A stretch of 64,000 nucleotides of DNA from a bacterium (GTDB lineage Bacteria > RBG-13-61-14 > DATKZS01), in contig CAXXFL010000003.1 of the NCBI GenBank assembly GCA_963674965.2, forward strand, positions 320,001 to 384,000, in the 5' to 3' direction. Shown one piece after another: positions 1 to 64,000 of this stretch (within the stretch, counting starts at the first letter, position 1; each line of letters starts with the position of its first letter). A program made the translations under genes and the position numbers. Under the pieces are notes generated by a model. The model saw nothing but the letters and a program-made list of their open reading frames with translations, was not told the DNA's origin and did no database searches.

Positions 1-245
1 TTGGCGAAGGTGACGGGCCGCTCGAGCCCGCCGGCCACGTTGATGGAAGCGCCGCCCAGGTTGAGGCTGACGCGGTCCGGGGGGTAGCCTTTTCCGTCCA
101 CGTCAATGGCCATGTCCCTCATGCCGCTGATCTTGAGGGGAGTCATGCGGTTCTGGAAACAAAACTCGAAGCCCTCCTCGAAGTTGCGAAGGCTGCCCTT
201 CTCGTAAACCTTGTTGACCAGAAAACCGGGAATGTAAACCATCAT
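1..245 (-). CDS. Partial CDS (runs off the left edge); N-terminus resembles the small 'LYxxGSLRN' beta-sandwich domain found alone or fused to some HMG-CoA reductases
   Basis: Not in the ORF track because no stop lies in the window. Hand translation from ATG 245-243 gives MMVYIPGFLVNKVYEKGSLRNFEEGFEFCFQNRMTPLKISG...; AAGGAGG SD just upstream. Family resemblance is from memory. Confidence 0.65.
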   Translation of the reverse strand, partial: MMVYIPGFLVNKVYEKGSLRNFEEGFEFCFQNRMTPLKISGMRDMAIDVDGKGYPPDRVSLNLGGASINVAGGLERPVTFA

Positions 246-488
246 GGCCTCCTTGCGCCCGATCGCGGACGCGCCAAGATATCGCGGCATGATTAATACC
301 GCCATGGAGGGTATCGATGATGGAAAAGCCGCGCCGCTTTCCCGATACCCTTCCCTTATTAATCGCAATATACACGATGGTGATTGCCGATACAAAAGGA
401 ACTCGGATGTGACCGCGCCCATGCCGCCATGGCCCGGACGGCGAAAAGCCTGGGCCATAATATGAAGAGGTTCGCCGCCTCGCCGATC

Positions 489-516
489 TTGACAATTCCG
501 GCTATTGGTTTAGAAT
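489..516 (+). promoter_or_regulatory. sigma70-type promoter for tRNA-Leu
   Basis: TTGACA (489-494), 16-nt spacer, TAGAAT (511-516), about 20 nt before the tRNA. Confidence 0.7.
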
Positions 517-535
517 ACATTCTGTCCGGATGAAC

Positions 536-622
<87 letters not shown>

Positions 623-632
623 TACAATAATC

Positions 633-666
633 AAGGCGGCGAGGATTGTCCTTACCGCCTTTTTTT
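633..666 (+). terminator. Rho-independent terminator after tRNA-Leu
   Basis: AAGGCGG..AGGA-TTG-TCCT..CCGCC hairpin followed by a T-run. Confidence 0.8.
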
Positions 667-760
667 CATCTCTTTGCGCCATAACCGCTTGCCGCGAGAT
701 ACTCTCACTTTTAAAATATCTCCTTGTTAATCCGGTCCTTGCTGGTAGACTATAGTCCAA

Positions 761-2659
761 ATGGGTAAATACAAAACGGCTTTGGCGGCCATTGTGGGGG
801 CGGCCATAGTGGGGGGATTCGTTATTCACCTGTCCCTCGACCGCCGCGTACAGGACGTGATCGAGGAGACCAGGACCGAGGCTTTGGAAGTATCTCCCGG
901 CGCCGAGCTGGTGGGCGAGATGGACTTCTACGCGCCCGCGCCCGACGGCGTCCAGTCCTTTTTCCGGCTCCTTCCGGCCGCGGACATGGTCTCCTGGAAC
1001 GAGCGCCTGGTCCTGGCCACGGGCGGGGGCCTGCTGATCTATAAAGACGGAGTCCGCCTTCACCTGTCCTCCCTTAACGGCCTGCCCGGGACGGAAGTCA
1101 CCTGCCTCGCCACCTGGCTCGACCAGCTATTGGTGGGCACCACCGACGGCCTGGCCATACTGGACGAGAAGACGGTCCGCTCCTACCGGTTCGCCGACGC
1201 CAAGGCCAACCATATCTCTTGCCTCCTCTCCACCGACTCCGGGGTCCTCATCGGCACCCAGGGGGGAGGCCTGCTCCATTACGACGGGTCATCCATCGGT
1301 TACCACCCGGCCCTGCGCGACGCGAGGGAACTTATGGTCTCGGCCCTCTCCTTTCGGGACGACGGCTTCGCCGTGGGCACCTGGCGCTCGGGCGTTTTCT
1401 TTATCGACGACTCGTCCATCGTCGGCGGCGTCCGCGGCCAGGGCCTCATCGACCCGGTCACGGCCCTTCTCGAGACCGACTCCAACCTCCTTATTGGCTC
1501 ACCCGTGGCCCTCCAGGCGCTTAAGGCCGACGGGGGCCTTAGCGTAATCATGCCCGACGTCAACGTTTCCTCGATGCTGCTGGGGGACGGGGCCATCTGG
1601 ATCGCGGCCGGAAGCGACGGGGTCATCACCCTCGATGGGGAGGACATGACTTTCAGTCCAGCCCGGGACGAAATAATGAACGTCCGCTCAGTGGGAGGCG
1701 AGGTCTACGCCCTTGGCGTGGGAGGGGTCTCGCGGGTTACGGAAGAAGGACTCGAGCCGCTTCCCGAGTATGTTTCCTCCCAGGACCAGGAGCTCGTGGA
1801 CAACCACCTCACCTCTCTGGCCGCGGCCCCTCCCGACAAGCTGTGGATCGGGACCTTCGAAAAAGGGGTCCAGACGATCGAGAGCTTCGGCGACGGGGGC
1901 GAGGCGTTTCTCGAGCCCGACTTCGGGGCCGTGAACCGCGTGGTCCCCAACGTGGCCGACGGCAAGATATACGTGGCCACCAACCGGGGCGCGCTGGTCT
2001 ACTCGAGCGGCGTCTTGATCGACGCGGTGACGCGGGAGGACGGCCTGATCGGGGAGGCCGTTTTCGACGTGCTTCCCCTTGCCGGCGGCGAGGTGGCCTA
2101 CGCCACCAACAAGGGCGTCACCATCCAGGGCGCCGGGGGCTTTAGAAGCCTTTACGCTTTCCACGGCCTGGTTAACAACCACGTCTATTGCCTGGCCGAG
2201 TTTCAAGGCAAGATAGCCGCGGGGACCCTTGGCGGCCTTTCCTTTATCGAGGACGACCGTGTGATAAAAAGCTATACCATGGACGACTCGCCCCTTCGGC
2301 ACAACTGGATCAACGCCCTTGTCGCCTCGCCCGAGACGCTTTACGTGGGGAGTTTCGGTGGGGGCGTCGTGGCCCTGACCGGCGAGATGGAGTGGCTGGA
2401 CCTGTCCGGTCCCATGGACAAGGCGAACGTCAATCCCCACGCGCTCCTGCTCGAGGCGGACCGGCTTTACGCCGGGGTCTTCGGACAAGGCCTTTATTCG
2501 CTGAATCTCGAGAGCGGAAAATGGAGCGCCTGCCGCGGGCCTCTTCCCTCTCGCAACGTTACCGGTCTGGCCCGGTGGACCGGAGTGGGCGGACGCGAGA
2601 GTCTCGCCATAGCCACCGACGCCGGCCTGATCATGGCCGGTCCCGGATACGTCGAATGA
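761..2659 (+). CDS. Membrane-anchored multi-blade beta-propeller protein (two-component-regulator-propeller-like repeats, no kinase part)
   Basis: 632 aa; N-terminal hydrophobic helix; repeated blades of the type 'LxxNxVxxL...LWIGTxxGL' (GLPGTEVTCL, LVDNHLTSL, GLVNNHVYCL, LRHNWINAL, LPSRNVTGL). Confidence 0.8.
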   Translation: MGKYKTALAAIVGAAIVGGFVIHLSLDRRVQDVIEETRTEALEVSPGAELVGEMDFYAPAPDGVQSFFRLLPAADMVSWNERLVLATGGGLLIYKDGVRLHLSSLNGLPGTEVTCLATWLDQLLVGTTDGLAILDEKTVRSYRFADAKANHISCLLSTDSGVLIGTQGGGLLHYDGSSIGYHPALRDARELMVSALSFRDDGFAVGTWRSGVFFIDDSSIVGGVRGQGLIDPVTALLETDSNLLIGSPVALQALKADGGLSVIMPDVNVSSMLLGDGAIWIAAGSDGVITLDGEDMTFSPARDEIMNVRSVGGEVYALGVGGVSRVTEEGLEPLPEYVSSQDQELVDNHLTSLAAAPPDKLWIGTFEKGVQTIESFGDGGEAFLEPDFGAVNRVVPNVADGKIYVATNRGALVYSSGVLIDAVTREDGLIGEAVFDVLPLAGGEVAYATNKGVTIQGAGGFRSLYAFHGLVNNHVYCLAEFQGKIAAGTLGGLSFIEDDRVIKSYTMDDSPLRHNWINALVASPETLYVGSFGGGVVALTGEMEWLDLSGPMDKANVNPHALLLEADRLYAGVFGQGLYSLNLESGKWSACRGPLPSRNVTGLARWTGVGGRESLAIATDAGLIMAGPGYVE

Positions 2660-2678
2660 CCCGAAAAGGATAAATTAA

Positions 2679-5144
2679 ATGAAACCAGTATTCCGCGAGC
2701 ATGGAGCGAGAATCTCCCTGGCCTTATTGTTGGCGACGGCCGTGGCCGCCTTCTTTGTGCTCCGGCCGGGAGAGCGCGGGGCCCGGGCCGAAATAGGGGC
2801 CTTTAGACTCGCGTCCTGGCAAAGCGACAAGGGGCCCGGAGCCATATCTCTGGCCGACCTCGATATCAAGATCGAGATATCGGGAGGCTTCGCCCAGGTA
2901 CGGCTCACGCAATATTTCGAGAACAAGACCGACGCCATCCTCGAGGGGACCTATTACCTCAAGCTCCCGGCCGACGCGACCCTCATGAACTTCGGAGTCT
3001 GGGACGAGGGAAAATTCACCGAGGCCGTCGTCATCGAGCGGGAGGCGGGAAGAAGGGCCTACCAGGAGATAGTCAGCCGCATGGTCGATCCCGCCCTGAT
3101 GGAGGCGCCCGAGGCCGAGATTACCGACGCCTTCCAGGTCAGGGTCGCCCCCATCCCGCCGCGGGCGGTCAGGAGGATCGAGTCTTCCTTCCACCTGTGG
3201 CTGCCCGTCAGGCGGGGAAAGAGGGTCTTTATCCTGCCCTTGAAACCGGGACCGACCCTCTCCGCCGAAAGGGCGCAAAGGTGCAAGATCGACGTGACCT
3301 TGCGCGAGACCTCCCCCCTTCAGGCCGTCGCCTGGAGCGCGCCGTCCTCGGTCAAGCCGGAAATCGGGGGTACCTGGCCCAGCCTGTCCGACCCACCGAG
3401 AGATACCGAGACCTGGACCCTCAAGTGGGAGGGAGGGCCTCTCGAGCTGGACGAGGACCTTACCCTGCAAATTCCCCTGGACCAAAGCCGAAGCTCGATG
3501 AGCGTGACAGTCTATCGTGACGCGGACTCGAGGCGCCTGGATGTATCGGCCACCGGCGGCGAGACCTACCAGGACGATTCCGGCTACTTTCTGGCCGAGG
3601 CCTTCTTCAGCCTCGAGGGCGAAAGGGAAGCCGAAAACCAAAACGCGCCCGAGCCGGCCAGGCCGGCGAGGAACGTGGCCATACTTTTCGACGTGTCCCT
3701 TTCCATGGGCTTCGATAAGCTGGTCAAGGCGGTCGAGGTGTTCGACTCCGTCCTTGCCGACCTCTCCGAAAAGGACCGCTTCGCGGTGATAACCATGGGA
3801 GGCGAGGTCAAGTCCTGGCAAAAGTCCCTCCTTGGCGCCACGGCAAAAAACAAAAGCGAGGCCCACGAGTTCCTGCGGCGGTCGCCCCTGGCCGGCGGCA
3901 CGAGGCTGGCCGAGGGCCTGGCCGAGGCGCTGGCCGCCCTCTCCGACGGCTCGGGAAGAGAGGGCAGGATCGTCGTCATCTCCGACGGACGGCCGACCAT
4001 GGGCGAGATCGTACACGCGAAGCTTCTCGAGGCCGCGGCGAGCGCGAACAAGACCGACGCGGGTTTTCCAGCGGCCGGCCTTTACGTCTTCGGAGTGGGG
4101 GAGGACGCCAACGTTCCCCTGCTCAAGGAACTGGCCCGGCAAAGCAAGGGATACTTTATCTGGGCCCGCGAAACCGAGTCGCTCGAGTCCAAGCTGCCCC
4201 CCTTTTTAAGGGCCCTCGCCGGAGACCCGGTAAAGGACGTGGGCCTCGAGGTTTCTCCCGCGGCCGGCGTGACCATGGTCTACCCCGCCGACAGGCAAAG
4301 CGCCTTTGACCTCGAGTCCATCCACTGGTCCGGCAAGTACGCGAACCCCGAGCCTCAGGCCAGGTTCAGCGCCTCCGGGACCCGGGACAAGGAAACGGTC
4401 ATTGTCGAGAACCTGGCGTCCCTGCCCGAGAAGGAGACGGAAAACGACTTCGTGGCTCGCCTCTGGGCGCAACAAAGGGTCGAGTTCCTGCTGGAAAAAA
4501 TTCGAAGGGAGGGCGAGACCGAGGAGTGGATCGACGAGATCGTGGCTTTATCCAAGCGTTTCAAGTTCCCGACCCCTTATACCTCCTACCTGGTGGCGCC
4601 GAGGGCCTTTCTGAGGCCGCGCGTGATCAGGCCCGCCGACCCGGTAATCAAGATCAAGGCCCCACCCGACACGGCCGCCGTGACGGCCCTCCTGCCCTTC
4701 GGCGAGACCAGGCGCATGACCAGGATCGGAGCCGGACCCGAGTGGGAAACCAGGTTCCTCGTGCCCCTCTGGATGAAGGACGGCCAGTACTTCGCCAGGA
4801 TCGTGCTCACCGATTCCTCGGGCAAGAAGACCATGGAGTACAAGGAGTTCGTCGTGGACGGCTCGCCTCCCCGCCTCAAGCTGAGGCTGCCCGATGAGGC
4901 CCCGGGGCCGGGACGGACGCTCGAGATAGCGGTCGACGCCGATCCCGACGTCAGGACCATTAACGCCAAGCTGGGATGCCTGCCCGCGGCCCCCGTCAAG
5001 TGGGACCCGGAGGCCAGGATCAACAAGGGGTCCATCCTCCTACCCGCGGGATGGCCAAGCGGAGAATACACCCTGAGGATCACCGCCGAGGACTTCGCCC
5101 ATAACGTGACTTCCCTCAGCGCCAAGGTCACGGTTGGAGAATGA
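2679..5144 (+). CDS. VIT (vault/inter-alpha-trypsin) + vWA domain protein with C-terminal Ig-like domains
   Basis: 821 aa; N-terminal TM/signal; VIT pattern (LTQYFENKT..LEGTY...GRRAYQEIV..DPALME); intact MIDAS (FDVSLSM, GGT, ISDG); ITIH-like 'LSKRFKFPTPYTSYLV'. Confidence 0.88.
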   Translation: MKPVFREHGARISLALLLATAVAAFFVLRPGERGARAEIGAFRLASWQSDKGPGAISLADLDIKIEISGGFAQVRLTQYFENKTDAILEGTYYLKLPADATLMNFGVWDEGKFTEAVVIEREAGRRAYQEIVSRMVDPALMEAPEAEITDAFQVRVAPIPPRAVRRIESSFHLWLPVRRGKRVFILPLKPGPTLSAERAQRCKIDVTLRETSPLQAVAWSAPSSVKPEIGGTWPSLSDPPRDTETWTLKWEGGPLELDEDLTLQIPLDQSRSSMSVTVYRDADSRRLDVSATGGETYQDDSGYFLAEAFFSLEGEREAENQNAPEPARPARNVAILFDVSLSMGFDKLVKAVEVFDSVLADLSEKDRFAVITMGGEVKSWQKSLLGATAKNKSEAHEFLRRSPLAGGTRLAEGLAEALAALSDGSGREGRIVVISDGRPTMGEIVHAKLLEAAASANKTDAGFPAAGLYVFGVGEDANVPLLKELARQSKGYFIWARETESLESKLPPFLRALAGDPVKDVGLEVSPAAGVTMVYPADRQSAFDLESIHWSGKYANPEPQARFSASGTRDKETVIVENLASLPEKETENDFVARLWAQQRVEFLLEKIRREGETEEWIDEIVALSKRFKFPTPYTSYLVAPRAFLRPRVIRPADPVIKIKAPPDTAAVTALLPFGETRRMTRIGAGPEWETRFLVPLWMKDGQYFARIVLTDSSGKKTMEYKEFVVDGSPPRLKLRLPDEAPGPGRTLEIAVDADPDVRTINAKLGCLPAAPVKWDPEARINKGSILLPAGWPSGEYTLRITAEDFAHNVTSLSAKVTVGE

Positions 5145-8100
5145 TCATGAGTTGCCTTAACCGCCGAAAATATTTTTCGGCCGCGATGGTCTTAGCGGCG
5201 TCCTTTTTCGCCTCGGCCTTATATTGCTCATCCGCGGCGGGATCGGAAAAAAGCCGCGATCCCTACTTCCGGTCGCCGGAGGAAGTCCAGGTACCGGGCG
5301 CGGTAAGGGCGCGGATGGATGGACTCTATTACGAGTTCATGCCCCTCATGGGATCGTCCTGCCTCGCGCCCAGGACGCCGGCCGAGGTCGAGAAGGGACT
5401 TGCCGGCCTCATCGAGGCCTTTCCCGAGGAGACGGACCTGTACCTGGAAAGGGCCGGGGCGAGACGCTCGATGGGCGACGCCGCCGGGGCCCTGGCCGAT
5501 ATCCAGACCGCCGTACAAAAGGCAAAGGACAAGAAGAGGGCCCTTAGGGCCCTGGCCGACTTTTACGGCGACGGGCTGGAGCGAAAAAAAGAAATCGAGG
5601 CCCTGGACTCCCTCCTGGCCGAGCTCGAAAAGGGACCCACCCAAAACAAGGCCGCCATCAAGTCCCTGATCGGCGAGATTATTTCACGCGCCTCGGCCGG
5701 CCTGGTCGCGATCGACGAGAAGGCCTACCGGCGCCGCTTCGTGGACCTGTTTCCCGACGATATCGAAGCGGCCCTGACCTATCTTAAGGAGGTCGCCAAA
5801 AGCTCGGACGAACGTGAGGCCCTGGCCGAGACGGCCAACTTCATGGGCCGCTTCCCGGAAAGGCCCGAGCCTTTCCTCGCCATCATGGCGGATATCCATT
5901 ACGCGGGCGGCCACAAGGACAAGGCCATCGAAGTTTACCTGGACGGGCTCACGCCCGAGTCGAGGCCGTCGGTGTTCTACTCCTTTTTCGAAAGCCTGCA
6001 AAAACGCGACGACCTCGAGGCCTTTGCAAACGAAATCAAGAACCCCGCCGGAAAGCACTCGGAAAAGGACAAGGCCATCGTCTTTCACCTTATGCTCTTC
6101 GACGGAGACTGGGAGGAGGCCTCGAGTTTTCTCGAGCGCTGGCTGAAAGATACTCCCGAGACGAAAAAGGAAAAGCTGAGGACCTTCGCCCGATACTTCA
6201 CCCTCTGTCAGAGACACGAGCGAGCGGCCCAGCTAAGGTACGGGGGACTGGCCGAGGCCGGCCCCAAGGAAAGGGAGGAGTGGATCGGAGAGCTTTATTC
6301 ATCCCTCCTGAGCAGCCGCTCGGGCGCGATGGCGGCCCCCGGCTCCATGGCGGGCCCGTTTTCCATCAGGCTTCTCGACCCGAGCCCCGGAATAACGGGC
6401 GGCCTTCTTTCACTCCTCTTAAACGGACGAGAGATGGGCGAGACCTTCTCCGATATCTCCCGGATGGAGGAAAGGCACGCCAACTTAGCCCTCGCTCTCA
6501 ACCTGCTCGCCAAGTACCGAGAGGATTTCCCCGACGGGCGCCTGGCCCCCGAGATGGAAATGGCCGCCATCGGCCGATACTGGGACCTGGGCTACTGGAA
6601 CGCCGCGGCCGCGGCCGCCGACGCCTTTTTAAGGGACCATCCCGAAAACGAGCTGGCCGCCGCCGTCCTCGAGAAGCGCTGCGCCTCCCTTATAAACCTG
6701 GGCAGGTTCGAGGAGGCGGACGCCGGCTACGGCGAGCTTCTTTCGCGGGTCGGGGGGGACGAGGACAAGTATCTCGCCGTCCTTTCCGAGTACGCCCGGC
6801 GCCTGAGAAGCAAGGAGCGCGTTCCGCAAATGGTCGCCCTGTATTGGAGGGAGGTCGAGGCCCATCCTGAAAATCGGCGGCTCTACGACCAGTTCCTTCA
6901 GGACATATCCTACCTCAGCCTGGATGAGGACAAAGCCAGGCTCTATCGGATGGCCGTGAAAAAAATCCCCGGCCGCGGCTGGTACGACCGGCTTTCCCGC
7001 TATTACCTCCGAAGCTCGATGTTCGCCGAGTATGAGGAAACGCTTGGCTCCGCCGTCGAGTCCCTGCCCGAGGACGAGATCGGTCCTTTCCTCGACGGCG
7101 CCGTGGGAGAGATGAAGAACTCGAAATGGACGGCCGTCAAGGCGGCATTGTTCCTCGAGGCCCATCGCAAGTACCCCCGGAACCCCGAGTACATGAAACG
7201 ATATATTCAACTCGCGCAAAAGATCGAGAAATGGGAGAAGAATTCCAACTCCCTTCCCTCCCCCTCCTCGGTCGAGTTCGCCAGGCAAAACCTGATGGAC
7301 GACCCGCAAACGGACGGCTTTATCGGGCGGTCCCTGCTCGAGGGCATGATGGCCCGGGACGATCTCAGGTCCGAGCTGGCCAGGCTGGAGGACGGATGGA
7401 GCGTCAACCCGGCCGAGACCTACTTTCTCGCCATCGCCCACGATCACTTGGGCCAGTACGAGAAGTCCCTTTCCCACTGGCGGCGGCTGGCCGAAATATA
7501 TCCGGGCACGGCCCAGTTCCAGGAGACCCTTTCCGAGCGTCTTCTCGGATTGTCCCGGTCCCGGCCCAAGGAGTATCCATCCTCCTCGTCCGAGGCGGTC
7601 GAGGTCATGTCCCGAGCCGCTAAAATGTATCCCGCCTCCTCCCGTTTCCCGACCGCGATCGGGGAGGCCCTGGCGGAGCGGGGCAGGTTCGGCGAGGCCC
7701 TCGCCTGGTGGGACAAGCCGATCGAGGCCGAGCCCGGCCGGCCGGGACCTTACCTGCGGGCGGCCGAGATCGCCTGGGACTATTACCAGTACGACGCGGC
7801 CATCGAGAGGCTGCGACTCGCCCGCGAGCGCCTCAAGGACCCCGCCCTGTTTGCCCTCGAGATCGGGGCGGTGCTCGAGGACAAGGGTCAGGCCGATCAG
7901 GCTATCGCCGAGTACGTGAACGCCCTTTGTCAAAAGGATGGAAGGTCCCAATACAAGATTCTTAGCCGCCTGGACGCCCTGGCCGGACGGGAAGGACTGG
8001 AAAGCCTCATCGACTCCCGCTTCCAGGCCGCCATCCTGCATGCCCCCTCCAACCCCGGTCCCGTCTGGTCCTATTACGATTACCTCAACCTCCGGGAAAG

Positions 8101-11100
8101 GAGCGGCGACGGTGGAAAACTCCTGCTTGACGCGGCGGAAAGGATAAGCGACGTCAAGTTCCTTCACGAGGCCCGGATGGCCCTCGAGATAAGCGGGCTA
8201 AAGGAAGCCGAGTTGGCCGTCATTCGCAAACTGGTTCAGGCCAAAGACCCCAGTCCCGATGACGTCATCAGGCTGGTCAGGTACTTCCGCTTGAACGGGG
8301 GCGAGGAAATCGGCGCGGCGGCGGACTCGGCCGCGGCCGTCATAGCCTCCATTCCCGCCGCCAAGGCCAGGCTCCACTATTACCGGGAGCTGGTCGAGGA
8401 ACTGATCCTGGCGGGAAGGCTCGAGAGGGCGGCCGAGGCCCTGCGAAGGGTCCTGCCCGACGCGAGGGGAGACGATAAGAAAAGCGCGGTCCTCGAGTTC
8501 GCCCGGGTGCTGTCCGATCTCGATAATTACGCCGAGGCGGCGAACGCGCTCGATTCCCTTCTCGAGGAGCGAGGATGGGATGAGGACGTCTTTCGGGCGC
8601 TGGTGTCCGTCCACGTCGCCCGCAAGGACCATATTTCCATCATCGAGTTGAACGGGAAACAAAAGAAAGCCATCGCCTCCAAAATCAAGGGAGTCATGGA
8701 AAGAAGGCGGGAGTACGCCTCGCTTCATCTGGTCACCGCCTCGGCCCTGGCCGAGCTGCGTCGGGCGGGCGAGGCCCTGGATTACTACATGGAGTGGCTC
8801 AACCAGGACCCCACCGACCCGGACAAGCTGAGGACCGTTTTTGTTTACGCCAAACAAAGAGGCCTCGAGAAAAAGGTTATCGAGAGATACGAAAAGGAGG
8901 CGAGAACGGCGAACAAGGATTATCGCTGGTCTTTGTCGGCGGGCCGGCTCGAGGCCTGGGACCACGACTTGAAGGAAGCGGCCAAGTCGTATAACCGCGC
9001 CGCGTGGAACGAGCCGGGCAAGGCGGTCCTTTACGAGGAGGCGGCCAAGGTCCGCGTCGCCCTCCATGAATACGAGGAGGCCGCCAAACTGCTCGAGTCG
9101 CTTTACGCCATCGAGAAAGAATCGGACCAGCTTGGAAGGGCCGCCCGCTCCTGGGCCCTGGCCGGACGGGAGGACAAGGCCCTCGAGATAGTCGCCGCGA
9201 GCGTCAAAAGGGGCGGAGGCCGATCGAGATACTTCAAGGCCGCGCTGGCCCTCGAGGCGGCCGGGCTGCCGGAGGAGGGCCTGACTTACCTCGAGACCGG
9301 GCTCGAGGAGGCCCTGCAAAAAATCGAGAGGAACTCCATATCGCGAGGCGAGTTGGACGACCTGGTCCGCATTTACGCCAAGGCCGGCAAGACGGAAGAG
9401 GCCATGGACCTCATCTTCGGGGCCTGGTCGAGGGCCCTCGAGAAAAGCTCGAACCCGTCCAACAAGTACGTCAAGTGGAGGATCGACCAAAACCTCCGCG
9501 CCATCCGGACGGCCGCTCTCGAGACGATTCCTCTCGAGCTGTTGCAAAGAGGGAAAGCCCAAGACCTCGCGTCGGCCGAAAGCCGGATAAACGCCGCCAT
9601 GAAAGGATCGCCCTATCCCGCGGCCGACCTGGACGCCTTTGCTAAAAATTGCGGCTTCACCGACCAGGCCGCCGAATTGGTGGACGAGGAGTCGAAACGC
9701 GATTCCAACCACCTCCTCGTTATGGCCGACTTCTGGGCCGGAAGACTGGCCTGGAAAAAAGTTGTCGCCTTGGACGCTCAGCCCTCCAGGCGGCGCGCCA
9801 ACGCCTTCCTCTGGATGGATCAACCCGACAAGGCTCTGGCCGAGCTGACAAGCTTATACATGGTCCACTCCGGCGGATATGAGCCCCTCCTTTACCTGGC
9901 GGCCGAACGAAACGCGGAGCAAACGCTGAAGCTCTGCCTGGACGACGGGAGCAACGTGGCCGAGGAGGCCGATTACCTTGTCGAGCTGGGCCGTCCGGAC
10001 CTCGCCATCCGTACCATTCGGTCCAGCAAGGACCCGGTATGGAGCGCCTTTAAGGAAATGCTGGTAAAGGACCACTTCTCGGAGAAGGACCCCGAGCTGG
10101 CCGCTCGGGCGGCCGCGGCTCTTCGGAACTGGAGCGTGAGCGCCCGGCTTGACTCTCCCTTCAACGCCGCGCTCGAGGCCAGGGGCCACGAGTACTCGGT
10201 TATGGCCATGGAGTACGCCCGCTATCTGAAGCTTCTCGGCCGGGGTCCCGAGGCGCGGGACTTTTACTACGCGGCCGCGGAGGAAAGCCCGACTTCTTAC
10301 GAGGCTTTCCGGTACCAGGGAATACTGGCGCTGGAGATGGGCGACCTCGACCTGGCGAGGGACGGATTTGCCAAGGCCCTCGAGATCGAGCCGCCCGACC
10401 TTTCCTCCCGAAACGGCCTGGCCCTGGCTATCCTGAAGTCCGGAAACAAAAAGGACGCCCTTAAAAACCTGGAGCTTCTGGCGAAGGACTCCTCCACCTG
10501 GGACCGCGCCGAGTACAAGTACTACGCCATGCTCTCGCGGGGAATGGAAAAAGAGGCGGTGGAATTCATCGTCCGCTGGGCCAAGGCCGCCTACGCCGAT
10601 TATCGGGATTCGGGGATGCTCGGCGTTCGCGAGCTCGCCCTCCTGGCCGAGAAGAAACCCTCCCTTGCCCGGGCCCCGCTGACCGACCTCGTCCAATACC
10701 TCATCGCCTCATATCCGGACGACGTGGAACTGGCCTCATCGGCCGTTTTCGAGGAGCTGCTAAGGGGCAAGGACGCGGACCCGGCTTATGACGCCCTCGT
10801 CCTGGCTTACGGCAAGGACCGAAACGCCGAGGGCGATCTTCATCTCTGGGAGGATAGAAGGATCGACCACTGGCTCGATACCGGCAGGTATGAAGAGGCC
10901 CTGGAGGAGTTGAACCGGCGCGAGATTCCCCTTTCCCCGGGAGAGGTCCCGCCCGAGAACGTGAAGAGACGGGCCAGGGCCCTTATTGGAAAGGGAGAAA
11001 CCGGCGAGGCCCTTGTCTCTCTCGAGTCCTTTCTGAGCCTGGACCCGTATTCCTTGGACGCGCTCAAGCTGGCCCGCGAGGTGGCCCTGGAAGAGGGCCT

Positions 11101-12346
11101 TGCCGAAAAAGCCGACGAATACCAGGATAAACTGTTCAAGCTTCAGCTTGTGGACCCGGACGCGGGCCTTGAAGTCTACGAGGGATACGCCTCGTTCCTG
11201 GTCCGGTCGGGCGAGATGGACGCCGCCGCGGCCGTCGCCGAGCAAGCGGTCTCCGACAAGCCGGGCTCGCTCGCCGCGCTGATAAAGGCCGCCGCCATAT
11301 TCGAGGAGATGAAGGATTATCAAAAAGCCATCGGGCAAAGGCGCCTGGCGGAGGACCTCGAGCCCCAGGACGCGGGCAACCTCGCCGCGTTGGGCGCCGA
11401 CCTCATCCGGATCGGGAAGGAGAACGAAGCGCTTCTCGTTTTCCATGACGCCCTTGTCTCGAGCTCGATTTCCAGGAATCAAAAGATCGAGATGCTCCGC
11501 GTGGCCCGGGACGTCCTGATGGAGGGAAACGAGGAAGCCGCGAAAACGTTTTTCGATCACTTCAGCGAGCGGGCCGGCAAGGGTTCGGACTTCGACGACC
11601 TTATTTGCCTGGCCGCCGCCGTCTCGGCCAGGGCCGGGGGCGACGGGGAGTACGCGGCCCGGACGGCCTCGGCGCTCGTCGGACCCGGCTTTCCATCATC
11701 CTCCTCGTTCCTCGGCCAAACTCTCCTGGAAGCGGGACGCGCCAAGGAGGCGGCCGGGATTTTAACGGCAAGCCTTTACCGTTTCCCCGGCGACGACGAC
11801 GCCCGGGCCCTGCTTGGTCTTTGCCATTTGAGGCAAGGCGAGCCGGCCAAGGCGGTCAGTCTTATTTTCGGCCAAAGCGGTTATTTTTTGCCCGGCGAGT
11901 TCGAGGACGAGTACTGGGCGCGGGACCGGGCGCGCCAAGTCCTGGGCGGCGGGCTCGAGCTCGAGTTCAAGATCGAGCTTGTAAGAGGGCTGGCGGATGG
12001 ACTTCTCAAGCTGGAGTCGCATGACGCGGCGCTCGCGGCGCTTGGGACCCTGCTCGATTATCTATCGGAGGGCGGAGAATACGAAGGTCCATCCCGCGCT
12101 CACGAGGAAACGGTTTCCGCCGGCGCGCTGGACAAGGAGCTTTCCGAGTCCATCGGCAAGCAACTGGCGACGATCGAAAAGGCCCGCCGGGAGAAAGAAA
12201 AAGAGTCCGGGCAAAGGCCCCGCGTACTCGAGCGGCTCGACAACGCCGAGGCCTGGTCCGATTTGCCGCCCGACCTGGAGTTCCCCGGGAAATACTACTG
12301 GTCCATGGCGGATGAAGCCGCCGCCGGGAAGGAGGGACAAAAATGA
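5141..12346 (+). CDS. Giant exported TPR / alpha-helical repeat protein
   Basis: 2401 aa; signal-peptide-like N-terminus; many TPR-like units (e.g. YEAFRYQGILALEMGDLDLARDGFAKALEIEP); ATGA overlaps with both neighbours; coding-type codon usage. Confidence 0.85.
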   Translation: MIMSCLNRRKYFSAAMVLAASFFASALYCSSAAGSEKSRDPYFRSPEEVQVPGAVRARMDGLYYEFMPLMGSSCLAPRTPAEVEKGLAGLIEAFPEETDLYLERAGARRSMGDAAGALADIQTAVQKAKDKKRALRALADFYGDGLERKKEIEALDSLLAELEKGPTQNKAAIKSLIGEIISRASAGLVAIDEKAYRRRFVDLFPDDIEAALTYLKEVAKSSDEREALAETANFMGRFPERPEPFLAIMADIHYAGGHKDKAIEVYLDGLTPESRPSVFYSFFESLQKRDDLEAFANEIKNPAGKHSEKDKAIVFHLMLFDGDWEEASSFLERWLKDTPETKKEKLRTFARYFTLCQRHERAAQLRYGGLAEAGPKEREEWIGELYSSLLSSRSGAMAAPGSMAGPFSIRLLDPSPGITGGLLSLLLNGREMGETFSDISRMEERHANLALALNLLAKYREDFPDGRLAPEMEMAAIGRYWDLGYWNAAAAAADAFLRDHPENELAAAVLEKRCASLINLGRFEEADAGYGELLSRVGGDEDKYLAVLSEYARRLRSKERVPQMVALYWREVEAHPENRRLYDQFLQDISYLSLDEDKARLYRMAVKKIPGRGWYDRLSRYYLRSSMFAEYEETLGSAVESLPEDEIGPFLDGAVGEMKNSKWTAVKAALFLEAHRKYPRNPEYMKRYIQLAQKIEKWEKNSNSLPSPSSVEFARQNLMDDPQTDGFIGRSLLEGMMARDDLRSELARLEDGWSVNPAETYFLAIAHDHLGQYEKSLSHWRRLAEIYPGTAQFQETLSERLLGLSRSRPKEYPSSSSEAVEVMSRAAKMYPASSRFPTAIGEALAERGRFGEALAWWDKPIEAEPGRPGPYLRAAEIAWDYYQYDAAIERLRLARERLKDPALFALEIGAVLEDKGQADQAIAEYVNALCQKDGRSQYKILSRLDALAGREGLESLIDSRFQAAILHAPSNPGPVWSYYDYLNLRERSGDGGKLLLDAAERISDVKFLHEARMALEISGLKEAELAVIRKLVQAKDPSPDDVIRLVRYFRLNGGEEIGAAADSAAAVIASIPAAKARLHYYRELVEELILAGRLERAAEALRRVLPDARGDDKKSAVLEFARVLSDLDNYAEAANALDSLLEERGWDEDVFRALVSVHVARKDHISIIELNGKQKKAIASKIKGVMERRREYASLHLVTASALAELRRAGEALDYYMEWLNQDPTDPDKLRTVFVYAKQRGLEKKVIERYEKEARTANKDYRWSLSAGRLEAWDHDLKEAAKSYNRAAWNEPGKAVLYEEAAKVRVALHEYEEAAKLLESLYAIEKESDQLGRAARSWALAGREDKALEIVAASVKRGGGRSRYFKAALALEAAGLPEEGLTYLETGLEEALQKIERNSISRGELDDLVRIYAKAGKTEEAMDLIFGAWSRALEKSSNPSNKYVKWRIDQNLRAIRTAALETIPLELLQRGKAQDLASAESRINAAMKGSPYPAADLDAFAKNCGFTDQAAELVDEESKRDSNHLLVMADFWAGRLAWKKVVALDAQPSRRRANAFLWMDQPDKALAELTSLYMVHSGGYEPLLYLAAERNAEQTLKLCLDDGSNVAEEADYLVELGRPDLAIRTIRSSKDPVWSAFKEMLVKDHFSEKDPELAARAAAALRNWSVSARLDSPFNAALEARGHEYSVMAMEYARYLKLLGRGPEARDFYYAAAEESPTSYEAFRYQGILALEMGDLDLARDGFAKALEIEPPDLSSRNGLALAILKSGNKKDALKNLELLAKDSSTWDRAEYKYYAMLSRGMEKEAVEFIVRWAKAAYADYRDSGMLGVRELALLAEKKPSLARAPLTDLVQYLIASYPDDVELASSAVFEELLRGKDADPAYDALVLAYGKDRNAEGDLHLWEDRRIDHWLDTGRYEEALEELNRREIPLSPGEVPPENVKRRARALIGKGETGEALVSLESFLSLDPYSLDALKLAREVALEEGLAEKADEYQDKLFKLQLVDPDAGLEVYEGYASFLVRSGEMDAAAAVAEQAVSDKPGSLAALIKAAAIFEEMKDYQKAIGQRRLAEDLEPQDAGNLAALGADLIRIGKENEALLVFHDALVSSSISRNQKIEMLRVARDVLMEGNEEAAKTFFDHFSERAGKGSDFDDLICLAAAVSARAGGDGEYAARTASALVGPGFPSSSSFLGQTLLEAGRAKEAAGILTASLYRFPGDDDARALLGLCHLRQGEPAKAVSLIFGQSGYFLPGEFEDEYWARDRARQVLGGGLELEFKIELVRGLADGLLKLESHDAALAALGTLLDYLSEGGEYEGPSRAHEETVSAGALDKELSESIGKQLATIEKARREKEKESGQRPRVLERLDNAEAWSDLPPDLEFPGKYYWSMADEAAAGKEGQK

Positions 12347-14091
12347 AGACGCTCAGCTTGTTCAGCCCGGGAGGAAAAGCAAGGCTTCTCGCCCTGGTAG
12401 CGGCGGCCGTCCTTCTCGCCGCGCTCACGGGTTGCCCGGCCAAGGACGGCGGCGAACGGAGAGGCGGTGAAGGCGCCGCTCAAGTCCCCGCGGCCTTTAG
12501 CGGCCATTCTCCCCCCCCGGCCTTGATGGAAGCCGCATCCCCCTTTCCCGCGGGGGCGCTGGTATTCCTTTACTCGCCGGACCTGTCCGATCTGCTCGAA
12601 AAGGTCGAGACTTCCTCCAGCCTCAAGGTCTATCTTGACTCTCAGGGCCACGCGCGCTTCAAGGACTCCCGTCTTTTCCGGAAACTGACCACCCGTTTCG
12701 AGGAACTGGCGGGCCTGGCCTCGGACGAGGCCCGCTTCGGGGACCTGGCCGGCCTGGCGGGAAAGGAAAGCGCCCTGGCCCTCTACGACATAGGGGAGGT
12801 CAAGTTCGTCTACTCGAGCCGGGCGCCGATGGAGAAAATCTCCCGGGCCATGCTCTGGGGCGCTCGGGACAAGGCGGAGGAGATCGGCCTGGAGGGAGAG
12901 ACTTATTACGCCCTGGTTTCATCGGGCGGACCCGGCGCGCTTTACTTCGGCGTACGGGAGGAATCTCTCGTCGTCTCCAATGATGAAGACCTTTTCCAGA
13001 GCGTGTTCTCCGCCCTCGGCGGCGGCGAGGCCCAGACGCCGAAACTGTCGGAATCGGACCCGTTCAAGTCGGCCTTTCCCAAGGACCTCGAGGCCGGCGA
13101 CCTGGTCATGTACCTGGACCAGGAGGCGCTCAACCAGGACTGGTATTTCAAGCATTACTGGATTTATCAAAACCTCGAGGATATCTCCTGGATTAAAAGC
13201 GCGGCCGTGGACCTCGAGATCGGCGACCTCCTTTGGCGGGAGCGAAGGTTCATCGCCGGGGAAGGGCCCCCGGATCGATACGTCAACCGGGACCTGTCCA
13301 TGCGGGACGCCTTGGCGCCGCTGGGAGATGTCCTCGAGTGCGTCGGCTCGCCGGGCGACAATGAAGCGGCCATGCTCGCGCTGGGAAACCTGTTCACCGC
13401 CTCGGAACTCGGCGAGGCCCTGAAAGGCGGCGACGCGGGCGAGGGGAAGGCGCGGACGCTCGCCGAGTGGATCGGCCGGCTTGGGGAAATCCTGCATCCG
13501 GCCGGACCGGTCGCGGCCGGTTCCGTCAGCGGCCTCGAGTGGACGGAAGGCCGCGTATTCTGGCGCCGGCGTGGATCGGTGGTCCTCGAGCTGGCCCATC
13601 CCGGCGAGCTGGACCTTGCCGGACTTCGCCGGGAGTGGGCCGCCAACTGGAGCAAAATCCTTTTCGGCGCCTCCTCCCATCAGCTTGAATGGAAGAAAGG
13701 GCAAGAGGGGACCGCCCTGTCCATGCCTTTCCTGAAGGACATGGAAATTCTGATCGACGCCGACGGGCCTTACCTGATCGTCTCGAACGACGCGAGAATG
13801 CACGTCGAGGTGAAAAAGGCCCTCCTTGCCCCGGCGGGGACCTCCAGGGACCCTTTTAGCGGGGCCTACTATTCCAGATGGGACATGAACGAGGCTGGTC
13901 ATTCGGTTCGCCTCGCCTTCGACGCCCTGGACCGTTATGGGGACTGGCCCAGGATGGAAAGCAAGAACGCCCTTCTCGACCTGCGGTCTCTTCTTGACGC
14001 CATGGGTCCGGGAGTGGCGACCCGCGAGGTCCTGGCCGGCGACGACCTGCTGGAGGAGCGCGTAACCTTCAAGGGAGAAATCCCCGGATGA
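12343..14091 (+). CDS. Hypothetical lipoprotein
   Basis: 582 aa; lipobox LAALTGC after a hydrophobic stretch; SD GGAGGG; translationally coupled to the giant TPR gene. Confidence 0.75.
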   Translation: MKTLSLFSPGGKARLLALVAAAVLLAALTGCPAKDGGERRGGEGAAQVPAAFSGHSPPPALMEAASPFPAGALVFLYSPDLSDLLEKVETSSSLKVYLDSQGHARFKDSRLFRKLTTRFEELAGLASDEARFGDLAGLAGKESALALYDIGEVKFVYSSRAPMEKISRAMLWGARDKAEEIGLEGETYYALVSSGGPGALYFGVREESLVVSNDEDLFQSVFSALGGGEAQTPKLSESDPFKSAFPKDLEAGDLVMYLDQEALNQDWYFKHYWIYQNLEDISWIKSAAVDLEIGDLLWRERRFIAGEGPPDRYVNRDLSMRDALAPLGDVLECVGSPGDNEAAMLALGNLFTASELGEALKGGDAGEGKARTLAEWIGRLGEILHPAGPVAAGSVSGLEWTEGRVFWRRRGSVVLELAHPGELDLAGLRREWAANWSKILFGASSHQLEWKKGQEGTALSMPFLKDMEILIDADGPYLIVSNDARMHVEVKKALLAPAGTSRDPFSGAYYSRWDMNEAGHSVRLAFDALDRYGDWPRMESKNALLDLRSLLDAMGPGVATREVLAGDDLLEERVTFKGEIPG

Positions 14092-14104
14092 CGAAATCGA
14101 TCGA

Positions 14105-16180
14105 ATGAAAAATGAAGGAAAAGAAAAAAGGTCCTTGAAAAAAGTCCCGGCCGAGATCGGACGCGCTCTTTTGGCGGCGGCCGCGGCGGCCTTTTCCACC
14201 GGGGCGGTTTCCTTTTACAGGGGCAACTTCGCCACCAGCCCCCTCGTCTCCTTCGCCCTTTTCGGGGCCGCGCTGTGGCTGGTTTTAAGACTGATCGTTT
14301 TCAGGAAGTCCCGGGGGCGAAGGTCGCCCGCTCCGATAGCCGCCTATTTTATTTCCGTCGTCATCCTGTCTTTTATAACTCACCGGGCGGAGCCGACCTC
14401 GGTCAGCTACCTTCCCCTGGGGGACGAAAGCGGGGCCGAGCTATCCGGGCCCCTTCACGACGCGCTCAAGGTCAAGGTGACCGGGCCTTTCAGAACGGAG
14501 ACCCGGGCGGCCTCCCGGATGCCTCTCGTTCCCGGCCTGGCCTTTTCCTTAGCCGTGCCCAAGGACGGCGTTCTTAACCTGGGGGCCCTGGCCGAGAGTA
14601 AAGGCCGTCCCGTCGGGGACGTGGTCATCGAGGTCGCGATCGGCGGACAAGCGGGAGTCGGCCGCCGGAAAATCGGGGAGGTCGCCACTTCCGCCGAGGG
14701 CTGGAGCGACGTATCCATCGACCTTTCCGGCTTCGGTCCGGGTCGGGCCGGCGTCTCCCTGCAAGTCGCGTCCGGCGAGCTGGGCCATCTGAAGGAAACG
14801 AGCCTCTGGGTCAGCGGGCCTCGAGTCTCGACGCGCTCAGGTGCGCCCAACTTGATGCTCATCGTTATCGACACGCTCCGAGCGGATCATCTGTCCTGCG
14901 ATCCCGCCGCTCCGAGAGCGACCCCCAACCTGGCCAAGTGGGCGGCGCGCGGGACCTGGTTCACCCGCAACTACTCCCAAAGCTCCTGGACCCTTCCATC
15001 CATCGCCTCCATCTCCACCTCGCGCATGCCGGCCGAGACCGGAGCGGTCAACGTCAGCGAGTTCAAGCTCGAGGACCGAAACCTCACTTTGGCGGAGACC
15101 CTCTCGAGCCTCGGATACGGGACCGCCATGGTCACGGCCAACCGCGTCATCTCCGCCGGAAACGGGTTCGACCAGGGGTTCGACTCCTTCGTCTCCGTCA
15201 AAAGCAGGCTAAGATACTCGCTCGGAAACGCGCACAGGGTCAACCGGGAGACGCTTGATATAATCGAGCGAGCGTCACCACCCTTTTTCGTCTTCGCCTT
15301 GTACATCGACCCGCATATGCCTTACCTGGCCCCCTGGTCGGACGCGGACTACGCGGGCGTCCTGGGCCAGGCCTTCTTCTCCAGCGCCGGGGCCATGCTC
15401 GATAACTTCATGTCCTCTTCCATTACCGGCTACAGGCGACCGGCGCCCTGGAGCGTTGAGGCCAACAAGCGCCTATACGACGGGGAGGTCAGGTACGTGG
15501 ACCGGGCGTTGGGAGAGCTTTTCGAGGAGTTGGAAAAGCGGGGCCTCCTGGAGAACCTGGTGGTAGTGATCGCCTCGGACCATGGGGAGGAGTTCGCGGA
15601 GCACGGACTTACCGGCCACGGCACGTCTCTTTTCGAGGAACTGATCCGCGTTCCCCTCGTGGTGATAGACTTTCGGGAGGAGGGGCAAAAAGTCGCGAGG
15701 TGGGACGGACTGACCACCAACCTGGACGTGGCGCCCACCTTGCTGGACCTGGCGGGCTTTCCTCCCGCCGAGGGCATGTTGGGGAAATCCTTGAGGCCCG
15801 TCATGATGGGACAATACGAAAGCCGGGAAAGGGCCGCCTTTTCCGAGCTTCCCGAGATACTCCACTACGGGGAACTCGAGGAGATTCACCGGCCCGGGCT
15901 GCGCGACTCCTACCTCCGTTCCATGGTGCGGGAAAAAAAGAAACTGATCAGTCACGTCAACCTTAAGGACAAGGGGGTTACGATTTCCGCTTTCGACCTT
16001 GCTCTCGATCCCTCGGAGGTCATGGACCTTAAGATCGACCCGCCCCCCTGGATGTCCGGGTCGCGGGAGGAAATGGAGCTTTTCTTCGGCGACATGCCCG
16101 ACCCCCACGACCTTCCGAGGGGCGAGCCGCTCGACGCCGGGACCCTGGACCTCCTCAAGACCCTCGGCTACGTGCAGTGA
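14105..16180 (+). CDS. Membrane-anchored sulfatase-like hydrolase/transferase (alkaline phosphatase superfamily)
   Basis: N-terminal TM helices; PNLMLIVIDTLRADHL, SSWTLPSIAS, DPHMPY, YDGEVRYVD, SDHGEEF, C-terminal LKTLGYV. Confidence 0.88.
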   Translation: MKNEGKEKRSLKKVPAEIGRALLAAAAAAFSTGAVSFYRGNFATSPLVSFALFGAALWLVLRLIVFRKSRGRRSPAPIAAYFISVVILSFITHRAEPTSVSYLPLGDESGAELSGPLHDALKVKVTGPFRTETRAASRMPLVPGLAFSLAVPKDGVLNLGALAESKGRPVGDVVIEVAIGGQAGVGRRKIGEVATSAEGWSDVSIDLSGFGPGRAGVSLQVASGELGHLKETSLWVSGPRVSTRSGAPNLMLIVIDTLRADHLSCDPAAPRATPNLAKWAARGTWFTRNYSQSSWTLPSIASISTSRMPAETGAVNVSEFKLEDRNLTLAETLSSLGYGTAMVTANRVISAGNGFDQGFDSFVSVKSRLRYSLGNAHRVNRETLDIIERASPPFFVFALYIDPHMPYLAPWSDADYAGVLGQAFFSSAGAMLDNFMSSSITGYRRPAPWSVEANKRLYDGEVRYVDRALGELFEELEKRGLLENLVVVIASDHGEEFAEHGLTGHGTSLFEELIRVPLVVIDFREEGQKVARWDGLTTNLDVAPTLLDLAGFPPAEGMLGKSLRPVMMGQYESRERAAFSELPEILHYGELEEIHRPGLRDSYLRSMVREKKKLISHVNLKDKGVTISAFDLALDPSEVMDLKIDPPPWMSGSREEMELFFGDMPDPHDLPRGEPLDAGTLDLLKTLGYVQ

Positions 16181-16193
16181 AAATAAACGCGGC

Positions 16194-17507
16194 TTACGAC
16201 TCGAGGTGAGCGCAAAGCCGCTTGGCCAGGCCGATGATGGTCATGACCGTGGGACGGTCCAGGGCCTCGGGAAAGACGGAGGCGTCGCACACGTAAAGCC
16301 CGCCGATCCCGGTCTTCAAGTTCGAGTCGACCACCTGCCCTATCCTGCAGGTGCCGCTGGGATGAGCGCCCTTTACCTCGCTCTCGAATATCGAGCTGGA
16401 CTTGCAGTCGAGCGCCCTTAAAATGTCGGCGGCGACCTGTTTGCCCTTTTTCAGCCTCGCCTGGTCGTCGTCGGTCAGGGGCTTGCTGACCACCCCGTCG
16501 GCGTCCACCCCTCCCGTAAGGTCGTCCTTGACCTTGGCCAGTATGCCCACCATGTTCCCGTAGGAAAAGCCCGAGATCGCCCGGCTCGGGGAAATCCGGG
16601 CGGAGTTGATCGCGAAAAGCCAGCGCGGCTCCATCATGGTCCCCAGCCTGATCCCATGGCTCTCGTAAAACTCCCAACTGACAACGCTCACCGGCGGGTC
16701 CAGGTGGGTCCCCTCGAAGGGGGCCTTGCCATAGACCACCACCGTCGGGTCCACGAAGCAGCCGTCGCCCGCGCCGTCCACTCCGGCCTTTTTCAGGAGC
16801 ATGGGAGAACCGATGCCGCCGGCCGCCAGGATGACCCGGTCGGCGTTGACGCGGAGGCGCTCTCCCGATTTCATCCGGATTAATAAGCCCCTGGCCGCGC
16901 CGCCTTCCACCATCACGCGCTCGCACTCGGTCTCGTCCAGGAAGTGGGCGCCGGAGTACATGGCCTCCCGCACGTACTCCCGAGCGGTCCACTTGGCCCC
17001 GCAGGAGCAGCCCAGGTGGGTCTCGGCCCCGCAGCATCTTCCCTTCACGAACTTGTCCGGATTCAGGAACTTGGGCATGGGCTCCCATTTGTACCCAATC
17101 TTATTGGCCGTCTCCATGACCTTGGCCGAAGACTTTCCCCAAAGTTCCTCCGGCAGCACCCCGTAGCCGGTCTCCTTTTTGATCTCCGGAAGCCACGGCT
17201 CGAGGTCGATGCCGTACCTGGGTTTCAGCCAGGGAGGAGGGTCGGCGGCCGAGGCGCTGTAGACCACGGACGCCCCGCCGGTGGTCAGGGCCCTGAAGAT
17301 GGGCATGCCCTCCTTGGCCCTTAGCAGTCCGTGTCCGTCCAGTACCTGGGCGGCTGTAAGGTAGCTTCTCATGCGTCGGTGGGTCTTTCCCATCTCGAGG
17401 AGGAGCACCTTTTTGCCGGCCCTTGCCAACTCCCGGGCGCAGGTGGCCCCGCCGGGTCCGGACCCGACCACGGCGACGTCGTAATTATTTTTCGGCTTAA
17501 AGTCCAT
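16194..17507 (-). CDS. GMC family FAD-dependent oxidoreductase
   Basis: YDVAVVGSGPGG dinucleotide motif; ILAAGGIGSPMLL; HPSGTCRIG; GLYVCDASVFP. Start moved to MDFKPK, which has a GGAG SD. Confidence 0.88.
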   Translation of the reverse strand: MDFKPKNNYDVAVVGSGPGGATCARELARAGKKVLLLEMGKTHRRMRSYLTAAQVLDGHGLLRAKEGMPIFRALTTGGASVVYSASAADPPPWLKPRYGIDLEPWLPEIKKETGYGVLPEELWGKSSAKVMETANKIGYKWEPMPKFLNPDKFVKGRCCGAETHLGCSCGAKWTAREYVREAMYSGAHFLDETECERVMVEGGAARGLLIRMKSGERLRVNADRVILAAGGIGSPMLLKKAGVDGAGDGCFVDPTVVVYGKAPFEGTHLDPPVSVVSWEFYESHGIRLGTMMEPRWLFAINSARISPSRAISGFSYGNMVGILAKVKDDLTGGVDADGVVSKPLTDDDQARLKKGKQVAADILRALDCKSSSIFESEVKGAHPSGTCRIGQVVDSNLKTGIGGLYVCDASVFPEALDRPTVMTIIGLAKRLCAHLES

Positions 17508-17614
17508 GGCAAACTCCATAACCATCGTTATCTTGCAATTGAGGCCGTTTGTATTTTCCGCCTTTACCATGTTACAAAAGCCCGATATGGGTTACAACCG
17601 AAAAAGGAAATAAA

Positions 17615-20488
17615 ATGGATAGAGAAAGTCCGCGCCTCAGGATCAGGCTCATGCAGGCGGTATCCGACCTGATCTACGCGCATCACTGGAAAATACTCGG
17701 GATATGCCTGGCCATTACCGTTTTCAGCGTTTTTTCTTATTCCAGGCTGGGGCTGAAGCTAAACTTCGTGGACATGCTCAGTGAGGACGACCCCGCCGTG
17801 ATCCACTATAAAAGCGCCGTCGATCAGTTCGGGGCGCTGTCGTTTTTATTTATTATCGTCGAGTCGGACGACCTGGAAAAGAGCAAGGCCTACGCCGACG
17901 AGCTGGCGGAGCGTCTTCCGCAAAACCAGGACTTCGTTCCCCGCGTGTACCACAAGGTCCGGATCGAGGACTACCTTGACGACTCCCTCTTATTCCTCAA
18001 GCCTGAGGAACTTTCCCTGCTGGCGGAGCTGTTCGAGAGGAACTCGGGCGCCCTCTCGTCGATCATGGCCGATCCCGGCCTGGTGGGCGGAGTGGGCGGC
18101 CTGGCCGATATTCTCGGCGGCTTCGCGGCCCAGGGCGAGATACCCGACCTTGGCGAGGAGGACCAGGACTTCGGGGCCATCTTCGATCCCCTGTCCACGC
18201 TGGTCGGGTCCTTCAAGGACTACGCCCTGAAGGGGGACAAGGGCTCGAGGGAGGACTTGAAAGGTGAGATGCTCGGGCGGCTCATGCAGGGCGGCGAGGA
18301 CCTTCCCATCGACATAAGCGAGCCATATTTTTTGGACAAGGAAAAGAAGCGCCTTCTCATGCTGGTGTCCTCGACCAGGCCGGCGGAGGACTTCGAGTGG
18401 TGCCGCGAGTACATGGAGTACGTGGACCAGGTGGTGGCCGAGGTCAACGCCGGGTTCAAGGACCCGCCCAAGACCATGATGACGGGCAACGCGGCCTTTA
18501 TGCGGGACGACTTCCTGGTCATTTCTCGGGACATGAAGGTCACCACGGCCGTGGCCTTCGCCTGTATCATGCTTTTATTCGCTTTTTCCTTTCGGAACTT
18601 AAGCTCGATCCTGATGGTGGCGGTCCCCCTGGCGGTGGGCATCATCTGGTCCTTCGGGGCGGCCTACTGGGTGACGGGCAAGTTCGAGGCCGGCTCCTGG
18701 GTGGGCGGACACCTGACTCCGGTCACGGCCATCTTCGGGGCCATCCTTCTTGGGCTGGGCATCGACTACGCCATACTCATCCTCTCACGCTACACCGAGG
18801 AAAGGCACAGGGGAAGATCGATCAAGCAAAGCCTGGACGCGACCATGACCGAGACGGGCGTATCCATATTGACCGGGGCCGTGGCCACGGCGCTGGCCTT
18901 TTTCTCGATGACCATGGCCACCTTCGAGGGCGGCCGGGAAATGGGCCGCATAGCCGGCACGGGCATCATCCTCTTCGTCTTCATCATGACCTTCGGGCTG
19001 GGCTCGCTCCTGGTGGCCTGGGACAAAAGGCGGGAGGCCGCCGGTCCCACCCAGAGGAAGTTCGACCCCAAGCTGACCCGGAGGCTGGCCAGGCTCGCCG
19101 ACGGCGGCGCGCCCTACGTGGTGGCCGTCCTGACCCTGGTGACCGTTTTCATGGCCTACAAGGCGCCTCAGTTCAAGTTCGAGTACAACTACTTGAACCT
19201 CGAGCCCAAGAACGTTCCCAGCTTTCAGCTCGTGCACAAGATTCCCGAGTGGTTCGGCATCGACACCAACTACGGGATGGTGATCTCGCGGGACCTGGAC
19301 GAGGACAGGAAGCTGGCGGCCGAGCTTCGGGGCAAGTCCACGGTGAGCAAGGTCGAGGCCATATCCGACTTTATTCCCATGGACCAGGATAAAAAGCTTC
19401 CCTTTATAAGACGCCTCGAAAAGGTGACCCGGGAGGTGAGGTCCGGCCTGGGTCCGGACGCGGTCCCCCCACCCGGCGCCGAGCCGGGATCGACGCTCGA
19501 GGCCGCGCCCATGTCCGAGTTGGATTTCCTCGAGCTGATGAACGACTTGAAAAGGCTGCGCGACGCGGTGGGCGCGCCCGGCCGGGGCCTGGTGGGCCTT
19601 TTCTACCTGGCCGAGATCGAGGACGGCGAGGAGGGGGCCAGGAAGCTTCTGGCCGAGCTCGACTCCCTTATCGAGGCCCTCGAGACGGCGCCTCACGACA
19701 AGGTCCTGGCCAACCTGGGCGTCCTGGACCGGAAGACCGAGCGCGGCCTGGCCAAGGGCTTTTCCTGGCTGGAGAAGATGTCCGCCACCGAGGGGGTCAC
19801 GGTCACGAGCCTGACCGACAAGCACCCGGAGTTAAAGGACCGCTTCATGGGCAAGGAGGGCGACTTCATCGTCTATTCCTATCCCTCGCTGGTCCTGTGG
19901 GAGGAGGAAAATCTCAAGGCCGTGGCCAACGAGCTTCGGGAGGTCGACCCCGAGGCCATGGGCGTGGCCGTGCTTTTCGACCGCATCCTCTACCAGCTCA
20001 AAAAGGACCTGGTAAGGGTGGCGCTCATCGCCCTGTCCGTGGTGTTCGTGGTCATCTTCATCAACTACCTGGGCCTTTGGCACACGGTGTTGACCCTCAT
20101 TCCCCTGGTGGCCGGGGCCCTGGCCATGGTGGGGACCATGAACCTTCTGGGATGGAAGTTCAACATCGTGAACACGGGCATGCTGCCCCTCGTCATCGGC
20201 GTGGGCGTGGACTACGGGGTTTACGTGGTCCACCGCTGGATAGCCGAGGGGAAAGGACTGTCCTCGATCACGCCCGTTATCGAGAGCACCGGGCGGGCCG
20301 TGAGCCTCTCGGCCTTTACCACCATGATCGGATTCGCCTCGGTCATGCTCAGCCAGTGGCGGGGCCTGCACCTGATGGGAAGGACCCTCACCATGGGCAT
20401 CGGGTTCTGCTGGGTGGCGGCGGTGATTTTTCTTCCCGCCATCCTCAAGGTCATCGAGACGGTCAAGGCCCGGCGCGGGAAGGAATAG
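17615..20488 (+). CDS. MMPL/RND family transporter (HpnN-like)
   Basis: Two repeats of a large periplasmic loop plus TM bundle; GLGIDYAILILSRY and GVGVDYGVYVVHRW; STGRAVSLSAFTTMIGFAS. Start moved to MDRES. Confidence 0.9.
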   Translation: MDRESPRLRIRLMQAVSDLIYAHHWKILGICLAITVFSVFSYSRLGLKLNFVDMLSEDDPAVIHYKSAVDQFGALSFLFIIVESDDLEKSKAYADELAERLPQNQDFVPRVYHKVRIEDYLDDSLLFLKPEELSLLAELFERNSGALSSIMADPGLVGGVGGLADILGGFAAQGEIPDLGEEDQDFGAIFDPLSTLVGSFKDYALKGDKGSREDLKGEMLGRLMQGGEDLPIDISEPYFLDKEKKRLLMLVSSTRPAEDFEWCREYMEYVDQVVAEVNAGFKDPPKTMMTGNAAFMRDDFLVISRDMKVTTAVAFACIMLLFAFSFRNLSSILMVAVPLAVGIIWSFGAAYWVTGKFEAGSWVGGHLTPVTAIFGAILLGLGIDYAILILSRYTEERHRGRSIKQSLDATMTETGVSILTGAVATALAFFSMTMATFEGGREMGRIAGTGIILFVFIMTFGLGSLLVAWDKRREAAGPTQRKFDPKLTRRLARLADGGAPYVVAVLTLVTVFMAYKAPQFKFEYNYLNLEPKNVPSFQLVHKIPEWFGIDTNYGMVISRDLDEDRKLAAELRGKSTVSKVEAISDFIPMDQDKKLPFIRRLEKVTREVRSGLGPDAVPPPGAEPGSTLEAAPMSELDFLELMNDLKRLRDAVGAPGRGLVGLFYLAEIEDGEEGARKLLAELDSLIEALETAPHDKVLANLGVLDRKTERGLAKGFSWLEKMSATEGVTVTSLTDKHPELKDRFMGKEGDFIVYSYPSLVLWEEENLKAVANELREVDPEAMGVAVLFDRILYQLKKDLVRVALIALSVVFVVIFINYLGLWHTVLTLIPLVAGALAMVGTMNLLGWKFNIVNTGMLPLVIGVGVDYGVYVVHRWIAEGKGLSSITPVIESTGRAVSLSAFTTMIGFASVMLSQWRGLHLMGRTLTMGIGFCWVAAVIFLPAILKVIETVKARRGKE

Positions 20489-22241
20489 GCCCGGACCGGA
20501 TTTTTCTCAAGAGGTCGGCCGCTCCCGCGTGTCCCGGAAACAGGTCGAGGATAAGCTCGAGCTCGGCCTCCGCCTCGGCCCTTGCGCCGCTTCCCGCCAA
20601 AATCCTGGCCCTTCCCAGCCTGGCCCCCGCGTGGAACTCGTCGCTCGCGATGGCCGCGTCATACTCGGAGAGAGCGGCCGCCGGGTCGCCCGAGAGTTCG
20701 AGGTACGCGCCCAGGTTGTAGCGGGCCATGGCGACGTCCGGCTCGAGGGTCGCGGCCCGCCGAAAAAGTTCGCCCGCGGTTTTGGAGTCGCCGGACCGCA
20801 TCACGGCTATGGCCAGGTTGGCCACGGGAAAGGCCTTGTCCGGGGCCAGGGCCATGGCCCTTTTGCAGACGGACCGGGCGCCCCGATCGTCGCCCTCCTC
20901 GGCCATGGCCCCGCAAAGGTTGCTCCAGGGACGATTAAGACCGGGAGACTTGGCTACGGAGTCGGCCCAAAGCGTCCGGGCGGACGACCAGGCCGCGTTG
21001 CGGGAAACGGTCATGCCCGCGAGAAGGATTACGCACGCGGCGGCGGGCGCCATGGCCCTCCTTACCCCCGCGACGCCGATGAGCCATACCGCGAGGGGCG
21101 GGACAATGAAGAGGGAGGGCCCGTAGGCGCGGTGGTCGTTCATGAGGTCGAGGGGTATGAAGGTCGACTCCGGCGCCAGGCTAACCAGGAAACCCAGGAC
21201 CAGAAACAAAAAAAGCCTCGAGCGCCGCCTGGCCGCGACGGCGCCGCCGACGGCCGCGCACAATATCAGGATCGAGGCCAGGGTGGTCCATGGATCGAGA
21301 AGCGATCCCGATACCGCGACCTCATGGTCCAGGGCCAGCCGGGAGGAATGGGGAACGAGCGAGGTAAGAACGTAGCCCACCACCACCCTGGCCTCGGTCG
21401 CCATCCGCTCGAGCGGCCCGTAGCCCAGGCTCGCGTAGCCCTCCAGATAGGTCGGGAGTATGCCGGTCAAGACCAGGACCGCCGTTCCCACCGCCGCCAG
21501 GGCCGCGAAACCGGCGGCTATTGTCGCCCTGGTTTTTCCCGATATCTTTTCCCCGCGCTCCCTGACCAGGAACTCGTACAAGACGACGATCACCGGCGCC
21601 GTCCATCCCGTCTCCTTCGAGAGGGCGGCCAGGGCCATGGAAGCAACCGACAGGGCCCACATGGCCCATTTCTTTTTCGCCTTCCCCGCCCCGGCGGCCT
21701 CCAGGTAAAAGAGGAAGGCGGCCAGTGATCCCAGCGTCGCCAGCAGGGTCTGGCGCTGGACGATATAAGTGACGGCCTGGACCTGGGCCGGGTTCAGCGC
21801 CCAAATCAGGGCCGCGGCCCCCGCCGCCATCGCGGCCCCTTCCCGTTTCCCGGCCAGCTTGAGGATGACAAGATATAGAAGGAAGGTGGCAAGCGCGTGC
21901 AGGGCCACGTTTTCGGCTCTCATGATTTTGGGGTTTAGCCGATGGAGGTAGTGGTCGAGGGCGAAGGTGAAGTTGGAAAGTGGACGCAGCTGAAACTTGT
22001 CCTGGATAACCGCCCTTTTCATCTGCTCCCAGGACGGCTCGGTCAGCCGGATGTAGGGGTTCTCCGTGACGTTGATCGCGTCGTCGAAAACAAAGGGATA
22101 GCCGAGGGCGCGGCCGTAACAAGCGGCCAGGATAATGATGAAGACCAGAAAGGCGAGGGCGTTTCTCGCCGCCGGCGAGCCGACTTTCATCGCCGGCCCG
22201 TCCGCCCGCTTTATATTATGGTCCTTTTCTTTTTTCGCCAC
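20463..22241 (-). CDS. TMTC-like GT-C membrane glycosyltransferase with C-terminal TPRs
   Basis: FVFDD..VTENP, RPL, NVALH, P..VQAVTYIVQR, ALSKE, DHRAYGPS, RNAAWSS..TLW, then TPR repeats. Confidence 0.82.
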   Translation of the reverse strand: MAKKEKDHNIKRADGPAMKVGSPAARNALAFLVFIIILAACYGRALGYPFVFDDAINVTENPYIRLTEPSWEQMKRAVIQDKFQLRPLSNFTFALDHYLHRLNPKIMRAENVALHALATFLLYLVILKLAGKREGAAMAAGAAALIWALNPAQVQAVTYIVQRQTLLATLGSLAAFLFYLEAAGAGKAKKKWAMWALSVASMALAALSKETGWTAPVIVVLYEFLVRERGEKISGKTRATIAAGFAALAAVGTAVLVLTGILPTYLEGYASLGYGPLERMATEARVVVGYVLTSLVPHSSRLALDHEVAVSGSLLDPWTTLASILILCAAVGGAVAARRRSRLFLFLVLGFLVSLAPESTFIPLDLMNDHRAYGPSLFIVPPLAVWLIGVAGVRRAMAPAAACVILLAGMTVSRNAAWSSARTLWADSVAKSPGLNRPWSNLCGAMAEEGDDRGARSVCKRAMALAPDKAFPVANLAIAVMRSGDSKTAGELFRRAATLEPDVAMARYNLGAYLELSGDPAAALSEYDAAIASDEFHAGARLGRARILAGSGARAEAEAELELILDLFPGHAGAADLLRKIRSGPIPSRAGP

Positions 22242-22250
22242 GTCCTCTCG

Positions 22251-23354
22251 CTAGTTCGGGGGCGCGAGGTCCTTGGGGTCGTAGGGCTTGCCGCCGGTTA
22301 TCTCGAGCGCCTTCTCGACCGCCGCCAAAAGGGCGTCCGCGTCGTTGTCGACCCACGCCTCGGGGTCCTTGGGATTGAAAATCCAGAAGACCGCCGGCCA
22401 GTGGAAAAGAGCGTGGCGAAGGTTGTAACCCACCCTTCCATGCTCGACCGTGAAGGACGGGGCCCCGTGATAAAGGTACATAAAATCGTCCGAGTCGCCC
22501 AGCGTCGGATACCAACTGTAACTGACCTGGACCTTGTACTTCCACCGGCCCTGCGCGTCGGCGAAAGCCTGGCCGATCTCTTTAAACTCCTCGACGTGGC
22601 GGGCCGGCTTCCTGGTGAAGCCGTGAGGATAAAGGAACTTGCCCGCCACGCTGTGACAGTTCAGGGCCACGTAAAAATCATGCTCGTCGGCCAACCTGGC
22701 GATGGCCCGGGTCTCGGGCTCGGAGAGTTGCTCGGGACCCATGTAATAGGTCGAGTTGGGCCTGCGGTTGCCGGACATGGGATGGGAACTCTTCGCGCCG
22801 GGGGCAACGGGGTAGTTCCGGTTAAGGTCCACCCCGTTGGCGTTTTTTCTTTTATCCCCATTTCCCTTGAGCGAGATGACCCGGTGGTACCCGTCGGGGT
22901 TTTGCATGGGCACGATCCAGAAATCCGTCCTCTCCAGAAGCGAGGTGATCCATGGGTCCTTGCCTTCTCCCCTGATCAGGCGCCAGGCCGCGCCCAGGAC
23001 CACCCGCGAGGATATGACCTCGCCCGCGTGGATGTTGGCCGTGATCAGGGCCTCGGGACGGTCCGCGCCGTCATTTTTCGAGACGTGGACCGCGTAAATG
23101 GGCCGGTCTTCCACGCTGCGCCCGATGATATCGATCTGGACAAGGTCCGGCCTCTCCCGGGCCATGGACTCGATATCGGCGAACACCACCGACAGGGGCG
23201 GGTACGGACCCAGCCAGTCCCCGTCCTTTTTGCCGGCCAGGGAAGGGGTGGGCGTCAAATAGCCCGCGATGATAACGGCCGCGATCAACGGGCGGTCCCA
23301 GTTTGCGGTCTTCAACTTCAAAAGGATTTCTCTCGCTCGTTCGTATTGCATCAT
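22251..23354 (-). CDS. M14 family zinc carboxypeptidase, exported
   Basis: HAGE zinc motif, PMQNPDG, RKNANGVDLNRNY, SEPET, NCHS, FTVE. Confidence 0.9.
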   Translation of the reverse strand: MMQYERAREILLKLKTANWDRPLIAAVIIAGYLTPTPSLAGKKDGDWLGPYPPLSVVFADIESMARERPDLVQIDIIGRSVEDRPIYAVHVSKNDGADRPEALITANIHAGEVISSRVVLGAAWRLIRGEGKDPWITSLLERTDFWIVPMQNPDGYHRVISLKGNGDKRKNANGVDLNRNYPVAPGAKSSHPMSGNRRPNSTYYMGPEQLSEPETRAIARLADEHDFYVALNCHSVAGKFLYPHGFTRKPARHVEEFKEIGQAFADAQGRWKYKVQVSYSWYPTLGDSDDFMYLYHGAPSFTVEHGRVGYNLRHALFHWPAVFWIFNPKDPEAWVDNDADALLAAVEKALEITGGKPYDPKDLAPPN

Positions 23355-23364
23355 TCCAGCCCTT

Positions 23365-24348
23365 TTACCGGCCGTCTTTTTTATCAGCCGACTTTTTCTT
23401 CTTTTTCCCGCCCGGTTTCTTGCCTTGTTTTTTGCCGGGGCCCTGTCCTTCCCCGGCCTCGGCTTTGTCCGGCCGTTCCTGATTTTGTTTTCCCGCGCCG
23501 AGCCTGGCCATCACGTGGGCCGGTATGATCATGGGCCGGTCCTTTTCGTCCTCCGAGTCCGGGGCCGCGGCGATCTCGTAGACGGGTGGTCTTTTCATGA
23601 TCCATACCCAGGCGCCGGCGGCGATGACCACGAGAATCACGCCGATGAACTGCGAGGTGGAAAGGGGGATGGGTCCGTCCTCGATAACGAACCCTCTTAT
23701 CTTGTCGCCCCTGAAGAACTCGATGACGATCCTGATGATCGGATACGCGGTGAACCAGATCAGGGTCGGGACCCCTCTTCTAACGCCGCGATTGATGACG
23801 ACGTAAATGGCCGCGGCCAGAATGAGCGAGGAAAACGACTCGTAAAGCGGGGTGGGATGAACGCCCAGGCCCAGGGTCTCGTGGTCGTGAGGGTAATGGA
23901 TGGCCCAGGGAAGGTCGCAGGCCTTGCCGTAGCAGCAGCCTCCCATCAGGCAACCCCATCTTCCAATGGCCAGGCCCAGGGCCAGGGGAGCGGCCAGGGT
24001 GTCGGTAATCTGTAAAAAGGGCATGCCCCGCCTTTTGGCGTACCACACCAAAAAGACGTTGACGGCTATGACGCCGCCGTACCATACCAGTCCGCCCTCC
24101 CTGGGGTTGAGCATTTTTATGGGGTGTTCCAAAAAGCTGTCATACTCGATAATGTTGTAAAGCAGCTTCGATCCCACCAGCCCGAAGATAATGACCCAGA
24201 TGTAAAGGTCCATGTAGAACTCGACGTCCTCATTTCGCCTGGTGGCGATCTTGTACATGAGGGCAAAGCCAAGCAGAAACCCCAGGGCCATGATGGGACC
24301 GTAGGTGTAAATCTGTTTTCCGAAAATCTCGAACAACACGGGATGCAT
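23365..24348 (-). CDS. lgt: Prolipoprotein diacylglyceryl transferase, with Lys-rich C-terminal tail
   Basis: MHPVLF..IYTYG, GGLVWYGG, AIGRWGCLMGGCCYG, HPTPLYE, IEFFRGD, LSTSQ. Confidence 0.93.
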   Translation of the reverse strand: MHPVLFEIFGKQIYTYGPIMALGFLLGFALMYKIATRRNEDVEFYMDLYIWVIIFGLVGSKLLYNIIEYDSFLEHPIKMLNPREGGLVWYGGVIAVNVFLVWYAKRRGMPFLQITDTLAAPLALGLAIGRWGCLMGGCCYGKACDLPWAIHYPHDHETLGLGVHPTPLYESFSSLILAAAIYVVINRGVRRGVPTLIWFTAYPIIRIVIEFFRGDKIRGFVIEDGPIPLSTSQFIGVILVVIAAGAWVWIMKRPPVYEIAAAPDSEDEKDRPMIIPAHVMARLGAGKQNQERPDKAEAGEGQGPGKKQGKKPGGKKKKKSADKKDGR

Positions 24349-24565
24349 TTATAAACGCCTCCAATTCAGCGCGCGATCATTACTTATGTCCATCTTGAGC
24401 GGCTTTTGTTCCCAAGGTACCGACTTTATCGGAAAAGGGGAGGATGAACGGAAATCGTAAAGAGGGTCCCCATCATCGCGTGACCTGTGCCGCCGGTCCG
24501 CGCTCCGCCTCGCCGGGCGGCAAGCCGAGCCGACTTCCCCTTTTTCAGCCGGCCTGGATTCCCCC

Positions 24566-26770
24566 TCATTTTTGCAGGGACTTTTTCTTTTTGATCAGCA
24601 TGTCCAGGGCCTGGGGCACCTGGTAAGCCAGTATTTGCAGCTCCGCCGCGTTGACGGGCACGAATTCCCCGCCTCCGTTGTCGCCGTAAAGGATGTAAAC
24701 GACCTTCTCGTTTTTCACGACGGGCATTATGAACACGTTGTTCGGCCGGTCTCCCCCCAGGGTCTTGAGGAACCTGTCGTTTATGGCGCCGGGCTGGAGC
24801 GGGCCCAGGAAAAAGCTCTTGGTCATGTTCACAAGCTGGAAGACGCTGGGCTCGGACATGGGAAGCATGATGGACTCGACCATGTCCGACTTGATGCCCG
24901 GACCCTGGCCGTCCCAGCCGAAGAGGGTCTGGCCCCTGACCGTGAAGAGCATGATCCTCTTGAAATATCCCATGGCGAAACCGATGACGATCCGCGAAAT
25001 GTCCTTCCTGTCGTCCACCTCGGTCAGCTTCTTTCGCGCCTCCTCCAGGGTGAGCTCGACGTACTCCTCGACTTCCTCCTCCTCTTCATCCTCCGGCTCC
25101 TCGTCCGGAACGAAAGCCTCGGCTTCCTCCACGCTGGCCAGGTCCTCGGCCCCCAGCTCGATCACCTGGAGAACGCCCGGAGACGTGCCCTCCCCGACGG
25201 CCTCGATGGAAGGCTCGGACGCCGGCGCCTCGGCGGGAGGAGGAGCGGGCTCCTCGATGCCCCCGGGGACCCCGGCTTCCGGCGCGGCCGTCTCGGCGGG
25301 CGGCGGCGGAGGCTCGGGAGCGGAAGGCTCGGGAGGAGGAGGCGGTGGAGGCGCCGCGACCTTCTCCGCGGGAGCGGCTTCCTTCTTGACCTCGGGCGCC
25401 TGCTCGCCGGGCAGGACCACCGTTACACCTATGGCCGGTCCCTGCCGCTTGAACTCCTCCAGGATTCCCTCGATCCACTCGACGGGAGCGTTGGCCTCGA
25501 TGATGAACCAGTTGGCGAGGAAGTTCATGCTCACCACGTTGTTCTTGAGCTGGCTCTTGACGAAGAGCTTAAGGAACTCCTGCAGGGTCTGCTTGGGTAT
25601 GAATTTCTGCACGTCCCGCTTCATCAGCAGTGAATACAGGGCCTGGGCCACTTCCTTGTACGGCTGCCTGCCGGTTGGGACCGGCACGCGGGGAGGGGCC
25701 TCGGCGGGCGGCGGGGTGGGCTCGGTGGCGGCGCCACCGGGCGGTATGGACGCCTCCGGCGACGAAACCGCCGGGCCGGGTCCGGGTATGGTTTCCATGG
25801 GAGGACTCGGCGGAGGCGCGGCCGTTCCGGGAGAGGGCTGCCCCGGAGGCGCCTGGAACGGGTTGGCCGGCGGCGGCGCGGGCGGAAAAGGCGTCTGTCC
25901 CGGCTGCGGCTGGTATTGCCCCGGCGGCATGGGATACCCCGCGGGCGGGGGGTAAGGAGGAGCGCCGGGATAGGGGGTTCCCGGAGGCATGGGCTGGCCC
26001 GGATAAGGAGCGGGTTGCCCGGGCATGGGATACGGGGCCGGCTGGCCGGGGTACCCGGGAGGATACTGGCCGGGAAAGCCGCCGGGCGGGACCTGCCCCG
26101 GCGCCTGGACGGGCTCCTCTTCGGGCTCGGCCCGGGTGAACGACTCGTCCGCTATCTTCTGGAAATCCTCCTCGCTCTGGAGGTCGCCGCTGGCGTCGAA
26201 GCCCACCTTTTTGCGGGCCGCCTCCCGCTGTTCCCAGACCGAGGCGCTCATGCCCTCGGGCGGTCCGTCCCTTTTTTCCTTCTTGACCTCCTCGCGGGGC
26301 TTTTCCCGATACATCATGGCCAGGTTTATGTAGCGCAGTTCCCGGCCCACGTTGTAGAACCTGGTTAAAAGGTCGTAGACCCGAAGCTCGGGCAGGACCA
26401 GCGGCTTGATCCGCTTGCCCGTGGCGAACTCGATTTCCTGGATCGCCTGCAGGTCGCTCGGGTCGGTCATGACCACGTAAAGGTCGCGCCCGTCCAGCTT
26501 GATGGGGAAAGCCTCGCAGTTCTTGGCCAGTTTCTTGTTGAAAAGCTTGATGACCTCGGGCCGCACCCGGTTTAAGCTGGTCCACTTTACGGTGGGCGCC
26601 CCCGTCTTCTTGGCGATATATTTCGTGAGGGTCTGCTCGTCTATATAGCCGAGCTCGACGAGGTTCGATCCCAACCTGCCGCCGAATATCACCTGAGCCT
26701 GTATGGCCTCCTCGAGTTGCTCGGACGTGACGACGCCCGCGTCAACCAACATCTGGCCTAATTGAGCCAT
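24566..26770 (-). CDS. MshEN/GspE-N-terminal domain protein with long Pro/Glu-rich linkers (myxobacterial FrgA-like architecture); no ATPase domain
   Basis: Tandem motif QLGQMLVDAGVVTSEQLEEAIQAQ...RLGSNLVELGYI; T2SSE_N 'AFPI..VVMTDPSD..EIEFATG'; Pro-rich middle; GAF-like C-terminus. Confidence 0.8.
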   Translation of the reverse strand: MAQLGQMLVDAGVVTSEQLEEAIQAQVIFGGRLGSNLVELGYIDEQTLTKYIAKKTGAPTVKWTSLNRVRPEVIKLFNKKLAKNCEAFPIKLDGRDLYVVMTDPSDLQAIQEIEFATGKRIKPLVLPELRVYDLLTRFYNVGRELRYINLAMMYREKPREEVKKEKRDGPPEGMSASVWEQREAARKKVGFDASGDLQSEEDFQKIADESFTRAEPEEEPVQAPGQVPPGGFPGQYPPGYPGQPAPYPMPGQPAPYPGQPMPPGTPYPGAPPYPPPAGYPMPPGQYQPQPGQTPFPPAPPPANPFQAPPGQPSPGTAAPPPSPPMETIPGPGPAVSSPEASIPPGGAATEPTPPPAEAPPRVPVPTGRQPYKEVAQALYSLLMKRDVQKFIPKQTLQEFLKLFVKSQLKNNVVSMNFLANWFIIEANAPVEWIEGILEEFKRQGPAIGVTVVLPGEQAPEVKKEAAPAEKVAAPPPPPPPEPSAPEPPPPPAETAAPEAGVPGGIEEPAPPPAEAPASEPSIEAVGEGTSPGVLQVIELGAEDLASVEEAEAFVPDEEPEDEEEEEVEEYVELTLEEARKKLTEVDDRKDISRIVIGFAMGYFKRIMLFTVRGQTLFGWDGQGPGIKSDMVESIMLPMSEPSVFQLVNMTKSFFLGPLQPGAINDRFLKTLGGDRPNNVFIMPVVKNEKVVYILYGDNGGGEFVPVNAAELQILAYQVPQALDMLIKKKKSLQK

Positions 26771-27101
26771 ATTTCCAGCATGTCCTCCCCTGGTCGGAAA
26801 AACGGGGAATTGGCGGTGGCGTCCCTAAATCGACGGCCATTCCCCGTGAAACGCGTTATAAACCGCGTCTTTAAATTAACATCGGCTCCTTGAAAATGCA
26901 AGCGGGAAAAAAGGGCCGGACCTCGCGTGGGAAGCCAAACCAGGCGAATTGAAAAGACAATCCCGCCAAGACTTGCCGGGACCGGCGATTAAAGCCGACG
27001 CCGAGAGACGGTACCGGCAAAAGGCTGAAAATAAAAATTGGATAAGCATCGGTTTTATGCTAGATATAGTATGAAACCATGATCGAGAGGGAGGATAAGC
27101 G

Positions 27102-27974
27102 GTGAAAGACGGACGCTACATCATTACGGCGCTTCTTCTGATCGCGCTTCCGTTGGCCGTGCTGGCGAAAGGCGAGGCGGACGACTGGGCCAAGGCCCAG
27201 AAAAAGGGCACCATTCAGGCCTACGACGAGCACCTGAAGAACTACCCGAGGGGGACCTACTCCGAGCAGGCGAAAAGGGAGGCCTCGAGACTGAGCGGTC
27301 CCGAGCTTCAGAACTCGGCTTCCCGGTGCGACTCCCTGTTTCCCCGGGTCTTTTATTACTCGGTCTCGGCCTCGGGCGCTCCGGTGGTAAGCGGGGCGGC
27401 GGTCAGCTCCAGCCTGGACAAGGCCGCCGGCTGCATGGGCATGGCCAAGAGCATCGGCAAGGACGACAGGCCTCACGCGGCGGCCGGGCTTTTGGATTCG
27501 CGCTCGAGCCTGGTCCAGATGAACGTCCAGGGCGTGGGCGTTCGAGAGGTTATCAACCTGGACCTCGTCCTGCTCGAGATCGAGAACGAGGTGATAATGG
27601 ACGCCTACGACGAGACGGTGAAATGCAAGAACCAGAGCGCCTGGGTTGACACTCCCAAGTCGGAGGTCTTCAAGTGCTCGAGGCCCCACCAGGAGGTCCA
27701 GGCCCGCATGGCCCAAGCCATGTCCGACCAGTTGAAATACGACTTCGCCAACGTGTCCTCCGTGCCCGACGAGAATTTCCGCATGGGCTTCTGGAAGGAA
27801 GTTAACGGCATGTGCCGATGGCTGGTCCTGGAGCAGATGGGCCCGGCCTTCGGACTCTACGCCGACGCCAAGAACGCCATGGCCCGGGAGCCCAACAAGA
27901 ACATCGCGGGCAAAATCGAGGACGTGTCCATCAAGCTGGCCGGAACCGGAAAGCCCACCGGCGGCTTCAGATAA
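27102..27974 (+). CDS. Hypothetical exported protein
   Basis: GGAGG SD with GTG start; signal peptide ending AVLA; 'AYxxxLxxYPxGxY' helical unit; coding-type codon bias. Confidence 0.75.
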   Translation: MKDGRYIITALLLIALPLAVLAKGEADDWAKAQKKGTIQAYDEHLKNYPRGTYSEQAKREASRLSGPELQNSASRCDSLFPRVFYYSVSASGAPVVSGAAVSSSLDKAAGCMGMAKSIGKDDRPHAAAGLLDSRSSLVQMNVQGVGVREVINLDLVLLEIENEVIMDAYDETVKCKNQSAWVDTPKSEVFKCSRPHQEVQARMAQAMSDQLKYDFANVSSVPDENFRMGFWKEVNGMCRWLVLEQMGPAFGLYADAKNAMAREPNKNIAGKIEDVSIKLAGTGKPTGGFR

Positions 27975-28059
27975 TCGAGCGGCCGGCCGGGAAAAAACCC
28001 GACGCCGGGAATGGGGACGCCGGTCCGCGGCGCATCGGCCGGGCCCGGCGGGAGATCGG

Positions 28060-29412
28060 ATGAATCAAAAAGCATCTCGCGTTCCAAGAAGGACCTTTAT
28101 TCAAGCCGCGTCATCGGCCGCCCTCCTGCCCCTGGCGGCCGGGTCGGCCAAAGCCGGCGGTCCCAATATCATACTTATTACCGCCGACGACCTGGGATGG
28201 CGAGACCTGGGCTGCTACGGAAGCGGCAACTTAAGGACGCCCAACCTGGACGCCCTGGCCGAGCAGGGCGTAAGGTTCACCAACGCCTTCGTTACCGCCC
28301 CCTCCTGCAGCGCCTCCCGAGCCTCGATCATCACCGGACAGGCGCCGCATTCGGTGGGAGTGCTCGGGCTTACCCACGTCCATCCCCGCTACCAGATGCC
28401 GGCCAGGGTCCCCACCATGCCCCGCGCTCTCAAACAAAAAGGCTACAGGACGGCCATTCACGGCAAGTGGCACGTCGCGGCCTTCCGCGATACCCGGTCC
28501 TACGGCTACGACCTGAGAATGAGCGTCATGACCATCAAAAGGTCGGGACCGGCCAAGAGGTTTATTTCCGCCAACCGGAACCATCCCTTTTATCTCGAGC
28601 TGAACTTCATGCAAACCCATCGCCTGCCGAGCGGCGAGTTCAAAATGGACCCCCGCTTTCCCGTGGACCCCGAGGCCGTCGAGCTGCCCGACTACTGGCG
28701 CCTGCCCGACTGGCCCGAGATAAAAAAGGACGCGGCCAAATACTACAGCCAGGCCGAGGCCATGGACGGCCTGATCGGTGACGTCATGGGCCGCCTCGAG
28801 GACGAGGGCCTGGCGGAAAACACCCTGGTCCTTTTCGTGTCCGACAACGGCCCGCCCTATCCGGGCTGCAAGACCACCTGTTACGACGCGGGAATCGGTA
28901 CCCCCCTGATTATGCGCTGGCCGAGGGGACTGCCGGCGGGCCAGGTACGGGACGGCCTCGTCTCGACCGCGGACCTGGCGCCCACTTGTCTCGAGGCGGC
29001 GGGGGCCGGGGCTTTGCCCGGCTGCCAGGGCTTGTCGCTCCTGGGCATGGCCCGAGGCGAGGTCGAGTCGGTAAGGGACGAGGTCTTCGCCGAGGTCACC
29101 TATCACGTCAAGTATACGCCCATGCGGGCGATCAGGACCATGAAGTGGAAATACATCGAGAACCTCTCGCCCGACCCAACCGGACTCGATCAGAACGAGC
29201 GCTTCGACTGGGCCAGGCGGGTCGCCCGCGAGCCGGGCCAGCGCTGTTGCGTTCTCCGTCCCCCCGAGGAACTCTATGACCTCGCCCGCGATCCCCTCGA
29301 GCAAAACAACCTGGCCGAGGACCCGGGGCGCGCCGGAATAAAAAAGGACTTGAAGGCCAGGCTCGATAAACACCGGGCCGAGACCAACGACCCCTTTCCC
29401 AACCTGCGCTAA
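28060..29412 (+). CDS. Tat-exported Cys-type sulfatase (N-sulfoglucosamine sulfohydrolase-like)
   Basis: PRRTFI Tat motif; PNIILITADDLG, PSCSASRASIITG, GKWH, SDNG, EELYDLARDP. Confidence 0.9.
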   Translation: MNQKASRVPRRTFIQAASSAALLPLAAGSAKAGGPNIILITADDLGWRDLGCYGSGNLRTPNLDALAEQGVRFTNAFVTAPSCSASRASIITGQAPHSVGVLGLTHVHPRYQMPARVPTMPRALKQKGYRTAIHGKWHVAAFRDTRSYGYDLRMSVMTIKRSGPAKRFISANRNHPFYLELNFMQTHRLPSGEFKMDPRFPVDPEAVELPDYWRLPDWPEIKKDAAKYYSQAEAMDGLIGDVMGRLEDEGLAENTLVLFVSDNGPPYPGCKTTCYDAGIGTPLIMRWPRGLPAGQVRDGLVSTADLAPTCLEAAGAGALPGCQGLSLLGMARGEVESVRDEVFAEVTYHVKYTPMRAIRTMKWKYIENLSPDPTGLDQNERFDWARRVAREPGQRCCVLRPPEELYDLARDPLEQNNLAEDPGRAGIKKDLKARLDKHRAETNDPFPNLR

Positions 29413-29429
29413 GAAAGTACTGGACTAGT

Positions 29430-30854
29430 TTATGGCGACTCGGGGACCTCCAGTCCCAGGTAGTCGCGGGCGTTGTTGAAGCAGACGTCCCGGATCATGG
29501 CGCCCACCAGCTCGTCCTCATCGGGTATCTCGCCCGACTCCACCTCCGCTCCGATCAGGTTGCAAAGGACCCGGCGGAAGTATTCGTGCCTCGGGTAGGA
29601 CATGAAAGACCTCGAGTCCGTGAGCATGCCCACGAACCTCGAGAGCAGCCCCAGGCCGGAAAGGGCGTTAAGCTGCCACTCGATGCCCTCCTTTTGATCG
29701 AGGAACCACCATCCCGACCCGAACTGTATCTTGCCCGGTATGGAACCGTCCTGGAAGTTGCCGATCATGGTCCCCACCAGGTAATTGTGGCTGGGGTTCA
29801 GGTTGTAAATGATGGTTTTGGGAAGCTCGCCCCTCGAGTCCAGGCCGTCAAGATAAGCCGCGAGCGACCGGCCCTGCTCGAGGTCGCCGATCGAGTCGAA
29901 CCCCACGTCCGGTCCCAGCCGTTTGAACGCGCGGGAATTGTTATCGCGCATGGCGCCCAGGTGTAGCTGCTTGGTCCATCCCTTCCGAGCGTCGAGTCTT
30001 CCGAAAAAGAGCATCAGAAAACCGGCGAAGGCCTCCCGGCCGGGAGGAGGAATTTCCTTTCCCCCTCTCGCGTCGGCGAAAATGGCCGAGGCCTTTTTTT
30101 CGTCGGCGTATAGGGACGGGGCCTTCTCGAGTCCGTGATCGGACAGGCGGCACCCGAGTTGGTGGAAGAAGTCATGGCGCCTCTCGATCGCCGCGAGAAG
30201 CGACTCGAGGTCCCCGATCTCCACGTCGGCCATTTGCCCGAGCTTGTCCACCCACCGGTTCCAGGCGGCCGGGTCGGAAAGGGCCATGGCCTTGTCCGGA
30301 CGAAAAGCAGGATACACGCGGACGCCGGTCTCGGACCGGGCCAGACGAGCGTGGTGGGAAAGGTCGTCCGTCGGGTCGTCCGTGGTGCAGACGGCCGCGA
30401 CTTTGAATTTCCTCATTATGCCCAACGCGCTCATCTCCGGCTCGGACAGCCGCTCCCTTGCCTTGTCCCATATGGCCCTCGCGGTTTGGGGGCCGAGAAG
30501 GTCGTCCACGTCGAAATAGCGCTTCAGCTCGAGGTGTGTCCAGTGATAAAGAGGGTTGCGGAGGGCGCGGGGAACGGTCCTGGCCCAGGCCATGAACTTA
30601 TCGAAGGGGCTCGCGTCGCCCGTGCAATAGCGCTCGGGCTCGCCGTTCGAGCGCATGGCCCGCCACTTGTAGTGATCGCCCTCCAGCCATATCTCGAAAA
30701 GGTCGTTGAAGCGGCGGTCGTTGGCCACGTCGGCCGGCGGCAGGTGGCAGTGATAGTCGAGAATCGGCATGTCCCGGGCGAAGCGCTCGAAGAGCTCGAG
30801 TCCTTTTTTATTGTGGATGAGGAAGTCGTCCGTAATGAATGGTTTCGAGGGCAT
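29430..30854 (-). CDS. uxaC: Glucuronate (uronate) isomerase
   Basis: PILDYHCHL, GDHYKWRAMR, NPLYHWTHLEL, CTTDDP, GSGWWFLD, GMLTDSRSFMSYPRHEYFRR. Start set to MPSKPF. Confidence 0.96.
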   Translation of the reverse strand: MPSKPFITDDFLIHNKKGLELFERFARDMPILDYHCHLPPADVANDRRFNDLFEIWLEGDHYKWRAMRSNGEPERYCTGDASPFDKFMAWARTVPRALRNPLYHWTHLELKRYFDVDDLLGPQTARAIWDKARERLSEPEMSALGIMRKFKVAAVCTTDDPTDDLSHHARLARSETGVRVYPAFRPDKAMALSDPAAWNRWVDKLGQMADVEIGDLESLLAAIERRHDFFHQLGCRLSDHGLEKAPSLYADEKKASAIFADARGGKEIPPPGREAFAGFLMLFFGRLDARKGWTKQLHLGAMRDNNSRAFKRLGPDVGFDSIGDLEQGRSLAAYLDGLDSRGELPKTIIYNLNPSHNYLVGTMIGNFQDGSIPGKIQFGSGWWFLDQKEGIEWQLNALSGLGLLSRFVGMLTDSRSFMSYPRHEYFRRVLCNLIGAEVESGEIPDEDELVGAMIRDVCFNNARDYLGLEVPESP

Positions 30855-30904
30855 GGATAAAATCTCCCTTCCAGTTGAAGTAAACGAGAGGAGGGCTTTC
30901 GCGT

Positions 30905-31768
30905 TCAGTCGCCTCTCTCTTGTATTTTCCGGATCAGGTCGTAAACTTCTTGTCTTTTCCATCCCGTTTTCCTGGCTATCTCGGATGCCAGGCGGGACGG
31001 AGGATGACTCTTTTCGTCCAGGGCAAGGAGGACCATGTTTTCCACCTCCTCTTGAGAAGCGGCCGCCTTCTCCTTCGCGCCGCCTATCACGACCGTGACC
31101 TCGCCCTTGATCTCGCGTCCAGAGAGGGCCTTGATTATTTGTCCCAGGGTCCCGCCGATCCTTTCCTCATGCATCTTGGTAAGCTCGCGAAACAGGACCG
31201 CTTCCCTGTCTCCAAGAACGGCCAAGGCGTCTTCCAGGAAATCGAGCGTCCGGCGGGGAGACTCGAAGAACACCAGGGCGTCGCGCCTGTCGGCCAGTTC
31301 CTCGAGGGCCCTTTTTCTTGCTCCCGACTTCGCGGGCAAAAACCCGGCGAAGGTCACCCGGTCGGAGGGCAGCCCCGAGACGGATACGGCGGCGGTGAGG
31401 GCCGAGGGCCCCGGAATGGGCGAGGTTTTGATCCCCCGCCGGGCGCAGGCCTTGACCAGCCTGTAGCCGGGATCGGAAACCGCGGGAGAGCCGCCGTCCG
31501 TTACCAGGGCCACGTCCTTTCCTTCCTCGAGGAGGCGAATGATTCCGGGGATCGCCTCCTCCTCCCTGGGCTCGTAATAGCTGGAAATGGGTTTTTGAAT
31601 CCCCAGGCTGGAAAGAAGGGCCCGGGTCCTTCTCGTGTCCTCGGCCGCCACGTGGGCGACCTCCTCGAGGGTCCGCCTGACTCGGGGGCTTACGTCCTCG
31701 AGGTTGCCGATCGGCGTGGCCACCACGTAAAGAACGCCTGGCGCTTCCCTGGTTTTATCGCCGGACAT
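30905..31768 (-). CDS. rsmI: 16S rRNA (cytidine1402-2'-O)-methyltransferase
   Basis: LYVVATPIGNLED, AEDTR, SDPG, IPGPSA, FESP, RELTKMHEE, KGEV; TGATG overlap with the upstream gene. Confidence 0.95.
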   Translation of the reverse strand: MSGDKTREAPGVLYVVATPIGNLEDVSPRVRRTLEEVAHVAAEDTRRTRALLSSLGIQKPISSYYEPREEEAIPGIIRLLEEGKDVALVTDGGSPAVSDPGYRLVKACARRGIKTSPIPGPSALTAAVSVSGLPSDRVTFAGFLPAKSGARKRALEELADRRDALVFFESPRRTLDFLEDALAVLGDREAVLFRELTKMHEERIGGTLGQIIKALSGREIKGEVTVVIGGAKEKAAASQEEVENMVLLALDEKSHPPSRLASEIARKTGWKRQEVYDLIRKIQERGD

Positions 31769-32745
31769 CAGACCGCCGGGAAGGCGCCGTCCAGCGCCCG
31801 GGCGAAAAGAGGGACCAGTAACCACTCGGCGGCCCTGATCGCGAGAAGGGACGCGCAAAACCCGGCGTAAAGGAGGCGGTAGAAATTCCGGAACCCGGCA
31901 ATATCGTCGTTTCCGTTCCAGGCCCGGTAATAATAAGCCCGCTCGATCCATACGGCCAGGAGCAGCGCTCCAATAAGGACGTACATGGGCGCGGCCCTGC
32001 CCGCCTCGGCGTGGCTCTCGAAGGTGACGATGGAATAAGCCAGGAAATAAATGGAACTGAGGATAAAAAGAAAGATACCGGTCATGAATACCCTTCTCTT
32101 TCCGAAGTGTATGGCGTTGGTGGTCATTCCCGCGGCCATGTCCTGGTCGAAGTCCTCGATCTCGTTCGAAAAGTGCCCCGCTGAAAGGACCAGCCCGAAA
32201 AAGGCCGCTAAAGCGAATGACTCGGGCGTGAATTCCTTGAACACGGACCAGCCCCCCAGGAAATAAAGCGACGCGCCCACGAAATGGACTATGGTGCCCA
32301 GCACCGGCTTACCCTTGAAGTTGACGGCGGGATGGGAATAGAGGGTGGTGGCGGCTATGATGGACGCCCCGGTAAGGGCGAAGCGCCACGAGAGCAGGGC
32401 GAACCCGAAAAGGGAGACGGCGGCGAGGACGATACTGACGTACAGCACCTGTCTTTCCGAAAGCGTGGAATGCTTGAGGGCGTGCCATTTGCGCTGGTTC
32501 GGCTCGTCCTCATTCATGAGCCCCCCGCACCAGTCGTTATAAATGTAAATATGCACGTTGAATATGACGCCGAAGAAGCCGAAGACGGCCAGCCTGAGGA
32601 CCACTGGCCATGTGAAGCCATCTATGGCCATGGCCGCCCCCATGGTCGGATAGGCCATCATCATGAGCGCCTCGACGTACCTCACGCCCCAAAAAATGAA
32701 ACCGAGCTTTTTTCCCCGCCCGCCGGATATGTCTACGTCGGCCAT
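31768..32745 (-). CDS. UbiA prenyltransferase family membrane protein
   Basis: Multi-TM; YIYND, YSHP...KGKP, NEIEDFDQD..G..T; first Asp-rich motif is degenerate. Confidence 0.75.
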   Translation of the reverse strand: MADVDISGGRGKKLGFIFWGVRYVEALMMMAYPTMGAAMAIDGFTWPVVLRLAVFGFFGVIFNVHIYIYNDWCGGLMNEDEPNQRKWHALKHSTLSERQVLYVSIVLAAVSLFGFALLSWRFALTGASIIAATTLYSHPAVNFKGKPVLGTIVHFVGASLYFLGGWSVFKEFTPESFALAAFFGLVLSAGHFSNEIEDFDQDMAAGMTTNAIHFGKRRVFMTGIFLFILSSIYFLAYSIVTFESHAEAGRAAPMYVLIGALLLAVWIERAYYYRAWNGNDDIAGFRNFYRLLYAGFCASLLAIRAAEWLLVPLFARALDGAFPAV

Positions 32746-32766
32746 GTGGTTTTTATATCATCAATT

Positions 32767-33951
32767 TCAGCCCGCGCCTAAAACGAAGACGCAAGCCAGG
32801 GCCCCGGGCCCGCCCAGGGTGTGGGCCACGCCCGTCCTCGCCCCCTTCACCTGCATCTTGTCCGCCCGCCCGCGGAGCTGGTCGGAAACGTTGTTTATCA
32901 TGCGAACGCCCGAGGCCCCCACTGGATGCCCGCAGGACTTGAGGCCGCCCGAGGCGTTGACCGGCAGCTTCCCGCCTATATAGGTCTCGCCCTCCTCGAT
33001 CAGCTTCCAGCCCTCCCCCTTGGCCGCGAAGCCGAGGTCCTCGTAGTTGATTATCTCCGTGATGGTAAAGCAGTCATGAAGCTCGACCAGGTCCACCTCC
33101 CCGAGCGGGTCCTTGATCCCCGCCCGCCGATAGGCCTCGGCCGCGGCCCGGCGGGTGGACTCGAATCCCGTGAAGCTGAAGCTCGGGTCCATCTGCGCCG
33201 TGTAGTACCCGGTGGTGACGCTGAGGCCAACGCCCCTTATGATCACGAAGTCGTCGGTGTAATCCCGGGCCTTTTTCACCGGACACAAGACGGCGGCGGC
33301 GGCCCCGTCGGTGGTGGGGCAGCAGTCGAAGAGCTTGAGCGGAGCCGCCACCATGGGGGCGGCCATGGCTTTCTCGATGGTTATCTCGCTCCGGAAATGG
33401 GCCTTGGGGTTGAGGCTTCCGTGCTTGTGGTTCTTGACCGCCACCTTGGCCAGGGTTTCCTCGCCGATCCCGTACTCCTGGAAGTAGCGGGAGGCGAGGA
33501 GGGCGAACATGCCCGGCGCGGTCCTGCCCTTGCAGTACAAGGGATGGCCCTTCTCGACGTGTTGCGAAACCAGGCTGCCGCGGCCGGAGACGTCCCTCAT
33601 CTTCTCGACGCCCACGGCCAGGACCAGATCGTGCTCGCCGGCGGCCACGGCCAGGGCCGCGTTCCTTACCGCCTCCATGCCCGTCGAGCAGTAGTTGCTC
33701 ACCCGAGTGACGGGGATGGGGTCCAGACCGAGGCCGTCCACCACGTTCGTGCCCGACGCTCCCTCGAAGCCCCAACTGAAGGGAAGGTAGGTTCCGAGCC
33801 AGGCGGCCTCGACGTCGCCCGCCTCGATACCGGCGTCGGCGAAGGCCTCCTTGCACGCCCCCTCCAGCATGTCGTTGTAGCTCTGATCGAAGTTCTCACC
33901 GAACTTGATCGTTCCCGTCCCGATGATGGCAACTTCATTGGCTATGGGCAT
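32767..33951 (-). CDS. Thiolase, SCP2/lipid-transfer type (acetyl-CoA acetyltransferase)
   Basis: VSNYCSTG, AVKNHKHGSLNPKA, DCCPTTDGAAA, ELHDCFT, VNASGGLKSCGHPVGASG. Confidence 0.92.
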   Translation of the reverse strand: MPIANEVAIIGTGTIKFGENFDQSYNDMLEGACKEAFADAGIEAGDVEAAWLGTYLPFSWGFEGASGTNVVDGLGLDPIPVTRVSNYCSTGMEAVRNAALAVAAGEHDLVLAVGVEKMRDVSGRGSLVSQHVEKGHPLYCKGRTAPGMFALLASRYFQEYGIGEETLAKVAVKNHKHGSLNPKAHFRSEITIEKAMAAPMVAAPLKLFDCCPTTDGAAAAVLCPVKKARDYTDDFVIIRGVGLSVTTGYYTAQMDPSFSFTGFESTRRAAAEAYRRAGIKDPLGEVDLVELHDCFTITEIINYEDLGFAAKGEGWKLIEEGETYIGGKLPVNASGGLKSCGHPVGASGVRMINNVSDQLRGRADKMQVKGARTGVAHTLGGPGALACVFVLGAG

Positions 33952-33993
33952 GGCGCCCCTCCCTTATTAACCGGCCCCGCCCGGGACCGCGAC

Positions 33994-35397
33994 TTACTCG
34001 ACGTCCTTTTTAAAAGCGGGCCTGAACTTCCAGAAGTAATTGTTGAACCCGCCGCCCTCGTGTATCTTGCGGAACACTCTTTCAACTTCCATTCCTATCT
34101 TCACCATAGCCGGGGCGACGTCCGTCATCTGGGCGTAGAGCCTGCCGCCCCCCTCGAGGTCGACCGAGACCATGGGGGTGGGCGGATTGGGACTGGGCGG
34201 CAGATGATCGAGGGTAAAAGCGTAGACCTTTCCCCCCCTGGCGAGCTTGTAATCGGACATGGACTCGCCGCCGCAGTTCCAGCAATGGCGGCGGGGCGGA
34301 TACTGGACCGCGCCGCAGGAGTCGCATTTCCCGCCGACGGCCCTGATATTCTGTTTTTCCTCGCGCCAGAGCACGGGGGCCGAGGTCCAGACGTTGATTT
34401 CCTCGCCGGGCAGAATCCCCCTGAAGCGGAGGAACATGGAGTAGCTCGAGAGTTCCCGGCCCGCGGCCAACTGGGCGCCGAGATCGGTCTTGAACCGGCC
34501 GATATGCTCGGTCACTCGCAACAGGACCGCGTCCGCCCCCGACCCGTGGCCCAGGACCGCGATCGCGTCGCCGGGCCTGGATTTTTCCAGGGCGGCCAGC
34601 AGGCTGATGAAGACCTGGGCCGTCCCCACGTTGCCGATCTCCGACTCGGGCTCCTCGGCCAAAAGGGCCTCCTTATTCACCCCGAGCCTGGAGGCGATGG
34701 AGCGCCGGGTCCTGGGATCGGGAGAGTAAAAGACCACCCGCGTTATTTCCTCCCTGGCCAGGTCCGCCTTATCGAGAAGGCCGGAAAGGGCCTCGGGAAG
34801 GTGGGCGAGGATTCCCTTGTCGGTTATGAACTTGGCGTCGCCCGACTCGACGCCGGTCCCGCCTTCCCTCCTCCAGTAATCCAGGAACGCCCGGTTGGTG
34901 GAATAAAAACCCTCGATCACCGCCACCGGGTCCTCCGTCCCGATTACCAGCGCCGCCGCGCCGTCACCCAATACTCGCTCGAGGGGGTCGCCCGGCTTGG
35001 CCGGACGAGCGTCCGAGGCGACGGCCGCGGCCTTTTTCGCCTCGCCGCTTTTGACCGCCTCGTAGGCCGCGCGAAGGGCCTGGGTCCCCGCCCGGGTGGA
35101 CCCGGTCAGGTCCGCGGCCATGACGTCGGTCCCCAGGTCCGCCGCGGCCGCCACGACGGCGGCGTTCTGGTGCTCCATGTATGGAAGCGTGGTGGAGGCC
35201 AGGTAGAGCCTGTCCACCTTGTTCCTTCCGTTTTCCAGACAATCGAGCAAGGCCTCGGCGGCCATGGTAATGGGGTCCTCATCGTAATTGGCCGCGCTTC
35301 GAGACCCCTTTTTCGACCCTCCCCACTGGGAGGACAGGACCTCTCCCCTCAGCCTGTAGCGGGGGACGTAACATCCCCAACCGGTTATTCCGATCAT
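33994..35397 (-). CDS. HMG-CoA-synthase-like domain fused to DUF35 (Zn-ribbon + OB-fold) thiolase partner
   Basis: MIGITGWGCYVPRYRL, DEDPITMA, GDGAAALV, IGNVGTA, GSGAD; C-terminal CDSCG..PPRRHCWNC, IGMEVERVFRK, YFWK. Confidence 0.88.
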   Translation of the reverse strand: MIGITGWGCYVPRYRLRGEVLSSQWGGSKKGSRSAANYDEDPITMAAEALLDCLENGRNKVDRLYLASTTLPYMEHQNAAVVAAAADLGTDVMAADLTGSTRAGTQALRAAYEAVKSGEAKKAAAVASDARPAKPGDPLERVLGDGAAALVIGTEDPVAVIEGFYSTNRAFLDYWRREGGTGVESGDAKFITDKGILAHLPEALSGLLDKADLAREEITRVVFYSPDPRTRRSIASRLGVNKEALLAEEPESEIGNVGTAQVFISLLAALEKSRPGDAIAVLGHGSGADAVLLRVTEHIGRFKTDLGAQLAAGRELSSYSMFLRFRGILPGEEINVWTSAPVLWREEKQNIRAVGGKCDSCGAVQYPPRRHCWNCGGESMSDYKLARGGKVYAFTLDHLPPSPNPPTPMVSVDLEGGGRLYAQMTDVAPAMVKIGMEVERVFRKIHEGGGFNNYFWKFRPAFKKDVE

Positions 35398-35440
35398 AGT
35401 TTCCTCCGTGCTCCCGGGCCGCCGGCCATGAACCAGGGGC

Positions 35441-35944
35441 TTATCCTTTTATCAATCGCAGAATTTTTTGAGCGATCTTGGATGGAGAGTCGTGGTCGGT
35501 GGGCACGACGTGAACGGCGGTCTCGCGATAAAGGGGGGTCCTTGCGGCGAGCACCTCCTCGACCTCGTCGGTAAAGGACTTGCCCGTGAGCGAGGGCCTT
35601 TGGTCGTCGGCCGCTATGCGGCCGATAATGGTGGGGACCTCGGCGGTAAGCCAGACCGCGAGGCCGGACTTCTTCAGAAGCTCCCGGTTTTTCTCGCGCA
35701 GTATTATCCCGCCCCCGCAGTCGAGCACCAGGTCTTGCCCGGCGGCGGCCTCCTCGAGGACCTCGGACTCGAGGTCGCGGAAGCGCTCCCATCCGCTCTC
35801 CTTGACTATTTGAGGAATGGACATTCCCGCCCTCTCGACGATGGCGGCGTCGAGGTTGACAAGGGACATGCCCGCGATTTCAGCCAGTATTCGGGCCACG
35901 GCCGACTTGCCGGTACCCCTGTAACCGATAAGGGCGACGTTCAT
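35441..35944 (-). CDS. aroK: Shikimate kinase
   Basis: LIGYRGTGKS P-loop, GMSIPQI..GWERFRDLE, CGGG, RPSL, RTPLY. Start set to MNVALIG. Confidence 0.93.
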   Translation of the reverse strand: MNVALIGYRGTGKSAVARILAEIAGMSLVNLDAAIVERAGMSIPQIVKESGWERFRDLESEVLEEAAAGQDLVLDCGGGIILREKNRELLKKSGLAVWLTAEVPTIIGRIAADDQRPSLTGKSFTDEVEEVLAARTPLYRETAVHVVPTDHDSPSKIAQKILRLIKG

Positions 35945-35945
35945 G

Positions 35946-37322
35946 TCAGATGAGATTGGCGGCGTAGATGACGTTCCTGGTCGTTTCCTTGCCGCGGTAC
36001 ATGGCCTTGTCGGCCAGGTGAATGAGCTCGGACTTGGTCTCGGCGTCGTCGGGGAAGGTGGCAACGCCGATGCAGCAGGTCAGGGTCAGATCGAGTCCAT
36101 CCTTGATCTTGATCACGGTCTCCTCCATGGCGCTCCTTATCCTCTCCGCCACCCTCGTGGCCCCCTCCCGGTCGGTCTCGACCAGGATCACGATGAACTC
36201 GTCGCCCCCGTACCGGATGACCACGTCGATCTCGCGCACGCAGTTCTTGATGAGCTTGGCCGTCTCGATCAGGACCTTGGAGCCGACCAGGTGTCCGTAG
36301 GTGTCGTTGACCCTCTTGAAGTGGTCCAGGTCCATGAACAGCACGGAGAGGTGGCTTTTGAAGCGGTAGGCCCTTTTCAATTCGGTCTGAAGGGACATGT
36401 CCAGGTAGCGGGTGTTGAAAAGCCCCGTAAGGTCGTCCACGAACACCAGCCTTTGCGCGTCCACGTATTTGAAGGCGTTCTCGAAGGACAGGTGAATCTG
36501 CTCGGTAATGAACCTGGCCGTTCCCAGGTCCATGCGGTCGAAGGAAAGGGCCTGATCTCTCCTGAAGGTGACGATCACGCCCTCGAGGGCCTGGGGAACC
36601 AGCACGGGCATGACCAGGGCCGAGTGGACCCTGAGCTGTTTGCCGACCGTTCCCTTTTTGACGCATTTGGGGTCCTCGAGCACGGCTATGCGGGAGGGGG
36701 TTTCCTCGAGGTCGTACTTTAACAACTCGCGCATCAGCGTCTCGGCCTCCTCCTCCTCGATCCCCACCCTGGACTTGACCGACCATTCGCCGTTGGTCCG
36801 AAAGAAGCTGAGGCCGATTTCCCCCTGCAGGGCCTGGAGCACGGCGTCGAGGGAAAAGCTGTAGAGCTTGTCCAGGTCGAGGCAAAGGCTGACGCGCTGG
36901 CAGGTCTCGTAAAGGGTAAGAAGGTTTCGAAGCTCGCTGTTCTCGTCGAACAGGTGCCGAAGCTCGATGGTCCTTTTCACCGTGAGCTTCAGTTCCTCGG
37001 GGTTGATGGGCTTGGTCAGGTAGTCGGCGGCCCCGCTTTTAAGGCACCTTACGGCGCTCTCGACGGAGGCGTAGCCGGTCATGATGATAACGTCGATCTG
37101 CGGATTGATCTGTTTGGTTTTCTCGAGGATGTCGATGCCGCCGATGCCGGGCATGACCAGGTCCACCAGCATGATATGAAAAGGCTCTCTTCTCAGTATC
37201 TCGAGGGCCTCCTCGCCGGTGTAGGTTGACCGGACGTCGTAGCCTTCCTTGCCCAGGACCTCGGAGCAGAACTCCTGGTAAAAGGCGTCGTCGTCAACTA
37301 CGAGTATTCTTCCTTTGTTCAT
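35946..37322 (-). CDS. Response regulator diguanylate cyclase (REC-GAF-like-GGDEF)
   Basis: ILVVDDD, DLVMP, YLTKP; DDLTGLFN, DLDHFKRVNDTYGH, RYGGDEF with RxxD I-site (REID). Confidence 0.95.
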   Translation of the reverse strand: MNKGRILVVDDDAFYQEFCSEVLGKEGYDVRSTYTGEEALEILRREPFHIMLVDLVMPGIGGIDILEKTKQINPQIDVIIMTGYASVESAVRCLKSGAADYLTKPINPEELKLTVKRTIELRHLFDENSELRNLLTLYETCQRVSLCLDLDKLYSFSLDAVLQALQGEIGLSFFRTNGEWSVKSRVGIEEEEAETLMRELLKYDLEETPSRIAVLEDPKCVKKGTVGKQLRVHSALVMPVLVPQALEGVIVTFRRDQALSFDRMDLGTARFITEQIHLSFENAFKYVDAQRLVFVDDLTGLFNTRYLDMSLQTELKRAYRFKSHLSVLFMDLDHFKRVNDTYGHLVGSKVLIETAKLIKNCVREIDVVIRYGGDEFIVILVETDREGATRVAERIRSAMEETVIKIKDGLDLTLTCCIGVATFPDDAETKSELIHLADKAMYRGKETTRNVIYAANLI

Positions 37323-37828
37323 TTCAGGCGAAAATTTCCAATCTCTTTATATACATGCCAGGAAAGGAAGTGTCAATCCCGCTCGTTTTTTCGCTTTATC
37401 CAGCTCATGCCGGTTCGTTGGCGATTAAAGCGGTCCTCAATAAAATCAACGATCCAGCCGGCAATGTCGATAATATCCTCAAAGGGTCACTCTCGTTTTC
37501 TTCCAAATTTTTCGCGCGGCGCATGAGATGATTGTCTCGGCGGCGGTCCTGGCCGTACCCAAACGAGGGACACGGATCATGACGACCAGGTTTTACATTA
37601 TTAAGGGAGTCAACCCCGCTAATTCCCCGAATGGCCGGAGGACCCTATAATGGCCGCGGCTTCGATATAACTCCAATGATTTATTTTATCTTCACCGCTT
37701 GATAATTTTTCCACCGACGATCCAGGCGTCCATAAAAGGAGAGATAAGCCGGCATTTCCAGTGAAGGACGAATGTAAACGACCGAATTTTCGAGGATATT
37801 CTCTGAAGGTTGAAGCGAGCGTTAAAAA

Positions 37829-37902
37829 TCGGGACGACTGGATTTGAACCAGCGACTTCCTGCTCCCGAAGCAGGCGCGCTACCAGGCTGCGCCACGTCC
37901 CG
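37829..37902 (-). tRNA. tRNA-Pro(CGG), CCA not encoded
   Basis: Reverse complement CGGGACGTGGCGCAGCCTGGTAGCGCGCCTGCTTCGGGAGCAGGAAGTCGCTGGTTCAAATCCAGTCGTCCCGA folds as a cloverleaf. Confidence 0.96.
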
Positions 37903-37911
37903 TAAAGATAT

Positions 37912-37940
37912 ACTATAATTGTAGACTCCCTTTTTGTCAA
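37912..37940 (-). promoter_or_regulatory. sigma70 promoter for tRNA-Pro
   Basis: TTGACA-17 nt-TATAGT on the minus strand, 9 nt before the tRNA. Confidence 0.8.
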
Positions 37941-38287
37941 GAAAGGCCAGGCCGGGGCGGGGCGCCAAAAAGGCGCAAAGTCTAGGTTTGACGCCGGACA
38001 AAATACTCTGTTAAGCTCTTATTATAAAATAATAAAATTGTATCCAGATGGCGCCCTTCAAACTGACTTTCTTGCTTTTGTCTTCTAAGCTCAGCGACAT
38101 GTAAAGACGCTATTTCAGATGGGCTTGTCCGCTCTCGCGGCCCTGACTCAAACGCGCGGATTGGATCGGGCGCGTCATATCGATCGTTATCATTTTTACG
38201 CGGGCTTGACTTGAACGAGGATTCGGGTGGAAAATAACCTGTCCGGGCCGGATACGGACGGCCGAGAAAAACAAGGAAGGTTTTATC

Positions 38288-38971
38288 ATGGAAGTATTGG
38301 AAACTGCCAGAAAGAAAAAACACGGCGCCCTGTCCGAATACGACTCGAAGCGCCTTCTGTCCGAGTATGGAGTACCCGTGACCAGGGAGAGGCTGGTTAA
38401 ATCGCAAAAAGAGGCGGTGGAGGCGGCCGAGGAACTGGGATACCCGGTGGTGATAAAGGCCTGCGGTCCCGACCTCACCCACAAGACCGAGCTTGACGCC
38501 ATCAGGCTGGGCCTTGACGGCCCCAAGGCCGTCCGCCAGGCCATGCGGGAATTAAAGGACGCAACCAAGGGCCACAAGCTCCAGGGCATGCTGGTACAGG
38601 AGATGGTCAAGGGACAGCGCGAGCTGGTGATGGGACTGATCCGGGACCAGCAGTTCGGTCCCTGCGTCATGTTCGGCCTTGGCGGCATCTACACCGAGAT
38701 ACTAAAGGACGTGGCCTTCCGCGTGGCCCCTCTTACCGACCGCGACGCCCGGGAGATGATGGAAGAGATAAAGGGCAAAAAGATACTCGATTCCTTCCGG
38801 GGCATGGGCGCGGCGGACAAGGACGTCCTGGCCAAGGCCCTTGTCAACCTGGGCCAGATCGGCCTGGACCACGCGGACGTCAAGGAAATCGACGTCAACC
38901 CCCTAATCCTCGCCAAGGACGGAAAGCCCGTGGCGGTCGACGCCCTGGTGGTTTTAAACGGCAAGAAATAA
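38288..38971 (+). CDS. ADP-forming acyl-CoA synthetase beta subunit (ATP-grasp)
   Basis: LSEYDSKRLL..YGVP, LGYPVVIK, HKTE, LVQEMV, DQQFGPCVMFGLGG, EIDVNP, VAVDAL. Confidence 0.9.
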   Translation: MEVLETARKKKHGALSEYDSKRLLSEYGVPVTRERLVKSQKEAVEAAEELGYPVVIKACGPDLTHKTELDAIRLGLDGPKAVRQAMRELKDATKGHKLQGMLVQEMVKGQRELVMGLIRDQQFGPCVMFGLGGIYTEILKDVAFRVAPLTDRDAREMMEEIKGKKILDSFRGMGAADKDVLAKALVNLGQIGLDHADVKEIDVNPLILAKDGKPVAVDALVVLNGKK

Positions 38972-39177
38972 TAACCCGACAAGAGGCCATAAGCCCCCTT
39001 TCCATTCCCGCCGCCTTGGCCGCGATTCGTTTGAATCCATTATCGCCATAAGCTATATTGCGCTTAATCGAGCCGCGTCAAAAGGAGCGCGGCGGCCGGC
39101 GGACCACGCCGCGTCTCATTAATTTCTTCCTTCGCGAGAGGCTTGAAAAGAGTCGATCCGAAAACAGGGGGAGTTGG

Positions 39178-40131
39178 ATGAAAAGCCATATTATCATGCC
39201 GGCGATCATAATGGCCGCGCTTTTTTCTTTTGGTGCGAAGGCGGGGGAAAAATACCGGCCCGCGATCGCCGGGCCTTACCGCCCCTTGTTTCAGCCCCGC
39301 GAGTATGGCGACGACATAAACGACCATACGGTCTTTCGCGACGGGGAGGGCAACTGGAGGATGATCGGCATCCTCAGTAGTGGGCTGAACCTTTTGAACA
39401 CTCCCGCCTTCGCCCACGGAGTGGGAAGCTCTTTGGACGAGGTTATGGCCGAGCTTCCCCCCATATTCGGCGAGTATCCGGACAAGCAAAAGAAATGGGC
39501 CCCCCACGTAACGGTCGAGGACGGCGTTTATCATCTTTTCGCCGGTCCCGGCAAGATAAGACATTACACCTCCGGCGACGGAGTCAAGTGGTCTTTTCAA
39601 TCCATCGTCATATCTTCCGACTGGGACGATTTCAGGGACACCATGGTCCTTAAAATATCGGATGGCGTCTGGCTTATGTACGTGACGGACCGCGACAACT
39701 CGGTTTCCGTTTACGAGTCGAACGACCTCGAGAACTGGACCGATAAAGGAACGGCTTTTCACGCGGTCAAGCCGGCGGCCGCCTATCCGAAATATATCGA
39801 TATTTCCTCATGCGAGTCGCCCTTCGTCATCGAGTACTCGGGCTATTATTATCTTTCGGTTTGCCTTACTTCCGGGCTGAAACCCAAGACCTACGCCGAC
39901 ACGGTCATCGTCAGGTCCGAGGACCCTTATCGTTTCGGCGCGTACGCCGGGGGCGGGCCGGGCCAGACCTGCGATTACGTGACCACCCTCGAGGCCCACG
40001 CCGCCGAATACGTCCAGGACGAAAAAGGAAACTGGTTCATCACCTCCGCTGGCTGGAGACAATTTCCCACCCCCCCCACCGCTGAAAAAGGGTCACTCAA
40101 CATTGCCCCCCTCACTTGGGAAAAGGAGTAA
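39178..40131 (+). CDS. Exported five-bladed beta-propeller glycoside hydrolase (GH32/GH43-like)
   Basis: Signal peptide; INDHT, WAPHV, FRDTMV, CESPFV, HAAE. Confidence 0.75.
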   Translation: MKSHIIMPAIIMAALFSFGAKAGEKYRPAIAGPYRPLFQPREYGDDINDHTVFRDGEGNWRMIGILSSGLNLLNTPAFAHGVGSSLDEVMAELPPIFGEYPDKQKKWAPHVTVEDGVYHLFAGPGKIRHYTSGDGVKWSFQSIVISSDWDDFRDTMVLKISDGVWLMYVTDRDNSVSVYESNDLENWTDKGTAFHAVKPAAAYPKYIDISSCESPFVIEYSGYYYLSVCLTSGLKPKTYADTVIVRSEDPYRFGAYAGGGPGQTCDYVTTLEAHAAEYVQDEKGNWFITSAGWRQFPTPPTAEKGSLNIAPLTWEKE

Positions 40132-40387
40132 CCCGCGGCGAGAAATAATTGGATACCCGATCCCGCGTCGCCGCTTTGTCCGTCCGGTTCCGTTTGACGC
40201 CGCTTAGGGCCATTTAAAAACAACCAATCCCGGAATCCGCCGTGACAATTAGTCCAATCGTTTTTCCCTCCCCGGCCGAAGGTTTGGCAAAAATGAAAAA
40301 TCAGAAAAATCAGGGCGGCTAGCCCTTTTTTCCAAAATATTGTATACTTATCGCGGGATACTTGCGCCCGCTCGATCCCCGGATTAA

Positions 40388-42904
40388 TTGATGAATTTGC
40401 AACGCCCATTCGCGGAAGGCCTGATCAACAGGATTATCGACGCCGTGCCCGGATATCTGGATAAGGCCGCCGAGTTCTGGGATGAGTTGGTCCAGAAGTT
40501 CTCCAGCTTCCTGAGCGACTATACCCAAAACTACGACGTGATCATGAACGCCGATAAAATCCTCATGGGGCTTATCGCCCTGGTTGTTCTTGTTCCCGCC
40601 GTTACCGTCTTCGTTCTTCGCCGGCGATCCAACAAGCCTCAAATGATGGCCCGGCCCACCACGCCGAGGGAGGCCAAAAAAGCGGCCAAGCGGGCTTATA
40701 AGAGCGGGAACTTCGTAAGGGCGGGAGAGCTTTACGAGCAGGCCGAGGTATACAACAAGGCCCTGGACATGTACGAGAGGGGCCGGGCCTTCGGCAAGAT
40801 GGCCGGCTTATACGCCAATCAAATGCACATGCCCGAGAAGGGCATCGAGATACTCGAGAAGAACAAGCTTTGGGACCCGGCCGCCAGGATGATGGCCAAC
40901 ATGGGCCGGCACGCCGAGGCGGCGGACTATTATTTCCGCTCCGGCAAGCAGCAGCTCGCGGCGGAGGAATACGACAAGGCCGGCGACATGCTCAAGGCCG
41001 GCGAGCTTTACCTCAAGTTGAACAGGAACGAGGACGCGGCGCGCTGCTTCGGGCGGGCCAAGGCCTGGGCCCAGGCGGCGCGGGCGCAAAACGTTATTTT
41101 AGTCGAGTTTAAAAAGGCCATCGAGGGGAAATCGACGCCCAAGGACGTGGCCAAGTTCCAGGACCTGGCCAAGAAGACGGCCTACTTTTTCAAGCAGGCG
41201 CAAGATTACGGTCCCGCGGCCGATATCCTGTTGTCGGCCAAGATGCCCAAACTGGCCGCCGAGCTTTATCTTCTGGCCGGCGACGAGGCCAAGGCGGCGG
41301 AGCTTTTCCTCGAGGACTTGGATTACAAGCGGGCGGCCGAGCTTTTCAGCAAGGCCGGCGACCGAAGGCGGGCCGCCGAGATCATGGCCCAATACCACCA
41401 GAAGCAAGGCAACGAGCTGGAGACGGCGCGCTACCTGGTCATGGCCGAGGATTACCTGGGCGCGGCGGACATATACGCTGGTCAGAACGAGTACGAGAAG
41501 GCGGCCCAGCTTTTCATGAAGGGAGGCGACTCGAGGGCGGCCTCGGAGATGTTCGTGCTGGCCGGGCAGACGGAAAAGGCCCTCCAGATTTTCGAGAAAA
41601 CCGGGGACCTCGAGTCAGCCATCAGGCTTTGCGAGGAAGCGGGAGACGACTCGGCCCTGGCTGGACTATACGCCCGGACCAAGCGCTTCTTCGAGGCGGC
41701 CGCCCTTTACCAGGACAAGGGGCTTTTCGACAAGGCGGCCGAGTTCCTGGAGAAGGTCTCGGCCGAGGACCCCCGGTTCGCCGAGGCCAACTACAAGCTG
41801 GGCCAGATACTGATGGAAAAGGGGGACTTTCCCGGGGCCCTGCACAAGTTCCAGATCATGGCCTCCCGCGTTCCCCTCAGCGCCCATAGCCTGGACCATT
41901 ACTACATGCTGGCCATGGCCTATGAAAGGAACGACGAGCTCATGTACGCCATGAACCTGTACCAGCAGATCATGGCCTTCAACTACCATTACAAGGACGT
42001 GGCCATGCGCGTCAACGGCGTGGCCAAGAAGCTGGCCGAACATCACGGCGCGGCCTATAACGCCACCCGCCCCGGCTCGGGCTGGGGCCGCCCGGGCGGG
42101 ACCATCGCCGAGCGCTACAAGGTGGTCAAGGAACTTGGCCGGGGCGGCATGGGCGTGGTCTACATGGCGGAGGACACCCACCTGGGACGCAACGTGGCCT
42201 TCAAGGTCATGGCCGAGGAGTTCAAGACCAACCAGCAGATGGTGGCCAGCTTCGTGAGCGAGGCCCGGAGCCTGGCCAAGCTCAACCATCCCTACATCGT
42301 CTCGATCATCGACGCGGGGGAGGAGAGCGGCGTTTACTTCATCATCATGGAGTTCATCGAGGGCAAGGACTTCAAACAGCTCATGGGCAAGAACAAGAGG
42401 CTGCCGGTGGCGGCGGGGGTCAACGTTTTCATGCAGCTCTGCCAGGCCCTCGATTACGCCCACGGCCTTAAGATCATACACCGCGACATCAAGCCGGCCA
42501 ACATTATGTGGACCAGCACCCAGACCATCAAGATCATGGACTTCGGCCTGGCCAAGGTCATGGACAAGATGCGGGAGGGCAGGACCGTGGTGGCGGGCAC
42601 TCCATATTACATGTCGCCCGAGCAGACCCTGGGCCGCAACGTGGACCACCGGTCCGACATCTACTCGATGGGCGTGAGCGTGTACGAGCTACTTACCGGG
42701 AGCGTGCCCTTCATGGAGGGGGACATAGGCTATCACCACATCCACACTCCCCCGACGCCGCCCACCCATCTCAACAACCAGATTCCGCCCGAGCTCGAGC
42801 GCATTATCCTCAAGTGCATGGCCAAGGACCAGAACCAGAGATACCAATCCGCCCGGGAAACCTTCGAGGACCTGACGCGGCTGCAAAATCAGGCAAGGAG
42901 TTGA
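40388..42904 (+). CDS. Hanks-type Ser/Thr protein kinase with N-terminal TM and TPR/SNAP-like repeats
   Basis: LGRGGMGVVY, VAFK, HRDIKPAN, DFG, GTPYYMSPEQ, SDIYSMG; repeated 'KAAELF/Y' helices. Confidence 0.95.
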   Translation: MMNLQRPFAEGLINRIIDAVPGYLDKAAEFWDELVQKFSSFLSDYTQNYDVIMNADKILMGLIALVVLVPAVTVFVLRRRSNKPQMMARPTTPREAKKAAKRAYKSGNFVRAGELYEQAEVYNKALDMYERGRAFGKMAGLYANQMHMPEKGIEILEKNKLWDPAARMMANMGRHAEAADYYFRSGKQQLAAEEYDKAGDMLKAGELYLKLNRNEDAARCFGRAKAWAQAARAQNVILVEFKKAIEGKSTPKDVAKFQDLAKKTAYFFKQAQDYGPAADILLSAKMPKLAAELYLLAGDEAKAAELFLEDLDYKRAAELFSKAGDRRRAAEIMAQYHQKQGNELETARYLVMAEDYLGAADIYAGQNEYEKAAQLFMKGGDSRAASEMFVLAGQTEKALQIFEKTGDLESAIRLCEEAGDDSALAGLYARTKRFFEAAALYQDKGLFDKAAEFLEKVSAEDPRFAEANYKLGQILMEKGDFPGALHKFQIMASRVPLSAHSLDHYYMLAMAYERNDELMYAMNLYQQIMAFNYHYKDVAMRVNGVAKKLAEHHGAAYNATRPGSGWGRPGGTIAERYKVVKELGRGGMGVVYMAEDTHLGRNVAFKVMAEEFKTNQQMVASFVSEARSLAKLNHPYIVSIIDAGEESGVYFIIMEFIEGKDFKQLMGKNKRLPVAAGVNVFMQLCQALDYAHGLKIIHRDIKPANIMWTSTQTIKIMDFGLAKVMDKMREGRTVVAGTPYYMSPEQTLGRNVDHRSDIYSMGVSVYELLTGSVPFMEGDIGYHHIHTPPTPPTHLNNQIPPELERIILKCMAKDQNQRYQSARETFEDLTRLQNQARS

Positions 42905-42906
42905 AA

Positions 42907-43572
42907 ATGATATTCAAGCACAGGGAGACGGGTCCCCTCATGGTGAACTGCTACGTCATCGGGGACGAGAAGACCAGGGAGGCCGTGGTCATCGATCCCG
43001 GCGGAGACGCCGAGGCCATCCTCTTCCTGCTCAAGGAGGACGACCTCACCCTGAAGGCGATTATCAACACCCACTCCCATTTCGATCATATCGGGGGCAA
43101 CTCCGGCCTGAAAAGGGCCACCGGCGCCGATATTATCATCCACCCGACGGAAAAGGACATGCTCACGGGCATGAACACCCTGGCCGAGCAGTGGGGCATA
43201 CCCTTCGAGCCCTCGCCCCCCGCCGACAAGACCATGGTCGAGGGTGACGTGATCGAGGTGGGCGACGTGAAACTCGAGGTCCTTCACGTTCCCGGCCATT
43301 CCCCCGGCGGCGTGGCCCTCAAGATAAGGGACATGCCCATGGTGGTGGTGGGCGACAGCCTTTTCCAGTTCTCCATTGGCAGGACCGACCTGCCGGGAGC
43401 GTCCCATCAGGCGCTCATCACCGCCATCAAGCAAAAGCTCTTCCCCCTCGGCGACGACTGCGAGGTCTACCCCGGCCACGGTCCGGCCACCCTTATCGGA
43501 AGGGAAAGGAAGTACAATCCATTCCTCACCGACGGCGGAGTCGGGGGAGGACCAAGTATAATCATCCCCTGA
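42907..43572 (+). CDS. MBL-fold metallo-hydrolase (glyoxalase II / YcbL-like)
   Basis: NCYVI, IDPG, THSHFDHIGG, PGHSPG, GDSLF..SIGRTD, PGHG. Start set to the ATG at 42907. Confidence 0.92.
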   Translation: MIFKHRETGPLMVNCYVIGDEKTREAVVIDPGGDAEAILFLLKEDDLTLKAIINTHSHFDHIGGNSGLKRATGADIIIHPTEKDMLTGMNTLAEQWGIPFEPSPPADKTMVEGDVIEVGDVKLEVLHVPGHSPGGVALKIRDMPMVVVGDSLFQFSIGRTDLPGASHQALITAIKQKLFPLGDDCEVYPGHGPATLIGRERKYNPFLTDGGVGGGPSIIIP

Positions 43573-43585
43573 AAGGGAAGCTCCA

Positions 43586-44827
43586 ATGCTGACGGACAAG
43601 GAAATAGTGCTTGGCGTTACGGGCGGCATCGCCGCCTACAAGGCCCCCGAGCTGGTGAGAATGCTGATGAAGGACGGGGCCAGGGTCACCGCGGTCATGA
43701 CCGCCAACGCCCAGCGCTTCGTCGAGCCGCTTCCCCTCTCGGTCCTGACCAAAAGGCCGGTGTTCACCGACCTGTTCGCCTCCGAGAAACCGGGGAGTAT
43801 TAACCATATCGAGGTGGCCGACGGGGCCGACCTGTTGCTCGTCGCGCCCGCCACCGCCAATATCATCGCCAAGCTCGCCCACGGCCTGGCCGACGACGCC
43901 CTCTCGACCATGGCCCTGGCCTGCCGCGCTCCCCTCCTCATCGCGCCCGCCATGAACGTCAACATGTACGCCCACCCGGCCACGGCCGAGAACGTCGAGA
44001 AGCTGAGGTCGAGGGGCGCCTGCTTCGTGGGGCCCGAGGTGGGCGAGTTGGCCTGCGGCTGGGAGGGGAAGGGACGCCTGTCCGACCTGGACGACGTGGT
44101 CGAGGCCTGCCACATGGCGCTCTCCCCCAAGGACCTGAAAGGAAAGCGGGTGATGGTGACCGCCGGTCCCACCCGCGAGTTCTTCGACCCCGTCCGTTAC
44201 ATATCCAACCGCTCCTCCGGCAAGATGGGCTACGCCGTGGCCAGGGTGGCCAGGAGGAGGGGGGCCGACGTCTGCCTCATCACCGGGCCCGTGGCCTTGA
44301 AGCCCCCGCCCGGCGTCGAGATTATCAAGGTGACCACCGCCCGCCAGATGTACACCGAGGCCCTGAGGGAGGCCGAGAAGGCCGATATCGTGGTCAAGGC
44401 CTCGGCCGTGGCCGACTACCGCCCCATCGCCGAGGTCAGCCAGAAAATCAAGAAGACCTCGGACAACAAGCTCAACATCGAGCTGACCGAGAACCCCGAC
44501 ATCATCGCCACCATCGGCCAGAAAAAGAAAAAACAGATACTGGTGGGCTTCGCCGCCGAGACCTCCGACCTCATCAAGCACGCCGAGGTCAAGCTCAAGG
44601 AAAAAAACCTCGACCTCATCGTGGCCAACGACGTGACCCGGACCGACGCCGGCTTCGATACCGACACCAACGTCGTGATGATTATCGACAGAAACGGACG
44701 CCGGGCCCAGTGGCCCCGCATGACCAAGACCGAGGTCGCCTACAAGCTCTTCGACAGAATCCTGGCCATGATCGCCCGCGACCAGAAAAGAAGAAAAAGA
44801 AGCCAGGATAATAGCGTCAACGATTGA
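43586..44827 (+). CDS. coaBC: Bifunctional phosphopantothenoylcysteine decarboxylase/ligase
   Basis: GVTGGIAAYK, APATAN, PAMN, LACG..GKGR, TAGPTRE..DPVRYISNRSSGKMG, AVADY, GFAAET. Confidence 0.97.
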   Translation: MLTDKEIVLGVTGGIAAYKAPELVRMLMKDGARVTAVMTANAQRFVEPLPLSVLTKRPVFTDLFASEKPGSINHIEVADGADLLLVAPATANIIAKLAHGLADDALSTMALACRAPLLIAPAMNVNMYAHPATAENVEKLRSRGACFVGPEVGELACGWEGKGRLSDLDDVVEACHMALSPKDLKGKRVMVTAGPTREFFDPVRYISNRSSGKMGYAVARVARRRGADVCLITGPVALKPPPGVEIIKVTTARQMYTEALREAEKADIVVKASAVADYRPIAEVSQKIKKTSDNKLNIELTENPDIIATIGQKKKKQILVGFAAETSDLIKHAEVKLKEKNLDLIVANDVTRTDAGFDTDTNVVMIIDRNGRRAQWPRMTKTEVAYKLFDRILAMIARDQKRRKRSQDNSVND

Positions 44828-44873
44828 AGTCAGCGGGTGGACCAGCCGGCGGGTGGCCCAAAAAATCCAAGAG

Positions 44874-44957
44874 TCCCAAAGGAGCACCGGCCTAAAGCCC
44901 AGGGTGACAACCCTGGGAAAATGAGTATACAAAAATCATTTTCAGACCTGAAAGGGC
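44874..44957 (+). repeat. REP-like multi-hairpin element, copy A
   Basis: Perfect CCCAGGGT-GACA-ACCCTGGG stem, then AATGA..CAAAA..TTC.G.CCTGAAAGGGC; same architecture as 58989-59075 on the minus strand. Confidence 0.55.
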
Positions 44958-45112
44958 GGCGCAAAGGAAACAACACACATTAATAGCTATCCTATACACA
45001 GCGTTTTAATTAATTGCGCGTGATCTTTTTTACTGACTATAGAAACCACCATATCATTATGGTTATTTATGCACAAATACTGCTGACGCTGCGTATAAAA
45101 TGGAGACCTAAC

Positions 45113-45733
45113 ATGATATTTCCTAAATATATATCAATTTTGCTAATAATTGTGGCCGCATATACGGCCACAATGTGCTCCAATTCCAATGAATTAAAAG
45201 AGTCGTATTTCAAATTGCCGATGAAAAAAGCTTATACCTATACAGGCTATCTTGTTGATATTGGAGAGAAAGCTCAGAGAAGCCATACCGTTACAAATAT
45301 AACCGTGGTTAACAAAACTCTAAACAAATCAACCAATACCTACGAAATTGATATAATCTATTCTTTTAAAGGCAGAGATATAATCATGAGCGATACAATT
45401 TACATAAATATTGATGAGGGTACGGCTTCAGACTCGGAGATGAAAGATAGGTCAATAAAACTTCAGCTTGTCGATCGAAATGATAAAAAGGCCACAAAAT
45501 GGAGCCGCGGTAAATTTAAATACAATATATTAGAGGAATATTCCGCGGAATTCCACGGGCAAGAATATAAAATAACCGTTCTGGAAATATCACCTAAAAA
45601 TAAAGAACTGATCCCCATGAAATATATTTTCCATCTCAACTCTGAGTTAGGCGTGTATAAAAGCATTATTACTGATTATGCCGATAACGTGGAATACCAC
45701 GCTTCCCTTATTGAAATTATACCTCATGAATAA
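45113..45733 (+). CDS. AT-rich hypothetical protein, possible lipoprotein
   Basis: GGAG SD before MIFPKY; hydrophobic segment ending TATMC; markedly AT-rich relative to flanks. Confidence 0.65.
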   Translation: MIFPKYISILLIIVAAYTATMCSNSNELKESYFKLPMKKAYTYTGYLVDIGEKAQRSHTVTNITVVNKTLNKSTNTYEIDIIYSFKGRDIIMSDTIYINIDEGTASDSEMKDRSIKLQLVDRNDKKATKWSRGKFKYNILEEYSAEFHGQEYKITVLEISPKNKELIPMKYIFHLNSELGVYKSIITDYADNVEYHASLIEIIPHE

Positions 45734-45843
45734 CTTATAATACAGCTCTCCTATGTGGTTACGGCGGAGGTCTTACGCCTGAGGGCAATGGGTTACTTAT
45801 TCCCAAAACCGTTTGCCTCTCTCGCCTCACCATCCAGACGTTC

Positions 45844-45984
45844 ATAGCGGCCCGATTCATCGGGCTTCCGAGCGAGCTTGGGCGACGCGAGCTAATAGGC
45901 CCGCGCTTCAGCGCGGTTTACTCGGTGGCCCGCGTTATCGATCGAGGGCGTTTTAACGTCCTTCTCGAGACGAACGCTTCAGCG
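45844..45984. repeat. Cluster of short TTCA-loop palindromes (REP-like)
   Basis: ATAGCG-GCCCGA-TTCA-TCGGGC, ATAGGC-CCGCGC-TTCA-GCGCGG, CGC-TTCA-GCG. Confidence 0.5.
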
Positions 45985-46345
45985 ACCCATTCCCGGGCTC
46001 GATCCGCGGGTGGCCGGTTTTGATAAAAACCTTGCCGTTGAAATCGTGGATGGAATGAAAAAGTCTTCAAAGCCCGTACGTAACTTCAAGAAGTCTCTCG
46101 AGGAAGGCTTCTCCTCGGTGGACGCGTTGGAACTGGCGTCCACGGATTGAGAATAATATTATTCGAAGGCAAGCACGCAATTTTTTTACTTCTCCCTTTG
46201 AGCGGCGCGTTATTATTACGATCGGCGTTGGAGGCGCTTGGCCCGCGTGGTTTTCTCGAAACCGGCCGGGCCATCGAAGCAGGTCGCCAAAAAAGAACCG
46301 GCGGCCGACCTCGCGGGGCGGCCGCCGGGGATGGACTCGGGGTGA

Positions 46346-46906
46346 TTATCCCTTGGCGTAGCTGGCGCCCTTGTCGTAGGCCTCGAGGTTTATCTTGAGG
46401 CGGTCGCCTTTTCCCTCGGAGGTGAGGATGTACTTCATGGCGTCCTTTACCATGTCCTCGGTGAGGACCCCGGTTATCTCGCGGTAGGCCCCGAGCATGA
46501 TCATGTTGGCCAGGTAGGGCGCGTTCATCTCCTGGGCCAGGTCGGTGACGGGGATGCCGTAAAAGCAGCAGTCGGTCTCCCCCTTTTCCGCGTCCTTGAT
46601 GACGGATGAGTTGTACACTATCTTGCCGCCGGGATTGATGCCGGCCTTGAACCTGGCGAAGGTCCCCGGCTCCATGGTGATGGCGTTGTCGTAGTTGGAC
46701 AAGATGGGCGCGGCTATCCGCTCGTTCGAGAAGATGACCGTTATCAGCGCCGCGGCCCCCCGCATGGCGCCCATGTAAATGGGGAAGCGGGTGACGTGCT
46801 TGTATTTCGAGAAGGCCGCCTGGGCCAGCACGTAGCCGATGGTTATGACTCCCTGGCCGCCGGTCCCTCCCACGATAACCTCGTGTCTGTCTCCATTGCT
46901 AGTCAT
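46346..46906 (-). CDS. 2-oxoacid:ferredoxin oxidoreductase gamma subunit
   Basis: GGTGGQGVITIG, MRG, ANMIMLGA, NLEAYDKG. Confidence 0.9.
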   Translation of the reverse strand: MTSNGDRHEVIVGGTGGQGVITIGYVLAQAAFSKYKHVTRFPIYMGAMRGAAALITVIFSNERIAAPILSNYDNAITMEPGTFARFKAGINPGGKIVYNSSVIKDAEKGETDCCFYGIPVTDLAQEMNAPYLANMIMLGAYREITGVLTEDMVKDAMKYILTSEGKGDRLKINLEAYDKGASYAKG

Positions 46907-46921
46907 TTTTCCCTCCCGGCC

Positions 46922-47692
46922 TTAGCAGGGCTTTTCCGTGTTCTTGATTTCCCCGAGGGGGAATTCCCTGGCCATGGTTTCCTCGACGAACCTGGGCCCG
47001 TCGGCGGGCTTGATCTTCTGGTTGGGAGGGCAGGCCGATAGTATCTCGATGAAGCTGTATCCCTTGCCCGCGAGCTGGTTCTCGATGCCCGTGATCAGGG
47101 CCTTCCTGGTCTTGGCGAAGTTCTTGAGGGAGTTCACCGCGCCTCGATAAGAGAAGACCACGCCCTTCATCTGGGCCATGACCTCGGCCATGTGGATGGG
47201 GAACCCCTGGGTCTCGCAGTCCCTGCCCTCCGGCGTGGTGGCGGTCTTCTGTCCCACCAAGGTGGTGGGCGCCATCTGGCCGCCGGTGGTGCCGAAGTTC
47301 ATGTTGTTGAGGAAGATGGTCGTCAGCTTCTCGAAGCGCTGGGCCGCGTTCATGATCTCGGCCATGCCGATGGCCGAGGCGTCTCCGTCTCCCTGCATGG
47401 TTATAACCAGCCTGTCCTTGCCCAGGACCCGCTTCATGCCCGTGGCCACCGCCGGGCCGCGGCCGTGGAGGGCCACCAGGCCGGACATGCCCTTGATGTA
47501 GTGCATGTTGACCATGCTGCACCCGATGCCGGTGATAAGCACCGTCTTGCCCAGGGTATCCGTGGCCGCCAGGGCCTCCATGAAGCAGTTCAGGATGATC
47601 CCGTAATGGCAGCCGGGGCAGAAATGAGGCGGGATGATCGCCTGATGCATGGGATTGGGGGCGTGCAATATTTCCTTGGCTTCTTCATTCAT
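46922..47692 (-). CDS. 2-oxoacid:ferredoxin oxidoreductase beta (TPP-binding) subunit
   Basis: FCPGCHYG, GIGCS, HGRGPAVATG, QGDGD..AIG, NN..GTTGGQMAPTT, EILSACP. Confidence 0.93.
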   Translation of the reverse strand: MNEEAKEILHAPNPMHQAIIPPHFCPGCHYGIILNCFMEALAATDTLGKTVLITGIGCSMVNMHYIKGMSGLVALHGRGPAVATGMKRVLGKDRLVITMQGDGDASAIGMAEIMNAAQRFEKLTTIFLNNMNFGTTGGQMAPTTLVGQKTATTPEGRDCETQGFPIHMAEVMAQMKGVVFSYRGAVNSLKNFAKTRKALITGIENQLAGKGYSFIEILSACPPNQKIKPADGPRFVEETMAREFPLGEIKNTEKPC

Positions 47693-48765
47693 GAGGCTAA
47701 CCTCCTGATTTCCTCGAGGATGGGAGCGGGATAGAGAAGGCCTAGACCGCCGGGCTCGTTCCTTTTCTCGATCCCGATAAAGCTCAGCTTGTCCTTGCCG
47801 CCCAGCACCCGCTCCACGTCGTAGACCATCTGGCCCTGGTTGTCCTCAACCATGAGAACGCTTTTGACCTTCTTGCCCGCCTCGGAGATTTCCTTTTCCG
47901 GGAAAGGCCACAAGGTGATGGGACGTAAAAGGCCGGCCTTGATCCCGTCCTTCCTCGCCCAGTTGATGGCCTCCATGGCCGTCCGCGCCGTCGAGCCCCA
48001 GGCGATGACCATGATGTCGGCGTCGTCCATCAAATGGGACTCGACGCGGACCTCGTTCTCCTGAATCTTGGCCCATTTCTCCTTCATGCGGGGGAAGTAG
48101 CCCCCGTAGGTGAAGGGCATGTAGGTGTCCATGATAACGGGCCAGTTGTTGTTGTCGCCGCTGGGCTTGATGGCCCAGTTCTTCTCCGGCAACTCGCCGA
48201 AGTCCAGGGTCTTGACCTCGATGGCCTCCGCGCTTTGGCCTACGATGGCGTCGGAGAGGACTATCGTGCACATGCGGTACTTGTCGGCCAGGTAGTAGGC
48301 GAGCTGGACCAGGTCGTGGCACTCCTGCACGGAGGAGGGCGAGAGCACGACGTTGGGGCAGCCGCCGTGGCCCGCGGACTTGGTGGCCAGGTTGTAGTCC
48401 GTCTGGCCCGTGGCGATCGAACCCGAGCCCGGCCCGCCGCGCTGGACGTTGACCACCACGCAGGGCAGCTCGATGGCGTGGGCGCCGGAAAGTCCCTCCT
48501 GCATAAGGGAGTAGCCCGGGCTCGAGGTGCTGGTTATGGCCCTTGCCCCGGCGGCCACGGCCCCCACCAGCATCTGGATCGAGGATATCTCGCTCTCCGT
48601 CTGAACGAAGGTCCCGCCCGCCTTGGGAAGGTTGTTCGCGAAAAACGCCGGGATTTCGTTCTGGGGCGTGATGGGATACCCGAAAAAGAACTTGCAGCCG
48701 GCGGCCAGGGCCCCGTGGCCGATGGCGTCGTTGCCGGTGCACATTATTCGCTTTGTCTCAGACAT
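47689..48765 (-). CDS. 2-oxoacid:ferredoxin oxidoreductase alpha subunit (VorB-like)
   Basis: GNDAIG, FFGYPITPQNE, QTESE, TSTSSPGYSLMQE, QRGGPG, RPITLWPFP. Confidence 0.93.
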   Translation of the reverse strand: MSETKRIMCTGNDAIGHGALAAGCKFFFGYPITPQNEIPAFFANNLPKAGGTFVQTESEISSIQMLVGAVAAGARAITSTSSPGYSLMQEGLSGAHAIELPCVVVNVQRGGPGSGSIATGQTDYNLATKSAGHGGCPNVVLSPSSVQECHDLVQLAYYLADKYRMCTIVLSDAIVGQSAEAIEVKTLDFGELPEKNWAIKPSGDNNNWPVIMDTYMPFTYGGYFPRMKEKWAKIQENEVRVESHLMDDADIMVIAWGSTARTAMEAINWARKDGIKAGLLRPITLWPFPEKEISEAGKKVKSVLMVEDNQGQMVYDVERVLGGKDKLSFIGIEKRNEPGGLGLLYPAPILEEIRRLAS

Positions 48766-48815
48766 CTATTCCTCCCGTCCCGATGAGCATGCATCGGCCC
48801 GTATCGAGGCGAGGC

Positions 48816-49040
48816 TCAACCCGCCTTCTTGTACTTGTAGACCGTTACCGCGAAGTCCGGGCACAGCTTGTTGCAGGCGCCGCAGCCGGTGCAATCGTCC
48901 ATGTTCACCGGCTCGGGGTAATAATAACCCGCCTGGTTGAAGCTCTCCCGGATTTCAAGGCAGTTTGACGGACAGACCGTCACGCAAATCCCGCAGCCCT
49001 TGCAGGCGCTTTGTTTGATTTCGACCTCGAATTTTGCCAT
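48816..49040 (-). CDS. 2x[4Fe-4S] ferredoxin (oxidoreductase delta subunit)
   Basis: CKGCGICVTVCP and CTGCGACNKLCP. Confidence 0.93.
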   Translation of the reverse strand: MAKFEVEIKQSACKGCGICVTVCPSNCLEIRESFNQAGYYYPEPVNMDDCTGCGACNKLCPDFAVTVYKYKKAG

Positions 49041-49098
49041 GTCTTGTCTCCGTTTTTTTGCCTTTTGAAAAAAACTTCCAAAGCACTATATAGATTGC

Positions 49099-49146
49099 TT
49101 GACAATTACATCACGAATATATACAATAACGACCGTAATTTGTCAA
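49099..49146. promoter_or_regulatory. Overlapping opposite-strand sigma70 promoters forming an inverted repeat
   Basis: Plus strand TTGACA-17-TACAAT toward the regulator; minus strand TTGACA (49146-49141) with TATATA (17 nt) or TATATT (19 nt) toward the oxidoreductase operon. Confidence 0.6.
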
Positions 49147-49330
49147 GGAAATAATGCGATTGAAAAAACAAGGTGACGGGATATCTATATTACTAATTTA
49201 TTGTAAATAAAGGAGATATAATCTGTAATGAATCTCTGTTCGCTCGTAACCTATCAAAAAGACGAAACTTATGTTAAATGTCGTCTGTATTGTACTATAT
49301 AGTTAACTGTGCAAAATCAGGGAGTACTGC

Positions 49331-50278
49331 ATGGCGGCGCCTAAAAAAATGAAAATAAGCCAACTCGAGGAAATCACCCGAACGCCAAGGACGACCATAC
49401 ATTACTATATCAGGGAAGGACTCCTCACCCGGCCCGACAAAACCGGCAAAACCATGGCCTATTACGACTCCTCCCACGTCAGAAGACTCGAGCTTATAAG
49501 GAAAATCCAAAAGGACTATACGAGCCGGAAGAACAAGTCCTATATGCCCATCTCCCTCTTAAAGGAAAAGCTCGAGGAGGAAACGAGGAAAATCTCGGAG
49601 TACGGCGAGTTCATCTCCGGCGCGGCCGGGGAGGGGACCGGCCCAAAGCGCTCGCGCCGCATGGAGATCATCGAGGCCGCCTTCCGGCTGTACTCGGAAA
49701 AGGGCTATTACTCGACCAACGTTCGGGACATAGCCCGGGAGGCCGGCATCTCGCCCTCCGCCTTTTACATTTACTTTCCCGACAAGCGCGAGCTGTTCGG
49801 AGAGGTGATAGACTTCGTGATCGCGGGCATATCCTCGGACCTCCGCCATGCCCTCGAGGAGGAGGACGAGATGCGGCGGCCCGTGGTTTTCCTCAAGGTC
49901 TTCCGCGACAACTACCCCAAGATGGGCGAGATACTCAGCCAGCTCCGGGCCGGCGTGGCCCTGGACGACCGGTGGGCACGGGACAAGCTGAACAAGGTCT
50001 ACTGGGACATGACCAAGGTCATGGCCGGGGAGGTCAAGAACGCGGCCGACGCCGGCCTCACCCGCGAGACCGACCCCGAGCTTTTGGCCTTCTTCATCGT
50101 GGGCATGGCCGAGATCGTCATCAACCTGACCTCCCTTTACGACAAGTACTCCTACGAGAGGCTCGCCCTCTTCGCCTCCGACCTCTACGTCAACGGCGTC
50201 GCCCCCCGCGACGACCGGAGCCGCGCCTTCTACAAGAAACTCATCGAGGAGATAGTCAAGGCCCTGCCCGAGAGGTGA
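49331..50278 (+). CDS. MerR-HTH / TetR fusion transcriptional regulator
   Basis: MKISQLEE...TIHYYIREGLL (MerR); EIIEAAFRLYSEKGY..TNVRDIAREAGIS...YIYFPDK (TetR). Confidence 0.9.
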   Translation: MAAPKKMKISQLEEITRTPRTTIHYYIREGLLTRPDKTGKTMAYYDSSHVRRLELIRKIQKDYTSRKNKSYMPISLLKEKLEEETRKISEYGEFISGAAGEGTGPKRSRRMEIIEAAFRLYSEKGYYSTNVRDIAREAGISPSAFYIYFPDKRELFGEVIDFVIAGISSDLRHALEEEDEMRRPVVFLKVFRDNYPKMGEILSQLRAGVALDDRWARDKLNKVYWDMTKVMAGEVKNAADAGLTRETDPELLAFFIVGMAEIVINLTSLYDKYSYERLALFASDLYVNGVAPRDDRSRAFYKKLIEEIVKALPER

Positions 50279-50400
50279 CCACCTTGTCCCGGGTAGCCCC
50301 GTCATGCATTTTCGCAAAACGCATGAGCCATAACCCCGCGATCTATACTCGCCCCCCAAAAGCCTGGCCCAAAACTTGAAGAAAAGCGAGTTAAGTATAA

Positions 50401-50430
50401 TGTCCCCAGAACCCCTGTCCCCAGAACCCC
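50401..50430. repeat. 15-bp perfect tandem repeat (TGTCCCCAGAACCCC x2)
   Basis: Read directly; sits exactly where the DUF2461 homology stops. Confidence 0.9.
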
Positions 50431-50679
50431 CTTGCCGAACCGGACGTCGCGGTAAATTCGGAATATGGACTTGTCCCGCCTGGGGTCGGCCACCACCCCT
50501 TGCGAGATTTTCTTAAGACGCTCGCCCATGGCCGCCACGAAGGCCCGCGCCGGCTCGAGCACCTCCTGCTCGTAGTCGCCTTTCCTCTCCTCGAACCAGG
50601 CCTTGTCGTTGTTTTTCGCCAGCTCGGATAAAAAGCTCACCGTCTCCCTGGGAAAACCGTCGAAACCGCCTTTCGTCAT
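50431..50679 (-). pseudogene. Truncated DUF2461 (TIGR02453-like) gene, N-terminal ~80 aa only
   Basis: FLSELAKNNDKAWFEE..Y...SIFRIYRDVRF(G)K, then abrupt switch to repeat-derived GVLGTGVLGT; GAGG SD present. Confidence 0.75.
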
Positions 50680-50775
50680 TTAAGCCTCCTTAAAACGCCG
50701 GCGCTGAAGTCGGAATAGCCGCGCATAAAGATTATAGACGGCTCGCGGCCGGTTGGCGACGGTCATGGAGAAAAA

Positions 50776-51196
50776 TCACCAGGGGTGTTCCACTTCATGG
50801 GCCTTAAGTTGTTGAATGAACATTTCGTTCAACTCGCTTTGTTTGGCGAAAGCCTCCATGGCCTCCTTCACGTAACCTGGTGGACCGATGGCGGAGCACC
50901 GGTAATAGTCGGCTTTAGAATACAGACCGTAATATCGATAGGTTAGAATTTGGAGCTTGATCGCTTTTGGAAAATCTTCATTTTCCACTAATTTTTTCTT
51001 TGTTACGTTTTTTTTCAATGTCAAAAGCGTTTTTACCTTGGTAGTCGCAAATCTTCGGATCTGCGCCGTTCTCTAATAGCATTTTTACCATCTCAACCTG
51101 GCCCCTTGTAACAGCGCTATGCAGTGGCGTACTCCCCTGATCGTCTTGAGCGCGTGGGCGGCCAGGATTTTGAGTTTTGCTTTTCTCCCTATCCAT
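50776..51196 (-). pseudogene. Ankyrin-repeat gene fragment, split at an A8 tract
   Basis: AQDDQGSTPLHSAV..G..EMVKMLLENGAD ankyrin unit; two overlapping ORFs join if the A8 tract (T 51008-51015) is A7; AT-richer than flanks. Confidence 0.6.
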
Positions 51197-51248
51197 ATAC
51201 CGCGACGAAAAGGCAGGCGAAGACTGGCATGGAAAGCGATAACGACCG

Positions 51249-52055
51249 TTACAGCCCCGAGATGAATTCCCTCATGACCTCAAAGTAATCTTTCTTATTG
51301 AAGGCCTGGACGTCGTTATGACCTCCCACCGGGAAGATATGCAGCCGGGTCTTGGCCGGGTCTCCGTAGGACGCCAGGAGTTTTCCGTTTTCCACCGGGA
51401 CTATATCGTCGAAGGGCGCGTGCATGATCAGGATGGGACCGCCAAAGGCCTTGAGCTTTGACTCCTGATCGAAAGCCTCTTGCAGGTCCCTTTTCAGGAC
51501 GTCCACCTCGACGTCGAACCTCTCCAAAATGGACGCCATCTTGTCGATCCACAGGTCGAACCTGGCAATGCCGCTCTCGATGACCAGGGCCCTGGCTCCT
51601 CCACCCAGGTCCGAGGCCAACTCGGCCGCGGCCAAAGACCCGAGCGACCTGCCCATGATGATTATCCGGTCGGGCGGGACCCCTATGCTTTCGACGAGAA
51701 ACTTCCAAGCCGCCCGGCAGTCCTCGAGCAGTCTGGGCAGGTTGGGTCTTCCCGTGGACAGGCCGTACCCCCGGTAATCGACCACCAGCAGGTTGGCCCC
51801 CAGGGCCTCGACGCTCTTATGGAAGTCATACAGGTAATCGGTCATCACCTCCCCGTTGCCGTGAAAAAAGATAACCGCCGGCGCCTTCTCGAGGGGATGA
51901 TACCAGTAGGCGCCCAGCTTGTCGTCCTTGACCGGTATGCTCACTATCTCTCCGCCGGGGATATCCGGGACGTCCGCCTCCGTCAGTGGAGTGGGGTAGA
52001 AAAGCACTTGCGTTAAAAGTGGATGATCGAGAGTGCGCCTTATGTCTTTTTCCAT
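51249..52055 (-). CDS. Alpha/beta hydrolase (ABHD17/BEM46-like)
   Basis: FFHGNGE, DYRGYG.S.G, GRSLG nucleophile elbow, DDIVP, GGHND. Confidence 0.92.
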   Translation of the reverse strand: MEKDIRRTLDHPLLTQVLFYPTPLTEADVPDIPGGEIVSIPVKDDKLGAYWYHPLEKAPAVIFFHGNGEVMTDYLYDFHKSVEALGANLLVVDYRGYGLSTGRPNLPRLLEDCRAAWKFLVESIGVPPDRIIIMGRSLGSLAAAELASDLGGGARALVIESGIARFDLWIDKMASILERFDVEVDVLKRDLQEAFDQESKLKAFGGPILIMHAPFDDIVPVENGKLLASYGDPAKTRLHIFPVGGHNDVQAFNKKDYFEVMREFISGL

Positions 52056-52101
52056 CTTTTCCTCCTCAATCTCGCGCGATATTACTCGCCGGCGGGCAAA
52101 G

Positions 52102-53871
52102 TCATCTTATTCTTGCACGCTCCGATTCCCATTTCATCTTTTGCTCGGTGGTGACCGACTTCTCGATGGCTTTGTCGAGATATTCCGCCGCCCTCTTCCG
52201 GTCTCCCGGCCCGCGGGCGTGGACCAACCCCAGTCTTCCCAATACCTCGGGGTTGTCGGGGTCGTAGGCCAGGGCCGACTCGAGGACCCTTACCGCCTCG
52301 CCGCCTCCCGAGCGGCCGGCCTCCCCGCTCTCGACCAGGAGGTCGGCCAAGTTGATGGCCGGCGAAAGGGAACCCGGACTCGCGGCCAGGGCCCTTCGAT
52401 AATAATCCATGGCCTTGTCCCAATCGCCTTTTTTATAGGACAGGTTGCCCAGGTTGTTCAAGGCCTCGGCCGAGGCGGGATCGATCTCGAGCGCTCTCTT
52501 GTAACAAGCCTCGGCCTCGGCGAGCCTTCCGAATGCCGCGTACTCCATGCCCAGATTGACCTGGACCGCGCTCGAGGCCGGGGCCTTGGACATGGCGTCG
52601 CGCCACAGGGCAAGGCCGCTTGAATAGTCGGCCGCCCTCGATACGGTCAGGACGGAATAAAGAACGACCACCGTGAGCGCCAGGGCCATGGATAAGGTTT
52701 TCTTCTTCCCCGCAAGCCCATTGACCATCGCCGCCGCGGGCCAGGCGACGGCCAGGACGGACAGGTAAATCCTGTTCTCGTTGATCGGGACCACGAGCGG
52801 AACGACCGTGCTGGTAGGCGCGAGATAAAGCATGGAAAAAAGAAGAGCGAAAGAAGACTCTTTGGATATTCGGCGAACCGAAAAGGATATGGCGACCAGA
52901 GCGGCAATCCCGATCGGCTTTAGGAGCCATAGAAAGGTGAAGGCCCCCGCGGCCCCCGGCGCCTCATGCTCGATGGACGGGTTGACGGGCAGGACCAGAA
53001 GTTTCGCGTAGGTCCAGAAGGCGCCGACCTGCATGGCCAGGTAGTGGCCGACGGTCCAAGGCCGCTGGGGCGGGAACAAGGTGGGGGCCGAATGGACCCG
53101 GCGATAGACGAGATATACAAGGAAAGCGAGGGTGAGAACGGCAAGAACCGCGGCCAGCTTCTTGCCGCCTTGTCCCGAGACCAAGCCCCGGAAAGAGGAA
53201 ACCTTATCCCCCGCGCCGTTTTCCTTATTGAAGATGAAGGCCCAGAGGATAATGGCCGCGGGCAGGGTCGAGATCGAGGCCTTCACGAAGAGCCCGGCCA
53301 GGAAAAGCACCGAGATGGACGCGGCCTTTATGGTCGCCGATCCAAAGGGACCCCGCGAGTCCTCGTCCTCATTCCAAAGGGACGCGAATAAAATAAGGCC
53401 CGCCAGGTAAAAAGTGGACGAAAGCAAAGTCGAGCGGCACGTCACGTATCCCACCTGAATGGACTGGAGGGGATGGACCAGGAACAACAAAGCCGCCAGA
53501 GGGGCGAGGCTTTTCAGACTCCTCGTTTTCATGGTCAGGAAAAGGACCAGCAGGGCGTTGATGGAGTGGATGACCAGGTTGGTGGCCCTGAAGGCGGATG
53601 GTTTTCCACCCGACCTTTGCCAGTCCAGGGCGTAGGTCCAGGTCAACAGGGGACGGGTCATGGCGCCGTTAAACCGCGAGGCGCTCTCGGGATTTTGAAA
53701 ATAATAAACCGGGTTCAGGGTGGTCTTGATACTCGGGTTGTCTCGTATGGTATGGATATCGTCGTAAATAAAGGGAGAGTCCAGATATCCCCGAAAGACG
53801 ACCCAGGAAGCGGCGATGGTCGCAACGACCGCCAGGACGAAAAGCCATTTGTTTTTATCAAGGCCAGGCAT
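52102..53871 (-). CDS. Second TMTC-like GT-C glycosyltransferase with C-terminal TPRs
   Basis: Real C-terminal 589 aa of the 1920-aa ORF; FIYDD..IRDNP, RPL, NLVIH..N, FLVHPLQ...YVTCRS, ENRIYL, clear TPRs (EALNNLGNLSY..GDWDKAMDYYRRAL). Confidence 0.82.
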   Translation of the reverse strand: MPGLDKNKWLFVLAVVATIAASWVVFRGYLDSPFIYDDIHTIRDNPSIKTTLNPVYYFQNPESASRFNGAMTRPLLTWTYALDWQRSGGKPSAFRATNLVIHSINALLVLFLTMKTRSLKSLAPLAALLFLVHPLQSIQVGYVTCRSTLLSSTFYLAGLILFASLWNEDEDSRGPFGSATIKAASISVLFLAGLFVKASISTLPAAIILWAFIFNKENGAGDKVSSFRGLVSGQGGKKLAAVLAVLTLAFLVYLVYRRVHSAPTLFPPQRPWTVGHYLAMQVGAFWTYAKLLVLPVNPSIEHEAPGAAGAFTFLWLLKPIGIAALVAISFSVRRISKESSFALLFSMLYLAPTSTVVPLVVPINENRIYLSVLAVAWPAAAMVNGLAGKKKTLSMALALTVVVLYSVLTVSRAADYSSGLALWRDAMSKAPASSAVQVNLGMEYAAFGRLAEAEACYKRALEIDPASAEALNNLGNLSYKKGDWDKAMDYYRRALAASPGSLSPAINLADLLVESGEAGRSGGGEAVRVLESALAYDPDNPEVLGRLGLVHARGPGDRKRAAEYLDKAIEKSVTTEQKMKWESERARIR

Positions 53872-54006
53872 CTCAAAGATATGGCGATTATACCAATAGG
53901 CGCGGAAAATTAAACGCCGGCCCCATGAACTGGCGCGGAGGCGGTGGATAAGCGATAATGCCTTATCGAACCCGATCGTCACGCGCACCGAAAACGGGAG
54001 GACACA

Positions 54007-56406
54007 ATGCGAGGAAAAACGCGCCTTAAATACATTCTCGCCGCCATGGCCTGTCTGGCTTTGCTTTCTTTCACGGCGGCCGGACTGGAAAAGCAAAGGC
54101 CCGGGATTAACGCCTGGAACCAGCTTAATTCCCTTGTTCGGATCGGGACGGTCAACATGGTGATGGACTTGTCTTCCCGGGACATGGTCGATCCCGCGAT
54201 CGACGACGGCGCCACTTTCTCCTATTTTGCCCGGCCCAGCTTCCAGATAGGGATCAGGGGAGAGCAGCAAGCCACCCAGGTGATCGACGGCCACCTCTGG
54301 ACCGGGGCCGCCGAGTGGTTCGCCATCGCCGGCCCGGACGACGAGGTGGTGAATAAAAGAATCTGGACCCTGCGCGACGGATACCTTCCACAAGTGGGCT
54401 ACTCGATCATAAAGGACGGCGTAAGGTACAAGGTGGCCTTCTTCCAGTTCCGGCTTAATGACGACCCGGGGTCCGACGCGGTCGACTTCGCCCGAGTCGA
54501 GGCGGAAAATATAAGTGATGAAAGCCGCGAGGCGGCCTTTGGCGGCGGCTTCATGTATGGCCCGACCGACCACCGCTGCCAGAACATAAGACGGATGAAA
54601 TTCAATCCGTTCTGGTCCTACGAGATGACGGACAAGGCGGCGGTCCGGGACGGCAAACTGATATACGCGTGGCAAGACCGGCCCGACTCGGTCCTGGCCA
54701 AACCGGGCAAGGAGTACGAGGGGCCCTTTACGGGCGCGGGGCGGACGACCCCCCTTTGCATGGCCAGGTATAAAAGGACCCTCGCTCCCGGCGAGAGCGC
54801 CAGGGCCGACTTCGTTATTCCCCAACTTCCCATGGACCCCGCAAAAGTTGACGAACTCACGGCGGCCGACTATGACGAGCGGCTCGAGGCCATGGCCGAT
54901 TACTGGAACGCGTGGCTCGAGGGCGGTACGTCCATTTCCGTTTCCGAGAAAAAGATACGCGACGCCTGCCGGGCCTACGTGATCCACGCCCTGATGAGCC
55001 AGAACGTCCTTGGCGAGGACGAGGTGGAGCAACACGTGAACCGCCTTCAATATAATCGCTTCTGGCTCCGCGACTCGGCTTTTTTCGTGAGCATGTACGA
55101 GAAATGGGGCCAACCCGAGGTCGCCCGCGCCCTTTGCCGGAGGTGTTACGGGTCTCAACTGGAGGACGGCAACTTCCTTAGCAATCGCGGCCAGCTTGAC
55201 GGCTGGGGCCAGTCCATGTGGGCCTTCGGTACTCACGTCCGGTATACGGGCGACGTGGAGTTCGCCCAGGAAGCCGCTCCCCGGGTCGAGCGCGCCGCGG
55301 CCTGGCTCGAGTCGGCCCTGGCCAGGGACGCCTGGGGCGTGATGCCGCCCACCGACGCCCTCGACAACGAGACCATCTACGGCCGCTACACGGGCCACAA
55401 CTTCTGGGCCATAATCGGGCTCGAGGCCGCGGCCGACGTCATGGAGGCGGCGGGCCGGCCCGAGAAGGCCGCCGAGTATCGGGAGCTGCGGGAGGAATAC
55501 CGGGCCCGGCTGATCGATCTTCTCCGGGCCATCATGGAGGAAAGGGGCGGGGTCATCACTCCGGGCCTTGACGTTAAGGGCGGCACGGACTGGGGCAACC
55601 TCCTCGCCGTGTACCCCGGCCGGGTCCTGGACCCGTGGGACCCGCTGGTGACGGACACCTTCGACAAGGTTCGCGAGGAGCGTATGCAAGAGGGTATCTC
55701 CATGTGGCATCAGTCGCTCCATCTGTATATTACCGAGCGCGTGGCCCAGACGGCCCTTGTCCGGAACGAGCAGGAGAAGGCGGTGGGAGACTTTTACGGC
55801 ATGCTCCTCCACACCGGGTCGTGCCATGAGGGGTTCGAGTGGACCGTCTACCCCTGGGCCGGACGGGACTATTGCATGGACCCCTTGTCCGACCACCACT
55901 GCAACTTCCCTCCCCACGGATGGTACGCGGCGGACATGAACATCCTTTTCCGGAACATGCTGATCAGGGAGGACGAGGGCAAGGTCGTGCTTTTCTCGGC
56001 CCTCTCCCCCGCCTGGGCCCGGCCTGGAGACGCGGTCGAGGTAAGGGACGCGCCGGCCTATGTCCGGGACGAGGCGGGAAGGCCCCTGCCGCTGACCATA
56101 TCCTTCAAGGCCGTCTTTGCCGATCGCTCCGTCCATATCGAGTACGGCGCCGAGGCCATGAAGGACGGGGCAAGCGGTCCCGCGGATAATGCCCTGATAA
56201 TGAGGCGTCCCTATTTCCTCGGTCTCGAGTCGGCCTCCCTGGACGGGAGGGCGATGGAAGTTGGAGACGACCTTTGGCTGCCCCTGGGCAAACACGAGCT
56301 CGAGATTACCTTTCAGCGAAAGCCCGCGGAGCAAAAGAGCCACGAGGCCTCGGTGAAATGGTACAAGGACGAATACCGGAGGCGATGGGAAAGCTCCGGC
56401 AAATAA
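54007..56406 (+). CDS. Exported (alpha/alpha)6 six-hairpin glycosidase-like protein
   Basis: GGGAG SD, signal peptide; YNRFWLRDSAF, GQLDGWGQ..W, NFWAIIGL..A, FPPHGWYAA. Confidence 0.7.
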   Translation: MRGKTRLKYILAAMACLALLSFTAAGLEKQRPGINAWNQLNSLVRIGTVNMVMDLSSRDMVDPAIDDGATFSYFARPSFQIGIRGEQQATQVIDGHLWTGAAEWFAIAGPDDEVVNKRIWTLRDGYLPQVGYSIIKDGVRYKVAFFQFRLNDDPGSDAVDFARVEAENISDESREAAFGGGFMYGPTDHRCQNIRRMKFNPFWSYEMTDKAAVRDGKLIYAWQDRPDSVLAKPGKEYEGPFTGAGRTTPLCMARYKRTLAPGESARADFVIPQLPMDPAKVDELTAADYDERLEAMADYWNAWLEGGTSISVSEKKIRDACRAYVIHALMSQNVLGEDEVEQHVNRLQYNRFWLRDSAFFVSMYEKWGQPEVARALCRRCYGSQLEDGNFLSNRGQLDGWGQSMWAFGTHVRYTGDVEFAQEAAPRVERAAAWLESALARDAWGVMPPTDALDNETIYGRYTGHNFWAIIGLEAAADVMEAAGRPEKAAEYRELREEYRARLIDLLRAIMEERGGVITPGLDVKGGTDWGNLLAVYPGRVLDPWDPLVTDTFDKVREERMQEGISMWHQSLHLYITERVAQTALVRNEQEKAVGDFYGMLLHTGSCHEGFEWTVYPWAGRDYCMDPLSDHHCNFPPHGWYAADMNILFRNMLIREDEGKVVLFSALSPAWARPGDAVEVRDAPAYVRDEAGRPLPLTISFKAVFADRSVHIEYGAEAMKDGASGPADNALIMRRPYFLGLESASLDGRAMEVGDDLWLPLGKHELEITFQRKPAEQKSHEASVKWYKDEYRRRWESSGK

Positions 56407-56472
56407 GACGGTCTTATGGGTATTTTGAAAGGGCCCGGACTTAGTGATAAGTTCAGACCCGGAGTATAATTC

Positions 56473-57876
56473 ATGCGGATTTCCCTCATATTTCCCCGAG
56501 ACAAGAAGCAGGTCCACGGCATGTGGCCGCCCCTGGGAATCATCGCGCTTGGAACGCTTCTTCGCGACCTGGGACATGACGTCCGCTGTCACGACACCAG
56601 CTTCGACCCTTCGCCCGAGCGCGTCATAGGCGAGATCGGTCGCTTCAAGCCCGAGGTCGTGGGCGTGTCGTGCCTGACCGACTTCGTGCCCCGGGCCCGG
56701 GTCTTCGCCAAGGCGGCGCGCCAAGGAGGGGCCGTCACCGTGGCGGGCGGACCACACCCGACCATCGACCCGGCCGGACTTCTGAGCGGCGACGACGGAT
56801 TCGACTACGCCGTCATGGGAGAGGGCGAAAAGACCCTGCCCGCGCTGGTCGATATCATCTCCGGCGGGTCCTCCGCGGCCGGGCTCAAGGGCGTGGCCTT
56901 CCGGGAGGGGGGCGAGATAATCGACAACGGACCGCCCGAGCCCATCGAGGACCTGGACGCCTTCCCCATGGCCGACCGCGACCTCCTGGACGTGAACGGA
57001 CAATACCTGCGGGCGCGGGCCATCAACATGCACGCCAGCCGCGGCTGTCCCTTCCGCTGCAAGTTCTGCCAGCCCACCTTGAAGAGGATGTTCGGCGCCA
57101 GGGTCCGGTTCAACGGGCCGGACAGGGTGGCCGAGGAGATCGAGACCTACGGAAAGAAGTACTCGGTCAACGACTTCTTCTTCCACGACGACACCTTCAC
57201 CTTCAAGAAAAGCTGGCTCGGGGCGCTGGTGGAAAAGCTGGGCGAGCGGGACCTCGTCAAGGACTACCGCTACGTGGTGAACTCGAGGGTTGACACCTTC
57301 GACGAGGAAAGGGCCCAGATGCTCAAGGCCATGGGCGTGTATTACGTCCTCTTCGGCATCGAGACGGGGGCCCAGTCCATCCTGGACTCGATCGACAAGG
57401 GCACGACCATCGAGCAGGCGAGGGAGGCCTTCCGGATTTGCCGGAAATACGGTTTCAGGACCCACGCCTATATCCTGCTCGGCTCTCCAAGCGAGACTCG
57501 GGAAACCCTGCGCGCCACCGAGAACTTCGTCAAGGAGCTTAAACCCAACACGGTCCACGTCTCCATCTACACCCCCCTCCTCGGCACTTACCTGGCCGAC
57601 GAGTGCGAGAGGGAGGGGAAGATCACCCTGAAGGGCTATTCCGATTTCGACTATTACCTCAAGAAGACCAGCTCCGGTGACCCTCCCATCAAGATACCCG
57701 GCCTGACCTACCAGGACCTGCTCGACTCGAGGGCGAGGATACTGGGGGACAGGAAATGGATGGTCATGGCCGACAACGCCAGGGAGTTGATCCATGACCT
57801 CACTCGAGACCCCAGCCTGGACAAGCTTATCTTCAGGTACCAGTTCTACAAGCGGATGAAGCATTACTTCGGCTGA
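56473..57876 (+). CDS. B12-binding domain radical SAM protein
   Basis: WPPLG, VAGGPHPT, GEGE, SRGCPFRCKFC (CX3CX2C), DDTFT, GIETG, TPLLGT. Confidence 0.93.
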   Translation: MRISLIFPRDKKQVHGMWPPLGIIALGTLLRDLGHDVRCHDTSFDPSPERVIGEIGRFKPEVVGVSCLTDFVPRARVFAKAARQGGAVTVAGGPHPTIDPAGLLSGDDGFDYAVMGEGEKTLPALVDIISGGSSAAGLKGVAFREGGEIIDNGPPEPIEDLDAFPMADRDLLDVNGQYLRARAINMHASRGCPFRCKFCQPTLKRMFGARVRFNGPDRVAEEIETYGKKYSVNDFFFHDDTFTFKKSWLGALVEKLGERDLVKDYRYVVNSRVDTFDEERAQMLKAMGVYYVLFGIETGAQSILDSIDKGTTIEQAREAFRICRKYGFRTHAYILLGSPSETRETLRATENFVKELKPNTVHVSIYTPLLGTYLADECEREGKITLKGYSDFDYYLKKTSSGDPPIKIPGLTYQDLLDSRARILGDRKWMVMADNARELIHDLTRDPSLDKLIFRYQFYKRMKHYFG

Positions 57877-57954
57877 GCGAGCGGAGGAAGCCCCAAGGCC
57901 CCTCCCGAGTCAGTCGGGGAAAGCGTTTATCGCCTCGTAAAATTGAATCGTTAT

Positions 57955-58749
57955 TTACTCGGGAGGAATAATGGAGACGAGCTCGTGGGACTGGGGCGGA
58001 GACCCTCCCACCGGCCCGAAGGTGCCCTGGAACCTCACCAGCTCGCGCGGCTTTTCCTTTTCCATCCAGAAGACGAAGTCCGGCACGAAGGGCTTGATGA
58101 TGGATGAGGTCCAGGCCCACTTGCCCATGATGGACTTGTAGTCGGGCTTGAGAACTACCTTGTAACAGTCGATCGCGCCCGCCGGGACCTCGACCTTTTC
58201 CTCCGTCTCGACCTCGAGGTACATGTGCCAGGGAAGGGAATCGAAATCGAGCAGGAGGTTTATATCATGCTCGGCTCCCACGAAAAGGTCCATCTTGCGC
58301 ATGGCCGTGGTGATGGTATAGACGTGGCAGAGGACGTCCGGGTAATCGAACATGGGGTCCTGGTAGTCGGTCCAGAAATACCTCACCTCCTTGCCCGAGC
58401 GGCTCACGGTCTTTTTCTCGAGCCGGAGAAGACCCATGTTCGAGCGCTTCACGTAAATCTTCCATATATGCTTGTCGCCCTCCGAGGTGTACTCGGTCCG
58501 CTCCTGAAGATATACGTCCTGGCCGTCGAGCTCGGCCGGAGAAAGGCGGCTGGTGTAGTGGGTCACGTTCTCGATCGAGGCGTTGATCTTGATCGAGTCG
58601 CCGCTTTTCTTCTCCAGGTACACGATCCTGTACTCCCGGGTCTCACCGCTCGCGACCTCATCCCCCGCCCGGGCCGGACCATAAGAAAACGCCGCCAGAA
58701 TAATCGCCGACCATAAGATCGCCCCGAGTGAATGTCCTTTGCCCGCCAT
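57955..58749 (-). CDS. Hypothetical exported protein (DUF3108-like beta-rich)
   Basis: GGAGG SD, signal peptide; 'EKVEVPAGAIDCYKV' motif. Confidence 0.7.
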   Translation of the reverse strand: MAGKGHSLGAILWSAIILAAFSYGPARAGDEVASGETREYRIVYLEKKSGDSIKINASIENVTHYTSRLSPAELDGQDVYLQERTEYTSEGDKHIWKIYVKRSNMGLLRLEKKTVSRSGKEVRYFWTDYQDPMFDYPDVLCHVYTITTAMRKMDLFVGAEHDINLLLDFDSLPWHMYLEVETEEKVEVPAGAIDCYKVVLKPDYKSIMGKWAWTSSIIKPFVPDFVFWMEKEKPRELVRFQGTFGPVGGSPPQSHELVSIIPPE

Positions 58750-58988
58750 CTCGCGCCCTCCATTATTTCATAAGCGTTTTCGTCAAAACCGCGTCCAGCT
58801 ATTTAGGGACGTTTCTTGAGTTTGTTCTCCCGGCTGGCTTCGGCCTCATGGAGCGCGGCCGCGTCGATAGGAAAGCTTCCAATTAACTTAGACGATAGCA
58901 TGGGAGATAACGCTCAAGCCAAAATTTCTTCCCCGCTCCGCGGGGGGCGAACCTTGCCGGGCGTCGGCAATCCAGGTCGCCGCTGGTC

Positions 58989-59075
58989 CGGCCCGTTCAG
59001 GGCCGAAGAATATTTTGCCAATCATTACCGTGGGCCAAGGCCTACGGCTACTCGAATTTTCCCCCTTCGGGGGGA
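58989..59075 (-). repeat. REP-like multi-hairpin element, copy B
   Basis: Minus strand CCCCC-CGAA-GGGGG..TAG-CCGTAGGC-CTTG-GCCCACGG-TAATGA..CAAAA..TTCGGCCCTGAACGGGCC. Confidence 0.55.
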
Positions 59076-59357
59076 GGCGGCCGCGTCCATTTCAGCGGCG
59101 TCCCAGTAAATCCGCGCGAGTTGGCGACGATTGATTTTCACTTCGAGCGGCGGACAACTTGCCGGATGAAAAAAGGAACCAAGAGTGAAACGGTCAAAAT
59201 TAGAGGAAGTTCCGGTGGAAAAAGAGCCGATGGCGGGAAGCCTCGGCCGGAGGCTAACGGGACGGCCATGACCGATGCCTTGACGGCGAAGGCGTTGGAT
59301 TCTATCCTGGCGATCGGCTACTATATCTTTTTAACTCGGCACGGGAAAACAATCTCC

Positions 59358-60317
59358 ATGAGCATGAAGGAAATAACCTCTCGTCTGGCTTTATCGCTTC
59401 TCGTCGCGGCCGTTCTTACCGGGGACCCGCTTGGGACCGCCTTGGCCCAGTCCTCAGGGGAGGGCCAAACGGCGGGTGACTCGATAACGGCCCCGCCGGA
59501 TAACCGGGAAGAGAGCGACGCGATCTGGCGGGAGCGGCGGGCCCGGGAGTTCGAGCTTAAAGAGTACAAGGGAAAGATCGAGACCGACGAGCTCTTCGCC
59601 TTCATCCAGGACGACGAGGGCAAGACGGCCCTTCACCGCGAGGCCGAGAACGGCGACCTGGACAAGGTCCGCCTCCTCCTGGAGGCCAACGTCAAGGTGA
59701 ACGCCCAGGATAACAAGGGCCGCACTCCTCTTCACCTCGCGGCCTTAAGCGGTCACGCGGAGATCGTGAAGGAACTCCTGGCCCATGGCGCCATGAACAA
59801 GATGGTCGATAAAGAGAAGAACTCGGCGCTCCATCTCGCGGCCATGCAAGGCGGCCTCGAGTCGATCGAGTCCCTGCTGTTTTACGGCGCCGACGTCAAC
59901 CTGCCCAACTTGTATGGGGAGACGCCGTTGGTCATGGCCCAGGCCAACGGGCACGAGGCGGCGGCGGCTTACCTCGAGGAGAAGGGCGGCAAGGAAAAGG
60001 TGGTGGACTACACGCGCCGGGACGCCCTTTGGCGCATGATGCTTCACGACCTGAAAAGCCCGGGCGGACTTCTTCTCATCGGCCTGGTGGCGGCCGTGGT
60101 AATCGTCTGGCCCATGGCCTTCATCGGCTTTATCCTGGAGCAGGTCAGATACCGGGGCAATTATTACAAGACGCCCGAGGACGTGAAAAAGAAGTTCCCC
60201 CGCGCGATCACCCTCTGGACCCTGCCCCTGGCCCCGCTTCGCATCTATCTCGTTTATCGCGTTGGCCAGGACGCGAAAAAGAAGGGCGGCGCCAGCGGCG
60301 GGCCGGATTCCGTCTAA
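59358..60317 (+). CDS. Ankyrin-repeat membrane protein
   Basis: Signal peptide, four ankyrin repeats (GKTALH, GRTPLH, NSALH, GETPL), C-terminal TM segments; start uncertain. Confidence 0.85.
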   Translation: MSMKEITSRLALSLLVAAVLTGDPLGTALAQSSGEGQTAGDSITAPPDNREESDAIWRERRAREFELKEYKGKIETDELFAFIQDDEGKTALHREAENGDLDKVRLLLEANVKVNAQDNKGRTPLHLAALSGHAEIVKELLAHGAMNKMVDKEKNSALHLAAMQGGLESIESLLFYGADVNLPNLYGETPLVMAQANGHEAAAAYLEEKGGKEKVVDYTRRDALWRMMLHDLKSPGGLLLIGLVAAVVIVWPMAFIGFILEQVRYRGNYYKTPEDVKKKFPRAITLWTLPLAPLRIYLVYRVGQDAKKKGGASGGPDSV

Positions 60318-61393
60318 ATCTTTTTTGGGACCTTTCCGAAGAACCCGTATAGACTTTCGATCTCGCGCCGGGTGAATCCCTTTTCCGTAAGGGGCGCCTC
60401 GAGGTCGGCCTCCGGCTCGATCAGCCGGACCATGAAAAAGGACGCGCCGGGAGGCTCCGGATTGACGCGGAAACCATCCGAGGCGGCCGAGACCAACGCC
60501 GTCCTGCCCTCCTCGATGGGCTCGACCTCACCCGCTGCCGTAACCAGGGCCCGGCCGCCAAGGCCGGTCAAGAGCGTAAAACTCGAGCCCGGCCTTAGGC
60601 TCTCCTCATATTCTCCGCGAAGGTCCAGGCGGGCGCCGGCGAAGCTCTCCGCCGCGAAAAGCAAAGTGACGAAGTTCGGACCGTCCACGTACCCGAGACC
60701 GTTAATAAACAGCCGGGACGGGGCTATGGACACGGTGATGATCCCCTTTACCCCCACCTTCTCGATACCGGCGTCGGCCAGGGGGGCCCCCTGGTGGTGC
60801 GCGCCGCATATCACGGCCAGGACGCCCTTATCCATGGCCAGGGGCATGCCGGCGGGCGCGGAGAAAACCTGGCCGGGCTCGGCCTTGAACTCCTGGAGCA
60901 GTCCGGGGTCCGGTCCTTTTCTCAGGCTCGAGAGGAACTCTTCCTCCCCCAGGTCCCGCCTGCGTCCGTAATATATTTTCGCGCCCGCCCTCGCCTCGAG
61001 CACGTAGACCATGGACTTGACCAGGGACAGGCCCTTTTTATCGTCTCCCTCCCCGGGAGGGTTCATCAGGATCGGCGCGTCCTTGCCCGAGAACGTCACC
61101 ACCCGCGAATCGAAGGAAAGGCCCGCCCTGGCGAGGTCCGACGCGAGCGAGCCGAAGAGGGCGTCGCGAGCTTCCCGGTCCAGGTCCGCCAGGTTCACGC
61201 CCGCCTCGAGGCCATCGGCCGCGGACGTTCCGGCGGAGGCCTCGGTCGAGAACTCGAGGCTGGCCCAGGCCGACGGCGGCGCGTCCGCCCTCCTCTTAAG
61301 GCGCTCGGCCAAGAGGGGTCCACCGCCCCTGCCCGCCAGGTAGCGCGGCGCGAGCGTCATGAGGGCCGGCGTTTTACTTTTCTCGTCGTTCAT
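60314..61393 (-). CDS. Class I mannose-6-phosphate-isomerase-like cupin protein, apparently lacking metal ligands
   Basis: KSMVYVLEARAGAKIYYG, PGQVFSAPAG..A, SFTLLTGLGG, GRTALVSA follow the ManA/GmuF layout. Confidence 0.6.
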   Translation of the reverse strand: MNDEKSKTPALMTLAPRYLAGRGGGPLLAERLKRRADAPPSAWASLEFSTEASAGTSAADGLEAGVNLADLDREARDALFGSLASDLARAGLSFDSRVVTFSGKDAPILMNPPGEGDDKKGLSLVKSMVYVLEARAGAKIYYGRRRDLGEEEFLSSLRKGPDPGLLQEFKAEPGQVFSAPAGMPLAMDKGVLAVICGAHHQGAPLADAGIEKVGVKGIITVSIAPSRLFINGLGYVDGPNFVTLLFAAESFAGARLDLRGEYEESLRPGSSFTLLTGLGGRALVTAAGEVEPIEEGRTALVSAASDGFRVNPEPPGASFFMVRLIEPEADLEAPLTEKGFTRREIESLYGFFGKVPKKI

Positions 61394-61475
61394 GACCGTC
61401 CTATTTTACCAGATTCGCCGGGCCGTTCATTTCCCGGCTCTGGCCTGGAGTCGTGAAGAGAGTTAGAATGCCCTT

Positions 61476-61730
61476 ATGAAGATCGACGAATACGATGAAG
61501 AGGTGGTCCGCTGTCCCCGCATCGGGGACTTCGTGCCCTTCAAGTATTGCAGGACCTCGGGAAATCCCTTTTGCTGGGTATTGCTTCAATGCTGGGCCCC
61601 CAAGATCGACGTGGGTCAGTTCCTGGCCGACAATTACTCGGCCGAGACGATCCAGCAAGGCCTGAAAAGGCCGGAGGGCGGCCGGGTAAAAAAGATGATC
61701 GAGGTCACCGAGCAATATAAAAACGACTAA
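61476..61730 (+). CDS. Small Cys-containing hypothetical protein
   Basis: 84 aa; RCPRIG..VPFKYCR....FC....CW. Confidence 0.7.
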   Translation: MKIDEYDEEVVRCPRIGDFVPFKYCRTSGNPFCWVLLQCWAPKIDVGQFLADNYSAETIQQGLKRPEGGRVKKMIEVTEQYKND

Positions 61731-61734
61731 GACC

Positions 61735-62715
61735 TCACTTCGCGGGCAGCCTTTCGATCACGCCGGCTTTCTCGAGGGTCTCAATGAGGTTCCGGGCGAT
61801 CCTTTCGTATCCCGGGCCCTTCGGGTGCATGTCGGGGAGGAAGAGCCGGTTCCTGGCCTCGAGGTCCACCTTGCCCTGGGCGTCCTTGAAATCCCGCCCC
61901 AGCGCCGCGTCATTGTCGCCAAGGGCCGTCTTCATCTCGGAGGCCACTTCCCGAAGCAGCCGGTTGGGAGTGGCAAAGGGATAGTCGGGCTCGGTCACGT
62001 AGGTCATGAGCACGGGCTCGGCGTGATGGGCGCGGCAGAGGGCCACGATGGCGACCAGGTCCCGCTTGGCTCGGCTATAAGTCGCCTCGGCCGGCTCGAG
62101 GTCCCAGGACTCCTCCCTTTTGTGGATGACGGTCCGGCCGCTCCTGTCCCTCGCGGTCTCCTCGGGAGGGGCCGTCCAATCCAGCCGGTGGGCCAGCACC
62201 GACGCGGCCTTGATAAGCTTCACTCGAGTGGTCAAGAAATCCGCCGCCCTCTTTCCCGGTCCCACCTCGAGGCCGTCCGCGGCGTCGGACCAGGACTGGT
62301 CCCGCCGGTTCCAGCCGTTGTTAACGCCGGCCAGCACTATCACGGCCGCGGGCTTATAGGCCTCGAGGTTCGACTCGAGTCCCCTCCTGATCTGGGAGGT
62401 GTTCACGCCCGGGGCGCCCAGGTTGACCACGTTGACGCGGCGTCCCCTTTGCCGGATCATTCGCTCGAGCTGATAAGGATAGGTCTCGTCCGGTCCCACG
62501 CCCGCGCCGTAGGTGTGGCTGTCTCCCAGACAGAGGATGGCGGGAGCGCCGGGGTCGGCAAGGTTGTCCGCGTTTCTTCGCCCGGCCAGGACCGCCCCCG
62601 CCTGGAGGACGCCCTCCACGCCGACCAGGAGAATGGACAAGGCGAAAAGGACGCGGAGTATCCGCCGGCCCGGCGTCCCGGCGCCCTTCCCTTTTTCGGT
62701 CTTTTTATTCTTCAT
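61735..62715 (-). CDS. SGNH/GDSL hydrolase with N-terminal TM
   Basis: CLGDSHTYG, NLGAPG, GVNN, DMHP..GY..IA. Start set to MKNKK. Confidence 0.88.
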   Translation of the reverse strand: MKNKKTEKGKGAGTPGRRILRVLFALSILLVGVEGVLQAGAVLAGRRNADNLADPGAPAILCLGDSHTYGAGVGPDETYPYQLERMIRQRGRRVNVVNLGAPGVNTSQIRRGLESNLEAYKPAAVIVLAGVNNGWNRRDQSWSDAADGLEVGPGKRAADFLTTRVKLIKAASVLAHRLDWTAPPEETARDRSGRTVIHKREESWDLEPAEATYSRAKRDLVAIVALCRAHHAEPVLMTYVTEPDYPFATPNRLLREVASEMKTALGDNDAALGRDFKDAQGKVDLEARNRLFLPDMHPKGPGYERIARNLIETLEKAGVIERLPAK

Positions 62716-63259
62716 CGCCGGAAAGCCCGAGGCGGCCGCCCTTTGCCAGCCATTCCTTGTAATGGCGCCACTCCTGCTCGAAGTTGCGAGTAAAGACGCC
62801 GGAGCCAAGCTTGTTCTCGATTTCCCCGGGGTCCCAGTCGGCCACGCTCTCGATCTCGAGGGGATTGGGAGTAACGGGCCCGTCGTGGATCAGGCCGTAG
62901 GTTCGGAGGTCCTCGCTCTCTCTTCCGGAGCGGTACTTGTAGTCGTACATGTATTGGAGCGCCAGGCCCTCGAGCCCGAGTTCCTCTTTGGTCTCGCGCA
63001 GGGCGGCCTCGAGTCGGCCCTCCCCGGCGTCCACGTGGCCCCCGACTGAGGAGTCCCATTTCCCCGGCGCCACGTCCTTTTGCATGGACCGCTTCTGCAT
63101 GAGCAGCCGGCCGTCGCTCCTGAAGACCAGAACGTGGACGGCCCGGTGGATGAGGGAGGGGTCAGCGTGGACCTCGCGCCTGGTGGCCCGGCCCACCCTG
63201 TTGCCGTCCTCATCGTAAACGTCGAAGACCTCGTCCGGGCTCTGGTAGTCCTTTTCCAT
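62705..63259 (-). CDS. NUDIX hydrolase (YfcD / IDI-1-like)
   Basis: EVFDVYD, HRAVHVLVF, QKRS..KD..PGKWD..GGHV.AGE....ALRETKEELG. Confidence 0.88.
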   Translation of the reverse strand: MEKDYQSPDEVFDVYDEDGNRVGRATRREVHADPSLIHRAVHVLVFRSDGRLLMQKRSMQKDVAPGKWDSSVGGHVDAGEGRLEAALRETKEELGLEGLALQYMYDYKYRSGRESEDLRTYGLIHDGPVTPNPLEIESVADWDPGEIENKLGSGVFTRNFEQEWRHYKEWLAKGGRLGLSGDEE

Positions 63260-63299
63260 CACCACCAAGGTACCAGCGCGGGCCGGAGCTTTCAAAAGA

Positions 63300-63950
63300 C
63301 TAAGCAAAGGGCACGGGCGGGGGCTGGGTTGGATTATATGTCCTCAGGAACTCCTCGACCTGGGCGGTGAAGCGGTCGGCGGCCTTGCGGGTCCCTATTA
63401 TGGTGGCCCCTTCCCTGGCGGCGAGGTTGAAGGACCAGACGCCGGACATGGGCTGGACAAGGTACACGTCCGCGGAGTTGCCGGCCATCCAGTAGGCCCT
63501 CCATCCGATGTTCCGAAAATTGACGCTCTGGATGGCGCTGCGGTGCAAAAGCACGTCCGTGGAGTTACCCCTGAACGCGAGGTACTCGCCGTCGATATAG
63601 AAATGGCCGAAGTCGTCGGCGTCGTCCAGCACTCCTTCCAGGCCCGCGTACCTCCTGGGCGTCAGGGATATCTGGCAGAACACGCCCCTGTCGCCGGGTC
63701 CGTAATCGCGGGCCAGAAGAAGATACCCGCCGAAAAAGGGAAGCACGACAAAGGTCGATAATAGAAGAGCGGTCCCCGTGGCCAGAAGGAAAAGAAGGCC
63801 GGGCAGGGGACTTTCCTTGTCCAGCATGATCAAGCCCAATACCAGGTAACCGATAATCATCAATTGGGGAAACGCGGCTATGACGTTCCCGTAAATCCGC
63901 CATCCCAGGCCGTACCTGGTGGGCGGAGTCAAGATGATCCGGCTTTGCAT
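63300..63950 (-). CDS. Hypothetical membrane protein
   Basis: GGAGG SD; two TM helices then a soluble beta-rich domain. Confidence 0.7.
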   Translation of the reverse strand: MQSRIILTPPTRYGLGWRIYGNVIAAFPQLMIIGYLVLGLIMLDKESPLPGLLFLLATGTALLLSTFVVLPFFGGYLLLARDYGPGDRGVFCQISLTPRRYAGLEGVLDDADDFGHFYIDGEYLAFRGNSTDVLLHRSAIQSVNFRNIGWRAYWMAGNSADVYLVQPMSGVWSFNLAAREGATIIGTRKAADRFTAQVEEFLRTYNPTQPPPVPFA

Positions 63951-64000
63951 ATCACGTCACCTCCCATGTTTGCCTTTGCTCTAGTCAATCATAGAACGCC

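Follow-up and report, generated by a model that had tools for sequence, protein, structure and literature searches.

The animal inter-alpha-inhibitor heavy chains (ITIH1-4) combine VIT/hybrid domains with a vWA domain that carries a MIDAS, and ITIH1 is described as having an integrin-beta-like arrangement of vWFA and hybrid domains, a C terminus ester-linked to chondroitin sulfate, and a C-terminal pro-domain that is lost (PMC7170535). Tandem double-propeller folds with Reg_prop repeats occur in the periplasmic sensors of Bacteroides hybrid two-component systems (BT4663, BT4673 and BT3049), of which BT4663 is annotated in the PDB as heparin/heparan sulfate sensing, and in PorZ of the type IX secretion system. 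VIT-vWA proteins are also found in bacteria, namely the marine proteobacterial sortase target protein (TIGR03788) and the XrtN/PEP-CTERM VIT proteins, and Bat (Bacteroides aerotolerance)/MoxR-vWA-TPR operons encode vWA and TPR proteins together. Finally, in the bacterial alpha-2-macroglobulin clusters (yfaS-yfaT-yfaA-yfaQ-yfaP; yfhM-pbpC), wall enzymes are the neighbors of a large exported protein whose family is of the animal plasma or matrix type. In E. coli, the alpha-2-macroglobulin gene of the yfa cluster is accompanied by SpoIID/DUF2300 (YfaQ), DUF1175/NlpC-P60-like (YfaT), DUF2138 (YfaA) and DUF2135 (YfaP) genes, and yfhM pairs with pbpC.

Here, we followed up a five-gene locus in a 64,000-nucleotide stretch of bacterial DNA (the window), which had been proposed from sequence alone to encode an uncharacterized envelope machine (the original prediction), with putative roles as receptor (propeller), clamp (vWA), scaffold (TPR) and anchor (lipoprotein), and with protease trapping, envelope defense or cell contact as possible purposes. 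The five ORFs (761-16180, all on the + strand) encode proteins of 632, 821, 2401, 582 and 691 aa, separated in order by 19 nt, two successive 4-nt ATGA overlaps and 13 nt. Their GC3 values (0.79-0.83) resemble those of other window genes, all five proteins carry a hydrophobic segment for export or anchoring at the N terminus, and domain searches identified a Reg_prop propeller in gene 1, VIT and VWA domains in gene 2, TPRs in gene 3 and a Sulfatase domain in gene 5. Upstream of the cluster, the transcript of a tRNA-Leu gene stops at a hairpin (633-661; -17.5 kcal/mol, z -4.64, with 0 of 200 shuffles equally good) followed by a U7 run. These data confirmed the co-orientation, junctions, domains, export or anchor segments and terminator boundary that had been claimed. 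A promoter-like site is located 44 nt upstream of the first ATG, in a searched region where 4 such sites were found against 2.1 expected.

Table 1 Features of the five-gene locus and its upstream boundary (window positions).
Feature	Position	Strand	Evidence
tRNA-Leu (anticodon CAG), upstream boundary	536..622	+	ARAGORN
Intrinsic-terminator hairpin (633-661) with U7 run	633..668	+	Sequence and fold
Promoter-like site, TTGCCG-17-TAAAAT	689..717	+	9/12 consensus match only
Gene 1 (P0001), 632 aa, membrane helix and tandem double beta-propeller	761..2659	+	Pfam, AF2, Foldseek, synteny
Gene 2 (P0002), 821 aa, signal peptide, ITIH-like body, linker and Ig-like domain	2679..5144	+	Pfam, family profile
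VIT domain, P0002 residues 59-168	2853..3182	+	Pfam PF08487, E 7.9e-20
vWA domain with MIDAS, P0002 residues 332-502	3672..4184	+	Pfam and alignment of 69 sequences
Near-invariant stretch, P0002 residues 629-655	4563..4643	+	Alignment of 69 sequences
C-terminal Ig-like region, P0002 residues 656-821	4644..5141	+	Big_13 below cutoff; a lead only
Gene 3 (P0003), 2401 aa, signal peptide and TPR-type solenoid	5141..12346	+	Domain search, synteny
Gene 4 (P0004), 582 aa, exported alpha/beta protein	12343..14091	+	AF2, hhalign, synteny
Gene 5 (P0005), 691 aa, membrane-anchored alkaline-phosphatase-superfamily ("sulfatase") protein	14105..16180	+	Pfam Sulfatase E 8.8e-42

Genes 1-4 form a real conserved module that has been inherited as a block across many soil bacteria. 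Among 80 related loci, 64 of which are titled Acidobacteriota and 3 Myxococcota, tblastn matches to P0001, P0003 and P0004 were found in 71, 73 and 60, always on the + strand and with the order kept. When only loci with enough sequence were counted, the propeller gene lay upstream of the VIT-vWA gene in 67/69 and the TPR gene downstream of it in 69/70, with the fourth gene following the TPR gene in 59/63 by tblastn (62/65 by family profile). Protein sizes are conserved across the loci, with TPR homologues of 1996-2641 aa. The order is retained at only 22-36% protein identity, and it is also found in the deep-branching lineage of the window itself and in the Myxococcota-titled loci. The flanks, in contrast, are variable, with the best flanking family present in 14/80 loci compared to 55-78 for the core genes. 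Chance is far from explaining this arrangement, as dozens of species-level genomes share the order of the four genes. N-terminal hydrophobic segments are likewise shared by the homologues of gene 1 (49/51), gene 2 (61/72), gene 3 (54/62) and gene 4 (47/48), and exact 4-nt overlaps join genes 1 and 2 in 25/47 pairs and genes 3 and 4 in 38/47, while genes 2 and 3 overlap in 42/57. Genes 1-4 (761-14091) are a co-translated extracytoplasmic set with overlapping stop and start codons. The predicted co-occurrence of the four core genes, in the same order and on the same strand, and their presence in Acidobacteria, also part of the original prediction, were both borne out, and a literature search found no published description of the cluster or of its function, in agreement with its proposed status as an uncharacterized system.

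Gene 5 does not belong to this module. The encoded protein has two hydrophobic segments above threshold and carries T-L-P-S-I in place of the sulfatase C/S-x-P-x-R motif, and no similar gene was found in any of the 80 loci; in the closest relative (L001), an MMPL orthologue directly follows gene 4 and the sulfatase-like gene is absent. Because it is missing from 80/80 loci and lacks the CxPxR motif, the gene is placed outside the module, as a lineage-specific passenger added locally in the lineage of the window and co-oriented with the cluster, rather than as the cluster member originally proposed.

The gene 1 product (Pfam Reg_prop, E 3e-7) was modeled by AF2 with a pLDDT of 90.9, and Foldseek matched the model to the BT4663, BT4673 and BT3049 sensor domains (E 1e-20 to 6e-18; BT4663, 1.4e-20) and to PorZ (TM 0.61/0.53). 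As modeled, P0001 is a membrane-anchored tandem propeller with the fold of these glycan sensors and PorZ. However, it consists of an N-terminal membrane helix and propellers and nothing more: unlike the hybrid two-component systems it has no Y_Y_Y domain, kinase, receiver or DNA-binding output, which makes signaling of that style impossible for this protein, and unlike PorZ it has no type IX C-terminal domain.

For gene 2, the family profile matched ITIH4 with an E-value of 1.2e-52, colinear over 48-635, and ITIH1 with 4.2e-45; the VIT/hybrid domains, the vWA domain with its MIDAS and a T-P-x-T-S motif are all colinear with ITIH1-4, and profile comparison identifies P0002 as a true homologue of the heavy chains. 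The five MIDAS residues (D338, S340, S342, T408 and D436) are identical in 69/69 aligned family members, in line with the original description of the site as intact. Conservation within the protein peaks in an Arg-rich linker (residues 629-655; K-F-x-T-P-Y-T-S ... P-R-x-x-L-R-P-R-x-I-R-P-x-D-P), near-invariant with most positions at 97-100% in the 69 sequences, which sits between the ITIH-like body and the C-terminal domain and ends in G/A-D-P. Both P0002 and the heavy chains have a separate C-terminal domain past the body, but this is a putative ~165-aa Ig-like domain in P0002 (Big_13, 25.1 bits against a Pfam cutoff of 27, and an atlas lead of 0.86 to Big_13-bearing clusters) and a ~240-aa pro-domain in ITIH. 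Furthermore, P0002 is bacterial and periplasmic, its operon also encodes the propeller, TPR and DUF3352-like proteins, and bikunin, TSG-6 and chondroitin have no counterparts in this system. Residues 327-683 also match TIGR03788 (model positions 268-610 of 629; E 3.3e-34), yet the score of 118 bits is far under the cutoff of 551.65; P0002 ends in its Ig-like region (...KVTVGE) without an LPXTG or PEP-CTERM signal, and no sortase or exosortase domain was detected in the window ORFs scanned.

Gene 3 encodes a TPR solenoid of ~2,400 residues, of which the N-terminal ~1400 aa are better conserved. NCBIfam matches to Tgl, GltE, PilW and PrsT, which are TPR lipoproteins, were weak and all far below cutoffs. 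Both TPR and propeller domains mediate interactions of a generic kind, which counts against reading a specific complex from them.

No Pfam or NCBIfam family was found for gene 4, which AF2 modeled with a pLDDT of 87.9. Its family aligned with a DUF3352-matching family by hhalign (94% probability, E 1.1e-7, 283 columns), and its profile detected DUF3352-type paralogues in 11 Blastocatellia loci (E 2.5e-7 to 4.9e-4), whereas the Pfam DUF3352 (PF11832) cutoff was reached by 0/60 family members. P0004 is a distant DUF3352 relative with an alpha/beta fold; a search for the term DUF3352 returned no papers. The best PDB fold match was T. pallidum TP0453 (E 5.8e-4, TM 0.45 on the target), a low TM for a match covering under half of the model. 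TP0453 is described as a lipoprotein at the inner face of the outer membrane and a proposed lipid carrier (PMC5421087). Although the window protein has a lipobox (LTGC, Cys31), similar motifs occur in 4/48 locus homologues and 10/98 family members only, and the proposed role of a lipoprotein anchor is consequently not a family feature.

In Acidobacteriota the block extends further. A small PBP-like gene, whose product is secreted, follows gene 4 in 42/50 loci with at least 400 nt beyond gene 4; Pfam Transpeptidase and the PBP2 model of NCBIfam both match it, and its SxxK, SxN and KTG motifs (S-L-V-K, S-C-N and K-T-G) are conserved across 27 aligned members. A SpoIID-domain gene then follows, or is fused, in 6 of the 7 loci whose flanks, retrieved up to 10 kb, extend 300 nt or more past the PBP-like gene, upholding an association named in the original prediction, and the two genes are apparently fused to each other in some loci. 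These partners point to peptidoglycan. Neither gene is present in the 64-kb window, and in L001 gene 4 is not followed by them, so that the wall link is carried over from Acidobacteriota. A domain search detected no peptidoglycan-binding domain (LysM, SPOR, OmpA-like or similar) in the four proteins.

SpoIID-type and PBP-type partners are also common to the alpha-2-macroglobulin clusters, and both kinds of cluster contain an uncharacterized exported protein of ~570 aa. It is conceivable, if rather unlikely, that the module is a functional analogue of those clusters, serving periplasmic protease-bait defense and wall repair: an invader's protease would cut the ITIH-like protein and then be held through the MIDAS, as in human ITIH4, while the PBP-like and SpoIID-like enzymes mend the wall. 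The colinearity with ITIH4, the invariant MIDAS and the wall genes, reminiscent of SpoIID in the yfa cluster, fit this scheme, as do distant VIT proteins with a C-terminal DUF2135 domain (P0052 and P0053) and an embedding search that places P0004 near DUF2138 clusters (score 0.96, rank 7). However, hhalign did not relate the P0004 family to YfaA (probability 0.4%), DUF3352-type proteins to YfaA (0.3%) or P0002 to YfaP (0.1%). No alpha-2-macroglobulin or DUF1175 gene was seen among the 28 other window ORFs scanned, which also contain no SpoIID domain, or in the retrieved flanks of the related loci, where such neighbors would have been expected from the original prediction, and the cluster has no DUF2138 or DUF2135 gene. 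Protease bait regions are variable, whereas the segment past the P0002 body is invariant, unlike a bait for diverse foreign proteases. Moreover, the propeller and the giant TPR protein have no counterpart in alpha-2-macroglobulin clusters, and known protease traps give neither of them a role.

Adhesion is a classic function of the vWA/MIDAS fold, and TPR scaffolds are used in polysaccharide export (BcsC, PelB and AlgK). An apparatus for adhesion, matrix or motility at the cell surface, with the vWA protein exposed as an adhesin and the TPR protein and propeller forming a periplasmic or outer-membrane platform or exopolysaccharide guide, would have a precedent in Myxococcus gliding, where CglB is described as an integrin alpha-I-domain-like adhesin of a TPR-rich complex (10.1101/2020.07.22.216333). 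The below-cutoff matches of P0003 and the three Myxococcota-titled loci are consistent with such an apparatus, which nevertheless appears quite improbable: the P0003 matches are generic, neither the cluster nor its conserved flanks contain an outer-membrane barrel, secretin, glycosyltransferase, motor or pilus gene, the data hold no sign of surface exposure, and the conserved added genes encode wall enzymes rather than export or motility functions.

The four exported proteins could instead act independently, being merely co-regulated, with gene order kept by descent within one phylum. The predominance of a single phylum among the loci, by title, and one locus (L024) with a solo VIT-vWA gene without partner genes agree with this, but the retention of order at such low identity while flanks are scrambled, its persistence outside Acidobacteriota-titled loci and the stop/start overlaps kept in most pairs make it very improbable. 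In addition, other bacteria have ~1,400-aa proteins of the VIT-vWA-TPR(-FecR) type, in which VIT-vWA and TPR are fused within one chain. A Bat-type (aerotolerance-like) or MoxR-dependent system with its ATPase encoded elsewhere is extremely improbable. The vWA and TPR pairing recalls BatB and BatC, and the P0002 vWA profile has weak matches to 3ibs, a BatB structure (E 3.8e-5), and to 4jdu ("aerotolerance-related membrane protein"; E 5.2e-4). P0002, however, with its VIT domain, ITIH-like body and propeller and DUF3352-like partners, lies much nearer to ITIH (E 1e-52), and MoxR partners are cytoplasmic in action, unlike the four exported proteins of the cluster. Moreover, no MoxR/AAA+ gene (as originally noted), DUF58 or BatA-type gene was found in the scanned window ORFs or the conserved neighbors of the 80 loci.

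Overall, we tentatively favor the assembly of genes 1-4 into one envelope complex at or through the peptidoglycan layer. In such a complex, the propeller would hold the assembly at the inner membrane and bind glycan, the ITIH-like protein would clamp an acidic ligand via its MIDAS and dock via its invariant linear linker on the TPR protein, which may serve as a platform spanning or organizing the periplasm, and the DUF3352-like protein would tie the complex to a membrane. In Acidobacteriota, the PBP-fold and SpoIID-domain enzymes would then be a dedicated wall-remodeling pair, as expected for a machine that is inserted in, or acts on, peptidoglycan.

Genes 1 to 4 of the cluster, encoding a double propeller (P0001), an ITIH-like VIT-vWA protein (P0002), a giant TPR protein (P0003) and a DUF3352-like protein (P0004), very probably constitute one functional module. 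The original prediction had placed these genes and a fifth, sulfatase-like one (P0005) in a single co-oriented envelope operon with junctions of 19 nt, ATGA, ATGA and 13 nt and with an export signal or membrane anchor in each product. The junctions match the ORF coordinates exactly, and the shared orientation and export or anchor segments were borne out, with an N-terminal hydrophobic segment in every protein and two segments over threshold in P0005. The terminator predicted after tRNA-Leu was recovered as a hairpin (-17.5 kcal/mol, z -4.64, equalled by no shuffle) with a U7 run behind it, and a promoter-like site, a consensus match only, lies upstream of gene 1. Third-position GC was 0.79-0.83 for genes 1 to 5 and similar for other genes of the window.

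Features of the window discussed in the text (positions refer to the whole stretch)
Feature	Position	Strand	Remark
tRNA-Leu(CAG)	536-622		Upstream of gene 1
Terminator hairpin	633-661		After tRNA-Leu
Promoter-like site	689-717		Upstream of gene 1
Gene 1 (P0001, 632 aa)	761-2659	+	ORF call
Gene 2 (P0002, 821 aa)	2679-5144	+	ORF call
Gene 3 (P0003, 2401 aa)	5141-12346	+	ORF call
Gene 4 (P0004, 582 aa)	12343-14091	+	ORF call
Gene 5 (P0005, 691 aa)	14105-16180	+	ORF call
Segment between gene 4 and MMPL gene	14105-17570		Lineage-specific
GMC oxidoreductase gene	16194-17570	-	Next beyond gene 5, convergent with the cluster
MMPL gene	17549-20488		
TPR protein (592 aa), M14 zinc carboxypeptidase, Lgt	20463-24348	-	Close to the cluster
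Second sulfatase-family gene	28060-29412		
917-aa ORF	32821-35574		No Pfam match, GC3 0.61
Region of lowered GC	36000-46000		
tRNA-Pro	37829-37902		
ORF	43562-44932		No Pfam match, GC3 0.60
ORF	45014-45733		GC3 0.38
Alpha/beta hydrolase gene	51249-52055		Flanks second giant TPR gene
Second giant TPR gene (1920 aa)	52102-57864	-	GC3 only 0.66
264-aa ORF	57955-58749		No Pfam match, flanks second giant TPR gene

Species-representative genomes were scanned with the P0002 alignment, which returned at least 563 relatives, and the best 80 loci (L numbers) were used with up to 10 kb on each side. Among these, tblastn detected homologues of P0001 in 71 loci, of P0003 in 73 and of P0004 in 60, with strand and order as in the window in every case, which upheld the co-occurrence of the four core genes. 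Contig ends cut many loci, and a second count was restricted to those with enough sequence: here, the propeller gene was found upstream of the VIT-vWA gene in 67 of 69 loci and the TPR gene downstream in 69 of 70, while gene 4 was found downstream in 59 of 63 by tblastn and in 62 of 65 by a family HMM applied to six-frame translations. The TPR gene was missed in one locus, L024, which holds a solo VIT-vWA gene, and the propeller gene in L024 and L030; the gene-4 HMM missed L024, L010 and L016, of which the last two carry a ~2,600-aa TPR gene followed by only ~600 nt of available sequence with no gene-4 match in it. Homologue sizes were 592-788, 752-904, 1996-2641 and 524-615 aa for genes 1 to 4, plus one 311-aa gene-4 fragment. 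Taking the first in-frame start codon as the gene start, an exact 4-nt overlap was observed for genes 1 and 2 in 25/47 pairs and for genes 3 and 4 in 38/47 pairs, and genes 2 and 3 overlap in 42/57 pairs. Core proteins across the loci are only 22-36% identical to those of the window, and the closest relative, a MAG locus (L001), reaches 43, 52, 36 and 40% for genes 1 to 4. In all-against-all clustering the commonest flanking family occurred in 14 loci, compared to 55-78 for the core families; genes 1 to 4 are therefore kept together while their surroundings vary. Overall, the block encodes four exported proteins that are co-inherited and apparently translationally coupled.

The sulfatase-like gene, an operon member in the original prediction, falls outside this conserved module. 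No homologue of P0005 was detected by tblastn in any of the 80 loci, and in L001 gene 4 is followed directly by an MMPL gene, 58% identical to that of the window, so that the intervening window segment (gene 5 and the GMC oxidoreductase gene) is a lineage-specific difference, either an insertion in the window or a deletion in L001. P0005 carries a sulfatase-fold domain (PF00884, E 8.8e-42), and its residues 296-300 read T-L-P-S-I where formylglycine sulfatases carry C/S-x-P-x-R; T-L-P-S-I was also the sole match to [CST]-x-P-x-[RKI] within residues 241-340, with the formylglycine motif absent. Members of the sulfatase-fold superfamily that transfer phosphoryl groups typically use a Thr nucleophile. 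A fifth subunit encoded by gene 5 was rejected on these three counts (the 80 loci, its absence from L001 and the motif). The second sulfatase-family gene of the window has a twin-arginine-like signal (RRTFIQ) and, unlike gene 5, C-S-A-S-R at the formylglycine-motif position. A run of genes with envelope-related products lies near the cluster on the opposite strand and encodes a TPR protein, an M14 zinc carboxypeptidase and the prolipoprotein diacylglyceryl transferase Lgt.

Reg_prop repeats were identified in P0001 (Pfam 30.3 bits against a cutoff of 20.4), and its model, built with 48 homologues (pLDDT 90.9), comprises one long N-terminal helix, which serves as its single anchor, and two tandem beta-propellers, with the chain ending at residue 632 with the last blade and no further Pfam domain found. 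Foldseek neighbours of the model were the periplasmic sensor domains of the Bacteroides hybrid two-component proteins BT4663 (E 1.4e-20), which is associated with heparin/heparan sulphate sensing, BT4673 and BT3049, and PorZ, from the type IX secretion system, was the top match by TM-score (0.61/0.53). Although P0001 shares tandem Reg_prop propellers with the hybrid sensors, none of the Y_Y_Y, histidine kinase, receiver and output domains present in the chain of those systems was found in it.

P0002 contains a VIT domain (PF08487, 71.5 bits against a cutoff of 26.5, E 7.9e-20) and a vWA domain (PF00092, E 7.3e-13) with a complete metal-ion site (MIDAS, DxSxS...T...D: D338, S340, S342, T408, D436) that is identical in 69/69 sequences, i.e., the window protein and 68 ORFs (740-870 aa) from the loci. 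Nine orthologues were combined into a profile that matched human ITIH4 (9c4f) with an E value of 1.2e-52, query residues 48-635 being colinear with chain positions 25-593, and ITIH1 (6fpy) with an E value of 4.2e-45. Because of these matches, and with colinearity running through the post-vWA T-P-x-T-S motif, P0002 is a true homologue of the inter-alpha-inhibitor heavy chains. Its most conserved stretch, residues 629-655 (K-F-x-T-P-Y-T-S...P-R-x-x-L-R-P-R-x-I-R-P-x-D-P), separates the ITIH-like body from a C-terminal region of Ig-like appearance (Big_13 just under the Pfam cutoff; Atlas lead 0.86), and an invariant D654-P655, within R-P-G/A-D-P, marks the border between the two. P0002 is a member of the VIT-vWA/ITIH superfamily outside the marine proteobacterial sortase-target family TIGR03788, as it scores 118.3 bits against a cutoff of 551.65 and its C terminus is the Ig-like domain, with LPXTG absent; the scan of window ORFs turned up no sortase domain. 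Elsewhere, single-chain VIT, vWA and TPR fusions of ~1,400 aa, often with FecR, occur in other bacteria including Nannocystis (P0021-P0047), and two distant VIT(-TPR) proteins (P0052, P0053) carry at their C terminus a DUF2135 domain, the domain of E. coli YfaP.

P0003 is a very long solenoid and consists of TPR throughout as far as detectable with Pfam, NCBIfam and a PDB-sequence search, the last of which returned generic or designed TPR proteins and OGT only, with no hidden enzymatic domain seen. Conservation among 61 sequences is stronger in the first ~1400 residues than in the remainder, and the profile shows no catalytic-looking block. A second giant TPR gene is present in the window, flanked by an alpha/beta hydrolase gene and an ORF of 264 aa. 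In another part of the window, GC drops from ~0.62 to 0.50-0.58 around tRNA-Pro, two ORFs there look foreign in composition, and this region may be acquired DNA beside a tRNA; the third-position GC of the 917-aa ORF that precedes it is also low for the genome.

No Pfam or NCBIfam family was found for P0004. Its family was reached only by exhaustive phmmer, which returned 387 clusters (50% identity) at E<=1e-3, including 301 at <=1e-10; a word-index protein search with P0004 or the 98-row family alignment returned the query alone. When 60 of the 98 aligned members were scanned, none passed any Pfam cutoff, and a single one gave a sub-threshold colinear match to PF11832 (DUF3352; E 0.041). Comparison of the P0004 family alignment with that of a DUF3352-matching family using hhalign gave a probability of 94.2% and an E value of 1.1e-7 over 283 columns, and the first member of the latter matched PF11832 with an E value of 4.8e-14. 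Gene 4 encodes a distant DUF3352 relative. The P0004 model (pLDDT 87.9) had as its sole significant PDB fold match the T. pallidum lipoprotein TP0453, a weak one (E 5.8e-4, TM 0.45 on target); a role as lipid carrier has been proposed for TP0453 (PMC5421087). The lipobox of P0004 (LTGC) is not a family feature: a lipobox-like motif was observed in 4/48 gene-4 homologues of the loci and in 10/98 family members. Upstream of the block, and in Blastocatellia only, a genuine DUF3352 paralogue was observed in 12 loci (e.g., L005:4435-6435) and a pgsA-like CDP-alcohol phosphatidyltransferase in 14 (e.g., L005:6761-7549, - strand).

According to their record titles, 64 of the 80 loci belong to Acidobacteriota (37 Terriglobia, 18 Blastocatellia, 9 without class) and 3 to Myxococcota, with 5 lacking a phylum and 8 bearing other phylum names. 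A FastTree phylogeny was built from 68 VIT-vWA proteins, omitting 13 loci with an ORF that was broken or outside 740-850 aa (L001, L002, L003 and L022 among them). The window protein forms a long branch outside the Blastocatellia and Terriglobia clades. Oddly titled records comprised L010, L015, L018 and L027 (Clostridia), L072 (Betaproteobacteria), L026 (Verrucomicrobiia), L049 (Patescibacteria), L042 (Dormiibacterota) and L050 (Eisenbacteria), the branches of L072 and L026 being very short (0.03-0.04). The oddly titled rows nest within the Blastocatellia or Terriglobia clades and are therefore probably mislabelled or mixed bins, and a spread of the block across phyla was dropped as an explanation of their titles.

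Sequence extends 400 nt or more past gene 4 in 50 loci, and in 42 of them a gene for a secreted PBP-like protein of ~290 aa follows directly, usually overlapping gene 4 (L012, L019 and L044 included; e.g., L044:21376-22242). The protein has matches to Pfam Transpeptidase and to PBP2 of NCBIfam and a stand-alone PBP fold without the N-terminal pedestal domain; the three motifs of penicillin-binding proteins are conserved as S-L-V-K, S-C-N and K-T-G in 27 aligned full-length members (the other 7 of the cluster's 34, truncated or short, were omitted). No significant match to PDB sequences was obtained, and these proteins form a small, apparently undescribed PBP-like family tied to the cluster. 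The position that follows is visible in 7 loci with at least 300 nt beyond the PBP-like gene, as the 10-kb flanks end before it in the others, and a SpoIID domain occupies it in 6 (L047, L055, L060, L061, L067, L079), L064 being the exception. The domain was Pfam-confirmed in five of the six and detected by tblastn only in L055. A separate SpoIID-like gene is present in L047 and L061; in three Bryobacteraceae or unclassified acidobacterial loci (L060:20994-22169, L067:21074-22138, L079:20859-22166), PBP-like homology and SpoIID apparently share one ORF, through either a true fusion or a frameshift artefact of the MAGs. Among the loci examined, the SpoIID domain was confined to acidobacterial ones; no homologue of either protein was found in the 64-kb window, and neither gene follows gene 4 in L001. 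The block is one of four genes, and of six in Acidobacteriota, its largest carrier phylum, where the two peptidoglycan enzymes are attached to it.

Comparison with known systems showed that the four-gene block lacks what defines the families of Bat/MoxR, alpha-2-macroglobulin, sortase-target and hybrid two-component systems. PADLOC gave 0 matches for all five proteins, and the block is not a known system of anti-phage defence. A search of Creative-Commons PMC and bioRxiv returned no paper describing the cluster or a function for it. Because no such paper was found and the defining features of known families are missing, the block was filed as a new system, its novelty being at the system level as each domain type is already known alone.

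How the four proteins might work together can be outlined tentatively, and we give somewhat less than even weight to a single assembly, periplasmic or trans-envelope, that either forms part of the wall or acts on it. The propeller would serve as a glycan-binding foot anchored at the inner membrane and the TPR protein as a platform, on which the ITIH-like protein would dock via its invariant Arg-rich linker with the MIDAS binding an acidic ligand, while the DUF3352-like protein would make contact with a membrane or lipid. Local remodelling of the wall may fall to the PBP-like and SpoIID-like enzymes, as it does to dedicated lytic enzymes in the case of other large envelope machines. Against this reading, none of the four proteins showed a peptidoglycan-binding domain, and the wall enzymes are missing from the window and from the position after gene 4 in L001.

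An alternative, unlikely reading is a protease-bait defence coupled to wall repair. Human ITIH4 is described as a bait-type inhibitor dependent on its vWA domain in PMC7793589, which includes a section on the MIDAS mutant; the post-body segment of P0002, however, is invariant and not bait-like. The E. coli yfa cluster, which joins alpha-2-macroglobulin with SpoIID/DUF2300, DUF1175/NlpC-P60-like, DUF2138 and DUF2135 proteins, offers a second parallel; DUF2135 is carried by distant VIT proteins, and an embedding search with P0004 placed a DUF2138 cluster at 0.96 (rank 7). Profile tests were nonetheless negative for P0004 or DUF3352 against YfaA and for P0002 against YfaP, with an hhalign probability of 0.4% for the P0004 family against the single YfaA (DUF2138) sequence, and scans of the window and of 13 large flank ORFs revealed neither alpha-2-macroglobulin nor DUF1175. 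Searches by tblastn with YfaP, YfaQ, YfaT and YfaA gave no match in the window and one weak YfaQ match, to a SpoIID-like gene in L061. Given the negative hhalign results, the possible DUF2138 and DUF2135 links to the yfa cluster serve as a thematic parallel only.

It is quite unlikely that the block encodes an apparatus for surface adhesion, matrix or gliding, and very unlikely that the four proteins form no complex. An integrin-head-like propeller/vWA arrangement was probed by complex prediction for one domain pair, P0001 (45-632) with the vWA domain of P0002 (318-520), and the score of 0.00 in two runs without controls speaks neither for nor against pairing. A Bat/MoxR-type system is barely credible, as such systems have MoxR AAA+ ATPase and DUF58 genes beside their vWA/TPR genes and neither was found among the five cluster proteins, 28 other window ORFs and the conserved neighbours in the 80 loci.

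Within the proposed wall-associated assembly, a more daring analogy with the animal proteins can be drawn, although we regard it as a long shot. P0002 would be cut between Asp and Pro of the invariant R-P-G/A-D-P and shed its Ig-like domain, and the new C-terminal Asp would form a covalent bond with a glycan of the wall or matrix that the propeller holds, with the TPR protein as platform and the PBP-like and SpoIID-like enzymes preparing the acceptor. This is conceivable because an invariant D-P stands at the domain border, a partner has a glycan-sensor fold, and both ITIH and the marine relatives are covalently fixed at the same end. Marine bacterial VIT-vWA proteins carry their sortase signal at this C-terminal end, and cleavage in ITIH follows an Asp-Pro rule; no paper on an Asp-Pro motif in ITIH was found in Creative-Commons PMC and bioRxiv. 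Animal heavy chains lose a C-terminal pro-domain, and the new C terminus becomes ester-linked to chondroitin sulphate and hyaluronan (PMC7170535). If the analogy is true, the animal heavy-chain-to-glycan matrix chemistry would have a bacterial periplasmic counterpart.

Found in at least 563 genome stretches, the block unites a true ITIH homologue, a double propeller of the glycan-sensor type, a TPR protein that is one of the largest bacterial ones known and a family without a name that spans 387 clusters at 50% identity. Few soil bacteria are as abundant as Acidobacteriota, whose envelope has hardly been studied. The block offers a testable entry to an undescribed cell-wall-associated machine, to how the ITIH/VIT-vWA family arose and what its ancestral role was, and to the function of DUF3352-like proteins.
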